Assembly (NCBI GenBank): GCA_001179505.1
Contig: CDMY01000231.1
Location: forward strand, 1-64,000
DNA length: 64,000 nt
Direction: 5' to 3'
Source of the DNA: Vitrella brassicaformis CCMP3155
Taxonomy: Eukaryota > Protista > Chromerida
A program made the translations under genes and the position numbers. The notes beneath the pieces are model-generated. The model worked only from the letters and a program-made list of their open reading frames with translations. It had not been told where the DNA came from and ran no database searches. Below are positions 1 through 64,000 of this stretch, piece by piece. Positions within the stretch are counted from its first letter, which is position 1, and the number at the start of each line of letters is the position of its first letter.

Positions 1-67
1 GACGAGAGCTTCCCATACCAAGCACAAGGGACACAGCAAATGATATCAGAGACTCAAGGGGGAGATT

Positions 68-462
68 CTAATGTCTTTGCTTGACAGACAGACAGACTTT
101 GGAAATGATGGAAAGGGCCCGTTGGATCTCCACTGGATCGGCTTTGACCATTCCCGACTCTAACGCGGATAAAAACTCCTCACGCACACCTGCGCACACA
201 CACACAGACACACACACACACACACAGTGTTGCATAGGCCGCGCACTGAGCCTCTGGAGCGCCTCTGTATACCTGTTTGCAACCGCTGTAGGCCCCCAAT
301 CGACAGCCGTGTTTCCGGAATGGCCACGAGCTGGTCCATGTCGTCCTCGTCCCACGAGTGGGGCTCCGCTACGGGCGTTTCCTCCACCGATGAGTCAAAC
401 GATGACCTCTCCATCATGGCCAGTGACTGCCTCCTCAACGTTCCCAGCCGAACAGCCATCGT
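68..462 (-). CDS. Hypothetical multi-exon protein, 5' part (continues left of window)
   Basis: ORF MAVRLGTLRRQSLAMMERSSFDSSVEETPVAEPHSWDEDDMDQLVAIPETRL..., then a (TG)n-containing intron and an exon EEFLSALESGMVKADPVEIQRALSIISK. No recognisable domain. Confidence 0.35.
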
Positions 463-1159
463 GCTCTTCTCGTTAGTCGACGGATGCTGCTTCAAGTTGG
501 CTCAGTGCTGCAACACACAGGCGACCTCATTCACGCGCACACCCATCCGTTCACGCGGCACACCTGATGGGCGACACCTCTCGAGGGGTGACACGTTGGC
601 TGCTCTATGGAGCCTGGGTCACTCCTCCGCGTCTGACTCAACGCTCCACGCCCGTGTGTTGACTATCGATATCGTGATGTGAAAAATAGTATCAATTTGT
701 TGCTTTCCTTCCTTCTTTCGCCCGTGAATTCCGGGAGCGGAGGGAGAGGCAAGCCGGGGGCCGCCAACAACCGGGGCCCCCACACGGGTGCCAGGCGGCG
801 TTGGCCGGACTGGCCTTCGCTAAGGCTGCAGGCGTGACTTCCTTGCTGTGTATGTGCGTTCATCGATGAACGCTTACTTTTTGCGATTGGTACGCCCATC
901 TCTCTGTGTCTCTCATTTTGGATCGGAGCTCCTTGGACACACCACTACACACCACCGGGCGCAGAGAATTGCGCAGGGAACAGAAGAGATCTGACACACT
1001 CACAAAGCCAGACAGACATAGAGACCGACAGACAAAGAGAGAAGACGCAGGCACACAAACGTGGCTGGCGAGTCACAACACGGCACAGGGACAGACACCA
1101 CCGCACCATCACGACCAAGCCACCCACCTTCCACCACTATGTTTGTGTCAGTCAGCCAG

Positions 1160-1500
1160 TCATTCTACCTGCGGCGGCATTGGCCGCACCACACCATACA
1201 CATTGCCCATCATCCTAGTGTGTGCGTTCAACTGCTTCTGGACCATCTGCACACACACACACACACACACACAAAGACACGCAGCCAGACCACAACACGA
1301 GTCTGTGTGGTGTGGTGTGTAATGTGGTGCGTACGTCGATGAGCCCATCCGTCGGCGCCCATGTTGGCGCTGCACTGGCCACCCTGACCCTCACCGCACA
1401 CGCCCTTGCCGGCGCAGAAGGCCGTCGCCAGACTGACGGAGTTCCAAGACATCAACATGCCGAGCGTCACGGCAGCTGAACAAACCCACACAGACACGCA
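1160..1500 (-). CDS. Small hypothetical protein, possibly secreted
   Basis: Hydrophobic segment AAVTLGMLMSWNSVSLATA, then FCAGKGVCGEGQGGQCSANMG, a (TG)n intron and a last exon QMVQKQLNAHTRMMGNVYGVVRPMPPQVE*. Confidence 0.3.
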
Positions 1501-3569
1501 CACAGGAGTCTCCACGGTTAGTTGGTGCATTAATATAACAACAGACAGACGCGCACAGGCCTGTCAGTGAGGCTTGGCGCCCCATGACGCCTAGCGGGGC
1601 GTCGGCCGGTGTTCATGTGGCGTGTTTGGTCCATGCATTTAGAGTGCATGGGCATGTCTAGATTGAGCACACGTATGCGTGTGTGGATGCACGTATTCAT
1701 GCGTGCACTTGTGAGTAGAATGGAAGGGGAGGGGAAGGGTCGGGCTGTGATTAGATGGGAAACTCGAGAGCGAGGAGACAGCAGACACCTGATTGTGCCG
1801 TGCTTGAGACATTGAATGCAATGACTCAATTCGACCGATTGAAACCATCACAATCGATCAGTCCCACACAGATACGCACAAACGTTGGCACACATCACAC
1901 GTCATGATGCGCCTGGCTGCAAGCTGTGTGTGTCTGTAGGCTGTTGTCTCATGACAATGGACGTGTTGGTGTTCGTAACATGCATGCAGGCCGCAGGCTG
2001 AGGGGCAGGCCGGACTCATGCATTAGTGCTCACCAACACTCCGCTCGCCAGTCTGTTACTCATTCCGCCTGTCTGCCCACATCAGTCTGAGGTCGATGGT
2101 CTGAGGCCGCTGCCGACGCGTATGTGTTGGCCAGAACCCCGCCAAATGGAAGCTGACGGCGGGTAACGCGCTGATGACGGCGGTGCTGGAGTGCCCAGAG
2201 GGAGAAGAAGTGCTGTACAGGAAGACAGACGAGTTGACTTCATCTGCGCCAACTAAATGTTGTGTCTGCTGTCCGATCTGTTGGCACGCACAATTGATGG
2301 CTCTCAAGGTGCTGCAGTCGCATCTCATGCATGCAGCTAGTATACTACTGCAGGCATCATACGCAGTGTGCTGAGGGGGGTACGGGAAACGCCATGTGTG
2401 CATCCATGTGATTTATGGCTCTTGGGTGTGCTGTGCCTCTTGGGTGTGCTGAGGCTCGCGCAGCACACATCTCATCTATCTAAACCCAAGGTGGCGTGAT
2501 GTCGTGTGTGTACAGAGACCACCTTTTTGCCTCTCGTGTGGTGTGCGCTTTGTACAGTTTTAATGCATGTTGACATCAAACCTGCATGGATGGCTGGATG
2601 CGTGTGCGGACTCGTCGCTTTCAAACTGACACCATAACCGGCTAGTGTGTCCCTGTGTGTCCCCGTGTCCATTCATCCATCCACACACGGCGACGCACAA
2701 CAGCGGACAGACGGACAGGAGACAGGCGATCACGCAGCATAATGAAACACACCAGGGACACCGAAAGGGAGAGAGAGGACTCATCCAGTCAGCCAAGTCG
2801 TTTCCTAGCTAGCTAGCAAGACACAATCCATCCATCCATCCGTGACCGGCCATGAGATTATCAGACAGACCGACAGCTGCACACACATGGATCGATCGAG
2901 CAGGCCAACCGTTCACAAATCACACACATCCACACACACGTCCATGAATGATGCGATGCATCCTACCATCCGGCCGGCCGCGCAAACTTATGGACAAGGC
3001 AGCCAGGCACCCATGCAGCGAACGAATCCATGTGTGTTGTGTTGTTGTGTATGTGTGACCTCCTCCCCCCCCCTCTCTCTCTCTCTCTCTCTCCCTCTCT
3101 CTCCTCGCCCCTCTGTCTACCTGTAGGAAGTCCCCTGTATGTACATATTCATCCGTTGGCTGCAACAGACACCACACAAACGCACACACACAACAGGCGG
3201 GAAGCCATAAATTGACAAGCGGGGGCGCTCTTACTTACCACGCATTTACCCTCCGCTGCGTCGCAAACGCAGCCGGCTCTTGCTTCGGAGCGGAGGCGAC
3301 CGCATTCAGCTCCATCAATCCTCAGAGTTCCATCCTCCCGGCCCTGGCACTCTTGGTTATTGTACTCGTTCGTGCACGCTGACGCACACACTCACAAACA
3401 CACGAACGAGCGCATGAATGGAGTCCGCACATATCATGAGTTAGTTCGTTACGTACGATTGTCGTCCTGCTCGGCGCTGCGGTCCACTTCGAGCGACTCG
3501 AAGGCATCCCACACTGCCTCGCTCGGGAGATCAGCCGGGAAGTTCCTGAGAGAGCAAGAGAGTGAGGGA

Positions 3570-4135
3570 ATGTGCTGTCGCCCTCGGCTCACTTACCGTG
3601 GCCCCTTGGTGATGGATGCCATCTGTCGGTGGGCGCTGTTGATGCTGTCGAGGGCGGTCTGGGCCATCTTGTTGGCCTCGTCGCCCATCTTACGGGCCGT
3701 GTCGCCCATCTTGTTGGCCGCCACCATCATGGTTTTGGCCTGCTGCACCTGCTGCTGCGCAAACGACAACGCACCTACACACACACAACACACAGACGCA
3801 CACGCCATGGAGCACAGATGCATCCATCCATAGATGCATTCCATCCCTTACCTGTCTTGCTATGGGTGCAGGTGGTCTCCAGGTGGGAGATCTCGCCACT
3901 ACGCCCGACAAACGACGCACCTGCACACAGCGGACAGGTAGGTCAGCCACATGTGAGCCAGGAGTGATGTGTGGGCCATAGATCTCCGTCGCGCAGGTGC
4001 ATTCGCCCACCAGAGAGGTCGGTATCGCAGTCTTTGCCAACGCAGTCGCCCTTGCGGGTGGCAGAGTCCACCACCACAGCCGATACGGTCGCCAACGCAA
4101 TGAGGACCGCATACTTGCTCGCCATGACCGTCATC
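3570..4135 (-). CDS. Small secreted protein with heptad-like repeats
   Basis: Signal-peptide-like MTVMASKYAVLIALATVSAVVVDSA, then TRKGDCVGKDCDTDLSGG; a later exon has QQQVQQAKTMMVAANKMGDTARKMGDEANKMAQTALDSINSAHRQ. Confidence 0.4.
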
Positions 4136-4283
4136 GCTGCCAACAAGCCACTACTTATCGCTATCTCGGATGCGCAAACGTCAGCAAACGATGCGCACAC
4201 TTTCTCTCAGCAAACGCAGAGAAAGCGAGAGATTTGTGGGGAAACTCGCTTTTGGTCGCTGTTTTCTTTGCTTGTAAATCTGT

Positions 4284-5164
4284 GTGGCTGAAGGAGGCTC
4301 AGAGGCAGGGGGTTGGGTTATGGTGCTTCTCGATTCATGCTTTGCGCACCTGGCTGAAACGATGGCCGAACGCTTCTTGCAATCGTCATGCTATCAGGTG
4401 CGCATACACGGACAGGTACAGCCTTTTTCCTGGTGTGCAAACACCTGCAGGAGGTCCCCCCTGTGGAGAGTCCCCCAGACAGACCGCATGAGATGCCAAC
4501 AGTGCGATGTGCACGCCCCAGCAGTAAGGACTCGGAGACGGCGCGCACACCATGCCAAGGCCGATCGACTGACCGGCTTGCGGACCACGAAGTCGACTGC
4601 CGGCCTTCGGCAAGCAACGACACGCTTGTGAGTGAGGTATACGGTCACACAGACAGACAGACAGACAGACAGACCCTGTCGCAGTCGTGCAGGTGTTCAT
4701 GAGCTGTTTCTGCTGTGTGTCTGGGTAGTATGAGCAGCACGATGTCATAGCAAGCCAGAGCCACAGCAGAGAGCCCGAGTAAGCACATCCGGGCGACACC
4801 GTGGTCGGGCGCATGTGTACACATGCATGTTTGCGTGATCGATTGCAGTCTGTCGTACAAAGACGAATCGAAGCGGACCGATTTGCCCAATCTCCTCGAC
4901 GTGTTCACCCTCAAGCCACAAGAAGACCCCAACCAGGTCTATCTATATCAAGCACCTCCTGCCAACGGCACAGGGGCGCCAAAAGAACCGAAACGGGCGG
5001 CATTCGAGGAGAACAACGTAGCGGGATTCATTTTGGTGACCAAGTGGGGCGTCGGGCTGCGCGGCCCAGAGCGAGTCGCAGAATGATTTGGTGGCTTGCG
5101 TCAACAATATGACATCAGGTTCGAGTGTCGACACACACACAGTCAGGACTGGTTGTATGCCTTC

Positions 5165-5197
<33 letters not shown>

Positions 5198-7600
5198 CCC
5201 GCCAGCTGTCATGCAGGCAACTTTGGGCGAATATAGAATGCGCCACGCACAGATTGCCAGCATTCACCTTGCTGAACCAGATCTGTACGCAGACAGACTA
5301 AACAAGGAATGCATTCCTCTCCCATTTCATCGCTTGAATATTCAATGCGTCTTGCCAGCTGGCCGTGGCGCGAGACACTTGACGAGAGCGCTCCCAAGTG
5401 GGCTGACTACTACTTGGTGAGGGCCCCACCGCGCAAGCAAGGGGTACATGAACGTGGCTTTGTCCATGTCTTTGCTCCCCCCCTCTGTGTGTGCGTGTGG
5501 TGTGTGTGTGGAACAGTTTGCCGTTGGCGCTGAGCAGCTTATCACTCTGCTGTACCAAAAAAGCGACTCATCTGGAAAACCTGTAGACAGGCGATTCGAG
5601 CCCCGAACACGGTGATGGCCGGCACGTACGCAAGATACAGCCTTTTCTGTCTCGACCTTTGTTTGTGTGTCTCTTAGCTTGCTCTACTACCCACAATGCC
5701 TCCTGCACCCATCTGTCAGCGCTTCCTCGCCATCGACTTCCCCCGACTTACTCTCCACTTGTCGGTGTCTCTGTCTGTCTGTCTCTGTGGATGCAGGAGG
5801 GGACATGCGACAATAGAACCCATCCTTATCCCTTCTCAGGCAAGCCTTCCGCTCACACACAGCAGACTGCTCTAAGCCAGCACTCAGCAGCCAACTCATT
5901 TCTTCCACATTGGCTTTTGGAGGCCGGCGGCTTTTATCCCGCAATAGTTTCTTGGTAGACACAGAGGCGCGCCGTCACGAACAGTGGGTGAGATCGAAAT
6001 GCCTTAGGTTCGAGGAGGCGGAACGCTTCTGGACCAACTGAGTACTATGCGAGCACCGGAGGCTCGATATGACAAATAGTGTGTCTATGCCAGGTCTATA
6101 CGAGGAGGTGACGAGGAGATACAGACCGTCTGTGCCTCTACGCTTCAGTCGTGCTCTTCCGAACAGGTCAATCCATACAAGGAACAAAGCTTCAGCCCTG
6201 ATTCGGTCGTGGAGGCAAGACAGCACATCTCGCTCGACGGCCAAACAGGCGAAAAACGGCTCAAGGCCTGCATTGAGAGGTTGGAGCGGCAGGCAGAGGG
6301 CCTTCGCAAATTGCAAAGCGGCCAATCTGGGACGACCTCTGCGCCCGTCTTCCATGTGGAGAGACAGGTGAGTGGTGCTCGCATCAGCACACCCACACAC
6401 GAATCGTGAGCGGCTCCATGAATGTTCAGGTGCGGGCCTGGCTCCCGCCTGACTACTGGTATGGCCGTAGAGACACAGGGCTGCAGAAAAAGAGAATCTG
6501 TGGGTCAACTTAAGAGGTGGATTTACAACAGCTTGAGGTTTGATCTTGGCAACGCTTGTAGGCTCCCACAATCCCACAATCCCACTGACACACACACACA
6601 CACACTCTCTCTCTTATGACTGGTGCCTATTCTATGCTTTTCCTGACTGTCTACCAGTCGAAACTCTAGAAGACTTGTTCATTGAGGTGAGCCAAGAGAG
6701 ACAGACAGAGAGCGAGATGAATCATGAGTCATGGCTGCGTGCAGGAAGCTGACTCAGACCTTCTAGACCACGGTCGGCGCGACCGACATAGCACACATGG
6801 CCGTCGCCTATGCCACCGTGGTGCAGAAACGAAGTTGTGGATTTTGGGCGCTGTTGATTGGGCTTTACTCCTGCTGGCTGCCATGTTCGCGCACTACCTT
6901 TTGTAAGGTCACAAATAAGCATCGTGTCAGCCTGCACATGTGCTTGTCTCCTATAGATTCGAGTGGTGCAGGAAAGATTTAGTATTCTTTGGAGAGGCAC
7001 ACGACGCCCGTTCATTTTTGTCCGCCTCAGTGTCTCCATCCTGAGAGTTCTGCCCGTAGAAGACATAGACGTATGTCAGCCAAATGCACAAAGCGAACAT
7101 CCGCTCTTTTTGTGTTCCTCAGCAACAAAGGCTTTTTGACCGCTTCAACATCGACCTTGAGGTCGCAGGCAGCCTGTACTCACACGTGTGCATTTCAGCC
7201 ACAAGCTTCTCTCTGTCTGTCTGTCTGTCTGTATTTGTGTGTTTGCAGAATGAAGCGGGAAGCAAGGGAAGCGAAGCTACAGTGTGACCAATTTTTCAGG
7301 GCTTTTCACCAATTGTGGTCAAGGTTGTGGTCAAGGTGGATGCCTCGAAGTGGCACTTTCTTTATTCGCACAGACCGTTCTCATGCACTGACCTTTTTGC
7401 GTTATTTTTCAATATGAATACAGATGATTTTCCCCGGACAATTGGTGGAAGTACTCAGGTGGCGAGTGGTGGGGCAATTGCAGAGAGACGCCTACAGACC
7501 GTCGAGAACCACTGTTTCTTTCACTCACACAAACCGGCAACTCACTCAGCGAGCCCGCCATGTGGAAGATGCCTGTGATGCGATGGCCTTGGCGCATGAG
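4284..7600 (+). pseudogene. Degenerate multi-exon hypothetical gene fragments
   Basis: Exon-like blocks with GT/AG borders (SYKDESKRTDLPNLLDVFTLKPQEDPNQ..., EARQHISLDGQTGEKRLKACIERLERQ, VRAWLPPDYWYGRRD) interrupted by stops and frame changes. No family recognised. Confidence 0.25.
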
Positions 7601-8699
7601 ACGCTCCAGCGCCTCTGACACTCGTCCCTGGAGGCCACGTCGCACGTGAGAGGCAACACAGCCACAGCCGCAGCCGCCGCTCTGTCGCCGTGCGTGTCAC
7701 CCTCCGCCTGCATTATCCACACATGTTCGCAACAAGGCGAGAGACCTTGTGGAGGTGAATAGCAGAGGGAAAAGGTGGCCAGCGAATCCATAATGTGTCT
7801 GTCCGTTTGTTTCTTGGAACCGTGATGGATTGGAATCGATTCGTCACTCGTGTCTCAGTCAGTCAGTCTTTTTGCAACATTGTTGCATCGTGTCGTTCGG
7901 CCATCGTTCGGTGTGACAGTCTTCATCTCCAGTGAAGCTTGGTCAATTGGGCTGGCCCGAATAGATGCGACTCTGTCGGCTTCAGGCACCCCATTGAGGG
8001 CTCCTCGGAGTCCCTTGATCGAACGATTTTTAAAACCTTTCAAATGTGACGAAAAACAGTTTAAAATCGTCAAACCCCACCAGACATGGATTGCAACGGC
8101 ATTGATATTTGAACGAATGGAGGGCTCACACGTGAATGATGGTCGTGTAACTAAGTGTGAGAATAGCTTATGGATTCTGTGTCGTCAGGAAGGGTGGATG
8201 AGCGAACCTCAAGGGCTTTACATTGAGACATCAGTTTTCCTCGTTGACAAGTTCGCTTCTTTCGTCTCGTCGTTGCTTTGCATTTCCATCACATTCGTGT
8301 TCTTTGCTCAAAAGAAAGGATACGTTATGCAATTGGAATGTGAACCTTTCCGCCTCCGCCTCCGCCGCCTCAGATGTTTTCTTCTTGTACTTTAGTGGGG
8401 GCCTCTACTGTAGGGCGTTGCTCTTTTGCGGGACTTGCTTTTCTTCTTGTCGGGTCCTTCAAGTGAACAACAAGACGCTCATCATTCATAGGTAGAAGGG
8501 GCTGTCCGTGTCTTGACGATACCTGCAGACGAGGCAGCTGCTCGATTCTCTGGTCCCAAGTACGCTTTCAGTGAGGGAGGAGTGGCCCTGGTAACCACCT
8601 ATGTGGATATGTATCCATTCTTAATAAACATATGTATGCGATCACAGTGTCAGTGTGATCACACATTTTACCTTGACTTGTTCCAGGCCCGTCTCCAGC

Positions 8700-11600
8700 A
8701 GCCAGTCAAGATTTGCAGCATCGTCTGCATGGTGCATCACAGATAGGGAGGCGGAAAGCATCACACAGGCCTCCACCGATTTCTACAGCGCCCACAGATG
8801 GGAGTGCCTTTGTGCCAGCCCATGTCCTCGTAGCACGCTTTGCTGTCGTCGTCTGAGGAGCACACCACCTGCATATACAAATATAGACACGACGCACACC
8901 GAGTGCACATTAGACTATGCATGAAGGTATAGGTGCGCGGCCGAGTGGTACCTTTGCTGATTTGGGTAGGGTCGCGGCCAAGGCGGAATTCACGATGTCG
9001 TGTACCTGATGCACATAGACCATGCATTGATATACACTCATCTACTGACTGCGCAATGATACTGAGTGGGCACCCTGCACCATAAGTTACCCAAGGACTC
9101 GTTGAGCAGCTGTCGTGTTTCCCTGGTTCAATCCTTCCAGATGGAGGGATGCCACGTAGGCCGTCTGGAAACCGAAATTCACTCCTGTGCCTGCGGTATG
9201 GCGAAAGATGATGAACAGCGTCTGTGCATACATGCATATGTATGCGGGTCGCTTGTGCGCACCGGAGAAGAAATGGACGTTGATGAGGCTGTCTCCAATC
9301 AAGTACACCTCGGTAGCGCCAGCTTCTCCTTTCAATTGAAGTAAAGCCGCACCGCTGCAGGCATAGATACGTATCTAGCTGGAGTGGCTGCCTTTCTTTG
9401 CGCATGTATGTGCATCTGTGGAATTCACGTACCCGGGGATTGTCTTCACATCGATAGGGAACCCAGATACGTCAATTCTCTTCACTACAGCCATGTACAC
9501 GCCATCGATGCAATGGAATGAATTGAGCCGCATTTCTTTCTCAGTCTGTTCTCTATTCACTCACTTACTCAGATCCTGCGACAGATCATAGGATGAGGGG
9601 GCTTTGAGCGTGACGACCGATGGCTTGATGCCATATCGCGGGTCTGCATGCAGCTCAATTGCGGAGGAGAGTAGTAGCCAATTGCCTCCAGGATCCTCTC
9701 TCGCAGCAAATTCAGATGGTCATGCGTAATCTTGGAACCAGGCCGAGGAACGCGAAACGCGCTGTCTGCGTTCGGTGAAAAGACGTCGTACAGGCTCAGA
9801 CCCACCTTGGCCCCATTGTGGGTGCTGCATCGAGAAGACGCATGCATTTAGACTGACAAACTAATCCACATGGATGCATGCTTTCATGTTTTGCACTTCG
9901 TCTACCTTTTCAGATTCTTTAGTGCGGTGACTGTATCAAGGTACGTTGGGGGCAGCTGTAAGGCCACATAGTGAGTCCCTTCCCTGGTGCGAAATCACTC
10001 ACGTATAGATTCGAGTGATGCAGGAAAGGGAGGGAACTGCCTTATTACCTGGTTCGGAAGCCGCGCGTCCTGTGCTGCGGCAAGTGGCCCTTTGAAAATC
10101 GGTTTAGATCGATCGCATCCGCCTTTTGCAGCACAGAGGTCAGCAGGTTCTGCAAATTGCGCACATAGCGTACACATTGCATGAATCAGATAAGGCCCTC
10201 GCCCCGTCTGCGCACCTGGCGTGAACTGTCCCAGAAATGCAAGCTTCGATCGTCCAGGGGGCTCAGGGAGCCGCTCAGGTTGCCAGCAGCGTCGCCTTGG
10301 TATAACTGATACAACCCATTCCGCATCATCCATTCGAAACCAAGCTCGTTGTCGCCGGCATCGGTCAGCCACCCAAATGGCACATCCTGTCGGCCCATTT
10401 TCTCTGCCACCTACGTGCCATAAGTACATAAGTGCATGTCAGCAGTGAGGCAATGAGGCCTTGGGCCTTAACCTGCAGAGCTTCGCTCTCGGTAATGTCG
10501 AACATCAAAAGTACTCCGGCAGAAGAATACTGCAAGGCCTGGTGGAGCTCTGAGTGTAAGAGTGGAGACGAGGTCGAAGGGGGCGGCACTTGACCTACGA
10601 GGTAAGGGAGTAAGTAACACGTAATTGTAGGAGCACTCAAGCGTATGCCTATGTCCACGTGCCTATGTACCTGCCGCCTGTCGCATCAAATACGACATCG
10701 TACCGCCGCATGATGCCGTCATAGACGCAATGGCTGAGGTTATCGGGGTGCGACTGAATAATCTTGCATAGCTTGAGAAGGCTTCTTATGCCGGCCATGA
10801 ACGTGATGTCAGAAGAGGCTCCGGCAGCGTTGGGCTGAGGTGTGTACTTCGCTGACTCAGGCATATTGAAGATTATCATGCCTGAAGCGTACATGCACAG
10901 TCGGATGACTCTCATCGCTCTCGTGTCGTGTCGTGTCGTATAGCGAATGCAAGATTACAAACCTTTACGTAGAAGGGCTTGCAGCAGTAGCGTTTGCAAA
11001 GTACCGATCTTGATCGACACACCTAGAACACAGATACGTTGAGACAAGTGCACGCGAAGCTCTCTATCTCTCCTTCGTCTAAACCGACTTAGGTGTTTGT
11101 ATTTGTCATCTCCTTGAACATCAGCAGTACATTGGGTGGACCAGTCAAAGGGGGGCAAAGGGTCTTTCATCCGGCACCCATACTGAGTCAGGACAGCATC
11201 GTAGCATATAGGTTTTGTATACTTGTCGTGCATCAACGTGCTTATATACCCAAAGAACATCAAGGTAGAGCTGACGATCGAGATTCTGGAAGAGCTGCAT
11301 CGTGCCGGAGACGAAGCCAAACTACAAATACAATGAAAATGTATGGATATCGTTCTTATCTTATCTTTCTTCTGCACGTCACACACGCGCATGTTTGAAC
11401 GTTCATAAGTACATCATCCGTACCGGCTCATTTGCTTTTTCTTTGCCCTCTGGAGTGAGCAACAAGACCTGTTGTCTGGCCACCGCGTCTTGAAGAGACC
11501 TCTTCTCGATGATTGTGATGAGGACGGGACCTTCTTGCGTGTATGCCAGCTGGAGGGCCTGGAGAAGACCGACTGGGCCCGCACCTGAAAAAAAGACGTG

Positions 11601-11912
11601 CATCCGTTAATACATACACATGGTCCGATAGATGAAAGGCTCGTGCAACGAACCAATACCAAAGATGAGAAAGCGCTTGACGCCTCGGCGGCCTTGCTCG
11701 CGGAAGTACTCGGCGACGAATTCATGTGCGTCAATCGGTTGCGGCTTTTTGACATACGCAAGGTCTGACACGGATGGAACCCCTGCAAGCATCTGGACCC
11801 CATTAGTCTGAGCGTAAGAGTGATTATGTGGGTGATCCGCTGCAACTCCAACCGCCTGTAGGGTGACCAGGCATTGCAAGCAAGTGAGCATTTTGAAGAA
11901 AGATACCGACAT
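8700..11912 (-). CDS. MICAL-like FAD-dependent monooxygenase (multi-exon, signal-peptide-like N-terminus)
   Basis: Spliced Rossmann motif RFLIFG|AGPVGLLQALQL...ITIIEKRSLQDAVARQQVLLLTP; SIKIGTLQTLLLQALLRKG; RYDVVFDATGG; YLIGDSLINVHFFS..GTGVNFGFQTA. These match in order the MICAL monooxygenase motifs GAGPCGL/VEKR..SRHNVLHLWP, ISIRQLQLLLLK, FDVLISAAGG and LVGDCL..GTGVARGF. The 3' end is approximate. Confidence 0.65.
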
Positions 11913-12499
11913 CTCTGCAAATGAGGCCGTGAGGGGCTGCCCTGTGTTCGCGTTGCCCCCAGTACGCTCTTCTGCCTTCCGAACGCATGCACTATGCGCA
12001 TGCAGTCTCGGCCCCCAGCGGCCAAGAAAGTATATTTCCCGTAATTTCTAATCATATTGTGTGTCGGCAGTGCGTGGGATGTGACTCCACCGCACTAGAT
12101 GCGCCACCCATGGCACGATATGACTCGCATCGAAGACCGCGGCTCTCTTGATTAGAGGAACTTAAAGGAAAGTCTGCTCTACCGCATACCCATTGCTCGC
12201 CTTCAGCCGCTACCATCGACCTAACCCTCGAGCCAGAGTACGCGGGCCCCCCAGAGGACCCGTCTGTCCGTCTCGCCCGGGACCAGCAGAACAAGGAGTG
12301 CGAGGGCGCCACGGAGAGCTTGTCGGATGCCTGCTTGGCGAGGGGCTCAACGCGAAGCAGTCCGATTCTCTTTAAATTTGCAGAGGAGCAAGTCAGCCAC
12401 GGTGAGGGGCTCTGCAGTCGCAGGCAGATCCGATTCTCTTTTGCAGAGGTGCAAGAATGAACCGAGCTCTTCGGCCGCCGCTGCTGCTGTGCTGCGCCT

Positions 12500-13420
12500 C
12501 CCCCTCCCACGACACCGAGATGCCCGAGCGGTTCAAGACAGTTGAGCTGTCCGGACTTAGCAACGCCGACATAGTGGCGATATTCGCGCACGATGAGGAG
12601 CTGCGGGACCTGGTGGACACTGCTAGGACGGTAGGTACCTACACTTGCCAAGAGAGAGGGATGGATGGATGGATGGATTGATGGCGTGTAAGGAGAAGAT
12701 GAATGGTGCGACGTTTGCTGCAATCCTGGACACCGACAACATGACTGTGCGCAAGGTGAGCGACGAGGTGCTGGGCAGCCACATCAAGCTCGGCGAGGTC
12801 GCCCTCATCGTCAGATGGCTCAAAGGCATCGATCAAAACGCGGTCAGTCAGTCAGTCAGTGGTACAAATATATGCTTTGAGCATAAGGGCTGCGGATCGC
12901 CTTTCGTCCATGCAGGTACAGGTGCCCCTCTCGACGTAGGCGATAGCTGCAGATGCGCATCCAGACCACTGCATCGATCAGGTGAGGGATGTCCGCACAC
13001 ACACACCACGACACAGCCCCACATGGCCACTGTGGCCATCTTCGATCGTGTGCAGGTGGTGTTCTGTTCGAGGGCTGACGACGTAGCGATAGCGTTTTTC
13101 GGTCTTCATAGCCGGGTTTAGAGTCGAGAGGTGCGGCATAGTGGGTGGGTGGGTGGCATGCCGGCTGCTGTGCATAGGTCTGTCTCTCTCTTGTGTATGT
13201 GACGCATACGTTTTTGCATATATAAAGATTTGTGTGTCGGGGGTGCCTGCACGCGATGCGTCGGCGTATAGCACGCGAGGATTGGACAGCTCGTTCAGCT
13301 CATCCAGTGGTCTGAACGTTTCATTTGATGGTCCACCCATTGAGTCTCGATTATCGAAGGGCGCCCTCCGCTCTCCCGGTTCCAAGAGGCAAATAGCCGT
13401 GAAGGAGCGCCGTTTTCCTC
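12500..13420 (+). pseudogene. 5'-truncated copy of the SAM-like-domain gene at 39.6-42.5 kb
   Basis: Exons PERFKTVELSGLSNADIVAIFAHDEELRDLVDTAR and KEKMNGATFAAILDTDNMTVRKVSDEVLGSHIKLGEVALIVRWLKGI; near-identical to the reverse complement of about 39640-40515, introns included. Confidence 0.5.
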
Positions 13421-13872
13421 AGATTTTCCTGCTTTTTGGCAGCTCCATCCGCAGCTTTACCATCTGTACACTAGTTGCCCCTTCCGTTTGCCTCAATATG
13501 GACGTGTGTGTCCTTATCTGTGCTGCATCAGGAGCCTCCACAGCCATTCCACTTACTGACCTCCCCTCACCTCGCCTATCTGTCTGTCATATCAGCGGCC
13601 CTCCTGGCTCTCTCTTTCCCTGCCGTTCTCTACATGAATTGATGGATGGATGTTCGTGTTTGTGGGGGCTTGGTGGACTTTCACTCTGCCTACGATGCAG
13701 GGAAGTTGACCGAGGTCAGCCTGGCGGCTGTGCGCCACTTGCGCAAGAGAACCCCAACTATTGAGAAACACCGTTGTGCCCACACGTTACCGACAGCAGA
13801 TAGCCCGTCACCCTGACACACACACAGGCACACACACACACACACAGAGGCACATGCATTATCTCTGCTCGG

Positions 13873-14760
13873 TCATGTGTCGTGTCTTGCCAGCCGCACC
13901 CACCTAGGGTCGATCTGCGGCGGCATTTCCGAGCCCGTCAGTTCACCGGCCGGCCACCCCACGTGTGCCCCCGCCTCTGCTGCTGCTGCTGCTGCTGGTG
14001 GTGGTTGTCCTGCTGATGTCCTGGTCGATGCCCACCCCTGGGACGGCCTGGCGGCTTTTGTGGGTGTGGTGGTGGTGGTTTGTGGGGGCGAGTAGCAGGG
14101 CGAGGGCGTGTCGACAGATGCGACTGGTGTGGGGTGCTGGGTGGCCAGCTTGAAGAAGCGGAAAAGGGTGGAGATGAGGTCGTCCAATGCGGTCAAGTCG
14201 GACAAGACCTGAGAAAGGCAGCGAGAATGATGTCGTTGGTCCCTGCCATCCGTGTGTGCGGCGTGCGCACCTCCTGCAGAAGTGGGTGTATGGTGCTGCC
14301 TCCGCCCGATGGTGACATCATCTGCTCCCTCAGCCTTTTGGACCGCTGCTTGAACTCACGACGCACCAAATACGTCAAACACCGCGACCGACGGCTCCAA
14401 ACACACAAGACACCATACACCCCAACCACACATATATGGACGAGTTCTCCCTCCCTCTCTGCCTGCCTCGACCCTAATCTCTCGCCCTCATTTCTGACAG
14501 CATGAGCTGAGCCACCCGATGTGCCCTGTTGCTAGTGACGCCATCGACAACCTCGCTGTCGATGAGAGAATGGTGGCGCAGCCCATCGACGGAGGAAGAA
14601 GAGGGGTTGCTGGGGGGGCGGGCTCGGTCCGACCGCCGTGATCTCGTCGATCTCCATGGCGTCGGCGTCGAAGGGGCAGGCGTGGTCGCGGATGCTGCCG
14701 ACCGGCACGCTCCCCCACACCTGCAGGTTGGCCAGGAAGGAAGCATCGGAGCGCAAACAC
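13873..14760 (-). CDS. Hypothetical multi-exon protein
   Basis: Exon-like segments SSVDGLRHHSLIDSEVVDGVTSNRAHRVAQL, REFKQRSKRLREQMMSPSGGGSTIHPLLQEVRTPHTRMAGTNDIILAAFLRSCPT and a low-complexity Pro/Ala/Thr tail. Confidence 0.3.
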
Positions 14761-14899
14761 CCTGACAGAGATTGACCAAGACACTCAGATGGAACCGTCT
14801 CTCTCTGTCGTTTGCTGGACTTGTCTCTGGGTTTTCTGTCTCTGGGTATTCGGCCGAGCAGATCCGGCGGACCGCTCCAGAGGCGCCCTCCCCCTCACC

Positions 14900-17720
14900 C
14901 AGCTCGTGTTCCTGGCGAGGGGGAGCTGGGGGGCCACGAGAGGACAGCCGACAGACAGCACGGAGTGCTTTCTCAGAGGGAGATGTTGGTCATGATGCGT
15001 GGAGCACATGTCGGGATGGTGGATATGAAGGCATCCCTTCATTGATTTGTCCTTGCATGGATCCATGCACCGTGTTCATCATCATGACCATTACACGGAC
15101 CACTTGTAACTGTCGATTTTGGGCGGGACGAGTCGTTGACGGCAGCTTTGGCGATCTTTCTCAAAACCACACAACACACATAAAAAGTAGTTCCATCCAT
15201 TGCCCGCACACTTCTCAGCACAGCAGCAGCGCACAGCAGACCCCAACACCTCAGGGGCGTCCAGGACGAGCGAAAAAGACGGTGAATTCGAAAACGGCAC
15301 CAGAATCGGGGAACGCACCAAGACAAACAGAGACTCACAGGCCGATGGCCAGGCTTGGCAGCCCTGCCTGGCCACACGAGCGCATGCGTTCCTCAGCGAC
15401 CCAGCGCGCTGGGGCTCGAACACACCCAAATTCTACCACTAGACACCCTGCCTGGCTACAGATGCTCGGATGGACACATCGATGCATCGAGAGACACCCA
15501 GATCGGATCAGACAGACACGCACTGTATGTGGTGTGCTGTTGGCTTATCATGGGGTCTCAGGCCATCACAGCCGCACCGCTACAAGTGGTGTGTGAGAAG
15601 AATGTAGTTGATACAGTCTGTCTGCCTGCCTGTCTGCCTCGCCTCGGACAGACACCGACACACACCAAAATGACCGACAAAAACGACTTAGGGGTTTGGG
15701 GTGTAGGGCAGCCACTCATTCATACACTCGAGTAACCAATATCGATACACTCCACTCCATCCATCCATCCAAACCAACAATCAATCAGAGAGGCCCCACC
15801 CTTCAGTCTGTCTGTTTCCTGCCTGCCCCCGGAAAGGGGAGCCTAGAGATGCGAAGATTATGAGGCTGACAGACAGAGAGGGGCATAGAAAGAGGAGAGA
15901 AGAGGTGGAACAGCGGCTCTGAGACGTCGGGAGAGCGAAGAATGACGGAAGGGCACCGAGAAAGAAAGGCGGCCAGACAAGCGGACAGCAAGAGGGACTC
16001 AGCCAGACGCACGATAGAAACAGCATGACAAAATTAGCGACATTGACAAAAACCGCGTTAAAAGAAACAACCGCAGATAGAGACAATGCAGCAACGACAA
16101 TCCCATGACAAAAAGTCGCATGCACACATTCGCAGACAGGTCAAAACAGCGCAAGATGAAAGGAAGTACCCATTCAGCAGAGAGTAGGTCAGTCAGAGGG
16201 TGTGTTTCGGTTGATGCGCATGGCCGGCCCGCCCGCATAGATCAGATAGATGGGAGCCATGCAGGCAGGCAGGCAGGTTCAATTACTTACCTGGCTCTGC
16301 TCGCCTCGCTAGCCAGAAGAGATCAACATACAGCCTCGCTCAATCGATCGATTGCTTAAACGTTCAGGACACACACAGACAGCGAGACAGAGAGAGAGAC
16401 AGACAGACGGACAGACAGACAGACAGGGAGACAGACAGACGGACAGACAGACAGGGAGACAGACAGACTAGATACACTATCCCTCTCCATCTGCCCGGCC
16501 CTCTTACACCGCAATACATCCATACNNNNNNNNNNNNNNNNNNNNNNNNNNNNNNNNNNNNNNNNNNNNNNNNNNNNNNNNNNNNNNNNNNNNNNNNNNN
16601 NNNNNNNNNNNNNNNNNNNNNNNNNNNNNNNNNNNNNNNNNNNNNNNNNNNNNNNNNNNNNNNNNNNNNNNNNNNNNNNNNNNNNNNNNNNNNNNNNNNN
16701 NNNNNNNNNNNNNNNNNNNNNNNNNNNNNNNNNNNNNNNNNNNNNNNNNNNNNNNNNNNNNNNNNNNNNNNNNNNNNNNNNNNNNNNNNNNNNNNNNNNN
16801 NNNNNNNNNNNNNNNNNNNNNNNNNACCCCCCCCCCCATCCATCTCTCCCTCTCAGCCCACCACGAACAGGCCGGGCAGAGAGAGCAATCCATCCATCCA
16901 TTCTCGTGTCAGTCAAGCACCCCCGCTCCCCACCCTCCCTCCCTTTGTTCCCACGACTGACTAGTGGTACCTGCCGACCAAACCACCTGGCTGGCATATT
17001 TGAGTAAGCATAAGACACACTCCCTCCTCTCTCCCTCCCTCCCTCCCTCCCTCCCTCCCCCGCGAATTCACCTCAATCAAAACACAAAAGCGGTCATCCA
17101 CACGGACGCACTCACGCATTCACTCGAACCAAAAACGGCATAGGGGTGCAGTCAAGTCAAGAGCCTGCCAGCCCGCCAACGTGTGCGAATCCCCACCTCT
17201 CCGTCTTTCACGCACAGACATCCATCCATCCATCCATGGGTGTGCCTCACGAGTGCAGGCAGCAGCAGCAGCAGCAGCCCACGAGACAGGTCGGTCCATC
17301 CATCCATCCATCCATGTAGCACCACACCACACCACAGCACCACGGTAAATAAACCATCGTCCGTCGGTCGGCCGGTCAGGCACAATGGATGCACAACGAG
17401 GTGAGCTAGTCATCCATCCATCCACCCATCCATCCCAGGTATTCGTCATGTGTGTCCATTCGATCATTCAGACATGCGAAATCGCCCATGTGGTTTGTGT
17501 GTACACGTGAGTGGGGAGGGGGAGAGTGCAGCAGTTGGGGGCCATCGGGGAGAGAGAGACAGCCGCCAACCATTGACAGGAGACGTGTGCAATCAAGCCA
17601 TTTCAAAGTGGGAAAATGCGAAAAAAGCATAGTGCGTGCATCCATTCGCCAGCCATCCATCCATCCGTCGACCGACCGACTAGCCATCCATCCATCCATC
17701 CACACAACTAGAGGCCAAAA
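14900..17720. repeat. Direct repeat block, copy A (contains an N gap)
   Basis: Long near-identical tracts shared with 20740-22930, e.g. ATGCAGCAACGACAATCCCATGACAAAAAGTCGCATGC at ~16086 and ~21784, and CACTCGAACCAAAAACGGCATAGGGGTGCAG at ~17121 and ~22532. Confidence 0.85.
16526..16826. other. Assembly gap (~300 N)
   Basis: Run of N; the same size as the other gaps, so probably a placeholder of unknown true length. Confidence 0.99.
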
Positions 17721-17904
17721 AGGCAAAGCTTGCCTCTCATGGACGCTACTATCCATCCATGCAATGATCATAAAGAAATCAAAACAAAAAAGCACCGCAC
17801 TCACCCCCACACACACAGAGGCCTCCCCTCACACACACGCGCGCGCACACGCGCACACGTATGAATTCGGCTGCTCATCTCTCTCTCATCCGCCGCTGGC
17901 GAGT

Positions 17905-20100
17905 CTAGCCCTGAGTGCGTCCCGGTCGCGTGCCGCAGCAGTGGTCTTCTTGACCACCTTGGCGCGCATCATGTTTGTCCTGCTTGAGGTGGTCGATGCT
18001 CTTGTGGAACTGAATGCCCTCCAACTTGTCCACATACAGACAGGTGCGGGCCGTCACAAACAACGCCTGCAGGACACACACACGATGTATGCATGACTGT
18101 GCATGTGCGTGCGTAATGTCCCCGCACCTTCCAGATGGGCGTCGGGTCGTATCTGTACAGCGGCCCCAGCAGCTTCTTGAGCGCCACCGTCGCCTCTTTG
18201 GCGTGATAAAAGGGAATCCTACAAACAATGCACAGACAGAGAGAGGGACACACAGCCTCACTCACTCCACAGACGGTCATGTCGTTTGTTTTCCACTAGC
18301 TAGCTTTAGGTGTGTCTGTGTATACATCATACTTAGGATCGAGGTGGTGCATGACGTGTGTGCTGCCGATGTAGTGGTGCAGCTCATCCACCACCCAGGG
18401 GTAGGGACGGTCGATGGTCGACAGAGCGCCCCGCAGCCACGTGAAGGCATCGTCGCCATAGTGCGGGCAATCTGCACTCAAGTCAACACGTACGTACAGA
18501 GGGAGGGAACCGATAGAGAGAGACATCCACAGTCCTGGCTGCCTGTCTGCCTGTTCGTCTCTCATACCAGGGTGTGTGTGTGTGAGCCACGTGATGAGCA
18601 CCAGCCATGCGTTGACGACGAGGTACGGACCCACATACCACTGAAGCGGCAGCCACCTGCACACACACACACACACACATCCACCCACTGATTGCCATCA
18701 GTCAGTCCATCGACCAGCCCGTCCCTCCCTCCCTCCCTCCCTCCCTCACCATGACGTCATGGCCCCCCAGATGATGTTTGCGGCGATGACGACCCCGCAC
18801 CCCAGCCCCGATGCCGTCACCTTCCATCTGAAGTGCGGCGGGAACCTCTCGTTGTCGGGGCCGTAAAAATGGCTGACCGGACCATTGGCCGCGTCGAGGG
18901 GCTCGCCCCTCCAGTTGACGCGGCCGCCCCCGACGGTCGACGTCAGGTACATGGGGTAGCCCATGATGAAATACAACACGATCTCTACGATGGCGAACGC
19001 ATCCTCACCAATCAAGTCACTGAGATGAGAGAGGAATGAATGGGCAACCGTATGTATCATGAGAATGGGAATGAGCTTGTGTGAGCGTGTTCGTTTGTTT
19101 GTTTGTTTGTTTGTTGTCTTACGCCATTTTGGTGAGTTGGAATGTGTTGTTTGGCGAGTGGACCTCATCCTTGAGCTCCGGTGTGTACGACTCGCCGCGC
19201 GTGATGTGGTTGGTGAACTTGTGGTGCTTGGCGTGTGTGTACTGCCCGCTGAAGTAGGGCACCAGCAGACAGCTGTGCACTAGGAACCCCACAGTGTCGT
19301 TGATGGCCGTCGACTCAGAGAACGCTCCGTGACCACACTCGTGCGCAATGCTCCACGGACCGAACGCTATCGTGCCCTGCATCACATCAACCAGCGTCAT
19401 CAGCAAGCATCATGGTGCGGTTACCTGTATGGTAGGTGGTAAGTGTGTGTGCCTGGCTCACTCACTTGCACGATGGCGTATGTGATCCACGCGAGTGTCC
19501 TCAACACCCAGCTGTGGCCGCACACCAGCGGGACGAGGTGGTACGTCAGCCATGCAGTCACCGCCAGGAAGAGCACATCGCGACTCAGGTACAACTGCAC
19601 GACGGCACGGCCCGGCACGCACACCAGATAGATGTGTCTGTCGGTGGTGGTGGTGGCTGGGCGCTATGCTCATTGACTGACCAGTCCAGTGACGGCAGAT
19701 CTCTGGCGGCAGTGGGGGGGGATGGCGTCAAAGATCTCCTTCACCGTAGGCACCTGGGAACACACACACGGACATGTCATGTGCACTGCACTGACTGATG
19801 ACTGACGCCCTCCCCCTACTCTGCTCGCCTCCCTCTGCATATATCGCACCCACCTTTGGCAGGTCCTCTTTGGCGTCCACCAAGTCAAGCGGGGAGGCCA
19901 CAGCGTCCACGTAGCTGCTATCGCTCCTGGGTGCACAGACCACACACCAAAGAGGGGAGGGGACGTTTCTGCTACACTGCTGCAGAACCAACGAGCCACT
20001 GGTGCTCACCTGGCAGACCGAGTGATGACCCTTTTATCCTCGGCGCTCGACAGGGGCTGTCTGCACATGTGTGTGTTTGCCTGGATGGACGTTCTGTCGG
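17905..20100 (-). CDS. Delta12/omega3-type (FAD2/FAD3-like) membrane fatty acid desaturase, about 9-10 exons
   Basis: LPK|VPTVKEIFDAIPPHC; His boxes WSIAHECGH, YTHAKHH and LHHYIGSTHVMHH; also WLTHTHP|DCPHYG, TWLRGALSTIDRPY and IPFYHAKEAT. Exon phases can be joined without stops. Start codon not fixed. Confidence 0.9.
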
Positions 20101-20739
20101 TTGAACGCTGCGAGGGCGGGTTGCGCCTGAGAGCCGTTGCGAGTTGGTGCCCGGTGGCGGTTGAGATGGATGCGACGAGGGTTTGGGACCTAACAAACCC
20201 TAGTAGGATCCTTCGGCAAAGCCTAGGTGCTCGCGTCTGGCGTGGAGGCTGTCTCCGTGTGTAGTAGCCAGACCAAGCTGTCCCTGTGTAGTAGCGGCCG
20301 CTAACCGTCCATCTATCTATCCTCTACTTCGCATTCGCATTCGCATGGCTCTAGGGTGCGAATAACTTTCTCCACCCATCATTCCGCAACACTGGCGCCT
20401 GGAGGCTCTCCCCGTCGTCACGAACCTGACACCCATACGGTAATACACACATGACGGACCCAACCACCACCAAGGCAGGCACGTGAGGCTGAGGCAGCAA
20501 GCCAGATCTGAGGTATGAAGCGCCGGTGGTGACCGAGATGGACCATCTCGTGGTGGACACGTGGTGGCGGAGGCCGGAAGGCACCGCGATTCCGGCGTGG
20601 TGGTAATGAAGGATCTGGCTTGGTCTGGGCGGGAGGCGTCGTGCTGGGGTAGTTCTCTGGCTGAGGTGGTCGGTCAGCGTTGGAGGAGGTAGTTCCTCCT
20701 TCGATAGCTGTGTACAGGTCGTGTTTGTGTGGTGTGCAG

Positions 20740-22930
20740 GCTAGTGGCGATAAGAGAGGGGAGGGGGCGCTGGAGGGCCACGAGAGGCCAAGCACGGAGT
20801 GCTTTCTCTGTCAGATCTATGGTCCCTGCCACGTTAGTGAGGCGTTCTGGAGGAGATCTTGGTCATGGTGCGTGGAGCACATGTCGGGATGGTGGTTCTG
20901 AGCATCATGGCGATTGGCGCACATGATGGCGACGGAGATCTGGCGTTTCATGGTGCCGTGGGCACATGTTCGCCGTGTGCATTCCTGACCCGACTGCGTC
21001 GTGGGCGAGTGGGTTTTCTCTCTCTTCCCTTATCATTTGCTGATGGCTAGATTGGTCATCGATGGTGGTGCGCGTGTTGCGACTACTGACAGATGGGATA
21101 CATGGTGTGGACGGCACAGACTTGTGTCCATATACGTGTGTATCTGAAGGCTCATCCCTTCATTGATTGGTCCTTGCATGGATCCATGCACCGTGTGTCA
21201 TCATGCACACAACACCCACACGGACACGCACAGGCCGATGGCCAGGCTGCGCAGCCCTGGCTGGCCACACGAGCGCATGCGTTCCTCAGCTGACCCCGCT
21301 GGGGCTCGAACACACCTCCCAACATGCACCGAAATGACCGACAAAAAACGGCTTAGGGTTTATGGTATAGGGCAGCCACTCATTGATACACTCGAGTAAC
21401 CAATATCGATACACTCCACTCCACCCATCCATCCATCCAAACCAACAATCAATCAGAGAGGCCCCACCCTTCAGTCTGTCTGTTTCCTGTCTGTCCCCAA
21501 ACCCATGACCATGGGGAAGGAGTAGCGAGGAAAAGGGAGCCTAGAGATGCAAAGATTATGAGGCTGACAAACAGAGAGGGGCATAGAAAGAGGAGAAAAG
21601 AGATGGAACAGCGGCTGTGAGACGTCGGGAGAGCGAAGAATGACAGAAGGGCACCGAGAAAGAAAGGCGGCTAGACAAGCGGACAGCAAGAGGGACTCAG
21701 CCAGACGCACGATAGAAACAGCACGACAAAATTAGCGACATAAACAAAAACCGCGTTAAAAGAAACAACCGCAGATAGAGACAATGCAGCAACGACAATC
21801 CCATGACAAAAAGTCGCATGCACACATTCGCAGACAGGTCAAAACAGCGCAAGATGAAAGGAAGTGCCCATTCAGCAGAGAGTAGGTCAGTCAGAGGGTG
21901 TCTTTCGGTTGATGCGCATGGCCGGCCCGCCCGCATAGATCAGATAGATGGGAGCCATGCAGGCAGGCAGGTTCAATTACTTACCTGGCTCTGCTCGCCT
22001 CGCTAGCCAGAAGAGATCAACATACAGCCTCGCTCAATCGATCGATTGCTTAAACGTTCAGGACACACACAGACAGACAGCGATGTAGAGAGACAGAGAG
22101 ACGGACAGACGGACAAACGGACACAGATTAACAAAGACAATAAACACGTTCAGGACACACCCAGACAGACAGACAGACAGACAAACGGACAGACAGACAG
22201 CGATATAGAGAGAGAGAGAGAGACACAAATGAACAAAAACAAGATACCTGCTCCCCCCACCCTCCCACACCCTCATCTAATGGCACGAACGGGTGCACAG
22301 GCCGAAAGAGGCCGGCAACAGCGAATGGAGCGATCAATAGACTCGTACGCACAGCCGGGCAGACAGACAGGGAGACAGACAGACAGACTAGATACACTAT
22401 CCCTCTTCATCTGCCCGGCCGACTCACACCGCAATACATCCATACATGCCCCCCCCTCCATCTCTCCCTCTCAGCCCAGCCCAGTATGCACACCACGAAC
22501 AGGCCGGGCAGACAGGCAGACAGATTAGATACACTCGAACCAAAAACGGCATAGGGGTGCAGTCAAGTCAAGAGCCTGCCAGCCCGCCAACGTGTGCGAT
22601 TCCCCACCTCTCCGTCTTTCACGCACAGACATCCATCCATCCATCCCAGATATTCGTCATGTGTGTCCATCCGATCATTCAGACATGCGAAATCACCCAT
22701 GTGGTTTGTGTGTACACGTGAGTGGGGGAAGGGGAGAGTGCAGCAGTTGGGGGTCATCGGGGAGAGAGAGACAGCCGCCAACCATTGACAGTAGACGTGT
22801 GCAATCAAGCCATTTCAAAGTGGGAAAAAGCGAAAAAAGCATAGTGCGTGCATCCATTCGCCATCCATCCATCCATCCGTCGACCGACCGACTAGCCATC
22901 CATCCATCCACACACAACTAGAGGCCAAAA
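20740..22930. repeat. Direct repeat block, copy B
   Basis: Same-orientation homologue of 14900-17720 with indels. Confidence 0.85.
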
Positions 22931-24724
22931 TCCACGACAAGATTGCTTGATTGGTCCCTACCTGATGTGGGTGGGGAGCTATCCAAAGAGACGAAAAGAG
23001 CCTCCATGCAATCAAGGCTTTGCTGCGTGCTGTCTGTCTGTCGTGGCGTGTACATATGTGTGGGCGATGAGGGCCGCAGCCGGTCTGGCACTAAGGGCAT
23101 TCTTTCATGCATGCATATCATTCATGTCATGTCAGGTATCAAAGGGGGGAGGGGTAAAGGCACAGCACAGCACAGAGAGAGTGTATGTATGGTCATGTCA
23201 TTATGTATATCATCTGTACTTCTGTATACTCGCACGGCACATGCACATGTACATGTCTGTAAGTAGTGCATCCAGGCATGGTGAGCACGTGAGCACGTGA
23301 GTGAGTGAGTGAGCGAGAAACCCTGCCAGCAGGAGGACTATTCCCTCTTACACGTACGTGCGTACGCTTAATTGCACCATCAGCAGCGACACACAACCAA
23401 CCAACCAATCAATCAACCCAGCGCGACAACACGACACGACACGACACGACACGACACACACACCATGGGCAGCAGAGAGAGAGGGAGCGACGAGCGAAAA
23501 AGTTAGGTGGGCGGTGGGTGTACGTATCCAATGCACCATCCATCCCATCTGCTGTGAGTAACGAAATATGAATGGCCAACAAACCAACAACAAAGTTACG
23601 ACGAATGGACGGATCCATGTCAGTAAGCTAGGGGTCCTATCGACTCCTACGAACCAACCAACAACCATCAACCAGAGAGCGAGCGAGAGAGAGCATCGTA
23701 GTCACCCAGCTGTCTGGCCGCCTGAGTATCTATCGGTCGACATACACAGACAGACAGACAGACAGATGCCGGGCGTGGGAGATGAGTGAGAGAAACAGAT
23801 GGAGGCGGAAAAAGAGTGTGCGGTGAGGCGTGACACAACAAACATGTCTCGCTTGCTCGCTCGCTCGCTCGTCACGGTTCTTGTGCGGTGGCTGTGTGTA
23901 CACATTATACACAGCCACGAATAGCAATGATACAGATGAGTGTGAGTGTGTATGCCGGTCAGCATATATATATATGGGTACACAATGACAACGGCACGAA
24001 CGAGAAAGATGGAGAAATATGTAGGTCGGTGCGGTGGGCTGGTGGGTCGACACAACGAATGCACAACTTGTCTTCCCTCGCTCGCCCGCCCCTTGTGTGT
24101 GAGTGTGTGAGTGTGTGTGTGCGATGGTGTGATATATGCGATGTGGCCCCATGACGCAAAATACACACCCCACACATGTGATATCTATCGACTTGCTCCT
24201 CACTCACTCACTCACCTGCTGACTTCCTCCTCGCCCCGCCCCCCTGCACGAGACATCAAATCAAATGAATAGCATGTATGCATGCATGCATACAACTGCG
24301 GACCCACGCACGCACACTCACACTCATGCAAATGTCACGTAGTAGTATAGTGTAGCACATCCATAGGGGCATGTACATACGTATGTACGTATGTACACAT
24401 GTGCTCACGTACTCATTCATGTGTATAAACCATCCACGTCACTCACTCACTAACGCACACACCACCACCCACCCACCCAAATAGTCAGTCAATAAGTCAG
24501 TCAGTAAGTCAGTAAGTCAGTCAGTCGCCAAGTGTCGGTTACAAAACGATGACACCACAGCACAGAACAGCAGGCAGGTCGACAGGTATATGTCAGACAT
24601 CCATATGGCAATCCATCCATCCATCCATCCACGCTATCACATCACATCCACTTGCGATCGATCCATCGGCCACGCATGCCATGCATGCGATCGATCGATC
24701 ATATCCTTCATCACCCACCATCAC

Positions 24725-27700
24725 TCACTCCTCGTCGCACTCGTCCACCCGCATCAGGATCGACAACTGCCTGCTCAACTCAATGGCCCGCTCGAGTGCT
24801 CGGGGGGACACCTTTGCTCGGCCTTGCTCGCCAGACGCACACGAGATGAAGAGGTCGTGTGCACTGGGCCACTCGGCGCGCCTCAGATCCTCCTGCAGAT
24901 GGGCCGTGGAGATCATCAGGTGGTCGCGGGGCTCGTGTGGGGGGCACCAGTGAGAGGTAAAGCGCTGCAGACAGACAGAAAGAGGGATGTGTGTGGAGGG
25001 AACTTCGTGGTTTGGTTTGTGTGTGTGCTTCGGTGGCGTGCGTACGTGTACGAGTGGCATGAGTGGGTAGAGAGGTGATGCCGCGCCCCTCTTCTTGATG
25101 GTGGCGAGGAAATGGTCCACCGACACCGACTTCAGCGGCACACCCAAGTCGCCGAGCCAATGCTCGCGCTCAGAACTGATCGTCCACAAACAAACAGGTA
25201 GGTACACACAAACAACGAATGCACTCCGCCCTCCCTCCGTGTTGTCTCTCTCTAGTGTGTGCTGTGCTGTGTCCGTACTTGGTGATGAGCTCTGGGTTGG
25301 CGAGATGGTAGACCCAATGGCGACGCTTCTCGGTCAAACACAGCCGGACCTGCACAGACACGACATGGACACAAGAACAACGAATGCATCGCGTCCACTC
25401 ACTCCCTCACTCGTCTAGGCACACTCTCTCCTCTCACCATACCATCATGGCAGCGACGACATCCACGGGGGTCGCCAGAGGCGCTTTCACGACGGGCGGC
25501 ATCTCCCCCTCCTCGAGCATTGCCATCATCAGCGCCCCGCCCACGTGCCTCTCGTCCACGTAGCCCGTCATCAGGCTCGTCATGCCGCTCGGCACTCGGT
25601 AGATGGTGCACGGCAGGCCCCTCGCCCGCGCCTTCTTGAGCACCTGCTCCGTCGACCAGTTGGTCCACGGGAGGCCGAATTGCTCGGGTGGGCAGACCTC
25701 GCGCAGGCGCTTGGTGTCGAGGGTGGTGGCCTCGCGGAGCTCCTTGCCCTGGCCAAGGACGTACTCGGGGAAGAGGGTGAGGGACGACACAAAGTGGAGG
25801 GGCTTGAGCTTGCTGGTGGTGCACAGCCGCACGATCTCCTTCATCGCGAAGGTGTTCTCGCGCAGGCGGTCGTAGCTCTGCATGAACGACTGGCCGTTGG
25901 CGAAGCCCGTGTGGAAGACCAGGTCGATCCGCTCGCACAGCTCGGCAAAGAAGTGCTCGGCCAGGTGGTTGGGCTTGAGGCCGAGATGCCGCCGCGTCAC
26001 GTGGCCGGGCACGATCATCAGCCGGCTCTGGTACTCGTCCTTCCAGATGCCCGCTTCCTGGCACGCCTCACGCACCTGCCGCAGACCCTCCTCGTCGCTG
26101 TTGGTCTGCACCAGGCAATGCACCGTCAGCCGCTCCTTGGCCTGCAGCAGCGCCACGGTGAGGAACCGGCCCACTGCTGACGTCGCGTCCGTCACGAGCA
26201 CGTGTCTGCTCTTGCGGGGTTGTGGGTGGGGGGCAGGGAGGGAGGCGACGTCGAACTTGAAGCTCTTGGCCACCTTGTTGACGTCCGTCTCGGGGTCCCT
26301 CTTCCTAGTGGTGCCGTCGTCCGTCGCGTTCGAGCCGCTGCTCTCGGTGTTGTTGGTGGCGCCGTCCCTGTGCCCCGAGAAGGGGGCGATGGGCTCCATG
26401 ACGCCCTCCTGCTCACGTTTGGCCACCAGCTGCCCAGCCAAAGCGTCCAGCGAGGGGTTGTCGAACATAGACGAGGGCGGCATGTCGATGCCCGTCATCC
26501 GCCGCACGTGCTCGCTGAACTCGGTCATGCCGATCGAGTCGAGGCCCAGATCGAGCAGTCTGCCGGAGGGCGACGGCCGCTCCTCCCCACCCACCACCGA
26601 GTGGGCGACGGACGCCAGGGAGTCGGCCAGGGCGGTCTTGCCCGTGTCGTTGGTGGATGAGGGTCGGAACGGGTCGGTGGGCGATGTGGGCTGCACGGAT
26701 GAGGCACGAGTGTCGGTGGAGGAGCGGAAGCTGGAGGGGGTGAGGGTGGAGGGGGTGAGGGTGGAGAGGGACCGTGTCGAGGCGTCGGTGAGGACCGACG
26801 GGCAGGGCGCGTTGCGGGGCGTGGACTTGGCGGTCTTGACGACGGTGTCTGCTGGTGCTGCTGCCGTGCAGAGGTCTTCGCACCACATGACGCCGCCCTT
26901 GCCGTTGGCCCGACTTCTTTGGAGCATCTGCTTGGCCTTGCTCCGCTGCAACTTGCCCGAGGTGGTCTTGGGCAGGACGCGCGGCTTGAGCAGCCAGATC
27001 TGCTGCACGGGCAGACCCACCTTCATGCTCGCCGCACGGGCCACCTCCTCTGCGATCGTCCGCAGCACCGCGTCCTTGTCGCCATGGCGATCCGTCGTGC
27101 ACGCCAGCATCGACACAAACCGACCAAACCCGCCAAAGTGCCGCCTGCTCGCCCTCTTGCTGCTCCCCTTGGCCCCACCCGCCATGGCCAGCGCCCTGAC
27201 CCCCTCCGGCCGCAGCTCACATGCGATGCCCATGCCCTCTCCCTGCTCGCTCTCCACGGGGAAGGCCGCGCAGCAGCCGGGTCGCACGACGTCACACTTG
27301 GCCTCGATGGCCTCCTCGATGTCCTGAGGGATGTACTTGCGCCCCCTGACGATGATCATGTCCTTGGCGCGGCCGGCGATGAAGAGCTCGCCCTTGTAGA
27401 GGAAGCCGGTGTCGCCGGTCCGCAGGAAGGGCCCTTGCTGCTCGGGTGCGTTGGTGGTGCCCGAGAGGGTGGCCCGGAACGTCTGATGGGTCTGCTCCGC
27501 CATGCCGAAGTAGCCCTTGGCCGTAGAGGGAGACGACAGCCACACCTCACCCACCTGGCCCTCGGGAAGCAGGTGGTGGGTGGACGAATCCACTATCGCA
27601 ACTGATGGATGGATGGATGAAGGAAAAAAGAGAGAGAGCACATGAGGGCAACTCAGTGGGCTTGTCTGTGTGTGTGTGTGGGCATACCAGTAGTGTCGGT

Positions 27701-29807
27701 GGCAGGGAGTCTGCAGCCGATGATGATCTTTCGCTCGGACGTGTCTGTCCAGCTGGGGCGGAATCCATACCACTCCTCCTCAATCCGAACGTTGCCCTGA
27801 TGGACAGACACATGCACATACATACACGGTAAATGAATGCAAATCAGACGCGATGCGCACACGTGTCCGTCCGTCGATGCGATGCGTGCATGCATCCTAC
27901 GTTGGTTTCTATCTCTAGAGCGTTGATCGAGAGCACCAGCGGCTCTGCGTCGAGGGATGGCCGGAAGCCGGTGACACACAGGGTGTTCTCGGCCAACCCA
28001 AATGCAGGCAAGAAGGCGCTGTGGCGCACGCCAACCTCCCGAAACGTCTGCACACACACATATATGCACATAGATAGACATGACTGACACATGAGATAGT
28101 GGCCTGGCCATCCATCGGTGGCTCACTCACATCCATGAAGTTCTTGATGGACGAGTATCTGATGGGCTCTGCTCCGCACAGCCAGGACGCCTTGCTGAGG
28201 TCGAGGGACTTCCTAATGTCCTCGGGCGTCTTGCGGCTGACCAGGTCGTAGGCGAAGTTGGGTGCGGCTGTGACCTCGCACTCCCACTTGGTTAGGCCCT
28301 GCAGCCACGACCAGGGCCGCCGCACGAAATCCAGCGGGGACATCATGATCATCTCGCTGCCGAAGAACAACGTGCCACCAACAAGACCAATCAGACCTGA
28401 TGATAAGAAAGGTAAGAAAGGGGAGAGGGAGAGAGAGGGAGAGAGAGAGAGATGAATTGTCGGTTGTGTGTGCTTCATTCAGTTCGTCCATCGTCTCACT
28501 CACTCACTGCATCCATGCATGCCTACCCAGGTCATGATAGACCGGCAGCCAGCTAAACGTGCGTACGTTGTGCCCCAGCACACTCCGTGACTGACTGTGC
28601 CTGTTGTACCAAAATGTCACGAACTCGCGCAACGGGCGATCAAACAGCGGGACGAAGGCCTCCTCGCTGCCGTTGCCCTCCCCTCCGCTGTCCTTCCTGA
28701 GGTCGTGCTTGGTGCGGTGATCGTCTCGCGGGTCCATCCCGAAGGTGGCCGTGCACAGGTGCACGTTGCTAAAAAAGTCACAACACAAGGACATAGACAG
28801 TGCATTCACAGTGAATGCATCCATCCGTCACGGCACGCATCCATCGTGTGCACAGCCTGTTCTCTTACTGGAGGAGGTTTCCGTGTGTGACCGAGACGCC
28901 CTTGGGGTGGTTGGTGGACCCCGACGTGAACTGCAGGAAGGCCACCTGGCTGTGGGGGATGTCGGAGGGGAGAGGGGGGAGGGACGGGCCGTGGCTGTTC
29001 TTGGAGGCCCTGTCGATGAGCTCCTGCGAGCTGGACCACCGCAGCTTGCGCCATTCCTTGCGCACCTCGTCGGTCAGCTCGTTCTCCTTGGCGGCCGGCG
29101 GCTGCGTGTGCGAGTGGCCGTTGGATGCGAGGGGTGCCTGGAGATGGCTGGCGATGGACGAGGAGGGGCGCTGGCTGTGGAGGCTCAGCTTGCAGTTGAG
29201 GCCGTGAAGAATGCGCTGGTAGAAGTTGTTGGTCAGGCACGCCTGCGCCTTGACCGTCGAAGCGATCCGCGTGAAACGGGGAAGGTCCGTGCTCAACTGA
29301 AAGAAAGAACAATGACACACAGACAGACAGACAGACAGACAGACATGAACACACAAACGTGCGGCCACCACCCACCCGAGTGGTCGTATGTATGTGTCCC
29401 TCCCGTGGTGGTTGCCTAGACTGACTGACCTTGGAAGGGTCAGGAGGGTAGACAGGCACGGCGACCACCCCACTGTACAGGCACGCGAAGAAGGCCACGA
29501 CGAAGTCGATGCCCGGGGGGTAGCACAGCAGCACCGACGCAGGCTTGCCATCCTCACCCCGATCCAGCATCTGCAGCAGCTGCCGCCCCAGCGCCTCGGC
29601 CCGCCGATGCAGCTCCTGATAGCTGAGGGCCGACTCCACCGATCCGTCCACCTTGATGAAGCGGACGGCATTGACGGACGGCTGCACACGGGCCCAGTAG
29701 GAGATGATCCGCCGCATTGCGGGACCCTCCTGGGGCACTTCCGTCGGCGCGCCGTCACCACATGGCCACCAGCACTCGTTGACGTAGAAGTCGTAGAGGT
29801 TGGCCAT
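24725..29807 (-). CDS. Fatty acyl-AMP ligase (FAAL)-ACP-thioester reductase-like tridomain protein; R domain degenerate
   Basis: FAAL motifs LLCYPPGIDFVVAFFACLYSGVVAVPVYPP, AFLQFTSGSTNHPKGV, SWLPVYHDLG|LIG, APNFAY, CGAEPI, FGLAENTL, LRTGDTGFL, GRAKDMIIVRGRK, LPKTTSGKLQR. ACP LLDLGLDSIGM. The R-like region has VLVTDATSAVG and GLPWTNW in place of TGxTGFLG and GYxxSKW. Confidence 0.9.
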
Positions 29808-30329
29808 GTGCAGCAAATGGATCCGGACAATCAGACAACGCAATTGACAACGCACTGGCTGACTGACAGCGGGACACCAAAATCAAATCAGCACATATAT
29901 ATTATAAACCGTAACAGACACTAACCAACCCGGTGTCAGTACGGTAGCGACACGTGGATCCAACACATGGCGGCTGGGGAATTTACGCCTCGTGGCTAAG
30001 CTCGCAAAAGGCAGTGATCGACTTTGCCCGCCGGCTGGTGAGCGAGTCAAAAGGAGCCTTGCGCCACGACAAAGGGAAGACTGCACACGACAGGACAGGA
30101 CGGGCCACCGGCAGCACAGATCTCTGCCGCAATTAACGCGTGGATGGATCGGTGATTTTGAAGATGAACTCACTCGTGGGTGCCGTGATTCTCTGCCTCG
30201 TGGCTACTGGTGAGGTCACCGCACACACACACAACCACACGCACATGTGAATGTCTTGTGCATATCCGTGGGTTGATCTGCCTGTCTGTTTGTGATTTGT
30301 GTCATGGTGATCTCAGGTCTGAGTGCCTC

Positions 30330-31265
30330 TCTGCCTGCGGCAGCAGCGTGACACATCAGCCTTCGTCCCCCCCACCCCCTTCGATCAGCGGCAGCAGTGG
30401 CCTGTCCAACGCAGTGGTGCAGACGTGATCTGACCTGTGCCTGGCCAAGCACGGGGCCAGACAGACCCTCTTGATGGCCACCGCCGGCGAGGAGAGCCTC
30501 GGCGCACCGTCGACATGGACAGGCGCAACCAACATCCTAAATCTCCTCCCTCACACTGGGAGCGGTCGACGTGCCCATCCTGCAAGCCGCCAAGCAACAA
30601 GGGCGGCGCGGGCGCCGGTGTGCCGGCGCTTGACAGGACAGAGTGGGCAACCAGGTGACGGTCAAGCAGTGGCTTGCCAGCCACAATGCGGGCGAGAGGG
30701 AGCTCGTCCAGGGAGGGCATCAAGGGTGCGCACAGAGAGAGGGGGTGGGTTGTGGTTGTGGTGGCAGGGGTGGATTGTGTGTGTGGGTGTGCAGGGGATG
30801 CGTACTATCTTGTGACCAACGACGAAGACGAACGTGAAGGACTTGGGCATCAACGCGGTGTGCACGCACCTCGGGTGCGTGCAGTGGTGCCGTGGAACGC
30901 CGCGCAGAACAAGTTCACCTGCCCGTGTCACGGATCCCAATACGACACAAACGGAAAGGTCGGCGAACCACCACCGATGTTTTGATGATGGAGCGTCATG
31001 CAGACATTTGACACGGGTGGATGGGTGTGTGCAGGTTGCGCGTGGCCCCGCCCCTCTGTCGCTCGCCCTGCTCACGTGGAATCCGACGATAAGGGAGGGG
31101 TAAGCCCACCGCACCCACCGCCAGAGAACACACAACACACATGCATGCATGCATGCATGCTCGTGGCTGTGTGTGTGTATGTGTATGTGTGTGCAGATAG
31201 TGTTCAAGGAGTGGAAGAAGAGTGAAGAGGACTTCCACTCCGGCGAGACCCCCTGGTGGTCATAG
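30330..31265 (+). pseudogene. petC: Cytochrome b6f Rieske protein pseudogene (intron-containing)
   Basis: VDMDRRN/NILNLL, PPSNKGGAGAGVPALD, GNQVTVKQWLASHNAGERELVQG, GDAYYLV, GINAVCTHLGCV, VPWNAAQNKFTCPCHGSQYDTNGK, VARGPAPLSLAL, ETPWWS*. These are split over at least five frame changes, some inside exons. Confidence 0.92.
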
Positions 31266-31513
31266 ACGCGCCTTTCATTCCCATTAATGCACACACATAC
31301 ATAGATACATGGCTGCGTACAGTTTCACATGGGCGGAGAGAGCTTGAGAGAGATCGATGGTAGGCAGGCCGGTCGTCGTGTGTCTGTTTGTACAGGGGGT
31401 GGGGGTGGAGGGGGGATGGATGGATGGATGGAACGCTATGCGTGAGTAGCTTTCTGCTGCAGTGAAGTGAATGTATGTATGTGCCTGGGTGACAGACAGG
31501 GGAGGGGGGGGGG

Positions 31514-31813
31514 NNNNNNNNNNNNNNNNNNNNNNNNNNNNNNNNNNNNNNNNNNNNNNNNNNNNNNNNNNNNNNNNNNNNNNNNNNNNNNNNNNNNNNN
31601 NNNNNNNNNNNNNNNNNNNNNNNNNNNNNNNNNNNNNNNNNNNNNNNNNNNNNNNNNNNNNNNNNNNNNNNNNNNNNNNNNNNNNNNNNNNNNNNNNNNN
31701 NNNNNNNNNNNNNNNNNNNNNNNNNNNNNNNNNNNNNNNNNNNNNNNNNNNNNNNNNNNNNNNNNNNNNNNNNNNNNNNNNNNNNNNNNNNNNNNNNNNN
31801 NNNNNNNNNNNNN
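31514..31813. other. Assembly gap (300 N)
   Basis: Run of N flanked by poly-G. Confidence 0.99.
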
Positions 31814-32360
31814 GGGGGGGGGGGGGGATGTGTAAGTGTGTGTCTGACGGCCACCCTGCCTACTCGACTAACGCTCGTGCCATGATGTGCTTGCCGCGTT
31901 GCAACCGACCTTAGTGGCCGAGATCTGCTGAGGTGGCCTCACCCACACCTGATAGCAACCATCCAACAGCAAACATCCATGTGTGTGTGGCCAATGCTTG
32001 GATCTCTCCTTGTGCTCTGTGGGTGCTCTGGCAGCCTGCGTGTACGTATCTACGCTGCCAAACAGACACGGAACACGCACACGCGGAGGGCAGCAGCAAA
32101 CAGGTGGATATGCAATGCGCTGCGAACGACCAACATACGAGCAGGCACTCAACGTGCAATCTCATGGAGCTTCGCCCGTGTAGCATCGTCACACTTAAGC
32201 AGCTTTTCCACCGGGGAGCGACCGGCACTGTGACACCGAACCGCTCTCCCTCTCAACCGCTATCCGACACGGGTGGGTGTCCAGATCTTTCTGGCCTGCG
32301 TGCTGATCCTCGGAAGGACGAGCACGACGGCGAGAGGGTTGGTCTGTTGGTGAGCCGGTG

Positions 32361-35300
32361 ATGGCCGGAGATGCGAAGAAGGGTCTTTGGTGTCGGCTGG
32401 GGGAAGTGAGGGAGGTGTTCCATAGTGTGAAGGAGCGGCTGGTGGATGGGATCAGCGAAGGCTTTTATCGGTACACCTTGTTCGTCTACGACTACCCATG
32501 CTGGGTAAGGAGGCGAAGCAAAGGAGGGTCTCAAGAGGCTGCTTCATGGGTCCCTTGCACATGTGCCCTTTTGTCTGTCTGTCTGTCTGTCTGTGTGTCT
32601 GTGTGTGTGTCAGTTCATCTGGGTGCCTGTGTTGGTGGCTTTGTTTATGGGGGTTGGAATTCTCAACCGAACAGAGGAGTACGGGCCGATGAAACTGTAC
32701 GCTCTCTCTGACTCGCAGGCCATGAAGGTCCGTCCACCAGACAGACACACAGATGTGTGAAGCCCTTTCTCTCCCCTTTGCTGCTGTCCTTTTCTCTGCT
32801 CAATAAGTCAGGATCAGGCCAGGCTGACCGAGCTGTTCGGCAACATGCCGAGGGTGACCTACCTGCTTGTGGAGGGCATTGACGGCCAGAACCTGCTGCA
32901 GCCACACATACTGCGGGCCCTCAACCGTTTGGACCGGCAGGTGGCCAACCTGACCGTCACTGTGGACGGGGTGACGTATGGGTATGAGGACCCACGATAT
33001 GAGTCCGTGTGTGTCAAGGACGGCACCAAGCGGTGTGAGCATGAGAGCGTCGTGCAGCTCTACCCACCCAAGGAGTGGAAGACCGACTATGGCGACGGGA
33101 AGTGAGTGAAGTGAAGAGGGAAACAGAGGGAGGGAGGGAGGGTGGCGGGGACAGGGCATTACACGCACACACGCTGTGCTGGTTGTTATTTGTTTGTCTT
33201 TGTTTGTGTGCGTGTAGCTATGAGGTCGACTTCAACAAGAGCCTCGACTACCCGTACCACTACAGCGTGCGGTTGGACAGCAACTGGTCCCGCGAAAACT
33301 CCTCCAACATCCGTTGGCCCGTCCCCCTTCTCGTCGCTAACGTGACACTCGAACCGGAAGGATGCAACCTCGCCACTGTCAAGACAGGAATCGGAGGCGG
33401 AGGATGCAAGGTCAAAGCCGCTGAAGGTGAGCGAGCCATCGCTCGTAGGCATGCGCATTCGCATCACTCACTGTTCCTCTCTCCACCCCGTGGCGTGTGT
33501 GCAGCCCTGCTGTTCCGGTGGCTGCTGCGTCTTAATGGTTCGGATGACTTTTGGGATCCGGTGTTGCTGGCGTGGGAGCAGGCGTGGCTCGATTTGATGT
33601 GGGAGCAGATGCCGGTGTTCGACGAGATCGGCGTGAGGCTGGTGCGCAACGCCCGGCGGTCAATCGACGACGAGCTCGAGGAGAGCACGCGGCTGGGGCT
33701 GCTCGACTTTGCGCGATACGTCATCGGCGGCATCATCATCTTCTCATACTGCGCCATCGTCAACTTCTCCACCACACCGCACCGATCCAAGTATGCTTGT
33801 ATGTGTGCCGCGGGATGGATGCGTCCACGTGTGTCCCCCCCTCTGTCTGAGTGTTGCAGGTCCCTGCCGGCGTTGTTTGGGTGTTTTGCGGTGCTGTGGG
33901 GGGTGATGTTCTCTGCGGGTCTGTACTACAGCCTGGGGTTCGTGCACGTGCCGCCGATCGAGGCGACCCCTTTCCTCTGCATTGGCATCGGCGTCGACGA
34001 CACGTTCGTCATACTCAACAGCTACGCACTGGCCGTCAAGGTGACCGACCCTAGGGAGCGGGTGGCCGTCGCCATCAAAGACTGCGGTACGTTCTTGGAT
34101 AGATTTGGTGTCGGAGGGAAAGCGTGTCGGTGCAATTGTCTCTGTCTCTCGGCGTGTGTCTGTATGTGTGTGTGTGTGTGTGTGGTGGATTCAGGCATAT
34201 CGATAACGATCACCACTCTGACCAATCTGATTGCCTTTGGTGTGGGTGCGTCGAGCGACTACTTCTCCATCCGGCTCTTCTGCATCATCACCTTCTTGGC
34301 GCTGCTCATGGTCAGCCAGCCTGCCCCACAATAAACACACATATGTATACCCATGCACACACAGAGATGTCCCTGTCTTCCTCGATCCCCTTTCAGAGCT
34401 ACTTCTACGCCCTCACTTTCTTTCTCGCCAGTGTGTGTCTGGACGCCAAGCGTGAGGCGGCCGGCAAGGGGCCTTACCTTGAGACATGGTGCAACACCTG
34501 CAGAAAGAGGAGGCGATCATCCACACCAACACCAACACCAGCACTAAAATTAGCACAACCGCCACCGCCACCAGCTGCTGAAGAACACCACGATCCAGAG
34601 CAGCCACAGCCGGACAGTACCACCGAGCCAGAGCAAGAGCAGGAGCACCATTCGGTGAGCATCTCAGCCGCCCACCCCTCCACCCCCCGCCGCACCTCCC
34701 CCCCTCCCGCCCCCCCTGACACCTTTGAGCTCGCGGCTCTGCAGCTCAAGGTGCAAGAGCTCACCATCAGGCAGAGAAAGGCCAGCACAAGCACCACAAG
34801 CACCACAAGCACCACGAGCAGCTCGCGACAACACGGGTGCAGCAGTGGCGGTTTCTTCGGCGTGCATCTGGGTTACGATGATGGGTGGGACGAGGCGCGG
34901 GACGGCCCCATGGCCGACGTGGTGGAGCCTGTGGGCACTGTTGGGCGGAAGGTGCGGTGGGCGTTCAGGCGCCTCTGGGGCAGATGGGTCACCATCCCTG
35001 CTGTCAAGGTAGACACACATACACACACATAGACACACCAAGGCAGAGGGAAAGATCATCTACCGTCCCTCGCTACATGTGCTTATGCAGGTGGTGACTC
35101 TGCTGTTGTTTGCCGGCTACATTGCCGTGTCTGTGTGGGGCGTGACGCGAATGACGACTGGTTTGGATCTCTTCTGGCTGACGCCTGAGGACTCGTACTA
35201 CAGGGTGTTCTGGAGTCGGTACTTCACCAGCTTCACCTCCTACGGCGAGGACGTCTTTGTAGTCTTCCCAAACCGGCAGGAGTGGTGGAAGAAAGACGTC

Positions 35301-36914
35301 CGGGTGAGTGGCTGGCGCACACGGATCAATCAATGGGAGGACGGCTATAATGCGTTCATGTGCTGCCCTGCCCTGCGTGTGTCCACAGGAGGAGTACATG
35401 GCGTATGAGGATCGGCTACGGAGCAGCAGCTACGCGTCGGACCAGGTCCTCTCGGGTATGTATGAGTTCTACAAATATACCAAGGCCGCCCATGATGGAG
35501 ATATGGACCCACAGGCATTCATCGACACGTAAGCTGTCTGGACTGCAGAGAGGGAGATACACAGACCTCCACACCCAAAGGTGCACACATGCCTCGATGT
35601 GCCCGTTCGCTCACAAACAGGCTGAGGAACTTCCTGAAGTTGCCGATGACCAAGATCCTCGCCAGCGACTTCAAATTCGACGAAGGTGAGATGCACCCCC
35701 ACACACAGCGCTCGAGCACGGCCTCTCACGCCCCCATTTCTGTATGTGTGTATGTGTGTGTGTGTCATGCCAGAGGGCCTGTGTGCCTACAGGTTGCGTT
35801 TTTTCAAGAATCCTGACGTGTCGAGTGCCAAGCTGATGACGCGCAGCCGTGAGGACTGCCACATCGCAGCCGAGGGGCCTGGGGGGCTTGAGTGCTTCCC
35901 CTATGGCGAGTACTTCCCCTATTACGAGCAGGACGTGTCAATCGTGCAGTCGACCAGCCTCAACATGGGATATGCGCTCATCGCTGTGCTCCTGGTGAGT
36001 GGGGGCACCATAGAACGCATACAAGGGGAGATGGCGAGGTGTGTGGGGATGTGTCCATGTGTGTGTGTGTGTGTGTGTATGTTTAGGTGTCGATGTTCCT
36101 GATGCGGGATTGGCAGTGTTGGGTGTTGGTGATGGTGATGCTGGTGACCATCGACGTGGGCCTGTTTGGGTTCTTGGATTTCTGGGACCTGAAGCTCAAT
36201 GGGTTGTCAATGGTCTGCCTCATCATTGGTGTCGGGTTCTCAGTCGACTACACGGTGAGTGAGTGGGGCAAAGAGCTCATCTCACACGTCATTCTTGTCA
36301 CACTGCTCTCTCTCTCTCTCTCTCTCTGTGCTGTGCTGTGCTGGTAAACTTGCTCAGACCCACATGTGCCACACCTTCTCCCACTGTGTCGGGCCCACCC
36401 GCAACCACAGGTATGCAGCGGCCGCGTATGGGAGGAGGGGAATGGATTATGCATTTTGGCTGGTGATGTGTGGTATAGGGTTGCTGAGACGCTGATCCTG
36501 ATGGGCAATCCGCTGCTGCAGGGAGTGTTCTCGACGTTCCTGTCTCTGCTGGTCATCCTCACCATGAGAAGCTTCATATTCGTTATCTTTTTCAGAATGA
36601 TGACTCTTGTAAGCACAAACCACCCAAGACAGACAGACACACACACAATGCTCCGTTTCTCTCTCCCTCCCTGCCTGCCCTCAATCAACCATCAGGTCTT
36701 GTGGATCGGCTTCGGCCACGGGATTATCCTGCTGCCTGTTGTCCTGTCCCTCATCGGCCCAAAGAATGACCCCCACACCCACACCCACACCCACACCGCC
36801 CCTGAGCCAACCAAGACAATCTCGATGTGTGCGAGTGACAACAACAGTCGCGAGGGTGACAGCGGCACCAAAGGGGGGCAGCTGATCTTGGGGCAGCTGA
36901 TTGTGGGGCAGTAG
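32361..36914 (+). CDS. Patched/NPC1-family (RND, sterol-sensing domain) membrane transporter, multi-exon
   Basis: N-terminal TM and luminal loop; SSD with PFLCIGIGVDDTFVIL and GISITITTLTNLIAFGVGA; second half with YFPYYEQ, MVCLIIGVGFSVDYT..HMCHTF, MGNPLLQGVFSTFLSLL, FIFVIFFRMMTL and GHGIILLPVVLSLIGP. Confidence 0.9.
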
Positions 36915-37009
36915 CCGGCGCCGTCTCTCTGGGACACAAGCGAAGGTGACGGCGTGACGACCGAGATCCCGGGCGGCATCCCGACTCTGGGGATGCTCGT
37001 TCGGATAAA

Positions 37010-38332
37010 GTGGCTGTCTGTCTGTCTGTCTCCTGCTGTGTGCGTCCGTCTGTCGTGTCTTTTTTGCGAATCTTGACGTGACGCGCCTGTGGACGCGCCC
37101 TTTTGGGTGCTCTGTCTGTTTCCATGACGTGCCATGATCATGTGTTTCATTATGTGGGGCGCCTCGCGCGGTGTATTTTTGGCGGCCTGTCGTGTGCCGT
37201 GGTCGGATGCACCACATCACATGCGTATCTGTGTGTGGGCGAGGTTGTGTGAAACTGGCGATTTGTGCGTCATTGCATGCGTCGTGGTCGGATGTATTGC
37301 ACACGTGTCTGGTGGGCTGTTGGTGGCTGTCTTTTTGCACCACTTTGCGCGCCGCTCTCCCTTTTTGGTGGCTTGTGTGGCATGGGGGAGGGGAGCTCTA
37401 CTCTGGCAGCTTGAGAGGGGGGGAGTGGTCCGTTTGATGACCATTGCCGCCATTCTGGGTAACGATGAGCGGTGTGCTGTGGGAATGAACAGAAAAGTGC
37501 GTGAGGGCGCTGTAAGCGATACGTGCGGGTAAAGTGGTGACTTCGCTGGCCTCTCGGGTGAAAACTCTCGAGGGGCAGGACGGCAAACCCTGTCCTCTGT
37601 CTGTCTGTCTCTCTGTCTCTGTCTCTGTCTGTCTCTCTCTGTCTGTCTGTGTGCGGCCTGTGGCGTTAGATTGAGCTGATTCTATGCCACTCGGCATTGC
37701 GTGCCTGCGGACATTTTTTCCTTTTTTTGGCGGCCTGTCGTGTGCCGTGGTCGAATGCACCACAGCACATGCGTATCTGTGTGTGGGTGTTGGTGGCTGG
37801 CTATTTGCACGACTGACTTGACGCGCTCTGCTCTGTTCGGCGTATTGTCGTCGTGTGTGGTTTTCGTTGGCCATTGGGACATTCGTTGGGACATTCGTTG
37901 TGATGTCCCAATGGCCAAGGTCGTCAGTTTGTGTGAATGGGAGTCACAGAAACAGACACGAGTGACTGTGTTGACATGGCCAAGGTCGTCAGGTTGTGTG
38001 AATGGGAGTCACAGAAACAGACACGAGTGACTGTATTGACACATCAACAGTTGTGACTCTCGAATCCGTCAGTTGCGATTCCATCCATCTCTTCCACTCA
38101 TTCTGTGTACGTGATTGGTGAATCCAGATAGACGGCGCTTATAGACGACACGGCCGCCTCGAGGCAGGCGTATTCTCTTAGTAGTCTAAGACAGAATGAA
38201 GCACCCGCGTCGCGGCGTCTCGGCCCAACTAAAGCCACATCCCGTACCCCTCTCCTTCCACTAACCTTTCATCCAAACAATCACCACACACACCTACCTT
38301 ACGCCGTGACTGTGGACACAAGGGCCGTCAGG
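37010..38332. repeat. Left arm of a large inverted repeat (includes inverted copies of the ~694-bp unit and a ~66-bp tandem duplication near 37910-38040)
   Basis: Reverse complement of 46222-48660: e.g. CCGTGACTGTGGACACAAGGGCCGTCAGG (~38305) versus CCTGACGGCCCTTGTGTCCACAGTCACGG (~46222), and GAAAACTCTCG (~37560) versus CGAGAGTTTTC in each unit. Confidence 0.85.
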
Positions 38333-38649
38333 AATGCAGGCAGGTATGAGACAACAAGGGTGCATGTGGACGTATTACTGACTCGATTCGCGCGTGGGAC
38401 GTTCCCGACGCTCGGTGCTGGATCCTACATGCTGTGCAATTGCAGGCGGAGGTGAACGCAGCTTAGCTCGACATGCCTCGTCCCGTGATGCTCTGGCGAT
38501 GAGCTGGCAAAGCCGATTGAGGTAAAGAGAAGGCAAATTGACAGAGGGGGCAAACTCCGGATGAGTTGCCCTCCTCCGTCGGGGGGTCGGGACTCGCTCC
38601 GCGTCACCGCGTCGCGAAATGCATGCAAAGCCCCCAAGCTCGCATGAGG

Positions 38650-39100
38650 CCCCCATCATCATGACCATTACACGGACCACTAGACGGAGTCGTCGTTTTA
38701 CCGCGAGCTTTGGCGAGCTTTTGCAGACCTTCCGTGGAAATGTTGCAAACACGCACACCCCCCCACCTCAGGGGCGTCCAGGATCAGCGAAAAAAACGGT
38801 GAAAACACCACTACAGGCAAAGACGAAGCGAAGGGACGCATCGATTACCACAGAAGAAGCATCTAAGCACAAGCAGCAGTCCATAGGACACCCCCACGCC
38901 TCAGTGCCCTCCGACACCAGCAGAAAAGTCGGCAAAAGGAGCACCAGAAGTGGAGCACACAACAACGACACAGCGACAGCCAAGAAAAGTTGCATCCATT
39001 GCCCACACGATTCTCAGCACACCAGCAGCACACAGTAGACCCCCCCACCTCAGGGGCGTCCAGGACGAGCAAAAAAAACGGTGAAAACAGCACCAGAAGC
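38650..39100. repeat. Dispersed repeat related to 15080-15330
   Basis: Shared strings ATCATGACCATTACACGGACCACT, GCTTTGGCGA and CACCTCAGGGGCGTCCAGGA, the last occurring twice here. Confidence 0.6.
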
Positions 39101-39639
39101 GGCGAACACACCAAGACAAACAGAGAGGGAACCAAAGGGACACTGCAGAAGGCACACAGGAGGCCACACACCAGCGAACGAAACCCATAGAGCACGCTTG
39201 GCGCGAGAAGGGCAAAAGAAACGACGAAAAACGCACGCAGAAAGACGCTGCCACACGTCTGCCCCTCAAAGCGCACAAAAAAGGTTGCTTTGAGCACCCA
39301 ATGCCGTCTCAGTAGCCAAACAAACAGTTATTGCAGGCGGAGGCAGAAAGCAACGGTGAGAAAGGGCACTACGAAGCCGTCTCTCCGACTTCTCCCGCTC
39401 TCTCCATAGTGATCTCGCGTCTCTCCAATGCATTCCTTCACATCGTTGCAGCTCTCTCCGCTCTTTTGTCGTCTCTCCACAACATCGTCTCTCCACTACA
39501 CATACAACGCTAGTCAAGAAAGACGATATCGAATGAAAAAGTCTCGAGGCCCCAATTTGGCCCCAATTACGAACACGAACTTCGGGTAAGAGCGTGCCTC
39601 GCTCGCTCAAAGCTCGCGAGTCCCGAATGGCGCCCCTTA

Positions 39640-42549
39640 AGGGCTACTTGCCTCCTGGAACCGGGAGAGCGGAGGGCGCCCTTCGATAATCGAGACTTAA
39701 TGGGTGGACCATCAAATGAAACGTTCAGACCACTGGATGAGCTCCAGCGAGCTGTCCAATCCTGGGGTGCTATACCCCGACGCACACGTCGCATCGCGTG
39801 CAGGCACCCCCGACACACAAATCTTTATATGTGCAAAAACGTATGCGTCACATACGCAAGAGAGAGACAGACCTATGCACAGCAGCCGGCATGCCACCCA
39901 CCCACCCACTATGCCGCACCTCTCGACTCTCAACGCGGCTATGAAGACCGAAAAACGCTATCGCTACGTCGTCAGCCCTCGAACAGAGCACCACCTGCAC
40001 ACGATCGAAGATGGCCACAGTGGCCATGTGGGGCTGTGTCGTGGTGTGTGTGTGCGGACATCCCTCACCTGATTGATGCAGTGGTCTGGATGCGCATCTG
40101 CAGCTATCGCCTACGTCGAGAGGGGCACCTGTACCTGCATGGACGAAAGGCGATCCGCAGCCCTTATGCTCAAAGCATATATTTGTACCACTGACTGACT
40201 GACTGACCGCGTTTCGCTCGATGCCTTTGAGCCATCTGACGATGAGGGCGACCTCGCCGAGCTTGATGTGGCTGCCCAGCACCTCGTCGCTCGCCTTGCG
40301 CACAGTCATGTTGTCGGTGTCCAGGATTGCAGCAAACGTCGCACCATTCACCTTCTCCTAGACACGCCATCAATCCATCCATCCATCCCTCTCTCTTGGC
40401 AAGTGTAGGTACCTGCCGTCCTAGCAGTGTCCACCAGGTCCCGCAGCTCCTCATCGTGCGCGAATATCGCCACTATGTCGTCGTTGCTAAGTCTGGACAG
40501 CTCAACTGTCTTGAACCGAGGCACCTCATCTGCCAAACCACACGCACACACACAGAGCCTCATCGGTGCACCTGTCGTGTGTTGACCGACTGACCCTTCT
40601 CCTCCTTTTTGACGCCCCCTCGAGTGGCCGCATCCGCAGCAGCCGACACACGACCTGACACCACACTCGTGCCACATGTGTGTTGATGCAGTGATTGTCC
40701 CTCCTCCCCTCTCCCTCTCGTCTCACCGGCTTCCTGTTTGGTGCTGTCGTCCTTGTCCGAGTCCAGATCGATCGGATTGGCTGCACCCCCCACCCCTCTC
40801 CCGCCCCCATTGCTGCCGCCATTGGCACCGCCAGCAGCCCCATTCTTGTCGTGGTCCTCCCGCTCTTGTTTGACGACGCCACCAGCACCTGCCTCTCCGC
40901 CACCCTCTCCCTCCATCATCCTGTCGTCGACATCAGGAGCCCCACCACCACCACCACCAGCCGCCGCACTCGCACTCGCCAGCGGAGCCGCATTACCGCG
41001 GTCAGCACTGTGCGCACCATGGCCCGATGTGGGAGGAGGGGACGCAGACACGGGAGGCATCTGCTCGTCCCGCGAAGCGGCACGCGAATCTGAAGGAAAC
41101 GAACCAGATAAGACGACGATGCGGCCTCTTTGTGCTCTTGTGTGTGCGTTGGTGTGTGAATACCTGTCCGGCGACGTTTGGTGCTCCGCTTGTTGCTCTT
41201 GCCGTCCTCACGCCCCTTCCGCTTGTGCTTGCGGCCACGACGTGGGGACGGGGGATAGGCGGCAGCGGCAGCGGCCGCTGCTGCTGCTGCAGGAGGCTCA
41301 CCCTGACACGAACAGCCCAGAGATGCGAGTGCCTTCCCTCCCTCCCTCCCCAGCCCACCTGGTCGTCGTCTGGGAAGGGGTGTTCGTTGAGCAGCTCCTC
41401 CCAGCCGGTGATGCGGGCGACGCGGTGCTTCTCGAACTCGGTGTTGCGGTACTCAATCGCCGCCCCGCACATCTCACGGGCGGTGTCATGCTCATCCAGG
41501 CGGAGATACTTGCAGCACACTGTCGCGTTGTTCCGCTGCAGCCTGATGCAGAGTCTGGTGCACCTCGTCGCGTCTGCCACGCTGATGCCCAGACCAATTT
41601 CATGCCCCTCTTGGCCTTGAGCTTATCGAGGAACTTCTGCAGAGCGCGCCGCATAGCTGCCGACATAGACAGGACAAAGACCACATGGACTGGCCACACG
41701 TGGTGTGGTGTGCTGTCTGCTGTCAGCGAGTCGTACGTACCCTTACGCTGGCGCTGGGTCTCCTGCTTGAGTGCGTCGGGTGAGCGGGAGGGGGAGCGGT
41801 CCATGGCCTGAAAGCAATGAATGCCACACGCGAACACAGAGTGGCATAGACCGCCGGCATGAGTGTCTGTCTTCATCCTACCTCTCCGTCGCCTTCTTCG
41901 GCTGATGAGCCCTCGTCGTCCTGACAGGAACAGACGCGAGTACGTTACGACAAGTGTGACGACTGACCACGCTGCGCTGCCGGTGACTGTCATCTATCTA
42001 AGTCACCTGCTGTGCGTCACAGTCATCGTCCTCCCCGCTGCAAGGGCTGTCGTCGTCCTCGTAGTCGTCATCTTCGGCAGCGTCCTCATCCTCCTTGGTC
42101 GCCCTCTTTCGCACCTTGGCCGCCTTCTGCTTGGCCACCTTCTGCTTGGCAGCACGCGCCGCACGACCATCACTGCGAGAATATGATCCACCCATCTCCT
42201 CATCACCATCACCCACACCTGACACACAGACCAAACACAGCACAACTTTCCACAGCCATTCTGTGCCCCTCCTCTCTCTTCCGAACCCACCTCTTCTATT
42301 GTTAGACGCTCCACGCCGGCTCGTCACCCCTCCCTTTCCCGTGCCCTCCCGGACCTCGCCCGACCGCTTCTCGACGCCCTGGCTATGGCGGCCGTCATCT
42401 CGACCACCGTGACGGCTGCTGCGCCGTGGCTGATGGGCGCCAGCGTCCGTCATCTCCTCCTTGACAGACGACTCATGGGCGGCAGCAGGAACGTCCGGCT
42501 CCTCTTCCTTCTTGAGTGACGGTGAGCGGCCAGCAGGGGCGCTTGCCAT
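39640..42549 (-). CDS. Hypothetical multi-exon protein with an acidic/basic N-terminus and a C-terminal SAM-like domain; one apparent frameshift
   Basis: MASAPAGRSPSLKKEEEPDV..., a KE/DE-rich exon, GHEIGLGISVADATRC...YRNTEFEKHRVARITGWEELL (frame change near 41610), and the C-terminal LSNDDIVAIFAHDEELRDLVDTAR..EKVNGATFAAIL..EVLGSHIKLGEVALIVRWLKGI, which resembles a SAM-domain pattern. Confidence 0.45.
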
Positions 42550-42608
42550 GATTGATCACAGATCTATGCGAGGAGGAGCGGTATATCCCGCGGTGACTAG
42601 CCGCGCAA

Positions 42609-42638
42609 GAAACCCTAAAGGTGCACATTTAGGGTTTC
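42609..42638. promoter_or_regulatory. Inverted telo-box pair forming a palindrome ~60 bp upstream of the ATG at 42549
   Basis: GAAACCCTAAA-ggtgcaca-TTTAGGGTTTC: perfect 11-bp arms containing AAACCCTA/TTTAGGG. Confidence 0.4.
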
Positions 42639-45600
42639 CTTTTCGGAACTGCCAATGTTGTGCTTCTGAGTCGCGCGGCACAGTATCTCGCGAGCATAGT
42701 GCAATTCGATCAAGATCTGGGCCAATGGACGTGCCTGCTCCAGCTTGAGCTCCCTCGGGATCAAGGGGCACTTGCTCCCTGAGGCTCCACCGTTCATGGA
42801 TGATCAGGGGAGAGAGGAGGATTCTGACCCTGTGTTCTATCTCTGTGTGGGGTGATGGGTTGGGGATGTGTTCTGTCGGCATGCTTTTCTCCGTTGCTCT
42901 TGCCATTTCAGCAGAGATTTGTGTGGCCCTGTCTTTGGGGCCTGTCTCAGTGAGTCAGTGCTTGTCTATGTGAGGATACCGGGTTCATTGCAGAGCAGCT
43001 GTGTGTGGTTGACTAAGACTGGTGGCTGCCCGGGGTGGCTGGCTGGCTGGCTGGCTGAGTGATCAAATCATTCTCCTCTGAATGACTTGATTCTCTCATC
43101 TCCATCATGCATGGCGTTTGTACGAAACCGAGTGTCGTTGGACTATTTTGGTCCAGTCGACACAAAAGCCGCACGGACCGACCATACCCTGCCAGCTCTC
43201 ACTCACTCACTATGCATAAATGACACAGTAAACATCAGTCGAGCCGTTCTGTATGTATGCACACACAGTCATGTCCTTCCAAACCTAGCAGACACGTATT
43301 CTGTCTCAGTTCTGAAAACCCGCCGGCATTACTGTGTCCCTCACTCACTCACCCTCCATCCAATCAGGGCCCTCTCTTCACTCACTGACTAGGCATCACT
43401 CACTAAGTGAGTGAGCTCCTATCCATCCATCCACACGCCGGCAATCACCAATTACATACACGTGAGATAGTACGTGATCTATCTTACAAAAGGTGTGGGC
43501 GGTGAATGGATGGGGTGAGGGAGAGGGGGCCCCAGTCAATCGCAGCAGCATGTTTTGATGGTGCTTTCGGTGGCTGGGCCACTTGTGCCCCTCGTATGAG
43601 CATGAGATATCAACCAATGACATGGCAACGGACAAACAGGTGAACAGACACTCCCTCCTCTCTCCCTCTCCCTCTCCCTCTCTCTCTCTCTCACTCACTC
43701 AGAAAGGCCACAGACAAGACACCACAGCAGCACAGCAGCACAGCGCTCCCAACTTACAGCCCAACTCGGTCAACTTCCCTGCATCGTAGGCAGAGTGAAA
43801 GTCCACCAAGCCCCCACAAACACGAACATTCATCCATCAATACATGTAGAGAACGGCAGGGAAAGAGAGAGCCAGGAGGGCCGCTGATATGACAGACAGA
43901 CAGATAGGCGAGGTGAGGTCAGGTCAGTAAGTGGAATGGCTGTGGGCGGTTGAGTGAACGAGATGGCCATCGATTGAGGCCTCCTCTCCTCCACTCACCC
44001 AGCCAAGAGAAGCGAGCGACAAAGTCGGCTCAAAGGCAGGCGCACACACACACACACAACATGCACCACCGTACGACGCACCAACACACCCACAAAACAT
44101 CCCCACCCACAACTACCCCAATCAATCGATATCGGTGCTGCTGTGTTCGTGTCTCTAAGCGCTCACAATGCTATCCGGCTGCTCTAATGTATTGACACAG
44201 CGCATGAGAGCCGTGTTTGTGTGGGTATGGGGGTGCCAGTATGGACGTACGCTATTTCGTGCGGTGTGTGTATTGTGTGCGGGGGTCTCTCTGGTGGGGT
44301 GGCTGTGCTCTGCCTTTCCTTCCCGTCCGGCCCTCTGCCCCCTTATATAATTCAGCCTGAAAACAGCCGGACGGACAGACAAAGAGACGGACAGACATGT
44401 ACGTATGTATGTACGTCGTGCCCTCCTGGCAGGCAGAGAGACAGGGAAGATCGCTACAAGCTTGCAAAAGTAGCACGGCACGGAGAGAGAGAAAGTACAC
44501 ACACATGACATCGCTTGTCTGTCTGTCTGTCTGTCGTCTTCGTGGGATTGGTAGATAGGCAAAGGGCAGGCAGGTTAGGCACAGACAGACAGACAGACAG
44601 ACTGAAGACAGCAACAGAAGCCAAAAAGCCAGGAAGGAAGGAAGGAAGGAAGGCGATCAAAGCAAATTGACAAGAGAACTATACATCAGACAGTCTTACT
44701 CAACTCATCTCACACACTCCAATCGAGTGTGTAAGTCAGCCAGCCAGCCAGCCATCCGGTCAGGAAGAGCAGAGTAGATCAAGTCTCACACACACGTGTA
44801 TGTACGCAGCTTTGTATGTACAACACATGTGAATGTGGATATGTATATGTATATGTATGTGTATGTGTATGTCTATGTATATGTGTATGTGTGTGTATGT
44901 ACAGGAATACATAGTAAGTAAATTATACGTGTAGAAAATGCGTGGCCGTGTCGTGTCTCTCTTAATTATGACATACATGGGGGTGGCCGGCCGTACTAGA
45001 AGGCAGGAAGGGCCGGTCGAACAAACCGACGACTGACCGACATGGCTGACTGACCGACGACTGACGGACTGACATGCAACACACGGAAAAAAGGGCGGGG
45101 GTATGTATGTATGTATGTACGCATCCACCCATCAATCACGGCAGCCAGCCAGCCGGCCAGTTGTCAGCTTTTAGTGGACGAGGCGGGCGGGCGAGCGGGC
45201 GCGAATGAATGATGGGTGTATGTGTGGGCGAGCACCTTGATTAATTAGGCGTCTCAAGTCGCAACGGATGGCTATCATTATGTATTGCATCACCTGGATG
45301 ATCACCACACCACAAAACACACAATACATACGACGCCCCGCCTGACCTCACCTCCCCAGCTATCAGACACACATCCACTCATGCATCCTTTCGACTACTG
45401 TCTTGTCCGAGGCATCACACACACACAGAGACACACATGCAAACACGCACACATGCAGGGAGACAACGGACGGGGCCTCTCTCAGCAGCCAGCCACATGA
45501 ACCTGAACCAACCAACCAACCGCAGACCATCAGCAGCCCGGGCCCACAGAGAAGGCCAGCGACCAGTACCTGCTGCTAGACATCGTCCACCATCACATCA

Positions 45601-45689
45601 AGAGCTATGCACATGCATCATACATACTGACACACACGAAGTGGCACCGAGAGAGACACATGGGCCAGAAACAGAGAGAGAAGTGCGTG

Positions 45690-46131
45690 CACACATGTTG
45701 ACCACATATATACACAGGTGCAAGTACGCAGAAAGGTCCAAAAGGGGTGCACGAAAGCTTTAAAGAAAGGCAGCCAGGTTCGGCTCTCCCCATATATTCC
45801 CAAACGGTGGCGGGGTATCACACACACATCCGGCCGGAGCAAAACGCCCTCTTGTCTCATCTGGGGCAAGAATGATGTCATAAAACTCCAAATCTACCCC
45901 ATACACACAGGTGGGCATACGCATAATCCATCTCTGATTCCGTCGTTCTGTGGTATATGTGCGTGTGTGTGAACGTCTTCTAGGGTTCGTGATCCGCCAC
46001 ACGACCCGTTTGCCTCGCTGAAGCTCTCCTTCCAGGGGTTCTGACTCGCAGAAGGGACGGCTGCGGACGGCGCCGGCTGCACATGGGATGAGAACTGTTT
46101 CATGCCGAGAACCACCATCGTTCTCCTGCAT
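45690..46131 (-). CDS. Hypothetical exon fragments
   Basis: SEPLEGELQRGKRVVWRITNPRRRSH, FYDIILAPDETRGRFAPA and IWGEPNLAA, separated by (TG)n intron-like spacers. Confidence 0.2.
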
Positions 46132-46221
46132 TGTCTTACCATCACGGAGGGCAGCGACTCGCCGCGGGCGGCGTAGCTAGGCAGAGGGGACCACAGCTGT
46201 CGGTGACACTCTTTTTATTTC

Positions 46222-48660
46222 CCCTGACGGCCCTTGTGTCCACAGTCACGGTGTGTGTGGTGATTGTTTGGATGGATGAAAGGCTAGTGGAAGGGGAGGG
46301 GTAGGGGGGATGTGGCTTAGTTGGGCCACGCCACGACGCGGTGCTCCATCCTGTTAGCTACTGAGCGAATACGCCTGCCTCGAGGCGGCCGTGTCGTTCA
46401 TCAGCGCCGTCTATCTGGATTCACCAATCACGGACACAGAATGAGTGGAAGAGATGGATGGAATCGACTGACGGATTCGAGAGTCACAACTCTTGATGTG
46501 TCAATACAGTCCCTCGTGTCTGTTTCTGTAACTCCCATTCACACAACCTGAAATACACCGAACAGAGCAGAGCGCGTCAAGTCAAAGGAAAAAATGCCGA
46601 TTGGCATAGTATCAGCTCAATCCAACGCCACAGGCCGACGCAAGCAGACAGAGACAGACAGAGACAGAGAGAGAGACAGAGAGAGAGACAGAGGACAGGA
46701 TTTGCCATCCTGCCCCTCGAGAGTTTTCACCTGAGAGGCCAGCGAAGTCACCACTTCACCCGTACGTATCGCTTACAGCGCCCTCACGCACTTTTCTGTT
46801 CATTCCCACAGCACACCGCTCGTCGTCACCCAGAATGGCGGCAATGGTCATCAAACGGATCACTCCCCCCCTCTCAAGCTGCCAGAGTAGAGCTCCCCCT
46901 CCCGCCTGCCACACAAGCCACCAAGAAGGGAGGGCGGCGCGCAAAAAGACAGCCACCAACGCCCACCAGACACGTGTGCAATACATCTGACCACGACGCA
47001 TGCAATCACGCACAAATCGCCAGTTTCACACAACACGACGACCTTGGCCATTAGGACATCGGCCAACGAAAACCACACACGACGCATGGACAGACAATAC
47101 ACCGAACAGAGCAGAGCGCGTCAAGTCAGTCGTGCCAACAGACGGCCACCAACACCCACACACAGGTACGGATGTGATGTGGTGCATTCCACCACGGCAC
47201 ACGACAGGCCGCCAAATATACACCGCGCGAGGCGCCCCACATGATAAAACACATGATCATGGCACGTCATGGAAACAGACAGGGCACCAAAAAGGGCGCG
47301 TACACAGAGGAAAACTGAGAAAAAGATACGACAGACGGACGCACACAGACAGAGACAGACTGAGACAGAGACAGAGAGAGACAGAGGCCAGGATTTGCCA
47401 TCCTGCCACTCGAGAGTTTTCACCTGAGAGGCCAGCGAAGTCACCACTTCACCCGTACGTATCGCTTACAGCGCCCTCACGCACTTTTCTGTTCATTCCC
47501 ACAGCACACCGCTCGTCGTCACCCAGAATGGCGGCAATGGTCATCAAACGGACCACTCCCCCCCTCTCAAGCTGCCAGAGTAGAGCTCCCCCTCGCCCCT
47601 GCCACACAAGCCACCAAGAAGGGAGAGCGGCGCGCAAAAAGACAGCCACCAACGCCCACCAGACACGTGTGCAATACATCTGACCACGACGCATGCAATC
47701 ACGCACAAATCGCCAGTTTCACACAACACGACGACCTTGGCCATTAGGACATCGGCCAACGAAAACCACACACGACGCATGGACAGACAATACACCGAAC
47801 AGAGCAGAGCGCGTCAAGTCAGTCGTGCCAACAGACGGCCACCAACACCCACACAAAGGTACGGATGTGATGTGGTGCATTCCACCACGGCACACGACAG
47901 GCCGCCAAAAATACACCGCGCGAGGCGCCCCACATGATAAAACACATGATCATGGCACGTCATGGAAACAGACAGGGCACCAAAAAGGGCGCGTACACAG
48001 AGGAAAACTGAGAAAAAGATACGACAGACGGACGCACACAGACAGAGACAGAGACAGAGAGAGAGACAGAGAGAGACAGAGGACAGGATTTGCCATCCTG
48101 CCCCTCGAGAGTTTTCACCTGAGAGGCCAGCGAAGTCACCACTTCACCCGTACGTATCGCTTACAGCGCCCTCACGCACTTTTCTGTTCATTCCCACAGC
48201 ACACCGCTCGTCGTCACCCAGAATGGCGGCAATGGTCATCAAACGGATCACTCCCCCCCTCTCAAGCTGCCAGAGTAGAGCTCCCCCTCCCCCCTGCCAC
48301 ACAAGCCACCAAGAAGGGAGAGCGGCGCGCAAAAAGACAGCCACCAACGCCCACCAGACACGTGTGCAATACATCTGACCACGACGCATGCAATCACGCA
48401 CAAATCGCCAGTTTCACACAACACGACGACCTTGGCCATTAGGACATCGGCCAACGAAAACCACACACGACGCATGGACAGACAATACACCGAACAGAGC
48501 AGAGCGCGTCAAGTCAGTCGTGCCAACAGACGGCCACCAACACCCACTGTGGCGCATTCCACCACGGCACACGACAGGCCGCCAAAAAAAAAGAGGAAAA
48601 TATGTCCGCAGGCACGCAATGCCGAGTGGCATAGTATCAGCTCAATCTAACGCCACACGC
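46222..48660. repeat. Right arm of the inverted repeat, with a tandem array of ~694-bp units (about 2.7 copies)
   Basis: Marker CGAGAGTTTTCACCTGAGAGG at 46718, 47411 and 48106 (periods 693 and 695 bp); units near-identical. Confidence 0.92.
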
Positions 48661-48803
48661 CGACGCAAGCAGCCTAGCCGCAGACATCGTGACAGGCGAC
48701 TGGTGAGCTGATAACACACACGCGGGCATTGGCAAAAAGGACTTGCTGGGCAAAGCACATGAATGCTAGACACAGTGAGCTCAGAAGAATCTCTGTACTG
48801 TCC

Positions 48804-51800
48804 CTAGAACAAACATTCACGCCCGTCACCTGGGCGCTGCCCCATCAAATTGCGGGGCTCCACAGCGCCCAGTGAGTCGAAGTGAGTGTCCTGGGGCGCC
48901 GGGCGGTTTCTCGAGAGACAAAACAAGCCATGGAGACAGGCGGAAGACGGAAGACATCCGGTTCGCCGCCTGACGCAGACGTCGGAGTCATAGTACCTCT
49001 CGAGGGCCGTCCTGACCTGCTCCTCGGTCAGATGCACTTCCTCCAGCGCATAGCTGCGCTTCAGCTTGTCCTTGTGTTCCTTGTTCTCGTTGATGAATGC
49101 CCACATGCTGTCTCTGGCCCGCTTGTTCATCGGTATCTTGAAGTGCCTGTAGATCTTCTTAACCATCTCCATGGGACCGTTGATCAGGTCGTCGTAGTGC
49201 ACGTCCAAAAATTGCTTCTGGAGGTGAGAATTCTTCGCGCGAAAATCCATGGAATGGTCGACCATGTTGGCTATCACCTCAAGCTCCTTCTGGCCCACCG
49301 CGTCGAGGTCCACCTCCTCAATCAGCTCCTTCCGCACCGCGCCTACGAGGCTGCACCATGAGGCGACAACATCCTTCGGACTTCTGTACACACACACATC
49401 ACACACACACACGCGACAGTGAGCGTGTCTGTGTGCAATCGGGGTGGTTGGCGCTGACCTGTGTACGTGGACGACGAGCGCGTTAGGGTATGTCTCGAAC
49501 AGTGCATCGAGTGCGAATAGCTGGAAGGGCATGTTGAGGAGCCACCTGTTTCCGGCCCGCTGCCACTGCAGGTGCTGTAGAAACCGCTTGTGAAAGGCGT
49601 ATCCGCGGTTCATCTCTTTGCAGTCGTCCTTGAAGAGCCACTCCTTGTATGCGGGTGTGTCGAACTCCACGCACATACTGTAGGATCTAAAGCAGTGCTC
49701 GAAGATCATGTAGTCCTCGTCTGGCCAGTCGGCCCTCTGCGCGTGGATGCGCATCCAGTCGTCGCTCATGCTCCGAACGAAATCCAGCGCCTCTTGCGCA
49801 GGGGCCAGCCGGGGATCCTACAGGCGTACACACACACACACACACGCGCGCGCGCGCGTCACCAGTGCTCGTGTGCTCGTGCGGCATGCGGCCCGGTGCT
49901 GACACGTACCTGGTCCCAGTCCCATGGGGCGTCGTTGGGTACGTTGTGCGGTCTGTATGATCCGTCCTCGCCGTATGGACAGTACATCTCACTGTACATG
50001 GGGGCCCTCATAGCAGGGTCTTGTGCGATCAGCCGCTGCAGTAAGGTGGCGCCCATCCGATCGAGACCCACGATAATCAGCGGCTGTCTGATCTGCTGCC
50101 GCTCTATCTCGGGGTTGAGGCGCGCCACCTCCTTCATGAACAGGAGGTTCTTGAACATCTGCCGGGACGTGCGGAACATCGCCAATTCCCCGAGGAAGGA
50201 CAGCTTCACCTCCTGATTGGCGCTTTTGGCCAGCAGCCGTGCTGGCTCCAGGTAGAAGTCCTCACCTTCCGCCTCGGTCGCGAAGTCCCTGAGACCGTCG
50301 GTGTGCTTCCGCGCCCACTCGAGTGCGTGGTCAGCATCGATGATGACGGAGTTGCCCTTGGGAGCGAAGAAGCGAAACTCGATTTGGTACTGGAAGGAGG
50401 CCCGGAAGGTGTCCTTGACGGGTGGCCATGCCATGTGTGGGAGCTCGTCGAAGATGTTATGGGTGCGGATGGGGAACGGCTCGGTCCGCTCGTCGCAGTC
50501 GAACCAGTAGGACCGCCAGTACTGCATGAGGAGCACGAACTTGAAGACGGGCGACTCGGGACCGCGTTTCTTGACGGCGTCGAGGAAGGTGTCGATCTTG
50601 ACGCCATAGTACTTGATGCCCAGCTCGTCTGCCCACGCCTCAAGCTGACCCCTGCACACGGACATAGGATACGTCAAATCGATGCATTCGATTGAGCCCT
50701 GTTGCCTTACTGTTTGACGACGGTGGTGTCGATGAGGTGGTACAGCCAGTGCTTCCGCCGCTCAAGGAACGAAGCCTCCACCTATACGACGAACGAATGA
50801 CCGGACGAATGAAGCCCCCACACAAGCTTTGCGACCTACCAGCATCTCAGCAATGGTGTCCACCGGTGTGAAAGGCGCCGTAGACGCGCCGACGGGGAAC
50901 ATGCCCTCCTCGATGGAGCTGACAGTCAGCGCCGTGGCGAAGTCGTCCTTGTTGGTGTACCCTGTCCGCCAGCCGACGAACGTGCTGGGGAGTCGGTACA
51001 CGCACACGGGCAGGCCCATGTCGCGAGCCTTGCGCAGCACTTGCTCGGCGGCCCACTTGCTCCAGGGGTAGCCCATGCGGAGAGGGGGGAAGAACTTCTG
51101 CATCTCCTTGGGGTCGGGGGAGGAGTCCTCGGTGATGAGCCGGTCGTCGAACTCCTGGCTGAAGCAGGCAACGAAGGCCGGGAAGATGCCCAGGGTGGAG
51201 ACGTGGTGGAGCGACTTGAGGCGGTAGGTGGTGCACAACCGCAAGACGCCCTTGAGGGCGAGTGTGTTGGTTGCACGGAGACGAGCGTAGTTGCTCAGGA
51301 GGTTGACATTGCCGCCAGTGTGGTGGACCTGAATGAAGAAACCACACACAGAGAGTACATGTCAAGCCTTCGATCACTGCTTCCCCGTGCTGCGCATGTG
51401 CAAGTCACCATGTCGATGGTTCGGCAGAGTTCCACGAATTTGTCTTCGCCGACGCCGAGGTCCTCCTTGGTGAAGTCTCCGGGTAGCGCCTCGATGCGGC
51501 TGGCGTACTCCTCCTTCCACACCTTGGCCTCATTGCACGCGTCGCGGATGCGCTGCATGGCGTGCTTCTCGTCGTTGGCCCGCACCAGGCACGTGACCTT
51601 CAGGTTCTCACTCCCCGGCCGGTCCAGCAGGCATACCACTTGCAGGCGGCCGACAAACCCCGTTACGCCGGTGAGCAGCACGTTCTTAACTTGCTTGGGG
51701 TGCCGCATGGGCAACAGAGTGTTGACGTCGAACTGCAGCCACTCTGTGAGGTCCTTGATGTCGTCCATCGGGTCGACCGTCTTCTCTCGGGGCTTGCCAC

Positions 51801-54800
51801 CGCCCACGGCTCCTCGGATGGCCTCGTCGTAGTCGGTCGCCGCGCCGTCCTGTGCCGCTGCCGGGGCGCCGTTGAGTGGCGATAGCTTGTCGGAGCTGGA
51901 TACGTTGACGAGGGACGAGCGCATCTTGTCCCATGAGTCGTGGAGGCGCCTGAAGTCCTCCTCGTCCCGCACCTGGCAGACGTCGAGTGCGAGTCGGAGG
52001 TCGGTCTCCTGCGCCATGGCCTCGACGGATGGGTACTTAGCCTCGAAGACGTCGAGGTACTGGAGGTAGCGCTTGGAGCCGCTGAAGGCGCTCTTGAGCC
52101 ACCCCTCGACCGTCATGTCGTGGTTGTCGACCTCCGTGGATGAGGGCGCCTTGCCGCTGCCCTGCTCGTCCTTGGCCGCGTCGCCCGCCGCCGCCAGCCG
52201 CTCCCTGTCCACACCTGACACCTCCTCCACCTTGTCGACATCCCCCTTCTTGCCGATCTTGGTCGGCCGCCCGTGGGCAGTGTCGAGGATGAAGTCGGCA
52301 ATCACTTCGATGGTCGGGTTCTCGAACACCAGTGTCTGAGGCAGCTTGACGCCCGTCAAGTCCGCAACCGAGTTGCGGAACTCCACAGCCCCCAGTGAGT
52401 CGAGACCAAGGTCCATGAGTGGTGCGTCGATCGGGGGCTTCTCAGCAGACCCCGACACCTGCTGCGCCAGCGAGCTCAGCAGACCCGACAGGTCCAGCTT
52501 GCTGATGGCCTTGAGGTCGATCTTGCCACCGCCACTCTCGGCCGACGCTGCCATGGGGATCTCTGAGAAGAAAGCGGGCATGTCGCCATACCGCCGCAGG
52601 AAGGTGGCCCACTTGAGGCCCTGGCAGCCGAACACTGACGGCCCGCGCATACCAGGCGCCAGAGACTGCTGCCGCATGACGTCCCCCATGACACGAAGAA
52701 CAAGATCGTTGGTGATGCCGCGCATTCCCGCCTTGTCGAGGTGCTGCTTGAGTTCCACCGCCATGCCCTGCTGGATCCACGGGCCCCACTGAATGCTCTG
52801 CGCCGCGAGCTTCTTGGATCGCCGGTACTCGGTGAGGGCGTCCAGGCATGAGTTGGCCGCCGAGTAGTTGGCCTGACCAAAGTTGCCGACTAGTGAGGCG
52901 ACGGAAGAGAACATCATGAAGTGGTCGAGAGGGGTCTCCTCGTCGAGCGACAGCTCGTGGAGGTACCAGGCACCCATCACCTGCACACACACACGAGGCA
53001 GAAGCGATGGATGAGGAACACTTCTCGTGAGGGTCTCCTGAGTGTTTGACTGGCTCGCTAGCTCGCTGGCTTAAAAGTGAAGTGACTGTCTGACTGAGTG
53101 AGAGAGCGACGGAATTGGTGAGTGCCTGACTGCCTGCCTGCCTGCCTGCCTTAATGGCGCACGCAAAAAAGGATGGGGTGTGTGAGTAACTGGCGATGCG
53201 AGTGAGTAAGAGGAAGAGAGAGGGCAGCAGTCACGGCCTGGCTGGCTGCCTCACAACCCAAGTGATTGACTGACTGACTGACTGAATCAGTCAATGAATG
53301 AGTCAGTGGGAGTAGAAGCAAGCTTGGGGGTCTCACTCACCTTTGGCAAGTAGACCTTGTCCACCTTGNNNNNNNNNNNNNNNNNNNNNNNNNNNNNNNN
53401 NNNNNNNNNNNNNNNNNNNNNNNNNNNNNNNNNNNNNNNNNNNNNNNNNNNNNNNNNNNNNNNNNNNNNNNNNNNNNNNNNNNNNNNNNNNNNNNNNNNN
53501 NNNNNNNNNNNNNNNNNNNNNNNNNNNNNNNNNNNNNNNNNNNNNNNNNNNNNNNNNNNNNNNNNNNNNNNNNNNNNNNNNNNNNNNNNNNNNNNNNNNN
53601 NNNNNNNNNNNNNNNNNNNNNNNNNNNNNNNNNNNNNNNNNNNNNNNNNNNNNNNNNNNNNNNNNNNNCCCGCACCTAGCAGACGTCGAGTGCGAGTCGG
53701 AGGTCGCTCTCCCGCGCCATGGCCTCGACGGATGGGTACTTGGCCTCGAAGACGTCGAGGTACTGAAGGTAGCGCCTGGAGCCGCTGAAGGCGCTCTTGA
53801 GCCACTCCTCGACCGTCATGTCGTGGTAGTCGACCTCCGTGGATGAGGGCGCCTTGCCGCTGCCCTGCTCGTCCTTGGCCGCGTCGCCCGCCGCCGCCAG
53901 TCGCTCCCTGTCCACACCTGACACCTCTTCCACCTTGTCGACATCCCCCTTCTTGCCGATCTTGGTCGGCCGCCCGTGGGCAGTGTCGAGGATGAAGTCG
54001 GCAATCACTTCGATTGTCGGGTTCTCGAACACCAGTGTCTGCGGCACCCTGACGCCCGTCACCTCCGCAATCGAGTTGCGGAACTCCACGGCCCCCAGTG
54101 AGTCGAGACCAAGGTCCATGAGTGGTGCGTCGATCGGGGGCTTCTCAGCAGACCCCGACACCTGCTGCGCCAGCGAGCTCAGCAGACCCGACAGGTCCAG
54201 CTTGCTGATGGCCTTGAGGTCGACCTTGCCACCGCCACTCTCGGCCGACGCTGCCATGGGGATCTCTGAGAAGAAGGCGGGCATGTCGCCATACCGCCGC
54301 AGGAAGATGGCCCACTTGAGGCCCTGGCAGCCGACCACTGACGGCCCGCGCATACCAGGCGCCAGAGACTGCTGCCGCATGACGTCCCCCATGACACGAA
54401 GACCGAGTTCGTTGGTGATGCCGCGGATGCCGACCTTGTCGAGATGCTGCTTGAGCTCGGCTGCCATTCCCTGCTCGATCCACGGTCCCCACTGGATGCT
54501 CTGACACGGCAGCCCCTGCGACTTGCGGTAGAGGGCGAGGGCGTCCAGACACGAGTTGGCCGCAGAGTAGTTGGTCTGGCCGAAGTTGCCGAGCAGGGAG
54601 GCGACGGACGAGAACATCATGAAGTGGTCGAGAGGGATCCTCTTGCCGAGGGACAGCTCATGGATGTTCCATGCACCCATCACCTGCACACACGATAGAG
54701 GAAAGGGATGAGTCAACAACCTCGTTGGGGAACGATTCATGTTCGGGTTCCCTCTCACCTTTGGCAAGTAGACCTTCTCCACCTTGTCTTTGGTCTGGTT

Positions 54801-57800
54801 GTTGAGGGCAGCGTCGTCAAGCCTCTCAGCTGCGTGGAAGACTCCACGGACTGGGTTCTTGGGCAGCTTCTTCTTGAGGTCAGCGAACAGATTCTCGCAC
54901 TCGTCCTTCTTGGACACATTCACGGCCATGCAGTATATGGTCGCCTTGGAGCGGCCATGAGGCTCGGGCGCCGTCAGCTTCGTCCACAGATCGGAAGCAG
55001 CAACGGCATCAGTCGGCTTTCCGCGCCTGGATAGCAGAGCGACATTTTTTGCTCCCTCCTCCACCAGCCAGTCTGCGACAAGCAGTCCGAGTCCGCCGAG
55101 TCCTCCGGTGATGACATAGCATCCGTCAGTCTGGCGGCCGGCCGGTGTCGCCTCGTCGCGCTGTGTGTCGTCTGTGTGGGGCGGTGCGATGGCTGAGGGT
55201 ATTTGTATGATGACCTTGCCGATGTGCTGCGCTCTCTGCATAAACCTGAAGGCCGCGATGCCGCCGGTAACGTTGTCTGCGGTGCTCATGTCGAATGTGT
55301 GGAGGGGGATGGGTTTGATCTTGCCGCTGTCGACCAGGCCTCGGACACGATCGAGCATGGCGCCGAACCAGTTGGGATCTTGCTCCATCATGTGATCGAC
55401 GGTGATGGCCTCGTACATGGCCAAGTCGGGCCGCCTGGCAAGGACCTCCTCTTTGCTCCAGATGCCGCGCTTGCCGAGCTCCATGAAGCGGCCCTTGAGC
55501 GCCATGGCGTCGAGCGAGAAGGGAATGAAGTCCTCGATGAGGCAGTTGAGGACGACGTCGATCTTGCTGTTGGCCTTGTGCATGTCGGCCTGGAACTGGC
55601 TGGCGTCGCGCGAGCTCGTGACCAAGTGCACGCCCTGCTGTCGTAGGAAGTCCTGTTTGTGCTGGCTGCCCGCCGAGCCATAGACATTGGCCCCGACGGC
55701 CTTGCAGTACTGGATGGCCGCAAGCCCGACGCCGCCCGATGCCGCGTGGACGAGAACGTTGTCTCCCTTGGTGACCTTGGCGAGCTCTCGGAATGCGACC
55801 TCGACCGTCACAAAGACGACCGGCAGGGCGGCCGCCTCTTCGAAGGTCATCGATGCGGGCTTGATGGCCATCAGGTTGGCGTCAGTCGTCACGTACGTCC
55901 GCAGGCAGCCCGGCGCCACGCCGTAGACGTCATCCCCAACACACAAGTGACTCACGCCCTCCCCCACAGCCACTACCGTACCCGAGCAGTCGCCGCCCGG
56001 CGGGCCGGGGTCGCCAGGATACAGACCCATCACGTTCAACACGTCGCGGAAATTCAAACCGATCGCACGAACACGGACCTCGATGCAGCCCACAGGGGGC
56101 GGGATGCGGGCGGCCTGGGCCAGCGGTCTTAGCTCGAGGTCGGTGATGGCTCCTCGCTGTGGCATGTAGAGCTCCACGGCTCCCCTCAGGTCAACCTTGG
56201 CCTTCTGCATCCTCGAGTAGAAGCATGCTGGCTGGCTTGGGGTCTTTTCGGTCGGGCGTGTATTGCGAAGGGCCACCTCTGCCTCATAGCCCACGGTGTC
56301 CCCTTGCGCGTTGAGCAGGATGGCCATCTGTTCTATGAAGCCGTCGACGGTGTCGGGCGAGGTGGGGTCGATGTCGACGCAGCCCATCTTGATGAGAGTG
56401 CCGATGTTGTTCTCCAGCTCCAGTCGGGCCGTCTTGGCGAAGCCCCACAGGCCGGCGTGGCGCGGTATCTCTGGCAGCGTTTCGTCGGGGAGCGCGAGCT
56501 GCGTGCCGCGAGTGACGAGCCAGATGGCAGGGAGTTCGACGTTAGTGCCCAGCTTGAGGATGACCTGGGCCATCCTGAGGGCCTCGCTGACCACCACAAC
56601 CGGGTCGGACCGCTTCTCGAGGCTGCCCATGTGGAGGACGCAGTCCCACTTGTTCTTGTCGGCAAGGATCTTCTCCATGTCCATGGCGTCAGGTGTCTCG
56701 CCGTACGCGATGAGCCGCGACTCTCTGCTCTTCCCGCACTCCACCAGTCTGCTGTACAGCACCTTCTTCCAGGCAGCCGGCACGCCAAACAAAAGCCACC
56801 TTGGTTCAGCGGCAGCAGCCTCCTCCTCAGCAGCAAGCTCCTTGCTTGGCTCGGCCTGTTTCCACGTGACCTCCCAGAGGATGTCCCGGGGTATGTCTGC
56901 AGGCGGCGTGGTGTCCATCTGCCGCAGACTAACGTTCTTGAGGTAGGCGGCGATGCGGCCCCTGCTGTCCTGAATGACCACATCGATGGTCGCAGCACGG
57001 TCCTCGCGCTTGAGCAGGCGGACGTGACTCCACAGCTCGCTCGACGGGGCGATGCGAGCCAGTGAGACCCTCTCCGCCCCCACGGGCACCAGAGCTGCCT
57101 TGGTCTTCCTCTTGCCGGACTGGTCGGCCGCGAGTATGGCGGCGGCTGACTGCAGGGCGCCGTCGAGGATGGCGGGGTGCAGGCGGAAGCCGCCCTCGAA
57201 TGGCTTGATGGGCGGGTCCAACTTGAGCAGGGCCAGCGCCTGGTCATCCGACACGAACAGCTCTGTCACCGTCTGGAACCGCGGGCCGTACGCCAAACCG
57301 ATCTCCTTGAGCTGCGTGTAGAACTCTGACAGCGGGGCGGTCTTGTTGCACCGGTGCTTGAGGGTGGTGAGGTCCTCCACCAGGTCACTCTCGCTGTCGT
57401 CCACGTGGGCGACCTTGACCAGACGGCCGGTGGCGTGCGACACGAAGTCCTCCTCGCCGGGGGCTTGTGTAGTGATCTCGACGGCCATGGGGGGCATGGC
57501 GGCGCTGCTGTCAGTCGTTGGCTGCTTCTCGACGGTGATGCGGATGGTGGGCATCTTGGGGTCGGGCTGCTTGTCATCGGGCTTGGGCAGCATGAGCGGC
57601 CGCTCGAACGACACATCCTCCAGATGCACAAGCTCTGCAGCCGATATCTTGGCCCCCCTCTCCACCTGCGCTGCTGCCAGACCGGCGCTCGCCAGGATAT
57701 CAATGAACCCTGCGCCAGGCATCAGAGGCACGCCTGCAAACGCATCAAGATATACACAAAGCAAATGCTTCAACCAGCAAGCCGCATGTGTCTGGTCTCA

Positions 57801-60484
57801 CCAAGCACGACGTGGTCCTCGATGAGCGTCTTGAGGTCTTGTCGCAGAGTGCCCTCGAAGGTGAGGCCCCTGGGTCTCGTGAGCCGCTGGCCGAGTGCCG
57901 GATGGGCGGTCTCGACCCACGGGAAGCTCTGGTGGTTCCACTGGTGAGTGCCCTTGACCTTGGCGAGGCAGGTCTCGATCGTCAGGCTGACACCGTCCTG
58001 GTCGTCCTTGTCGGGATCCATGGGACCCAGCCAATGCAGATCCATCTTCTCGGCAACCTCCTGCACGCACTGCTTGCCCATGCCGATGAGCGTCGGCCGG
58101 GGGCCGACCTCCACTATCACCCGTGCTCCCGCCTCGACCATCGCTCGCATGCCGTCCATGAAGCGAACCGGCAGCGTGATGTGGTTGGCCCAGTACTCGC
58201 CCCTCACGACCTCGTCGCCAGCCATATTGCCGCTGACGTTGGACACGAGGGGGATCTTGGCCGTCTTGAGGTTGACTGTCGACAGCACCTGCTGGAAGGG
58301 AGCCACAGTCTCACCCATGAGAGGGGAGTGGAAGGCGTGCGAAACAGTGAGGAGCTTGTAGCGGCCCCCCACGTTGAGGGCCTTCATCACGGCCTCGACC
58401 TCGCTCCGCTTGCCCGACACCACCACACTCTTGGGGCCGTTGACGGCNNNNNNNNNNNNNNNNNNNNNNNNNNNNNNNNNNNNNNNNNNNNNNNNNNNNN
58501 NNNNNNNNNNNNNNNNNNNNNNNNNNNNNNNNNNNNNNNNNNNNNNNNNNNNNNNNNNNNNNNNNNNNNNNNNNNNNNNNNNNNNNNNNNNNNNNNNNNN
58601 NNNNNNNNNNNNNNNNNNNNNNNNNNNNNNNNNNNNNNNNNNNNNNNNNNNNNNNNNNNNNNNNNNNNNNNNNNNNNNNNNNNNNNNNNNNNNNNNNNNN
58701 NNNNNNNNNNNNNNNNNNNNNNNNNNNNNNNNNNNNNNNNNNNNNNNAGCAAATGCTTCAACCAGCAAGCCGCATGTGTCTGGTCTCACCAAGCACGACG
58801 TGGTCCTCGATGAGCGTCTTGAGGTCTTGTCGCAGAGTGCCCTCGAAGGTGAGGCCCCTGGGTCTCGTGAGCCGCTGGCCGAGTGCCGGATGGGCGGTCT
58901 CGACCCACGGGAAGCTCTGGTGGTTCCACTGGTGAGTGCCCTTGACCTTGGCGAGGCAGGTCTCGATCGTCAGGCTGACACCGTCCTGGTCGTCCTTGGC
59001 GGGATCCATGGGACCCAGCCAATGCAGATCCATCTTCTCGGCAACCTCCTGCACGCACTGCTTGCCCATGCCGATGAGCGTCGGCCGGGGGCCGACCTCC
59101 ACTATCACCCGTGCTCCCGCCTCGACCATCGCTCGCATGCCGTCCATGAAGCGAACCGGCAGCGTGATGTGGTTGGCCCAGTACTCGCCCCTCACGACCT
59201 CGTCGCCAGCCATATTGCCGCTGACGTTGGACACGAGGGGGATCTTGGCCGTCTTGAGGTTGACTGTCGACAGCACCTGCTGGAAGGGAGCCACAGTCTC
59301 ACCCATGAGAGGGGAGTGGAAGGCGTGCGAAACAGTGAGGAGCTTGTAGCGGCCCCCCACGTTGAGGGCCTTCATCACGGCCTCGACCTCGCTCCGCTTG
59401 CCCGACACCACCACACTCTTGGGGCCGTTGACGGCAGCCACAGAGACCGTCTTGGTCTGACCCTCGCCCACACTTGCGATGCCCTTGAGCACCTCCTCCT
59501 CGCTCAGCCGACACGCGGCCATGACGCCATCATTCTGGGGTGCGTCGTTCATGATTCGTGCTCGTTCTGCGATGAGCCTGAGTCCGTCCTCGAGGCTCAT
59601 GACGCCTGCGATGGTGGCGGCCACGTACTCGCCCAGGCTGTGGCCCATGACCACATCGGGCGTCACACCACGGCTCCGCAGCAGCTGAGCCAACGAGTAC
59701 TCGACCGCAAAGATCAGCGGCTGGGAGAACCGAGTCTGGTCGATCATCTCCTGCATTTTGATCTTCTCCTTGTCGTTCTTGGGGTAGAGGATGCCCGTGA
59801 GCGGAACGGGCAGCAGCGGATCCAGGATGGTCGCGCACTCGTCGATGCACTCCCGGAACACCTTCTCGTTGTCGTAGAGCTTGCGGCCCATGTCGACGTA
59901 CTGTGAGCCCTGCCCAGTGAACATGAACCCGATTTTGTTCTGCAACGCCACCGAGGCCTTGTCCTTGTTGAGCATCTCATCGATCTGCGCCGCACTGAGC
60001 GCCTTGGCCTCCACCAGGATGTGGGCATTGGCGCCACCGAATCCGAATGAGCTCACGTCGCCGACCATGCGGTCCTTGCCTGGCAGGCCGGACACCAGCG
60101 GCACTGGCTCGGTAGGGAAGACCACTGGGAAGGTGTCGTTCATCGATATGTCGGGGTTCAGCTGAGTGAAGTGGCGAGTCCATATGGCACGAATGTGTGT
60201 TGCAGTGTCGTTTGTGTGTGTACCGAGTGGGCTTTTATGACGAGGGCGGCCTTGCTTTCTTCCTCTTCTTCCTCCTTGGCCTTCTCCGCGAGCTGCCTCA
60301 TGGCGGAGTCGAAGCTGCGCAGCACAATGATGGCAGGCAGGCGGCGTTGGGCTTGGTGACGCCGGACGGCTGCCTGCACGTGAATAGCCGCCCTCTGTTG
60401 CGCTTCTCGAAGTGTGCGGCGTCGGGCGTGAGACGGGACGCCTTGTGGCCATTGTGGGAGGTGCTGGGGCGTGGAGGGCGTGGC
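48804..60484 (-). CDS. Type I reducing polyketide/fatty acid synthase: (KS C-terminal tail)-AT-DH-ER-KR-ACP-linker-[gap]-KR-ACP-linker-R-sulfotransferase-like
   Basis: KS tail HFTQLNP..VSSFGFGGANAHIL; AT FTGQGSQY, GHSLGEY, HAFHS; DH DHVVLG|VPLMPG, LHPAILDGALQ; ER HAASGGVGLAA; KR ITGGLGGLG, LDD, GQTNYSAAN; ACP DLGLDSLGAVE (twice); R VLLTGVTGFVG, GYPWSKW; ST-like IIVGLDRMGATLLQRL, RWLLNMP, HR|SPKDVVASWCSL. Two N gaps interrupt it, so it may be one gene or two. Confidence 0.9.
48900..50330 (-). other. Sulfotransferase-like domain (bacterial Stf/Sulfotransfer_3 type) at the PKS C-terminus
   Basis: QPLIIVGLDRMGATLLQRLIAQDP, FHKRFLQHLQWQR, ALDALFETYPNALVVHVHR, FLDVHYDDLINGPMEMVKKIYRHF. Confidence 0.8.
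50400..51700 (-). other. Terminal thioester reductase (R, extended SDR) domain with intact motifs
   Basis: VLLTGVTGFVG, GDFTKEDLG, HVST, GYPWSKWAAEQVL, VYRLP. Confidence 0.9.
53369..53668. other. Assembly gap (300 N) inside the PKS
   Basis: N run between two KR-ACP-linker copies. Confidence 0.99.
58448..58747. other. Assembly gap (300 N) inside the PKS, flanked by a ~690-bp near-identical duplication
   Basis: 57760-58447 repeats 58748-59435 with about one substitution seen. Confidence 0.97.
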
Positions 60485-60849
60485 CTGTAGCCAGCACAGC
60501 AGAGCACCAGCACATGGGTGAGTGGTTTGGCCAGATCATGGATTCATCATGGTTACCGAAGGGGGGGAGCAACATATCCCGCAAAAGGATCCTCTGAAGG
60601 GCATGATGGCGTGATCCCGTCAGTCAGCGAAGCCAGTCAACGAGGTGACGTTGATCGAATCTTAGGGATGAGATGTCGCGAAACAATTGCGATATCGAGG
60701 CGTTTCGAATTCGCAGATGTCGTCTTCTGTCTCTGTTCCACCTCATCCGTCCATCTTTTCCTCTCTCTCGCCCAGCCTGTGCTCATATCCCTCTGTTTCT
60801 CGGTCCCTCCCTTCCGCAGGCCTCCATCCACTCGCGCTCGTCCCTCGCG

Positions 60850-61479
60850 ATGCGGTTCCTTCTCTGCCTTGTCGGTGCCCTCCTGCTGGTCGGCAGTGTG
60901 CACGCAGAGGAACTCATCGACTACGGCAATTGGTGTGGCGTTCGCAACACACAGGACGATGAGAACTACCGCTGTATTGACGGCGTGGACTGCGCTTGTC
61001 GTCAGCACGACCTCTGCATAGAACGCCACCTCAAGGATGGGTACACATTAGAGCTACACAAATGCAGCTGGTACGTACGTAAGGCGAGAGGAAGCAAGCC
61101 GCGCACTTCTCATGTTTTCGCGTCGCGTGTTTGTTTCAGTGACAAGGACTTCCTCAAAGCCCTCCCTGGCGCATCGTGTTCGAAACCGAAGTGCCCCGTA
61201 TACAAAGAGGCTGCCATTGAGCTGTTCCGCCGCAAGCCGTGTATAGAATACAAGCGCCCCTGTATCATGGGACACTGTACCGAGATTCCCGTTCCGGGTG
61301 TGGGCGGGACAGCAGCTACGGGGCCTTCGACAGAATCGGTAGTCGACGATGCTAAGGACGCTGTCGATGCCGCTAGGGACGCCGTCAAAGACGTCGCCGA
61401 TGTCGCCAACGACGCCGCCAAGCGTGGTCGAGATGCCATCAGGAACGTCGCCCCTCGGGTGCCAAAAAAACCCTGGTAG
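60850..61479 (+). CDS. Secreted phospholipase A2-like protein (two exons, intron 61071-61139) with an Asp/Ala/Lys-rich repetitive tail
   Basis: Signal peptide MRFLLCLVGALLLVGSVHA; Ca-loop YGNWCG; catalytic DGVDCACRQHDLC; spliced CSC|DKDFLKAL; tail DDAKDAVDAARDAVKDVADVANDAAKRGRDA. Confidence 0.85.
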   Translation: MRFLLCLVGALLLVGSVHAEELIDYGNWCGVRNTQDDENYRCIDGVDCACRQHDLCIERHLKDGYTLELHKCSWYVRKARGSKPRTSHVFASRVCFSDKDFLKALPGASCSKPKCPVYKEAAIELFRRKPCIEYKRPCIMGHCTEIPVPGVGGTAATGPSTESVVDDAKDAVDAARDAVKDVADVANDAAKRGRDAIRNVAPRVPKKPW

Positions 61480-63599
61480 ATGGATGCCTGCAGGATCGCT
61501 TGGCCGGTGGGTACTGACCGTACACTGAGTACAGACAGAAACACTTGTTGTGTGCCTTTTTTTAATGGTGGTGTATATACGTGTTCTGTCGTAGCGCTTT
61601 GTTTTGACTGTCTGTCTTTTCCCATTCCAAATCGTGTGTGTATGTGTAGGTAGTACGTGAAGGTAGGTAGAAGACAGGTCGATAGGTAGGAAGGTACGTA
61701 TGTGTACAATTTGGCCGTGCCAACTAGAGTACGGTAAGATAGATAGAAAGAAGTCATCGGGCCGACTGGCCGGCTGACTGACTGGCTGGCTGTGGTTTTC
61801 ATCTGACTGACTGTCGATACGCGTACGTGAATGTGTGATGTGCCGTGTGGCCGAGTGGGCTGTGTGGGTGTCTTTAAGCACACCGAGTGCACATACAACA
61901 CTGATGGGATAAATGGATGGATGAGATTACAGTCGAGTGGAGTTCATGCCGCACTTTTCGCCTTTTTCGCTATTCGTCGGACTGAGTTACTCATTTGTGG
62001 GCTTCACAGACAGAGGTGCCTCCGTTTTCATTTGTCTGTCTCACTCATCTTCATTCGCCTGCATGTGTGTGGTGAGTCGTGCGGCCCAGTGGGCTGTGTG
62101 TGACTTCTGTGTGTGAGTATATTTGCGTGAAGCACGCCCTGGACATACAGACGGGACGGATGAGACGCAATGAAGGACACACATTCACTACACATTAAGT
62201 CGATTGGATCATGTTGTGAGTCCCACCAACACCAAGTACATCCACCAAACGAGGTCCATCTGTCAGTCAGCTGGCTAGTGGTCGACCATCGTATCGGCCC
62301 CATGAGCCCCTCCCCCACTCACACCAGCTGCAGCTGCAGCACCACCGCCACCGCCAGCAGTGCCATTCAACAGACGATCAGACATGACTGCACACACAGA
62401 CAGAAAGAGAGAGACACATGAATCGTGGTCCCTCTGTCTTTTCCTGTCCGCCCTGCCTCAAGGGATGAACTGTCCTTCCCTTCGTTGTGGCCTACGTGGC
62501 TGTTCGCGTCTTTGCTTTTGTGGCTGGCTAATGTATGTGTCCTTCATTCATCCGTTGTGTGAAGCGCTCCGAGTCCTGCTGACAGACCGCATGCAAAGAC
62601 GGCGTATGTGCGTGCGTGAGGGTGACTGACAGTGATGGATGAGACGGCGAGTGGATGTTGACATCCACGGGATCGGTTTGTGAGTCGGTTGCCTGTCTCG
62701 CGCGAATGGTTTCAGCAATCTTTGCTGACATATAGTGAGGAACAAGTCTCATAACGTTCGTCCAGAGGATGTGCAGCGTCTACCTGTACACGTACTAGCC
62801 ACACAATCCAAGCATCCAGTTAGTCACTTAGTCGGCCCCACTGCCGTACTCTACTGGCACAGCAGCGCCAAACCAGTCTACCTACCTACCGACCTAAGTG
62901 ACTGACTGACTATCGACACACACACTGCATGCACACACATGGATGAACACACACATGGATGGATGGATGGATGGGTGGGAATGGGAAAAGACAGGGCCAA
63001 AAGAAATGGGCGACAACAAAACAAACGTCTACAGCCATCGTCATGTCAGCCAGCCAGCCAGCCAGCCAGGCAATCAGGCAATCAGGAAGCACAAAGATCC
63101 CGTGGTACCAAATGAGGATGGTTCTTCTCGCTACACCGCATTGTGCGTGGTGTGGCCCAAAACCAAGCCCCTCTCTGATCCCTTTCCAGACTGTGTGTCT
63201 GTCTGTAAGCCGTCACTCAGATGCAACACGAAAGAGAGATCGACCATGCACACACAGACGGCATCCATTCCATCATACCCTCACATCAATCACATTAGCC
63301 ATTCTCGCGCACATCAATCACACAGCAGCTGCCTGGGGACAAATGGCATAGAAAATGACCAACAACTGCAAATCACGAGAAAAAGAAAGAGTTCAGGCAG
63401 CCAGCCATGCACGTTCGTGTGTATTGTACATCCACCAAGACACGCATTCAAGACCAATTGCCAGCAGCGGAGCCCCATTGTGCGTGTCTTGTTGTACCCA
63501 TCATTCAGTGCACTCACGCTTCCACCTACCCCACCCCACCCCACCCCACACCCGACGCCAAGGTCTCACTCGCCTCCATCCATCCATACACACGGTTCA

Positions 63600-63935
63600 C
63601 CCAGATTGCGTGGTCGGTTTGAGGGAGCGGTAGAGGAGAGAAACCGACTCCGGCGTGCAGCACCGCAGCCGCCACTTGGCGCCACATCGGGTGTTTATCA
63701 CCTGCACACATCCACAAACAACCACACATCCACAAACAACCACGAAAACAAAAACGTTATAACGCTTTCGTCGTGGCTGCGTGCAGTGGTAGAGGTATGG
63801 CGTCCGTACGATTTCGAGTTTCGGGTTGTGTTCTCTCATTCGGCAGCCGACAATCTGGCTTCGCTTGAGGGTCTCGCGGACTCGCTTGCCGCTTTTCGGG
63901 GACGGAAATGACACCAAGCTTCTAGTTATCTGTAG
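63600..63935 (-). CDS. Possible exons of a gene entering from the right edge
   Basis: Acceptor-like TTTCTACAG and GTGTGCAG before short open frames (ITRSLVSFPSPKSGKRVRETLKRSQ...). No homology recognised. Confidence 0.2.
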
Positions 63936-64000
63936 AAAGACCCCCCACACACACAGACGAAAGCGTTGTACGCAAGAAGCCCGCCACACCATCTCTGAAT

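Follow-up and report, generated by a model that had tools for sequence, protein, structure and literature searches.

An NCR1-type transporter gene beside FAAL and PKS genes in Vitrella brassicaformis

The association of FAAL/PKS genes with an NCR1-type transporter is probably real in Vitrella, because both an old paralogue and a recent copy of the transporter adjoin FAAL/PKS genes. We describe it here in a stretch of 64,000 nucleotides from Vitrella brassicaformis CCMP3155 (CDMY01000231.1 bases 1-64000; hereafter the window). Our preferred reading, to which we give about even credence, is that the window holds a real neighbourhood with a three-part core, consisting of a FAAL-ACP gene, an NCR1-type transporter gene and one or more 3' pieces of a type I PKS/FAS ending in a thioester reductase and a sulfotransferase (R-ST). 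All five gene types named in the first-pass annotation (a desaturase, a FAAL-ACP-R* gene, an RND-type transporter, a reducing PKS and a PLA2) are present at about the places it gave, as Pfam and motif evidence bears out (Table 1).

Layout of the Locus

The FAAL and transporter genes are arranged head-to-head, 2.5 kb apart, and 12 kb separate the transporter gene from the PKS tail. Window positions 22361-46914 are matched exactly by locus L004, so the ~85%-identical P0001, P0002 and P0121 are paralogues and do not point to a different source species for the window. The statement in the first-pass annotation that almost every recognisable gene acts on acyl chains holds for the Pfam-recognised genes and not for the span overall, which also contains some 10 kb of repeated sequence, a 90-aa model and a 577-aa model that Pfam assigns to no family. 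The ORFs of the 577-aa gene were negative in Pfam and gave chance-level matches only in an Atlas search, and a Pfam search of 60 ORFs of at least 100 aa outside the named genes returned no family. By self-blastn, region 39626-40518 is a repeat of 12529-13414; the ~691-bp repeat family also occurs at locus L011, between a PKS tail and an RND gene.

Table 1. Features of the window, in order of position.
Feature	Position	Strand	Remarks
FAD2-like (omega/delta-12 type) desaturase	17972-20005	minus	at least 6 exon-like pieces; HECGH, HAKHH and HVMHH in order
FAAL-ACP-R* gene	24725-29807	minus	annotated model of 1389 aa; Pfam AMP-binding, PP-binding, NAD_binding_4; exons by tblastn
Assembly gap, FAAL-RND intergenic	31514-31813	none	preceding gene model reaches 29807, next begins at 32361; poly-G on both sides; the two flanks are dissimilar
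NCR1-like (Niemann-Pick C1-related, Patched/SSD) RND-type transporter	32361-36914	plus	CEL95564.1, 1068 aa; divergent from the FAAL gene
Annotated 577-aa gene, no assigned function	39972-42549	minus	3' part overlaps repeat; no Pfam family
Tandem repeat, ~691 bp	46654-48547	none	98% identity by self-blastn; inverted relative of 37017-38332
Sulfotransferase (Sulfotransfer_3 / Stf type), PKS C-terminal end	48807-50761	minus	at least 1 in-frame intron; Pfam E 4e-22
Thioester reductase	50765-51675	minus	intact motifs VLLTGVTGFVG and GYPWSKW; Pfam NAD_binding_4 on two ORFs
Copy B: KR exon end, intron (52984-~53258), KR C-half, ACP, pre-R linker	51966-53368	minus	by self-comparison
Gap between two terminal-type KR-ACP-linker copies	53369-53668	none	flanking copies 92.9% alike
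Copy A: DH-ER-KR-ACP-linker	53679-57797	minus	intronless 1373-aa ORF; Pfam PS-DH, ADH_zinc_N, KR, PP-binding
688-bp duplicate on either side of gap 58448-58747	57760-59435	none	copies 99.855% identical
Last ~45 residues of KS, KS-AT linker and malonyl-type AT (GHSLG, HAFH)	58761-60206	minus	Pfam Acyl_transf_1, KAsynt_C_assoc
PLA2-like gene, secreted, Cys-rich, 186 aa	60706-62202	plus	CDS 60850-61479; 69-nt intron 61071-61139

The FAAL Gene and the Transporter

The FAAL gene, already catalogued in 2024 as the NRPS-like BGC VitBra_CDMY01000231.1_1 (5083 bp), encodes a fatty acyl-AMP ligase-like adenylation domain, a carrier protein (LGLDSIG) and a reductase-like domain that lacks the catalytic motifs. 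This last domain reads TDATSAVG and LPWTNW where its homologues have TGxTGFLG and YSQ(S/T)K; the paralogue P0121 shares the altered motifs, and the bacterial homologues P0122 and P0128 are canonical. The NADPH loop and the Tyr/Lys residues of a competent reductase, as in a carboxylic acid reductase-like FAAL-ACP-R protein, are thus lost, and the domain is predicted from its motifs to be catalytically dead.

The transporter CEL95564.1 is 99% identical to the window ORF, with at least 11 exons mapped. Its best PDB match is NCR1 (8v0g, 296 bits; NPC1L1 and PTCH1 score ~140), and Pfam assigns Patched and Sterol-sensing domains, each with 96 bits. It retains GIGVDD and GVGFSVDY, the two GxxxD-type transmembrane motifs of the proton-relay type, and so combines the SSD, the motif pair and the top match of a member of the NCR1/NPC1/Patched family. 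Every match that it has in PDB or Pfam is with NCR1, NPC1, Patched or Dispatched, and none with MmpL (HAE2). The identity given earlier, a Patched/NPC1 RND transporter, is therefore sound, but not as a cluster-specific type, since apicomplexans carry NCR1 too. In a quick tree, the Vitrella transporter clade is sister to the clade containing TgNCR1.

The PKS Pieces

The AT, DH, ER, KR and ACP domains of a type I PKS/FAS module are all present by Pfam matches and motifs: GHSLG and HAFH in the AT, and GGVG, GGLGGLG, YSAAN and LGLDSL in copy A, which is 83% identical to P0001. The DH motif HxxxGxxxxP is interrupted by an intron. Copy B shares 91-100% identity with paralogues L001 and L002, and 96% with L011. 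The PKS tail as a whole (KR C-half-ACP, intact R and sulfotransferase; 48807-53070, minus strand) has an R-ST ending, in which the GxxGxxG loop (TGVTGFVG) and YxxxK (YPWSKW) of the reductase are followed directly by Sulfotransfer_3. The sulfotransferase matches only 2zq5 and 2z6v in PDB, and its PAPS loop, GLDRMGAT, departs in part from the GLVRTGTT of 2zq5. Of the words sampled from 48800-53368 (KR-ACP-R-ST), a fraction of 0.54 occurs in the RNA-like run X1.

These pieces had been read as a malonyl-type (HAFH) fully reducing module with reductive release. The five domains and the intact R agree with that description, but the KS is missing and both gaps in the PKS are flanked by duplicates. 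Apart from the last ~45 residues (60206-60080), motif searches and relaxed tblastn over the 64 kb gave no KS, and the Cys-His-His active site of a ketosynthase is absent from the window. The 688-bp duplicate around the gap at 58448-58747 reflects either two overlapping contigs that were left unmerged or a module repeat that the assembly collapsed; at this place the ungapped paralogue L002 carries the sequence once. At the gap at 53369-53668, the flank 53669-54693 (copy A) differs from copy B in that copy B alone has an intron. We considered whether complete modules are missing from this gap. At L011 the first copy leads into a KS, but here the simple fit fails because both window copies lead into the same pre-reductase linker. 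The assembled PKS is stitched together from members of a module family with many copies, across two gaps of doubtful reliability, and as assembled the locus contains no usable single module; it may represent two tandem or chimeric 3' fragments.

Recurrence of the Linkage

Vitrella encodes six NCR1-like paralogues, including the window transporter. One of the others, P0246 (CDMY01000244.1), is ~40% identical to it and falls, on a long branch of its own, within the same Vitrella-only clade. P0246 lies head-to-head with an AMP-binding gene at a distance of 645 bp, beyond which come an AMP-binding-ACP-KS-AT gene, a PKS of 3268 aa and an elongase (ELO). Protein identity between the genes at this locus and those in the window is 24-45%, with no DNA similarity, and the locus is therefore not a recent copy. 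P0402 (CDMY01000799.1) is a recent copy, 88-90% identical, located 4.5 kb from a PKS tail of the form KR-ACP-KS...KR-ACP-R that ends in a reductase-sulfotransferase. The neighbourhood of FAAL gene, PKS tail and Patched/NPC1-type transporter proposed in the first-pass annotation is thus real, and its linkage is seen again at two further loci. The remaining three of the six paralogues (P0401, P0391 and P0243) have no FAAL or PKS neighbour. Synteny in coccidia, put forward as a check, was not found: the genes surrounding the Toxoplasma and Eimeria NCR1 homologues include no FAAL/PKS linkage. The searches brought up no Chromera orthologue.

The Desaturase and the PLA2-Like Gene

The desaturase has the three ordered histidine boxes of the FAD2 type on its exon-like pieces, one of which (19122-19409) matches Pfam FA_desaturase with 39.9 bits (cut-off 29.7); no ORF of at least 100 aa in this region matches Pfam. 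Direct duplicates (15663-17720 and 21327-22930) flank the gene and correspond to one uninterrupted stretch at the paralogous FAAL locus L003. We looked for a desaturase at L003 and found none; there, a DAO/GCV_T gene follows the 85%-identical FAAL paralogue in the desaturase's place. The desaturase is probably a bystander.

The PLA2-like gene is expressed: in the comparison of run contigs with 58748-64000, an RNA contig of 1280 nt, spliced at a GT..AG joint, covers it in the transcriptome-like runs X1 and X2 and is absent from the DNA runs. Its product has a signal peptide, 13 Cys and the sequences CACRQHDLC and YGNWCG, to be compared with the CCxxHDxC motif and Ca2+ loop of secreted PLA2; the match to Pfam Phospholip_A2_1 is weak (23.6 bits, under the cut-off of 32.1). 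Neither desaturase nor PLA2 homologues occur at any related locus compared, CDMY01000244.1 and CDMY01000799.1 among them, and the PLA2-like gene too is most likely a bystander.

Predicted Pathway and Alternative Explanations

The sequences show the gene identities, their motifs and the recurrence of the linkage in Vitrella; the biochemical steps of a pathway, and any coupling between the genes, are inferred. The FAAL ligase would activate a fatty acid and load it onto its own carrier, and a PKS would elongate the chain and reduce it fully. The intact reductase would release the chain as an alcohol, which the sulfotransferase may turn into an alkyl sulfate, and the NCR1-type transporter would insert this amphiphile into a membrane or carry it to the other side.

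Set against a three-part core is the explanation that chance proximity and segmental duplication produced the arrangement, with uncoupled neighbours and a transporter serving general membrane lipid homeostasis like apicomplexan NCR1. Some chance adjacency is to be expected, because the catalogued PKS/NRPS-like loci of Vitrella number about 25 or more, with dozens of PKS/FAAL genes. Moreover, many of these genes and of the six NCR1-like genes lie in copied, gene-sized blocks with repeats at their flanks, and the RND block (32236-36966) was copied alone, with 87% identity, into an unrelated neighbourhood (L010); the unlinked half of the paralogues and the lack of linkage in Toxoplasma and Eimeria point the same way. 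However, the deeply diverged transporter lineages P0241 and P0246 are both head-to-head with a FAAL-initiated gene. By a rough estimate, not a whole-genome computation, stretches no more than 12 kb from a PKS/FAAL locus make up ~1.5% of the genome, and on that rough figure two of four independent lineages would be linked by chance about 1 time in 1000. We regard chance proximity as unlikely, though by no means negligible. The first-pass annotation went further than a three-part core and proposed a split pathway of five genes for the synthesis and export of a lipid of the long-chain fatty alcohol type, with a cyst wall as one possible destination. Five such genes do fall inside 44 kb, and ELO, which is also fatty-acid-modifying, lies next to a transporter at a second locus. 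Against this, the related loci lack a desaturase or PLA2 homologue, the window desaturase sits between direct duplicates that form a single stretch in L003, and the PLA2-like product is small, secreted and Cys-rich, with RNA contigs on its gene and none on the adjacent PKS part. With the KS missing, PKS continuity doubtful across both gaps and the FAAL reductase motifs lost, and with acting on lipids being a loose, post hoc category, we consider the five-gene pathway highly improbable.

A distinct question is whether the PKS is a decaying or chimeric remnant from which the window locus makes no product of its own. This could have come about in two ways, to which we jointly assign somewhat less than an even chance: a 5'-truncated KS tail-AT-DH-ER-KR-ACP copy followed by a second gene's KR-ACP-R-ST tail, or a scaffold that joins contigs of different paralogues. 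KS homology ends at 60173-60206, and a DNA contig at single-copy depth spans 60116-60365, across that end, while other copies go on into the KS. The two KR-ACP-linker copies, both of terminal type, differ by 7% and in the presence of the intron. DNA depth over the AT region reaches 20-35x the single-copy level in the DNA runs, and X1 and X2 have no RNA contig there where the neighbouring PLA2-like gene is covered, although a hole in contig coverage proves nothing. On the other side, the reading frames extend without interruption over long stretches (1373 aa), their motifs are intact, and the R-ST stretch is present in the transcriptome-like runs. That the PKS is such a remnant is accordingly a possibility we weigh seriously, if slightly below our preferred reading of a real three-part neighbourhood.

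Significance

Few functional gene clusters of alveolates include a transporter of their own. NCR1 is an antimalarial drug target. If NCR1-like proteins are indeed tied genetically to FAAL-PKS genes, this would suggest released long-chain alcohols or alkyl sulfates as their substrate class, and the origin of the parasite transporter's role would become testable from a free-living relative of Apicomplexa. It would also provide a handle on the predicted reductase-sulfotransferase release step common to coccidian synthases. For the genome itself, collapsed modules and duplicates on either side of gaps make the PKS gene models in the Vitrella assembly unreliable. Two of the features had been published before: the R-ST ending in 2013 and, in 2024, the FAAL gene, listed as an NRPS-like cluster.

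Comparison With Known Systems

Mycobacterial lipid loci, such as those for sulfolipid-1 and PDIM, combine FadD (FAAL), Pks and MmpL genes. The Vitrella neighbourhood resembles them in encoding a fatty acyl-AMP ligase, a reducing type I PKS and an RND-superfamily transporter nearby, and a sulfated lipid is plausible; 2zq5 and 2z6v, the sole PDB relatives of the PKS-fused sulfotransferase, are presumably mycobacterial Stf sulfotransferases. In contrast to the mycobacterial loci, the Vitrella transporter belongs to the NPC1/Patched/NCR1 family and not to MmpL, and the genes are separate, intron-bearing and 2.5-12 kb apart, not in an operon. The likeness is one of analogy, with no shared ancestry of the two arrangements implied. 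We tentatively propose, while thinking it rather doubtful, that the expanded Vitrella NCR1-type clade was recruited as dedicated partners of FAAL-primed PKS/FAS, exporting or inserting released lipids, possibly long-chain alkyl sulfates. Such pairs, kept head-to-head, would be a eukaryotic analogue of FadD-Pks-MmpL.

Apicomplexan NCR1 (PfNCR1, PDB 8v0g; TgNCR1) is related to the Vitrella transporter by the 296-bit match, the SSD and the GxxxDD / GxxxD motifs common to both. The difference lies in number and setting: half of the six Vitrella paralogues adjoin FAAL/PKS genes, and the Toxoplasma and Eimeria genes do not.

R-ST endings, with an alkyl sulfate as the proposed product, were described in 2013 for the Swf cluster of sponge symbionts and for coccidian type I FAS (PMC3908369). 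Swf (SwfA, KS-AT-DH-ER-KR-ACP; SwfB, R-ST) and the coccidian FAS share with the window a reducing module, a thioester reductase and a contiguous sulfotransferase. Unlike in Swf, the Vitrella R-ST is fused to the PKS, and the locus as assembled lacks a KS; the partner in Swf is of the radical SAM type, whereas FAAL and RND genes are nearby in Vitrella.

In PKS/FAS of the Cryptosporidium/Toxoplasma type, an AL-ACP loader stands at the N terminus and a reductase at the C terminus. In the window the loader is instead a separate gene with its own reductase-like domain, predicted to be dead, and it lies 19 kb from the PKS pieces with the transporter gene in between. The common ground is nevertheless substantial: a FAAL-like loader with an ACP, KS-AT-DH-ER-KR-ACP modules and reductive release, and, at the second Vitrella locus, a loader that is fused to KS-AT.

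Transporter paralogues and their neighbourhoods

In Vitrella, FAAL/PKS genes are probably truly associated with an NCR1-type transporter, a link that seems not to have been described before; NCR1 and a polyketide synthase are nowhere mentioned together in the literature searched. The window transporter is of the Patched type, with the Niemann-Pick C1-related structure 8v0g as its top solved relative (296 bits; NPC1L1 and Patched score about 140), and it keeps the motifs GIGVDD and GVGFSVDY. In a homologue search its ORF matches, at 99% identity, a 1068-aa protein of Vitrella brassicaformis CCMP3155 contig CDMY01000231.1 (GCA_001179505.1); the locus of this protein is identical to window 22361-46914 in every base, which places the window at 1-64000 of the contig. 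It is one of six NCR1-like paralogues in Vitrella, which form a single clade, sister to a clade containing Toxoplasma NCR1 in a quick tree with SH-aLRT support only.

The window copy (P0241) lies head-to-head with FAAL-ACP-R*, where R* denotes a reductase-like domain without catalytic motifs, and the tail of a PKS follows 12 kb downstream. P0402 (90% DNA identity; locus L011, contig CDMY01000799.1) has a PKS tail 4.5 kb upstream, reading KR-ACP-KS, a gap, and KR-ACP-R, and oriented oppositely relative to the RND gene when compared with the window. Between P0402 and this tail, at 5446-7535 of L011, is a repeat family of about 691 bp, the same as the window repeats at 37-38 kb and 46.6-48.5 kb. 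The common repeat family and the opposite PKS/RND orientation suggest that a repeat-mediated inversion may relate the two arrangements. For P0401 (87%), the RND block was copied alone and is surrounded by unrelated genes, and P0391 and P0243 have no neighbouring lipid-synthase genes. Towards its C-terminus, P0243 (1542 aa; CDMY01000802.1) has a weak match to the START lipid-transfer domain (Pfam E 4e-4).

The sixth paralogue, P0246 (CDMY01000244.1), forms a long branch of its own. Head-to-head with it, at a distance of 645 bp, is an AMP-binding gene, beyond which are an AMP-binding-ACP-KS-AT gene (1204 aa) and a PKS of 3268 aa; 3.7 kb downstream of the transporter is an ELO elongase. As this locus has no DNA similarity to the window and protein identity of only 24-45%, it is not a recent duplicate, and the divergent FAAL/RND arrangement is therefore common to two independent transporter lineages. 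A rough estimate from about 25 catalogued loci puts 1.5% of the genome at 12 kb or less from a PKS/FAAL locus; on this figure, chance would place 2 of 4 independent lineages there about 1 time in 1000, again a rough estimate. Synteny in coccidia was among the checks that the first-pass annotation proposed for its cluster; the transporter homologues of Eimeria necatrix and Toxoplasma have no FAAL/PKS neighbours.

Features of the window, with positions and strands where assigned
Feature	Position	Strand	Remarks
Direct duplicates flanking desaturase	15663-17720 and 21327-22930		92-98% identity
Desaturase motifs HECGH, HAKHH, HVMHH, in that order	17972-20005	-	on separate pieces
FAAL-ACP-R	24725-29807	-	annotated model, 1389 aa; exons placed at 29723-24728
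Unnamed model	30686-31200	+	annotation; 90 aa
Left-hand gap	31514-31813		between genes; poly-G at both edges
RND gene	32361-36914	+	annotation; protein 1068 aa
Inverted relatives of ~691-bp unit	37017-38332		directly downstream of RND gene
Inverted repeat, 897 bp	12529-13414 and 39626-40518		95% identity; overlaps 3' part of 577-aa model
577-aa model	39972-42549	-	annotation; no Pfam family
~691-bp unit	46654-48547		~2.7 tandem copies, 98% identity; directly downstream of PKS 3' end
Sulfotransfer_3 domain		-	at PKS end
Intact reductase		-	TGVTGFVG, YPWSKW
Second KR-ACP		-	
Middle gap	53369-53668		
DH-ER-KR-ACP		-	single 1373-aa ORF
Right-hand gap	58448-58747		
KS last ~45 residues and malonyl-type AT	58761-60206	-	GHSLG, HAFH

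The FAAL gene

The closest named relatives of FAAL-ACP-R* are bacterial fatty acyl-AMP ligases. In its R* domain, VLVTDATSAVG and GLPWTNW stand in place of the TGxTGFLG and YSQ(S/T)K of bacterial homologues, and the same substitutions occur in P0121, a Vitrella paralogue 88% identical to it.

The desaturase and the PLA2-like gene

The first-pass annotation proposed a five-gene lipid pathway of desaturase, FAAL-ACP-R*, RND transporter, PKS-R-ST and PLA2. As an observation of five genes this stands in part, since the gene types were identified but the PKS is incomplete; as a pathway it is not supported. No desaturase or PLA2 homologue was found in any fetched related locus.

ORFs of 100 aa or more gave no Pfam match for the desaturase; one of its pieces, 19122-19409, scores 39.9 bits against FA_desaturase (Pfam). 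L003, the locus of a FAAL paralogue 85% identical, matches the window collinearly from 26887 to 21373, past which it has a DAO/GCV_T gene instead of a desaturase, and the stretch duplicated around the window desaturase is single there. The arrangement resembles either an insertion of the desaturase segment or a block duplication around it. Nothing supports membership of either the desaturase or the PLA2-like gene in the cluster, given for the former its absence from L003 and the other fetched loci and the flanking duplicates.

The PLA2-like protein is secreted and Cys-rich (186 aa), with the motifs YGNWCG and CACRQHDLC, and scores under the Pfam cut-off. Its gene is covered by a 1280-nt contig of the RNA-like runs X1/X2, which behave as RNA on 58748-64000: both have a GT..AG joint skipping 69 nt at about 61070-61139, absent from the DNA-like runs X3 and X4. 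This intron (61071-61139) is in frame and stop-free, so the unspliced ORF seems intact and gains 23 false residues. The sulfotransferase ORF has the same trap at about 49380-49450. Other expressed genes near the window end are represented by one RNA contig over 62698-62942 and 63082-63519, and by another over 63563-63699 and 63808-63933, which has a CT..AC intron (minus-strand GT..AG) and extends past 63933.

Completeness of the PKS

The PKS here is probably mis-assembled or fragmentary. Even relaxed tblastn found no KS sequence in the 64-kb window beyond the tail of about 45 residues. Over the AT segment, summed depth reaches 524 and 304 in the DNA runs, where the flanks have about 15 and 23, and contigs are shattered, which indicates a segment present in many copies at 95% identity or more. 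One DNA contig of single-copy depth crosses 60116-60365 without any difference, so this copy does have a true endpoint of KS homology. A different contig departs from the window at 60173 and continues with sequence encoding ...AAPNL, the KS continuation of the PKS paralogue P0002. The stretch KR-ACP-R-ST appears to be transcribed: of the words sampled from 48800-53368, a fraction of 0.54 occurs in X1. The KS tail and AT (58748-60705) have no X1 or X2 contig, although in contig data such a hole proves nothing.

The right-hand gap has one and the same 688-bp sequence on either side (99.855% identity), and reading becomes continuous once one copy and the Ns are taken out. L002, an ungapped PKS paralogue locus, has a single copy at this site, where AT passes through a short intron into DH unbroken. 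Duplicate flanks and a single-copy paralogue point either to contigs whose overlap was left unmerged or to a series of repeated modules that was collapsed. L002 comes from another assembly (GCA_029980125.1, JARPMZ010003111.1; 6670 bp), is 93-98% identical to Vitrella contig CDMY01000508.1, and carries one complete module unit, KR-ACP-KS-AT-DH-ER-KR. Its ends match neighbouring window sites (53258-53220 and 53121-52670), which is what a module repeated in tandem would give.

The middle gap has on its right a flank (53669-54693) that shares 92.9% identity with 51966-52990; each copy encodes KR(C-half)-ACP and continues into the same pre-reductase linker. The left copy, 91-100% identical to L001 (a further PKS paralogue locus) and L002 and 96% to L011, comes after the end of a KR exon and an intron of about 270 bp (52984-53258); the right copy lacks this intron. 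At 54693-54753 the right copy reads straight through where the left copy, like L001, L002 and L011, has the KR intron. Continuity over this gap cannot be assumed; its sides may be parts of two tandem genes, or of different paralogues joined in scaffolding.

Comparison with known systems

Many multi-modular FAS-I/PKS genes are known in chromerids. About 40 KS-bearing Vitrella models have been catalogued, including Vbra_424, whose length (1469 aa) equals that of P0002, and Vbra_12045, Vbra_12047 and Vbra_12050, which agree in size with the P0246 locus (PMC7464705). Thioester reductases of Apicomplexa have been assayed (TgPKS2). The sulfotransferase domain of the window PKS has 2zq5 and 2z6v as its sole PDB relatives. 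A 2013 paper on sponge symbionts reported an R-ST ending in SwfB and noted that two coccidian FAS share it, with an alkyl sulfate as the proposed product (PMC3908369).

What the first reader, a model, noticed from the sequence alone, without database searches (positions are those of the whole stretch)
24725..29807. FAAL-ACP-reductase that looks like a carboxylic acid reductase but has a catalytically dead R domain
Seen: FAAL and ACP motifs are intact (DSIG serine). The R domain reads TDATSAVG (~26170-26196) instead of TGxTGFLG, and GLPWTNW (~25657-25677) instead of GYxxSKW, so it has lost the NADPH glycines and the catalytic Tyr and Lys. The reading frame stays open through the whole R fold to a normal stop, which suggests it is retained rather than decaying. 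Inference: a stand-alone starter module that loads a fatty acid on its ACP and hands it over in trans, with the pseudo-R as a docking or dimerisation surface, possibly pairing with the active R of the neighbouring PKS.
Basis: partly seen in the sequence, partly recalled or inferred. Interest (0 to 1): 0.75.

Follow-up and report, generated by a model that had tools for sequence, protein, structure and literature searches.

The report
Fatty-acid loader with dead reductase
The alga Vitrella, a free-living relative of malaria parasites, expresses several copies of a three-part enzyme gene whose last part, a reductase, has lost every residue needed to bind its cofactor or do chemistry, yet selection still preserves it, so it must now serve another, still unknown purpose.

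Summary
Window 29807..24725 (minus strand) is a transcribed 10-exon gene of Vitrella brassicaformis. Its product is the public protein CEL95562.1 (1,389 aa), with the layout FAAL-ACP-R*.

- **Intact parts:** FAAL and ACP motifs are intact.
- **Dead R domain:** it still predicts as a complete thioester-reductase fold (pLDDT 87; MxaA TM 0.8). It has lost the Gly-loop (TDATSAVG), two NADPH-phosphate arginines, the adenine Asp, and the catalytic Tyr and Lys (GLPWTNW). These are 8 of the 10 changed conserved columns; 31 other conserved columns are kept.
- **Rarity:** among 154 nearest R domains, only one unrelated protein is comparably degenerate.
- **Not decay:** at least 3 loci share the substitutions. 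R* has dN/dS 0.15 (p=2e-13), as low as or lower than the FAAL. Spliced RNA contigs include all R* exons.
- **Ancestry:** a collinear FAAL-ACP-R homologue with a canonical R exists elsewhere, so the Vitrella family is a derived pseudo-reductase.

That synthase lacks a KS core, Vitrella PKSs carry their own FAAL-ACP loaders, and one paralogue has no PKS nearby.

This is a new variant of a known kind (non-redox R* domains). Its function is unknown.

The parts
24725..29807 (-). Whole coding region of the FAAL-ACP-R* gene (10 exons, 4,170 nt CDS, 1,389 aa). Product = CEL95562.1 / UniProt A0A0G4EHS2 of Vitrella brassicaformis CCMP3155.
   Evidence: Nine spliced joints in runs X1, X2 and X7. GT..AG checked. 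Exon phases give an open frame. All exon peptides match P0157 exactly.
29430..29807 (-). Exon 1 (ATG at 29807; FAAL N-terminus, residues 1-126)
28869..29296 (-). Exon 2 (FAAL; contains the A3 motif FTSGSTNHPKG)
28527..28768 (-). Exon 3 (FAAL; ends in SWLPVYHDL)
28131..28396 (-). Exon 4 (FAAL; APNFAYDL motif)
   Evidence: The best PDB matches to this exon are FAALs.
27901..28047 (-). Exon 5 (FAAL; GLAENTLCVTG and the start of the FAAL-specific insertion segment)
27688..27796 (-). Exon 6 (FAAL insertion segment)
25443..27601 (-). Exon 7, the large exon. It holds the FAAL C-terminal subdomain (to ~26952), linker, ACP (26621-26397), linker, and the R* Rossmann subdomain (26225-25443).
26526..26543 (-). 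ACP phosphopantetheine-attachment motif LDSIGM (Ser codon at 26537-26535)
   Evidence: PF00550 scores 37.7 bits against a cut-off of 20.8.
26169..26192 (-). Degenerate NADPH Gly-loop: TDATSAVG in place of TGxTGxxG (G->D, G->S, F->A)
26076..26108 (-). Two Arg->Gln changes at conserved Arg positions. In canonical R domains these Arg residues bind the NADPH 2'-phosphate (from general knowledge). They are LVQ (Gln codon 26108-26106) and GLRQ (Gln codon 26078-26076).
   Evidence: Arg is conserved in 151/154 relatives at the first position and in 90% of relatives at the second.
26001..26003 (-). His in place of the conserved GD aspartate (VPGHV)
25656..25676 (-). Degenerate catalytic motif GLPWTNW in place of GYPW[ST]K[WY]. 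Tyr->Leu is at 25673-25671 and Lys->Asn at 25661-25659.
25279..25349 (-). Exon 8 (R* C-terminal subdomain)
25046..25175 (-). Exon 9 (R* C-terminal subdomain)
24725..24964 (-). Exon 10 coding part (R* C-terminus, ...RVDECDEE, stop at 24727-24725)

Best explanation
This is an expressed, selectively maintained gene for a 1,389-aa FAAL-ACP-R* protein. It belongs to a small family found only in Vitrella.

**Origin.** The gene arose by joining a PKS-type fatty acyl-AMP ligase to the terminal ACP-R tail of a myzozoan type I FAS/PKS. That is the layout of a carboxylic-acid / fatty-acyl reductase, and it still exists with an intact R elsewhere.

**What the front end does (inferred from intact motifs).** The FAAL adenylates a fatty acid and loads it as a thioester on the protein's own ACP.

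**What the R domain cannot do (inferred from sequence).** It keeps its whole two-subdomain fold. It has lost the Gly-loop, both phosphate-binding arginines, the adenine aspartate, and the catalytic Tyr and Lys. It can therefore neither bind NADPH nor reduce the thioester.

**What is shown.** The loss is old and fixed, and purifying selection on the domain continued afterwards.

**Most likely role (inferred, not shown).** R* is a non-redox partner of its co-inherited ACP. It holds or presents the acyl-ACP, or serves as a docking surface, until an unidentified acceptor acting in trans takes the chain.
For: **Gene and transcript**
- Nine GT..AG joints, an open 4,170-nt CDS, and identity to CEL95562.1.

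**Domains**
- PF00501, PF00550 and PF07993 are all above their cut-offs.
- The best solved and NCBIfam relatives of the A domain are FAALs, and the alignment runs through the FAAL insertion.

**Dead site**
- Shown by alignments to MxaA and CAR.
- Of 41 conserved columns, 31 are kept. The 8 non-conservative changes are G21D, G24S, F25A, R48Q, R58Q, D83H, Y193L and K197N.
- 153 of 154 nearest R domains are not degenerate in this way.
- The score falls below the TIGR01746 cut-off: 138 against 213.

**Fold intact**
- AF2 pLDDT 87.4, pTM 0.88.
- Foldseek gives MxaA R at TM 0.77-0.82 over the full length.

**Retention**
- All Vitrella copies share the substitutions.
- R* dN/dS is 0.15 against the C328 copy (48 synonymous, 26 non-synonymous, p=1.9e-13). 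The FAAL gives 0.39-0.46.
- The R* Rossmann half is 97% invariant among four family proteins.
- All 5 variants in R* seen in paralogue transcript contigs are synonymous.

**Origin**
- The nearest R domains are Cryptosporidium, Gregarina, Rhytidocystis and Chromera FAS/PKS tails. The R* stem is long (1.68) and the tips are short.
- The ACP is most similar to ACPs directly upstream of R domains.
- The collinear homologue P0048 has a canonical R.
Against: - There is no biochemical evidence. Loss of NADPH binding is inferred from sequence only.
- The proposed role of R* (ACP partner or docking surface) has no direct support.
- No acceptor for the acyl chain has been identified.
- Gene conversion between loci is evident: dS varies from 0.01 to 0.25 along the gene. 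This blurs the paralogue history, although it cannot by itself produce a low dN/dS.
- Against the C424 copy, R* dN/dS is only 0.51 (p=0.014).
- MMETSP transcripts may be chimeric assemblies of paralogues, so the per-domain identities are indicative only.
Confidence: 0.55

Rival explanations
1. R* has been re-tooled as a non-redox catalyst that releases or transforms the ACP-bound acyl chain by hydrolysis, transfer to a nucleophile or cyclisation. This is what fungal PKS-NRPS R* domains do when they act as Dieckmann cyclases.
For: - In fungal CpaS R*, the triad Tyr is replaced by Leu, the same change as here, and the domain releases product without NAD(P)H (PMC3202784).
- Purifying selection on R* is as strong as or stronger than on the FAAL.
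- New polar residues (Asp, Ser, His, Gln, Asn) are fixed in the former cofactor pocket in every copy.
- The triad Ser/Thr position and 31 other conserved columns are retained.
Against: - Dieckmann chemistry needs a beta-ketoacyl-aminoacyl thioester made by KS and C domains. This protein has only FAAL and ACP.
- CpaS keeps a GxxG/SxxG motif; here the loop is destroyed.
- R* is not related to the fungal R* group. Its nearest relatives are canonical myzozoan R domains.
- No candidate catalytic residues could be tested.
Confidence: 0.2
2. One reading: a stand-alone starter module that hands its acyl chain in trans to the neighbouring PKS, with R* docking on or heterodimerising with that PKS's active R domain.
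For: - Both genes are on the same strand and about 19 kb apart.
- The neighbour ends in a canonical R (TGVTGFVG, GYPWSKW) that is about 40% identical to R*.
- The neighbour has no FAAL of its own in the window.
- A second paralogue (C328/C830) also lies about 3.6 kb from a PKS.
Against: - The neighbour has only a KS C-terminal remnant. No KS core lies anywhere in the 64-kb window or on the contig, so there is no KS to prime.
- A Patched-like gene lies between the two genes.
- The C424 paralogue has no PKS within about 16 kb, and the PKS beside the C830 copy has its own FAAL-ACP.
- The ACP is the tail type, not the loader type.
- As far as I know, thioester-reductase domains are not known to heterodimerise.
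Confidence: 0.08
3. R* is still a reductase. It binds a nicotinamide or other cofactor in an unconventional way and uses substitute catalytic residues.
For: - The fold is intact and the domain is under selection.
- The triad Ser and the HxG motif are retained.
Against: - Six independent cofactor or catalytic positions, each conserved in 90-99% of 154 relatives, are all replaced. One is an Asp at the first loop glycine.
- All 13 other A-(ACP)-R relatives checked are fully canonical.
Confidence: 0.05
4. The R* region is a functionless relic carried along with a useful FAAL-ACP, or the whole family is on its way to becoming pseudogenes.
For: - The catalytic machinery is gone.
- The family is confined to one species.
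- One locus (C424) carries a partial internal duplication of R*.
Against: - dN/dS is 0.15 with p=2e-13.
- There are no stops or frameshifts in any copy, across three introns that are correctly spliced.
- R* is the best-conserved part of the protein.
Confidence: 0.07

Closest known systems
Collinear FAAL-ACP-R proteins with an intact reductase (P0048 from JGI sample 3300019144; bacterial 'thioester reductase-like' A-(ACP)-R proteins)
   Same: The order of the three domains is the same. P0048 aligns end to end (E=4e-166, 30% identity over 1,378 columns), including lineage-typical FAAL segments.
   Different: All 13 such relatives checked keep TGxTGxxG, both Arg, Asp (Asn in three), Tyr and Lys. 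The Vitrella family has lost all of them. P0048 also has about 550 extra C-terminal residues.
Carboxylic acid reductases (CAR; A-PCP-R, e.g. PDB 5msv/5mso)
   Same: Adenylation-carrier-reductase architecture, and the R fold matches (Foldseek TM about 0.72).
   Different: - It is not a family member: NF041592 scores 65.6 bits against a cut-off of 1,300.
- The A domain is FAAL-type.
- The R domain lacks the NADPH motif and the Tyr/Lys, so the defining reaction is not expected.
Fungal PKS-NRPS R* domains (Dieckmann cyclases of CpaS, TenS, EqxS)
   Same: A thioester-reductase fold kept for a non-redox job. CpaS has the same Tyr->Leu replacement (PMC3202784; PMC4979870).
   Different: - The fungal R* keeps a GxxG/SxxG motif, follows C-A-T and acts on beta-ketoacyl-aminoacyl thioesters.
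- Here Lys, the Gly-loop, two Arg and the Asp are also lost, the domain follows FAAL-ACP, and it arose independently inside the myzozoan R clade.
Loading (AL/FAAL-ACP) and terminating (ACP-R, often R-sulfotransferase) units of myzozoan type I FAS/PKS (Cryptosporidium, Gregarina, Chromera, Vitrella)
   Same: - The nearest sequence relatives of both ends: FAAL 49-55% identical to Vitrella PKS loaders, R* 35-41% identical to these tails.
- The ACP is the tail type.
   Different: There are no KS/AT/KR/DH/ER modules between loader and tail, no sulfotransferase, and the R is catalytically dead.

Membership tests
Fatty acyl-AMP ligase (FAAL) | ANL-superfamily adenylation core motifs (TSGSTxxPKG, GDxG, GRxKD, PKTxSGK) | tested here: met
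   FTSGSTNHPKG, TGDTGF, GRAKDMIIVRG and PKTTSGKLQR are read in the exon translations. PF00501 scores 159.7 bits against a cut-off of 29.9.
Fatty acyl-AMP ligase (FAAL) | Closer to known FAALs than to acyl-CoA ligases | tested here: met
   PDB: FadD32, FadD23, FadD28, 3kxw and 7r7e score E 1e-26 to 1e-56, against about 1e-8 for CoA ligases. The top NCBIfam hits are FAAL models, though all fall below their full-length cut-offs.
Fatty acyl-AMP ligase (FAAL) | FAAL-specific insertion between the N- and C-terminal subdomains | tested here: met
   The alignment to 3kxw and 7r7f runs through the insertion segment. The query segment is slightly longer.
Fatty acyl-AMP ligase (FAAL) | Forms acyl-AMP and transfers to ACP rather than CoA | not testable with these tools
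   Needs an enzyme assay.
Acyl carrier protein domain | PP-binding fold with the conserved Ser in a (D/G)xDS(I/L) motif | tested here: met
   LGLDSIGM at 26543-26526. PF00550 scores 37.7 bits against a cut-off of 20.8. The motif is conserved in all paralogues.
Terminal thioester reductase (PF07993 / TIGR01746, extended SDR) | Two-subdomain R fold | tested here: met
   PF07993 scores 112-114 bits against a cut-off of 20.1 over the whole profile. AF2 pLDDT is 87.4. The top structural match is MxaA R at TM 0.77-0.82.
Terminal thioester reductase (PF07993 / TIGR01746, extended SDR) | NADPH-binding motif TGxxGxxG plus the conserved Arg and Asp cofactor contacts | tested here: not met
   The motif reads TDATSAVG. 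Also R->Q, R->Q and D->H. TIGR01746 scores 138.2 bits, below its cut-off of 213.35.
Terminal thioester reductase (PF07993 / TIGR01746, extended SDR) | Catalytic Thr/Ser-Tyr-Lys triad | tested here: not met
   Ser is retained (VSS). Tyr->Leu and Lys->Asn (GLPWTNW against GYPW[ST]K[WY]).
Carboxylic acid reductase (NF041592) | Family-level sequence score and an NADPH-dependent R domain | tested here: not met
   65.6 bits against a cut-off of 1,300. The R motifs are lost.
Fungal R* Dieckmann cyclase domains | Triad Tyr replaced (Leu in CpaS), with non-redox release | tested here: inconclusive
   Tyr->Leu is present (PMC3202784). Non-redox release was not tested.
Fungal R* Dieckmann cyclase domains | Sits after PKS-NRPS C-A-T and acts on a beta-ketoacyl-aminoacyl thioester; retains a GxxG/SxxG motif | tested here: not met
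   Only FAAL and ACP lie upstream. The Gly-loop is destroyed. The nearest relatives are canonical myzozoan R domains.
Fungal R* Dieckmann cyclase domains | Catalytic Asp/His of the C-terminal part (CpaS D3803, H3843) | not tested

The most novel reading that the evidence does not exclude
The former dinucleotide pocket of R* has been rebuilt into a new ligand-binding or catalytic site. It would use the polar residues fixed in every copy: Asp and Ser in the old Gly-loop, His at the adenine Asp, two Gln, and Asn at the old Lys. On this reading FAAL-ACP-R* is a self-contained enzyme that makes a new product from a fatty acyl-ACP by acyl transfer or hydrolysis on an SDR scaffold. This would be an origin of non-redox R chemistry independent of the fungal Dieckmann cyclases.
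Probability: 0.08. Interest if true: 0.8.

Novelty: new variant of a known kind. Interest (0 to 1): 0.45.

Why it matters
Pseudo-enzyme domains kept inside assembly-line enzymes are usually noticed only when a product is known, as with the fungal R* Dieckmann cyclases.

This case is unusually clean and independently evolved.
- Every cofactor and catalytic residue of a thioester reductase has been removed, while the rest of the fold is held under purifying selection.
- It occurs in several expressed gene copies.
- It sits next to an apparently functional fatty-acid activation and carrier unit.
- An intact-R counterpart exists for comparison.

The family gives a tractable system for asking what a reductase fold does once it cannot reduce: carrier-protein docking, acyl-chain holding, partner recruitment or new chemistry. 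It also warns that 'CAR-like' or 'thioester reductase' annotations in alveolate genomes cannot be taken as evidence of aldehyde or alcohol formation. Finally, it adds a piece to the poorly understood lipid and polyketide machinery of chromerids, the free-living relatives of apicomplexan parasites.

Tried and rejected
1. **Complex prediction.** Complex prediction on R* (P0157:975-1389) with its own ACP (P0157:845-930) was not folded.
2. **First word search.** The search with the R* region of the 779-aa exon ORF could not see proteins longer than 1,363 aa. It therefore missed the full-length family. The exhaustive search and a second word search with P0157 covered this.
3. **KS and second FAAL.** I looked for a KS or a second FAAL near the gene. 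I used an own-genome PF00109 scan, an FAAL scan, and tblastn of 31 large PKS proteins on the window. None was found on this contig.
4. **Literature.** Searches on Vitrella and chromerid PKS found no mention of this architecture.
5. **Earlier findings.** The search of earlier findings by words returned nothing.
6. **Pfam call size.** One Pfam call exceeded the residue limit and was resent with fewer proteins.
7. **Spliced model.** I did not send a self-joined spliced protein to any search tool. Exons were translated and compared one by one. For full-length work I used the public protein P0157 returned by the cluster look-up. It equals the exon-by-exon model, apart from the four split-codon residues, which one search did not compare directly.

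Full report
**What is there**

The region holds a multi-exon gene on the minus strand. The window is eukaryotic: ORFs are broken and FAAL motifs are split between frames. The organism is Vitrella brassicaformis CCMP3155, as shown by named near-identical proteins.

Contigs of three public runs (X1, X2, X7) laid on window 24600-29950 show nine joints. All are CT..AC on the + strand, which is GT..AG on the minus strand. A fourth, DNA-like run (X3) shows none. After fixing the cut positions to GT..AG, the ten exons give an open 4,170-nt reading frame. It runs from the ATG at 29807 to the stop at 24727-24725 and encodes 1,389 aa. Each exon translation is found exactly, and in order, in the public protein CEL95562.1 / A0A0G4EHS2 (P0157, 1,389 aa). 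That protein is annotated only as 'carrier domain-containing protein'.

Three of the nine introns lie inside the R region and are correctly removed. The transcript therefore contains the whole R* coding sequence. Contigs covering the Gly-loop codons (X1 records 2 and 3) show no differing letters.

**Check of the observation**

- TDATSAVG at 26192-26169
- GLPWTNW at 25676-25656
- LDSIGM at 26543-26526

Pfam finds AMP-binding, PP-binding and a full-length NAD_binding_4 match. In HMMER alignments to solved thioester reductases, TDATSAVG lies on TGATGFLG and GLPWTNW on GYAQSKW of MxaA. Streptomyces coelicolor PKS R (8v1x), Mycobacterium tuberculosis NRPS R (4dqv) and CAR (5msc) align the same way.

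The A domain is FAAL-type:
- The best solved relatives are FadD32, FadD23, FadD28 and PKS-loading FAALs, at E 1e-26 to 1e-56. CoA ligases score about 1e-8.
- The alignment runs through the FAAL-specific insertion.
- The best NCBIfam models are FAAL models.

**How dead is R\*, and is it beyond chance?**

An exhaustive HMMER search of 1.84 billion representatives found two Vitrella representatives at 95-99% identity. Identity then falls straight to 41%.

Conservation of the lost positions among the 154 nearest non-family R domains:

| Position | Conserved in |
|---|---|
| First loop Gly | 149/150 |
| Second loop Gly | 149/150 |
| LVR Arg | 151/154 |
| GD Asp | 138/154 |
| Catalytic Tyr | 138/147 |
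| Catalytic Lys | 148/152 |

Only the Vitrella proteins have lost all six. One unrelated protein (P0073) is comparably degenerate.

I aligned R* with 40 relatives. Forty-one columns are at least 85% conserved.
- R* keeps 31 of them.
- Two of the ten changes are conservative: L->V and T->S.
- The other eight are G21D, G24S, F25A, R48Q, R58Q, D83H, Y193L and K197N.

By established knowledge of extended-SDR thioester reductases, these eight are the dinucleotide-binding and catalytic set. The damage is therefore targeted at one function and spares the scaffold.

The scaffold does look intact. AlphaFold2 predicts the R* of a 99%-identical paralogue with mean pLDDT 87.4 and pTM 0.88. Foldseek matches it over its full length to the MxaA R domain (TM 0.77-0.82), followed by other PKS, NRPS and CAR reductases. 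Consistent with the lost motifs, the domain scores below the curated cut-off of TIGR01746 (138 against 213). The protein is far below the CAR equivalog cut-off (65.6 against 1,300).

**Retained, not decaying**

The Vitrella assembly has at least three loci:
- C231, this window.
- C424, full length; its gene model P0163 is 1,660 aa and carries a partial internal duplication of R*.
- C328, cut by the contig end. Its 5' part appears to continue at the start of C830.

Three MMETSP transcripts of the family also exist. Every copy carries TDATSAVG, LVQ, VPGHV and GLPWTNW. Every other Vitrella R domain checked keeps TG[AV]TG[FI]VG and GYPW[ST]K[WY].

Nei-Gojobori dN/dS between genomic copies:

| Comparison | Region | dN/dS | Note |
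|---|---|---|---|
| vs C328 | R* | 0.15 | 48 synonymous, 26 non-synonymous; binomial p=1.9e-13 against neutrality |
| vs C424 | R* | 0.51 | p=0.014 |
| vs C424 / C830 | FAAL | 0.39-0.46 | |
| vs C328 / C424 | ACP-upstream linker | 0.61 | |

Among four full-length family proteins, the R* Rossmann half (97% invariant) and the ACP (96%) are better conserved than the FAAL (87-90%). The transcript contigs also carry variants that derive from paralogues. All five inside the R* core are synonymous third-position changes. Five of the six upstream of R* change the residue.

dS varies along the gene between the same loci, from 0.01 to 0.25. This points to gene conversion. Gene conversion complicates dating but does not create a low dN/dS.

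**Origin**

The nearest R domains are the terminal R domains of type I FAS/PKS of Cryptosporidium, Gregarina, Rhytidocystis, Cardiosporidium, Chromera and Vitrella itself. Many of these are followed by a sulfotransferase. In a maximum-likelihood tree, the R* pair sits inside this clade on a long stem (1.68 changes per column, against a median tip of 0.65) with very short tips. That pattern fits a burst of change followed by constraint.

The ACP is most similar to ACPs that lie immediately upstream of R domains: C900, C561, C201 and the neighbouring synthase. Loader ACPs score far lower. The FAAL is 49-55% identical to FAALs of Vitrella PKS loading units, which are followed by a KS 1-1.5 kb downstream on at least ten contigs. 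The gene therefore looks like a loader FAAL fused to a terminal ACP-R tail with no extension modules.

That layout also exists with a working-type R. P0048 comes from a transcript-like 6.2-kb contig of JGI sample 3300019144. It aligns end to end with our protein (E=4e-166, 30% identity over 1,378 columns) and has TGCTGFLG, Arg, Asp and GYPWTKY. Twelve further A-(ACP)-R proteins are also fully canonical.

About 19 kb upstream on the same strand lies a megasynthase: AT-DH-ER-KR-ACP-...-KR-ACP-R-sulfotransferase, with a canonical R. Before its AT it retains only the last ~60 residues of a KS. Just upstream of it is a divergent ORF with a weak phospholipase-A2 match. No KS core was found anywhere in the window or on the contig. 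A Patched/sterol-sensing gene lies between the two genes.

The C424 paralogue has no PKS-like sequence within about 16 kb on either side. The C328/C830 paralogue is 3.6 kb from a divergent PKS that has its own FAAL-ACP.

Together with the tail-type ACP, this gives no support for priming the neighbouring PKS or pairing with its R. Hand-over in trans to some other partner remains possible.

**Most likely mechanism**

Shown:
- The gene, its transcript and its domain order.
- Loss of the cofactor and catalytic set.
- An intact predicted fold.
- Purifying selection.
- Restriction of the family to Vitrella.
- The existence of intact-R counterparts.

Inferred:
- The FAAL adenylates a fatty acid and loads the cis ACP (intact motifs).
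- R* cannot bind NADPH or reduce.
- R* survives because it does something else with its co-inherited ACP. I favour a non-catalytic role, either holding or presenting the acyl-ACP or acting as a docking surface for an unknown acceptor (confidence about 0.55).

The main rival is a new non-redox catalytic role, as in fungal R* Dieckmann cyclases (about 0.2). In CpaS the triad Tyr is likewise Leu (PMC3202784). However, that chemistry needs a beta-ketoacyl-aminoacyl substrate and those domains keep a GxxG/SxxG motif. A reviewer of NRPS structures states that the triad and TGxxGxxG are present in all NRPS reductase domains examined (PMC10510592). This underlines how unusual the complete loss is.

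**Novelty and verdict**

I found no mention of this architecture in papers on Vitrella or chromerid PKSs. Earlier notes of this scan cover only the loaders and the R-sulfotransferase tails.

Non-redox R-like domains are a known kind. A FAAL-ACP-R* with the whole cofactor site erased, independently evolved in an alveolate alga and kept in several expressed copies, is a new variant of that kind.

The finding is real and well supported as an observation. Its mechanism is open. Interest is moderate (0.45).

Noticed in passing
window 48804-60584 (-): The neighbouring megasynthase (AT-DH-ER-KR-ACP-...-KR-ACP-R-sulfotransferase) keeps only the last ~60 residues of a KS (...VSSFGFGGANAHILVE) before its AT. 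No KS core was found in the window or on contig C231. The gene is either 5'-truncated or the assembly is broken there.
   Followed up: partly
window 60673-61479 (+): An ORF with an apparent signal peptide and a YGNWCG...CACRQHDLC motif. It is a weak Phospholipase A2 match (PF00068, 23.9 bits, below the 32.1 cut-off). It lies divergently, just upstream of the truncated synthase.
   Followed up: partly
G000:C424:51409-53176 (-); protein P0163 (1,660 aa): The C424 paralogue carries a partial tandem duplication inside R*: residues ~3-228 are followed directly by ~28-261. Both copies have the dead motifs. The first copy is 99.6% identical to this window's R*, while the rest of the gene is only 85-92% identical in DNA. 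This could be gene conversion or an assembly artefact. MMETSP transcripts show a single R*.
   Followed up: partly
G000:C328:116822-118948 (-) and G000:C830:2-2816 (-): The C328 copy runs off the contig end, and its 5' part appears at the start of C830. The two contigs are probably adjacent. About 3.6 kb away on C830 a divergent PKS starts with its own FAAL-ACP.
   Followed up: partly
protein P0073 (778 aa, eukprot transcript GHVS01065576): An independent, heavily degenerate R domain fused to a sulfotransferase, in another protist transcriptome. Its Gly-loop, Arg, Tyr and Lys positions are altered. This suggests pseudo-R domains arise repeatedly in this lineage.
   Followed up: no
L026 (JGI 3300019144 contig, 6,186 bp); protein P0048: A transcript-like contig encoding a 1,959-aa FAAL-ACP-R protein with a canonical R. 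It has about 550 further C-terminal residues with no Pfam match. It is the closest intact counterpart of the Vitrella family, and its source organism is unknown.
   Followed up: partly
window 33075-34331 (+): A Patched / sterol-sensing-domain coding segment lies between the FAAL-ACP-R* gene and the megasynthase.
   Followed up: no
Vitrella genome, many contigs: The genome holds at least 40 KS domains. FAAL-ACP is the usual cis loader and ACP-R-sulfotransferase a frequent tail. The same tail is seen in Gregarina, Chromera and other myzozoan proteins retrieved here.
   Followed up: partly

What the first reader, a model, noticed from the sequence alone, without database searches (positions are those of the whole stretch)
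48804..51700. PKS ends in an active reductase fused to a sulfotransferase-like domain with altered catalytic motifs
Seen: the R domain runs in frame into an Stf-type sulfotransferase fold. Its 5'-phosphosulfate loop is GLDRMGATLL (typical GLPRSGTTLL), and the usual WxLKxPxH reads WLLNMPFQ (Lys to Asn, His to Gln), while the 3'-phosphate motif HR-SPKDVVAS is kept. Known: ST-TE termini (CurM type) make terminal olefins. An R-ST order would instead suggest release as an alcohol followed by sulfation. Inference: either an alkyl-sulfate-forming terminus with unusual chemistry, or a pseudo-ST that binds PAP/CoA-like ligands or product.
Basis: partly seen in the sequence, partly recalled or inferred. 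Interest (0 to 1): 0.72.

Follow-up and report, generated by a model that had tools for sequence, protein, structure and literature searches.

The report
PKS tail: reductase plus crippled sulfotransferase
A giant lipid-building enzyme gene of the alga Vitrella brassicaformis ends in a chain-releasing reductase fused to a sulfotransferase-shaped domain that has lost key catalytic residues but is still expressed and conserved; the reductase-sulfotransferase ending itself has been known since 2013.

Summary
On the minus strand, a spliced type I PKS/FAS gene ends ACP - thioester reductase (R) - Stf1/Stf9-type sulfotransferase (ST). One exon (50651-49910) carries both the R C-terminus and the ST phosphosulfate loop. 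My splice model is identical to GenBank protein P0040. RNA-derived contigs show four of the five tail introns spliced.

Among 198 homologues the Lys column is K in 186/195 and the His column is H in 191/195. This copy is the only one lacking both.

A sister paralogue in the same genome (P0037) keeps the canonical GLNRTGTT / WLLKMPFH / HRDPKD. The lost Lys aligns with the transition-state Lys of tyrosylprotein sulfotransferases.

The domain still folds confidently (pLDDT 95) and is under purifying selection (omega 0.23). I read it as a probable pseudo- or crippled sulfotransferase kept for a non-catalytic role. It is not a decaying pseudogene.

The R-ST order is not new. SwfB of sponge symbionts and the coccidian FAS/PKS tails were described in 2013. 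This scan had already reported other degenerate R-ST tails on other DNA of this genome. No activity has been tested. Verdict: a new member of a known kind, of moderate interest.

The parts
52288..52470 (-). Last ACP (PP-binding), P0040 residues 170-230, which hands the chain to the R domain
   Evidence: Pfam PF00550, 43 bits; coordinates from the exon map
50843..51675 (-). Thioester reductase core (NAD_binding_4), P0040 435-685, interrupted by intron 51408-51329. TGVTGFVG lies at 51672-51649 and the Y-x-x-x-K of GYPWSK at 51073-51059
   Evidence: Pfam 188 bits. The motifs match the >=90% consensus of 18 R-ST homologues. The intron joint is seen in RNA contigs of X1 and X6
50411..50842 (-). R C-terminal subdomain, P0040 686-790. 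It includes micro-exon 50781-50711 and introns 50839-50782 and 50710-50652
   Evidence: Alignment to R-ST homologues. The micro-exon is confirmed by paralogue transcript P0001 and by RNA joints 50779>50838 and 50650>50710
49910..50651 (-). Single exon encoding the R C-terminus, linker, ST N-terminal helical part and 5'-phosphosulfate loop. This is the physical R-ST fusion point
   Evidence: Open frame with no stop. RNA and DNA contig 49928-50405 has 0 mismatches in all four runs
48978..50350 (-). Stf1/Stf9-type sulfotransferase-like domain, P0040 811-1212, with introns 49909-49818 and 49458-49384
   Evidence: Pfam PF13469, 110 bits. AF2 pLDDT 95.2, pTM 0.94. Foldseek 2ZQ5 TM 0.80/0.88 and 2Z6V 0.83/0.85
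50039..50068 (-). Degenerate 5'-PSB loop GLDRMGATLL (family consensus GLNRTGTTFL). Arg908, Gly910 and Thr912 are kept; Thr909 is Met and Thr911 is Ala
   Evidence: Column counts: T/S 169/191 at 909 and 176/191 at 911
49988..49990 (-). Glu931 (YSEMY), the conserved Glu about 20 residues after the PSB loop. It is a candidate general base and is retained
   Evidence: E in 171/187 homologues. It lies within 2-3 residues of the TPST Glu in the profile alignment, so the equivalence is inferred, not shown
49521..49544 (-). WLLNMPFQ in place of WLLKMPFH: Lys1052 to Asn and His1056 to Gln
   Evidence: K 186/195, H 191/195. The Lys aligns to the TPST 'NKDPF' Lys. The codons have 0 mismatches in DNA and RNA contigs
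49479..49490 (-). YPNA in place of YPDA: Asp1069 to Asn
   Evidence: D in 183/194 homologues
49359..49463 (-). 3'-phosphate-binding motif HR|SPKDVVAS, spanning intron 49458-49384. Arg1077 and Ser1085 are kept; the usual Asp1078 is Ser
   Evidence: R 192/194, S 183/194, D 141/194. The spliced RNA contig in X6 joins 49459 to 49383 with 0 mismatches
48804..48953 (-). 49-residue C-terminal extension plus stop codon. The paralogue's stop codon is deleted here, so the frame runs into former 3' UTR
   Evidence: DNA alignment to L001; protein alignment

Best explanation
This is the tail of a Vitrella brassicaformis type I FAS/PKS. Its order is KS?-AT-DH-ER-KR-ACP-(KR remnant)-ACP-R-ST. It belongs to the alveolate and SwfB class of R-ST termini.

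In that class, the inferred and never assayed logic is as follows. The NAD(P)H-dependent R domain releases the ACP thioester as an aldehyde or primary alcohol, and the fused Stf1-like ST sulfates it with PAPS.

In this paralogue the R domain looks intact. The ST domain has lost the transition-state Lys, a near-invariant His, a near-invariant Asp and two hydroxyls of the phosphosulfate loop. It keeps the fold, the loop Arg/Gly/Thr, the putative Glu base and the 3'-phosphate Arg/Ser.

The most likely reading is that the ST is catalytically dead or strongly impaired for sulfuryl transfer. It would be kept as a folded non-catalytic partner of R, for example as a structural or docking element, a product-binding site, or a PAP(S)-binding site. 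The chain would then leave as an unsulfated alcohol or aldehyde, while the sister enzyme P0037 keeps the sulfating version.

Shown here: architecture, splicing, transcription, residue losses, fold prediction and purifying selection. Inferred: loss of activity, the retained role and the product.
For: 1. Architecture: Pfam and the exon model equal GenBank protein P0040.
2. One exon spans the R/ST junction, and RNA contigs show four of the five tail introns spliced, with 0 mismatches in the copy-specific ST part.
3. K1052N, H1056Q and D1069N are the only unique departures among 41 columns that are >=85% conserved in 198 homologues.
4. Polarised by 16 outgroups, 7 columns that are >=90% conserved are lost uniquely in this copy and 0 uniquely in sister P0037.
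5. The family Lys aligns with the TPST Lys. That Lys is described as stabilising the transferring sulfate, and its Ala mutants are nearly inactive (PMC10951654).
6. Sister paralogue P0037/P0001 and the apicomplexan and bacterial R-ST proteins keep the canonical motifs.
7. AF2 gives pLDDT 95.2, and the top structural hits are Stf1 and Stf9.
8. ST omega is 0.23 (bootstrap CI 0.17-0.32), about 0.29 on this branch; ML branch lengths are 0.163 versus 0.102.
9. Other long PKS/FAS tails also carry degenerate ST motifs, for example P0046, P0059, P0063, P0067, P0068, P0070 and P0074. Keeping an inactivated ST fold therefore recurs.
Against: - No enzyme assay exists for any R-ST protein, so even the canonical function is inferred.
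- The loop Arg, Gly and last Thr, the Glu and the 3'-PB Arg/Ser are intact. PAPS binding and some residual activity are therefore possible.
- From memory, not checked here: the equivalent Lys is less critical in some cytosolic sulfotransferases.
- The role of the conserved His in Stf1-type enzymes is not established.
- I could not inspect model coordinates, so a compensating residue (K1109, K1159, R1186 or H1194) cannot be excluded.
- The branch-specific omega rests on an assumed equal split of dS.
- The loss of the stop codon and the 1.6-fold faster branch could also mark early decay.
Confidence: 0.6

Rival explanations
1. The ST is still an active PAPS-dependent sulfotransferase that makes an alkyl sulfate. 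It would use the retained Arg908 and Glu931 and some substitute for the missing Lys and His.
For: Arg908, Gly910, Thr912, Glu931, Arg1077 and Ser1085 are kept. Purifying selection has omega 0.23. The fold prediction is confident. His1186 is replaced by Arg, which keeps a positive charge.
Against: The Lys is K in 186/195 homologues and the His is H in 191/195. The few other proteins lacking the Lys also have further degenerate motifs. The losses fall on active-site columns (7 unique versus 0 in the sister). No new basic residue appears next to the motifs. Ala mutants of the TPST Lys are nearly inactive.
Confidence: 0.22
2. The ST part is in early decay with no remaining function: a relic dragged along because it is fused to a useful PKS.
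For: The branch is 1.6-fold longer than the sister's. The stop codon is lost, giving a 49-residue read-through. The 3' end is the most diverged part of the gene (65-75% nucleotide identity). Gene conversion with the paralogue stops at the ST boundary.
Against: There is no frameshift or stop in 402 codons despite dS of about 0.56. Omega is 0.23, with an upper CI of 0.32 (about 0.39 when scaled to this branch). Introns are spliced correctly in RNA. AF2 pLDDT is 95.
Confidence: 0.13
3. Artefact: the odd residues come from assembly or sequencing error, or the ST exons belong to a separate gene.
For: The GenBank model starts inside the PKS, so annotation here is imperfect.
Against: Contigs from four studies (two DNA-like, two RNA-like) match the motif codons with 0 mismatches. 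R and ST share exon 50651-49910, and the splice joints are seen. The paralogue transcript P0001 spans R to the ST end in one ORF.
Confidence: 0.02

Closest known systems
SwfB (R + ST didomain protein) of the swf PKS/FAS clusters of sponge symbionts / Poribacteria POR_0550 (Della Sala et al. 2013, PMC3908369)
   Same: A thioester reductase is directly followed by an Stf1-like sulfotransferase. Bacterial homologues of 807-846 aa (P0053-P0057) align over the whole R-ST unit, including the R C-terminal part. The authors proposed alkyl sulfate as the product.
   Different: SwfB is a free-standing bacterial protein acting in trans with SwfA. Here R-ST is fused to the PKS in a eukaryote. The bacterial homologues aligned here (P0053-P0057) keep WL[LF]KMPFH and the NRTGTT or HRTGTT loop; this copy does not. 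Neither has been assayed.
C-terminal R-ST of apicomplexan type I FAS/PKS (Eimeria, Cyclospora, Cardiosporidium, Gregarina; Toxoplasma/Eimeria PKS1 of oocysts, PMC3760245)
   Same: The ACP-R-ST tail is the same, with 42-48% identity over the ST region. These are the closest relatives outside Vitrella.
   Different: The apicomplexan proteins retrieved here keep the canonical loop, Lys and His wherever the motif scan found them. This copy has lost the Lys and His.
Sister paralogue in the same genome: CEL94036.1 (P0037, locus L001; transcript P0001)
   Same: Intron positions are the same. Nucleotide identity is 95-100% through ACP-R and protein identity is 77% over the ST domain (82% over the whole R-tail-to-ST stretch). 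The two are sister to each other with 100% support.
   Different: P0037 has GLNRTGTT, WLLKMPFH, YPDA, HRDPKD and a normal stop codon.
Mycobacterial Stf1 (2ZQ5) and Stf9 (2Z6V) sulfotransferases
   Same: These are the best solved-structure matches by sequence profile (E 2e-119 and 3e-86) and by fold (TM 0.80-0.88). They share the N-terminal helical part and the motif layout.
   Different: They are stand-alone bacterial enzymes with canonical Lys and His (VLKNPSH, SLKMPSH).
CurM / olefin synthase ACP-ST-TE termini (4GBM, 4GOX)
   Same: A sulfotransferase domain is embedded at a PKS terminus.
   Different: The order and logic differ: ST acts on a beta-hydroxyacyl-ACP before a thioesterase to give a terminal alkene (summarised in PMC3908369). 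Here there is no TE and R comes first. The structural match is only distant (TM 0.27-0.33).

Membership tests
Sulfotransfer_3 / Stf1-Stf9-type PAPS sulfotransferases | Sequence-profile and fold membership | tested here: met
   PF13469, 110 bits against a cut-off of 27. The family profile (alignment A1, 53 homologues including this copy) hits 2ZQ5 at E 2e-119. AF2 model against 2ZQ5: TM 0.80/0.88.
Sulfotransfer_3 / Stf1-Stf9-type PAPS sulfotransferases | Intact 5'-phosphosulfate loop G-x-x-R-[TS]-G-[TS]-T | tested here: inconclusive
   The loop reads G-L-D-R-M-G-A-T. Arg, Gly and the last Thr are kept. The two other hydroxyl positions (T/S in 169/191 and 176/191 homologues) are Met and Ala.
Sulfotransfer_3 / Stf1-Stf9-type PAPS sulfotransferases | Lys of W-x-L-K-x-P (aligns with TPST2 Lys158) and the His four residues later | tested here: not met
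   Asn1052 and Gln1056. The family has K in 186/195 and H in 191/195. Alignment to TPST.
Sulfotransfer_3 / Stf1-Stf9-type PAPS sulfotransferases | 3'-phosphate-binding Arg and Ser (H-R-x-P...S) | tested here: met
   Arg1077 and Ser1085 are present; the columns are R 192/194 and S 183/194.
Sulfotransfer_3 / Stf1-Stf9-type PAPS sulfotransferases | PAPS-dependent sulfuryl transfer | not testable with these tools
   Needs an enzyme assay.
R-ST chain-release termini (SwfB / alveolate FAS-PKS type) | NAD_binding_4 thioester reductase followed in the same polypeptide by an Stf1-like ST, with the conserved R C-terminal and linker segment | tested here: met
   P0040 domain order. Alignment with 18 R-ST proteins over R, linker and ST. 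A single exon spans the junction.
R-ST chain-release termini (SwfB / alveolate FAS-PKS type) | R domain with cofactor and catalytic motifs (TGxxGxxG, Y-x-x-x-K) | tested here: met
   TGVTGFVG and GYPWSK match the >=90% consensus.
R-ST chain-release termini (SwfB / alveolate FAS-PKS type) | Expressed as one transcript | tested here: met
   Joints at 51409|51328, 50840|50781, 50711|50651 and 49459|49383 in RNA-like runs X1 and X6. No contig spans intron 49909-49818, because a (TG)n repeat is skipped there. The paralogue transcript P0001 is continuous.
CurM/OLS-type ACP-ST-TE olefin-forming termini | ST placed between ACP and a thioesterase | tested here: not met
   No thioesterase was found. R precedes ST and the protein ends after ST.

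The most novel reading that the evidence does not exclude
The Stf1-like fold at R-ST termini has a second, non-catalytic job, such as holding the released lipid, dimerising or docking the R domain, or sensing PAP(S). That would explain why alveolate PKS/FAS genes repeatedly keep it under purifying selection after sulfotransfer is lost. This copy and its canonical sister P0037 would be a natural matched pair for testing the idea.
Probability: 0.4. Interest if true: 0.55.

Novelty: new member of a known kind. Interest (0 to 1): 0.36.

Why it matters
R-ST tails sit on some of the most abundant proteins of coccidian oocysts and on sponge-symbiont PKSs, yet no R-ST enzyme has been assayed in the literature I could search.

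Vitrella offers two sister genes, 95-100% identical through ACP-R, whose ST domains differ at the catalytic residues. That gives a ready-made comparison for two questions. Do these termini make alkyl sulfates? What does the ST fold contribute when it cannot transfer sulfate?

By itself, this copy adds one more degenerate example to a pattern the scan had already seen in this genome.

Tried and rejected
- Searching the ST exons alone against solved structures gave only Stf1 and Stf9. A family profile was needed to reach TPST and CurM ST.
- A literature search for the CurM ST catalytic residues found nothing in the searchable library. My recollection of Glu60 and Lys133 is therefore not used as evidence.
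- A search for 'alkyl sulfate' together with PKS, ST and reductase found no paper.
- Model coordinates are not exposed to scripts. I could not measure whether another basic residue reaches the active site, so I listed copy-specific basic residues instead.
- No other ST copy lies in this window (tblastn).
- A codon-level outgroup was not attempted. The next paralogue (P0046) is only 46% identical, so branch polarity was taken from protein trees and outgroup consensus.
- The first iqtree run failed on the thread count and was repeated. One motif table had an off-by-one index and was redone.
ORFs were given by reference, and the spliced protein was used only through the database entry P0040, which is identical to my model.
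Full report
**What is there.** The finding lies on the minus strand of a eukaryotic, intron-bearing gene.
- Pfam on the raw ORFs gives DH-ER-KR-ACP (53676-57773). It then gives a KR C-terminal fragment, ACP and the N-half of NAD_binding_4 (51295-52992), and the C-half of NAD_binding_4 (50762-51349).
- Sulfotransfer_3 is split over 49859-50677 and 48804-49769.
- Upstream ORFs carry acyltransferase domains.
- Reading the DNA, I placed GT-AG introns at 51408-51329, 50839-50782, 50710-50652, 49909-49818 and 49458-49384. This includes a 71-nt micro-exon at 50781-50711.
- The translation is 100% identical over 1269 residues to GenBank protein P0040 of Vitrella brassicaformis CCMP3155. The organism name given in earlier scan notes is thereby confirmed.
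ORFs were given by reference, and P0040 served as the reference for the spliced product.

**Is R really fused to ST?** Yes.
- Exon 50651-49910 alone encodes the R C-terminal subdomain, the linker, the ST N-terminal helices and the phosphosulfate loop, without a stop.
- Of the public runs that hold this DNA, I laid four on the window. Two (X3, X4) behave as DNA, with contigs running through intron 49458-49384.
- Two others (X1, X6) behave as RNA. They show joints at 51409|51328, 50840|50781 and 50711|50651. X6 also has a 959-nt contig joining 49459 to 49383 and running on to 48605 with no mismatch.
- The ST part differs from its paralogue by 15-35% at nucleotide level, so these contigs belong to this copy.
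- No contig spans intron 49909-49818, where a (TG)n repeat was skipped. For the sister gene, a transcript ORF (P0001) runs continuously from R to the ST end.
- A further joint, 52976>53337, shows that the mRNA continues upstream of the annotated Met of P0040. The tail therefore belongs to the larger PKS.

**The motifs.**
- I aligned 198 homologues gathered by a word search, a region search and the exhaustive representative search to an HMM of the domain.
- Loop column counts: Arg 187/191, Gly 177/191, the two middle hydroxyl positions T/S 169/191 and 176/191, the last Thr T/S 186/191.
- Other column counts: putative base Glu 171/187, Lys 186/195, His 191/195, Asp of YPDA 183/194, 3'-PB Arg 192/194 and Ser 183/194.
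- This protein keeps Arg, Gly, the last Thr, Glu, Arg and Ser. It has Met and Ala in the loop, and Asn, Gln and Asn for the Lys, His and Asp.
- It is the only one of the 199 proteins lacking both Lys and His.
- Of 41 columns that are >=85% conserved, it departs uniquely at exactly these three: Lys, His and Asp.

**What the lost residues do.**
- A profile of the family aligns its W-x-L-K-x-P Lys with the 'NKDPF' Lys of tyrosylprotein sulfotransferases, and its loop Arg with the TPST loop Arg.
- For tick TPST and human TPST2, these residues are described as general acid (Arg74/78), general base (Glu95/99) and transition-state stabiliser (Lys154/158). Their Ala mutants are nearly inactive (PMC10951654).
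- The equivalence of Glu931 with the TPST Glu is only approximate in the alignment.
- The role of the family's His is not established. I treat its loss as suggestive because of its 98% conservation.

**Fold.** AlphaFold2 on P0040:811-1212 with 53 homologues gives pLDDT 95.2 and pTM 0.94.
- Foldseek's best matches are M. tuberculosis Stf1 (2ZQ5, TM 0.80/0.88) and M. avium Stf9 (2Z6V, 0.83/0.85).
- TPSTs, CurM ST (4GBM, 0.33) and Stf0 (1TEX, 0.29) are far behind.
- 'Stf-type' is therefore right in the Stf1/Stf9 sense.
The only copy-specific basic residues are K1109, K1159 and H1194, plus R1186 replacing a conserved His.

**Sister paralogue and selection.** CEL94036.1 (P0037) sits at the end of contig CDMY01000201.1 (locus L001). 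It has the same intron positions and canonical GLNRTGTT, WLLKMPFH, YPDA and HRDPKD.
- ML trees place the two as sisters with 100% support. ST branch lengths are 0.163 (this copy) and 0.102 (sister).
- Polarised by 16 outgroups, this copy has 30 derived changes in the ST core against 13 in the sister. Seven losses in columns that are >=90% conserved are unique to this copy, and none is unique to the sister.
- Codon comparison gives ST dN 0.131, dS 0.560 and omega 0.23 (bootstrap CI 0.17-0.32). That is about 0.29 on this branch if dS is split equally.
- The domain is therefore constrained, but the constraint on the active-site columns has gone.

**Mosaic pattern.**
- From about 52700 to about 50350 the two genes are 95-100% identical (dS 0.05-0.10). 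From 50350, which is the first residue of the ST domain, identity drops to 65-89%.
- This looks like a gene-conversion tract that homogenises ACP-R and stops at the R/ST boundary. It leaves the two ST domains free to differ.
- The paralogue's TAA stop is deleted here, which adds 49 residues.

**How unusual is the architecture?** Not very.
- The representative search returned many long proteins (2,150-6,729 aa) whose last ~550 residues match the R-tail-ST unit, plus bacterial proteins of about 800-840 aa.
- Named relatives include 'type I fatty acid synthase' of Cardiosporidium and Gregarina, and proteins of Eimeria and Cyclospora.
- Della Sala et al. 2013 described SwfB as R+ST. They noted that its only contiguous R-ST homologues were the C-termini of two coccidian type I FAS, and they proposed an alkyl sulfate product (PMC3908369).
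- Bushkin et al. 2013 drew Toxoplasma and Eimeria PKS1 with a terminal ST (PMC3760245).
- I found no paper assaying an R-ST enzyme.
- Degenerate ST motifs recur in other long tails (P0046, P0004, P0059, P0063, P0067, P0068, P0070, P0074).
- This scan had already reported degenerate R-ST tails on other DNA of this genome. I checked its 2013 lead myself.

**Verdict.**
I put about 0.6 on dead or strongly impaired sulfotransfer with a retained non-catalytic role, about 0.2 on a still active enzyme, and about 0.13 on early decay.
- The R-ST order is already known.
- The useful new points are three: the matched canonical/degenerate sister pair, the selective loss of active-site columns under continuing purifying selection, and the conversion tract ending at the domain boundary.

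Noticed in passing
window 53669-54600 versus 51966-52897 (minus-strand gene): There is an internal tandem duplication inside the PKS gene. A 932-nt segment, encoding a KR C-terminal part plus ACP, is repeated at 93% identity. This gives ...KR-ACP-(KR remnant)-ACP-R-ST. It may also explain the zero read depth laid at 53425-54400.
   Followed up: partly
window ~52700-50350 versus L001 ~940-3290: Identity to the paralogue is mosaic: 95-100% (dS 0.05-0.10) through ACP-R, then 65-89% from the first ST residue onward. This looks like a gene-conversion tract that ends at the R/ST domain boundary.
   Followed up: partly
window 52976-53337: An RNA contig joint skips 360 nt (GT..AG on the minus strand). 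The transcript therefore continues upstream of the annotated start of GenBank protein P0040, and the annotation splits one PKS into pieces.
   Followed up: partly
window 48804-48953: The paralogue's TAA stop is deleted here, so the frame reads 49 extra residues into former 3' UTR.
   Followed up: yes
window 49820-49864, 49383-49418, 53080-53158: (TG)n / (CA)n microsatellites sit inside the introns of this gene. Assemblies and Logan contigs break at them.
   Followed up: no
P0063 (6729 aa) and P0071 (4498 aa), from the representative search: These two giant proteins end in degenerate ST domains. Their lengths equal those listed for Chromera velia Cvel_19857.t1 (type I FAS) and Cvel_3734.t1 in PMC7464705. 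The match is by length only; identity was not verified.
   Followed up: no
window 24656-25364 (minus strand): A weak tblastn match of the R C-terminal part of P0001 (22-31% identity) falls here. It belongs to the separate FAAL-ACP-reductase gene that the scan noted earlier as having a dead R domain.
   Followed up: no
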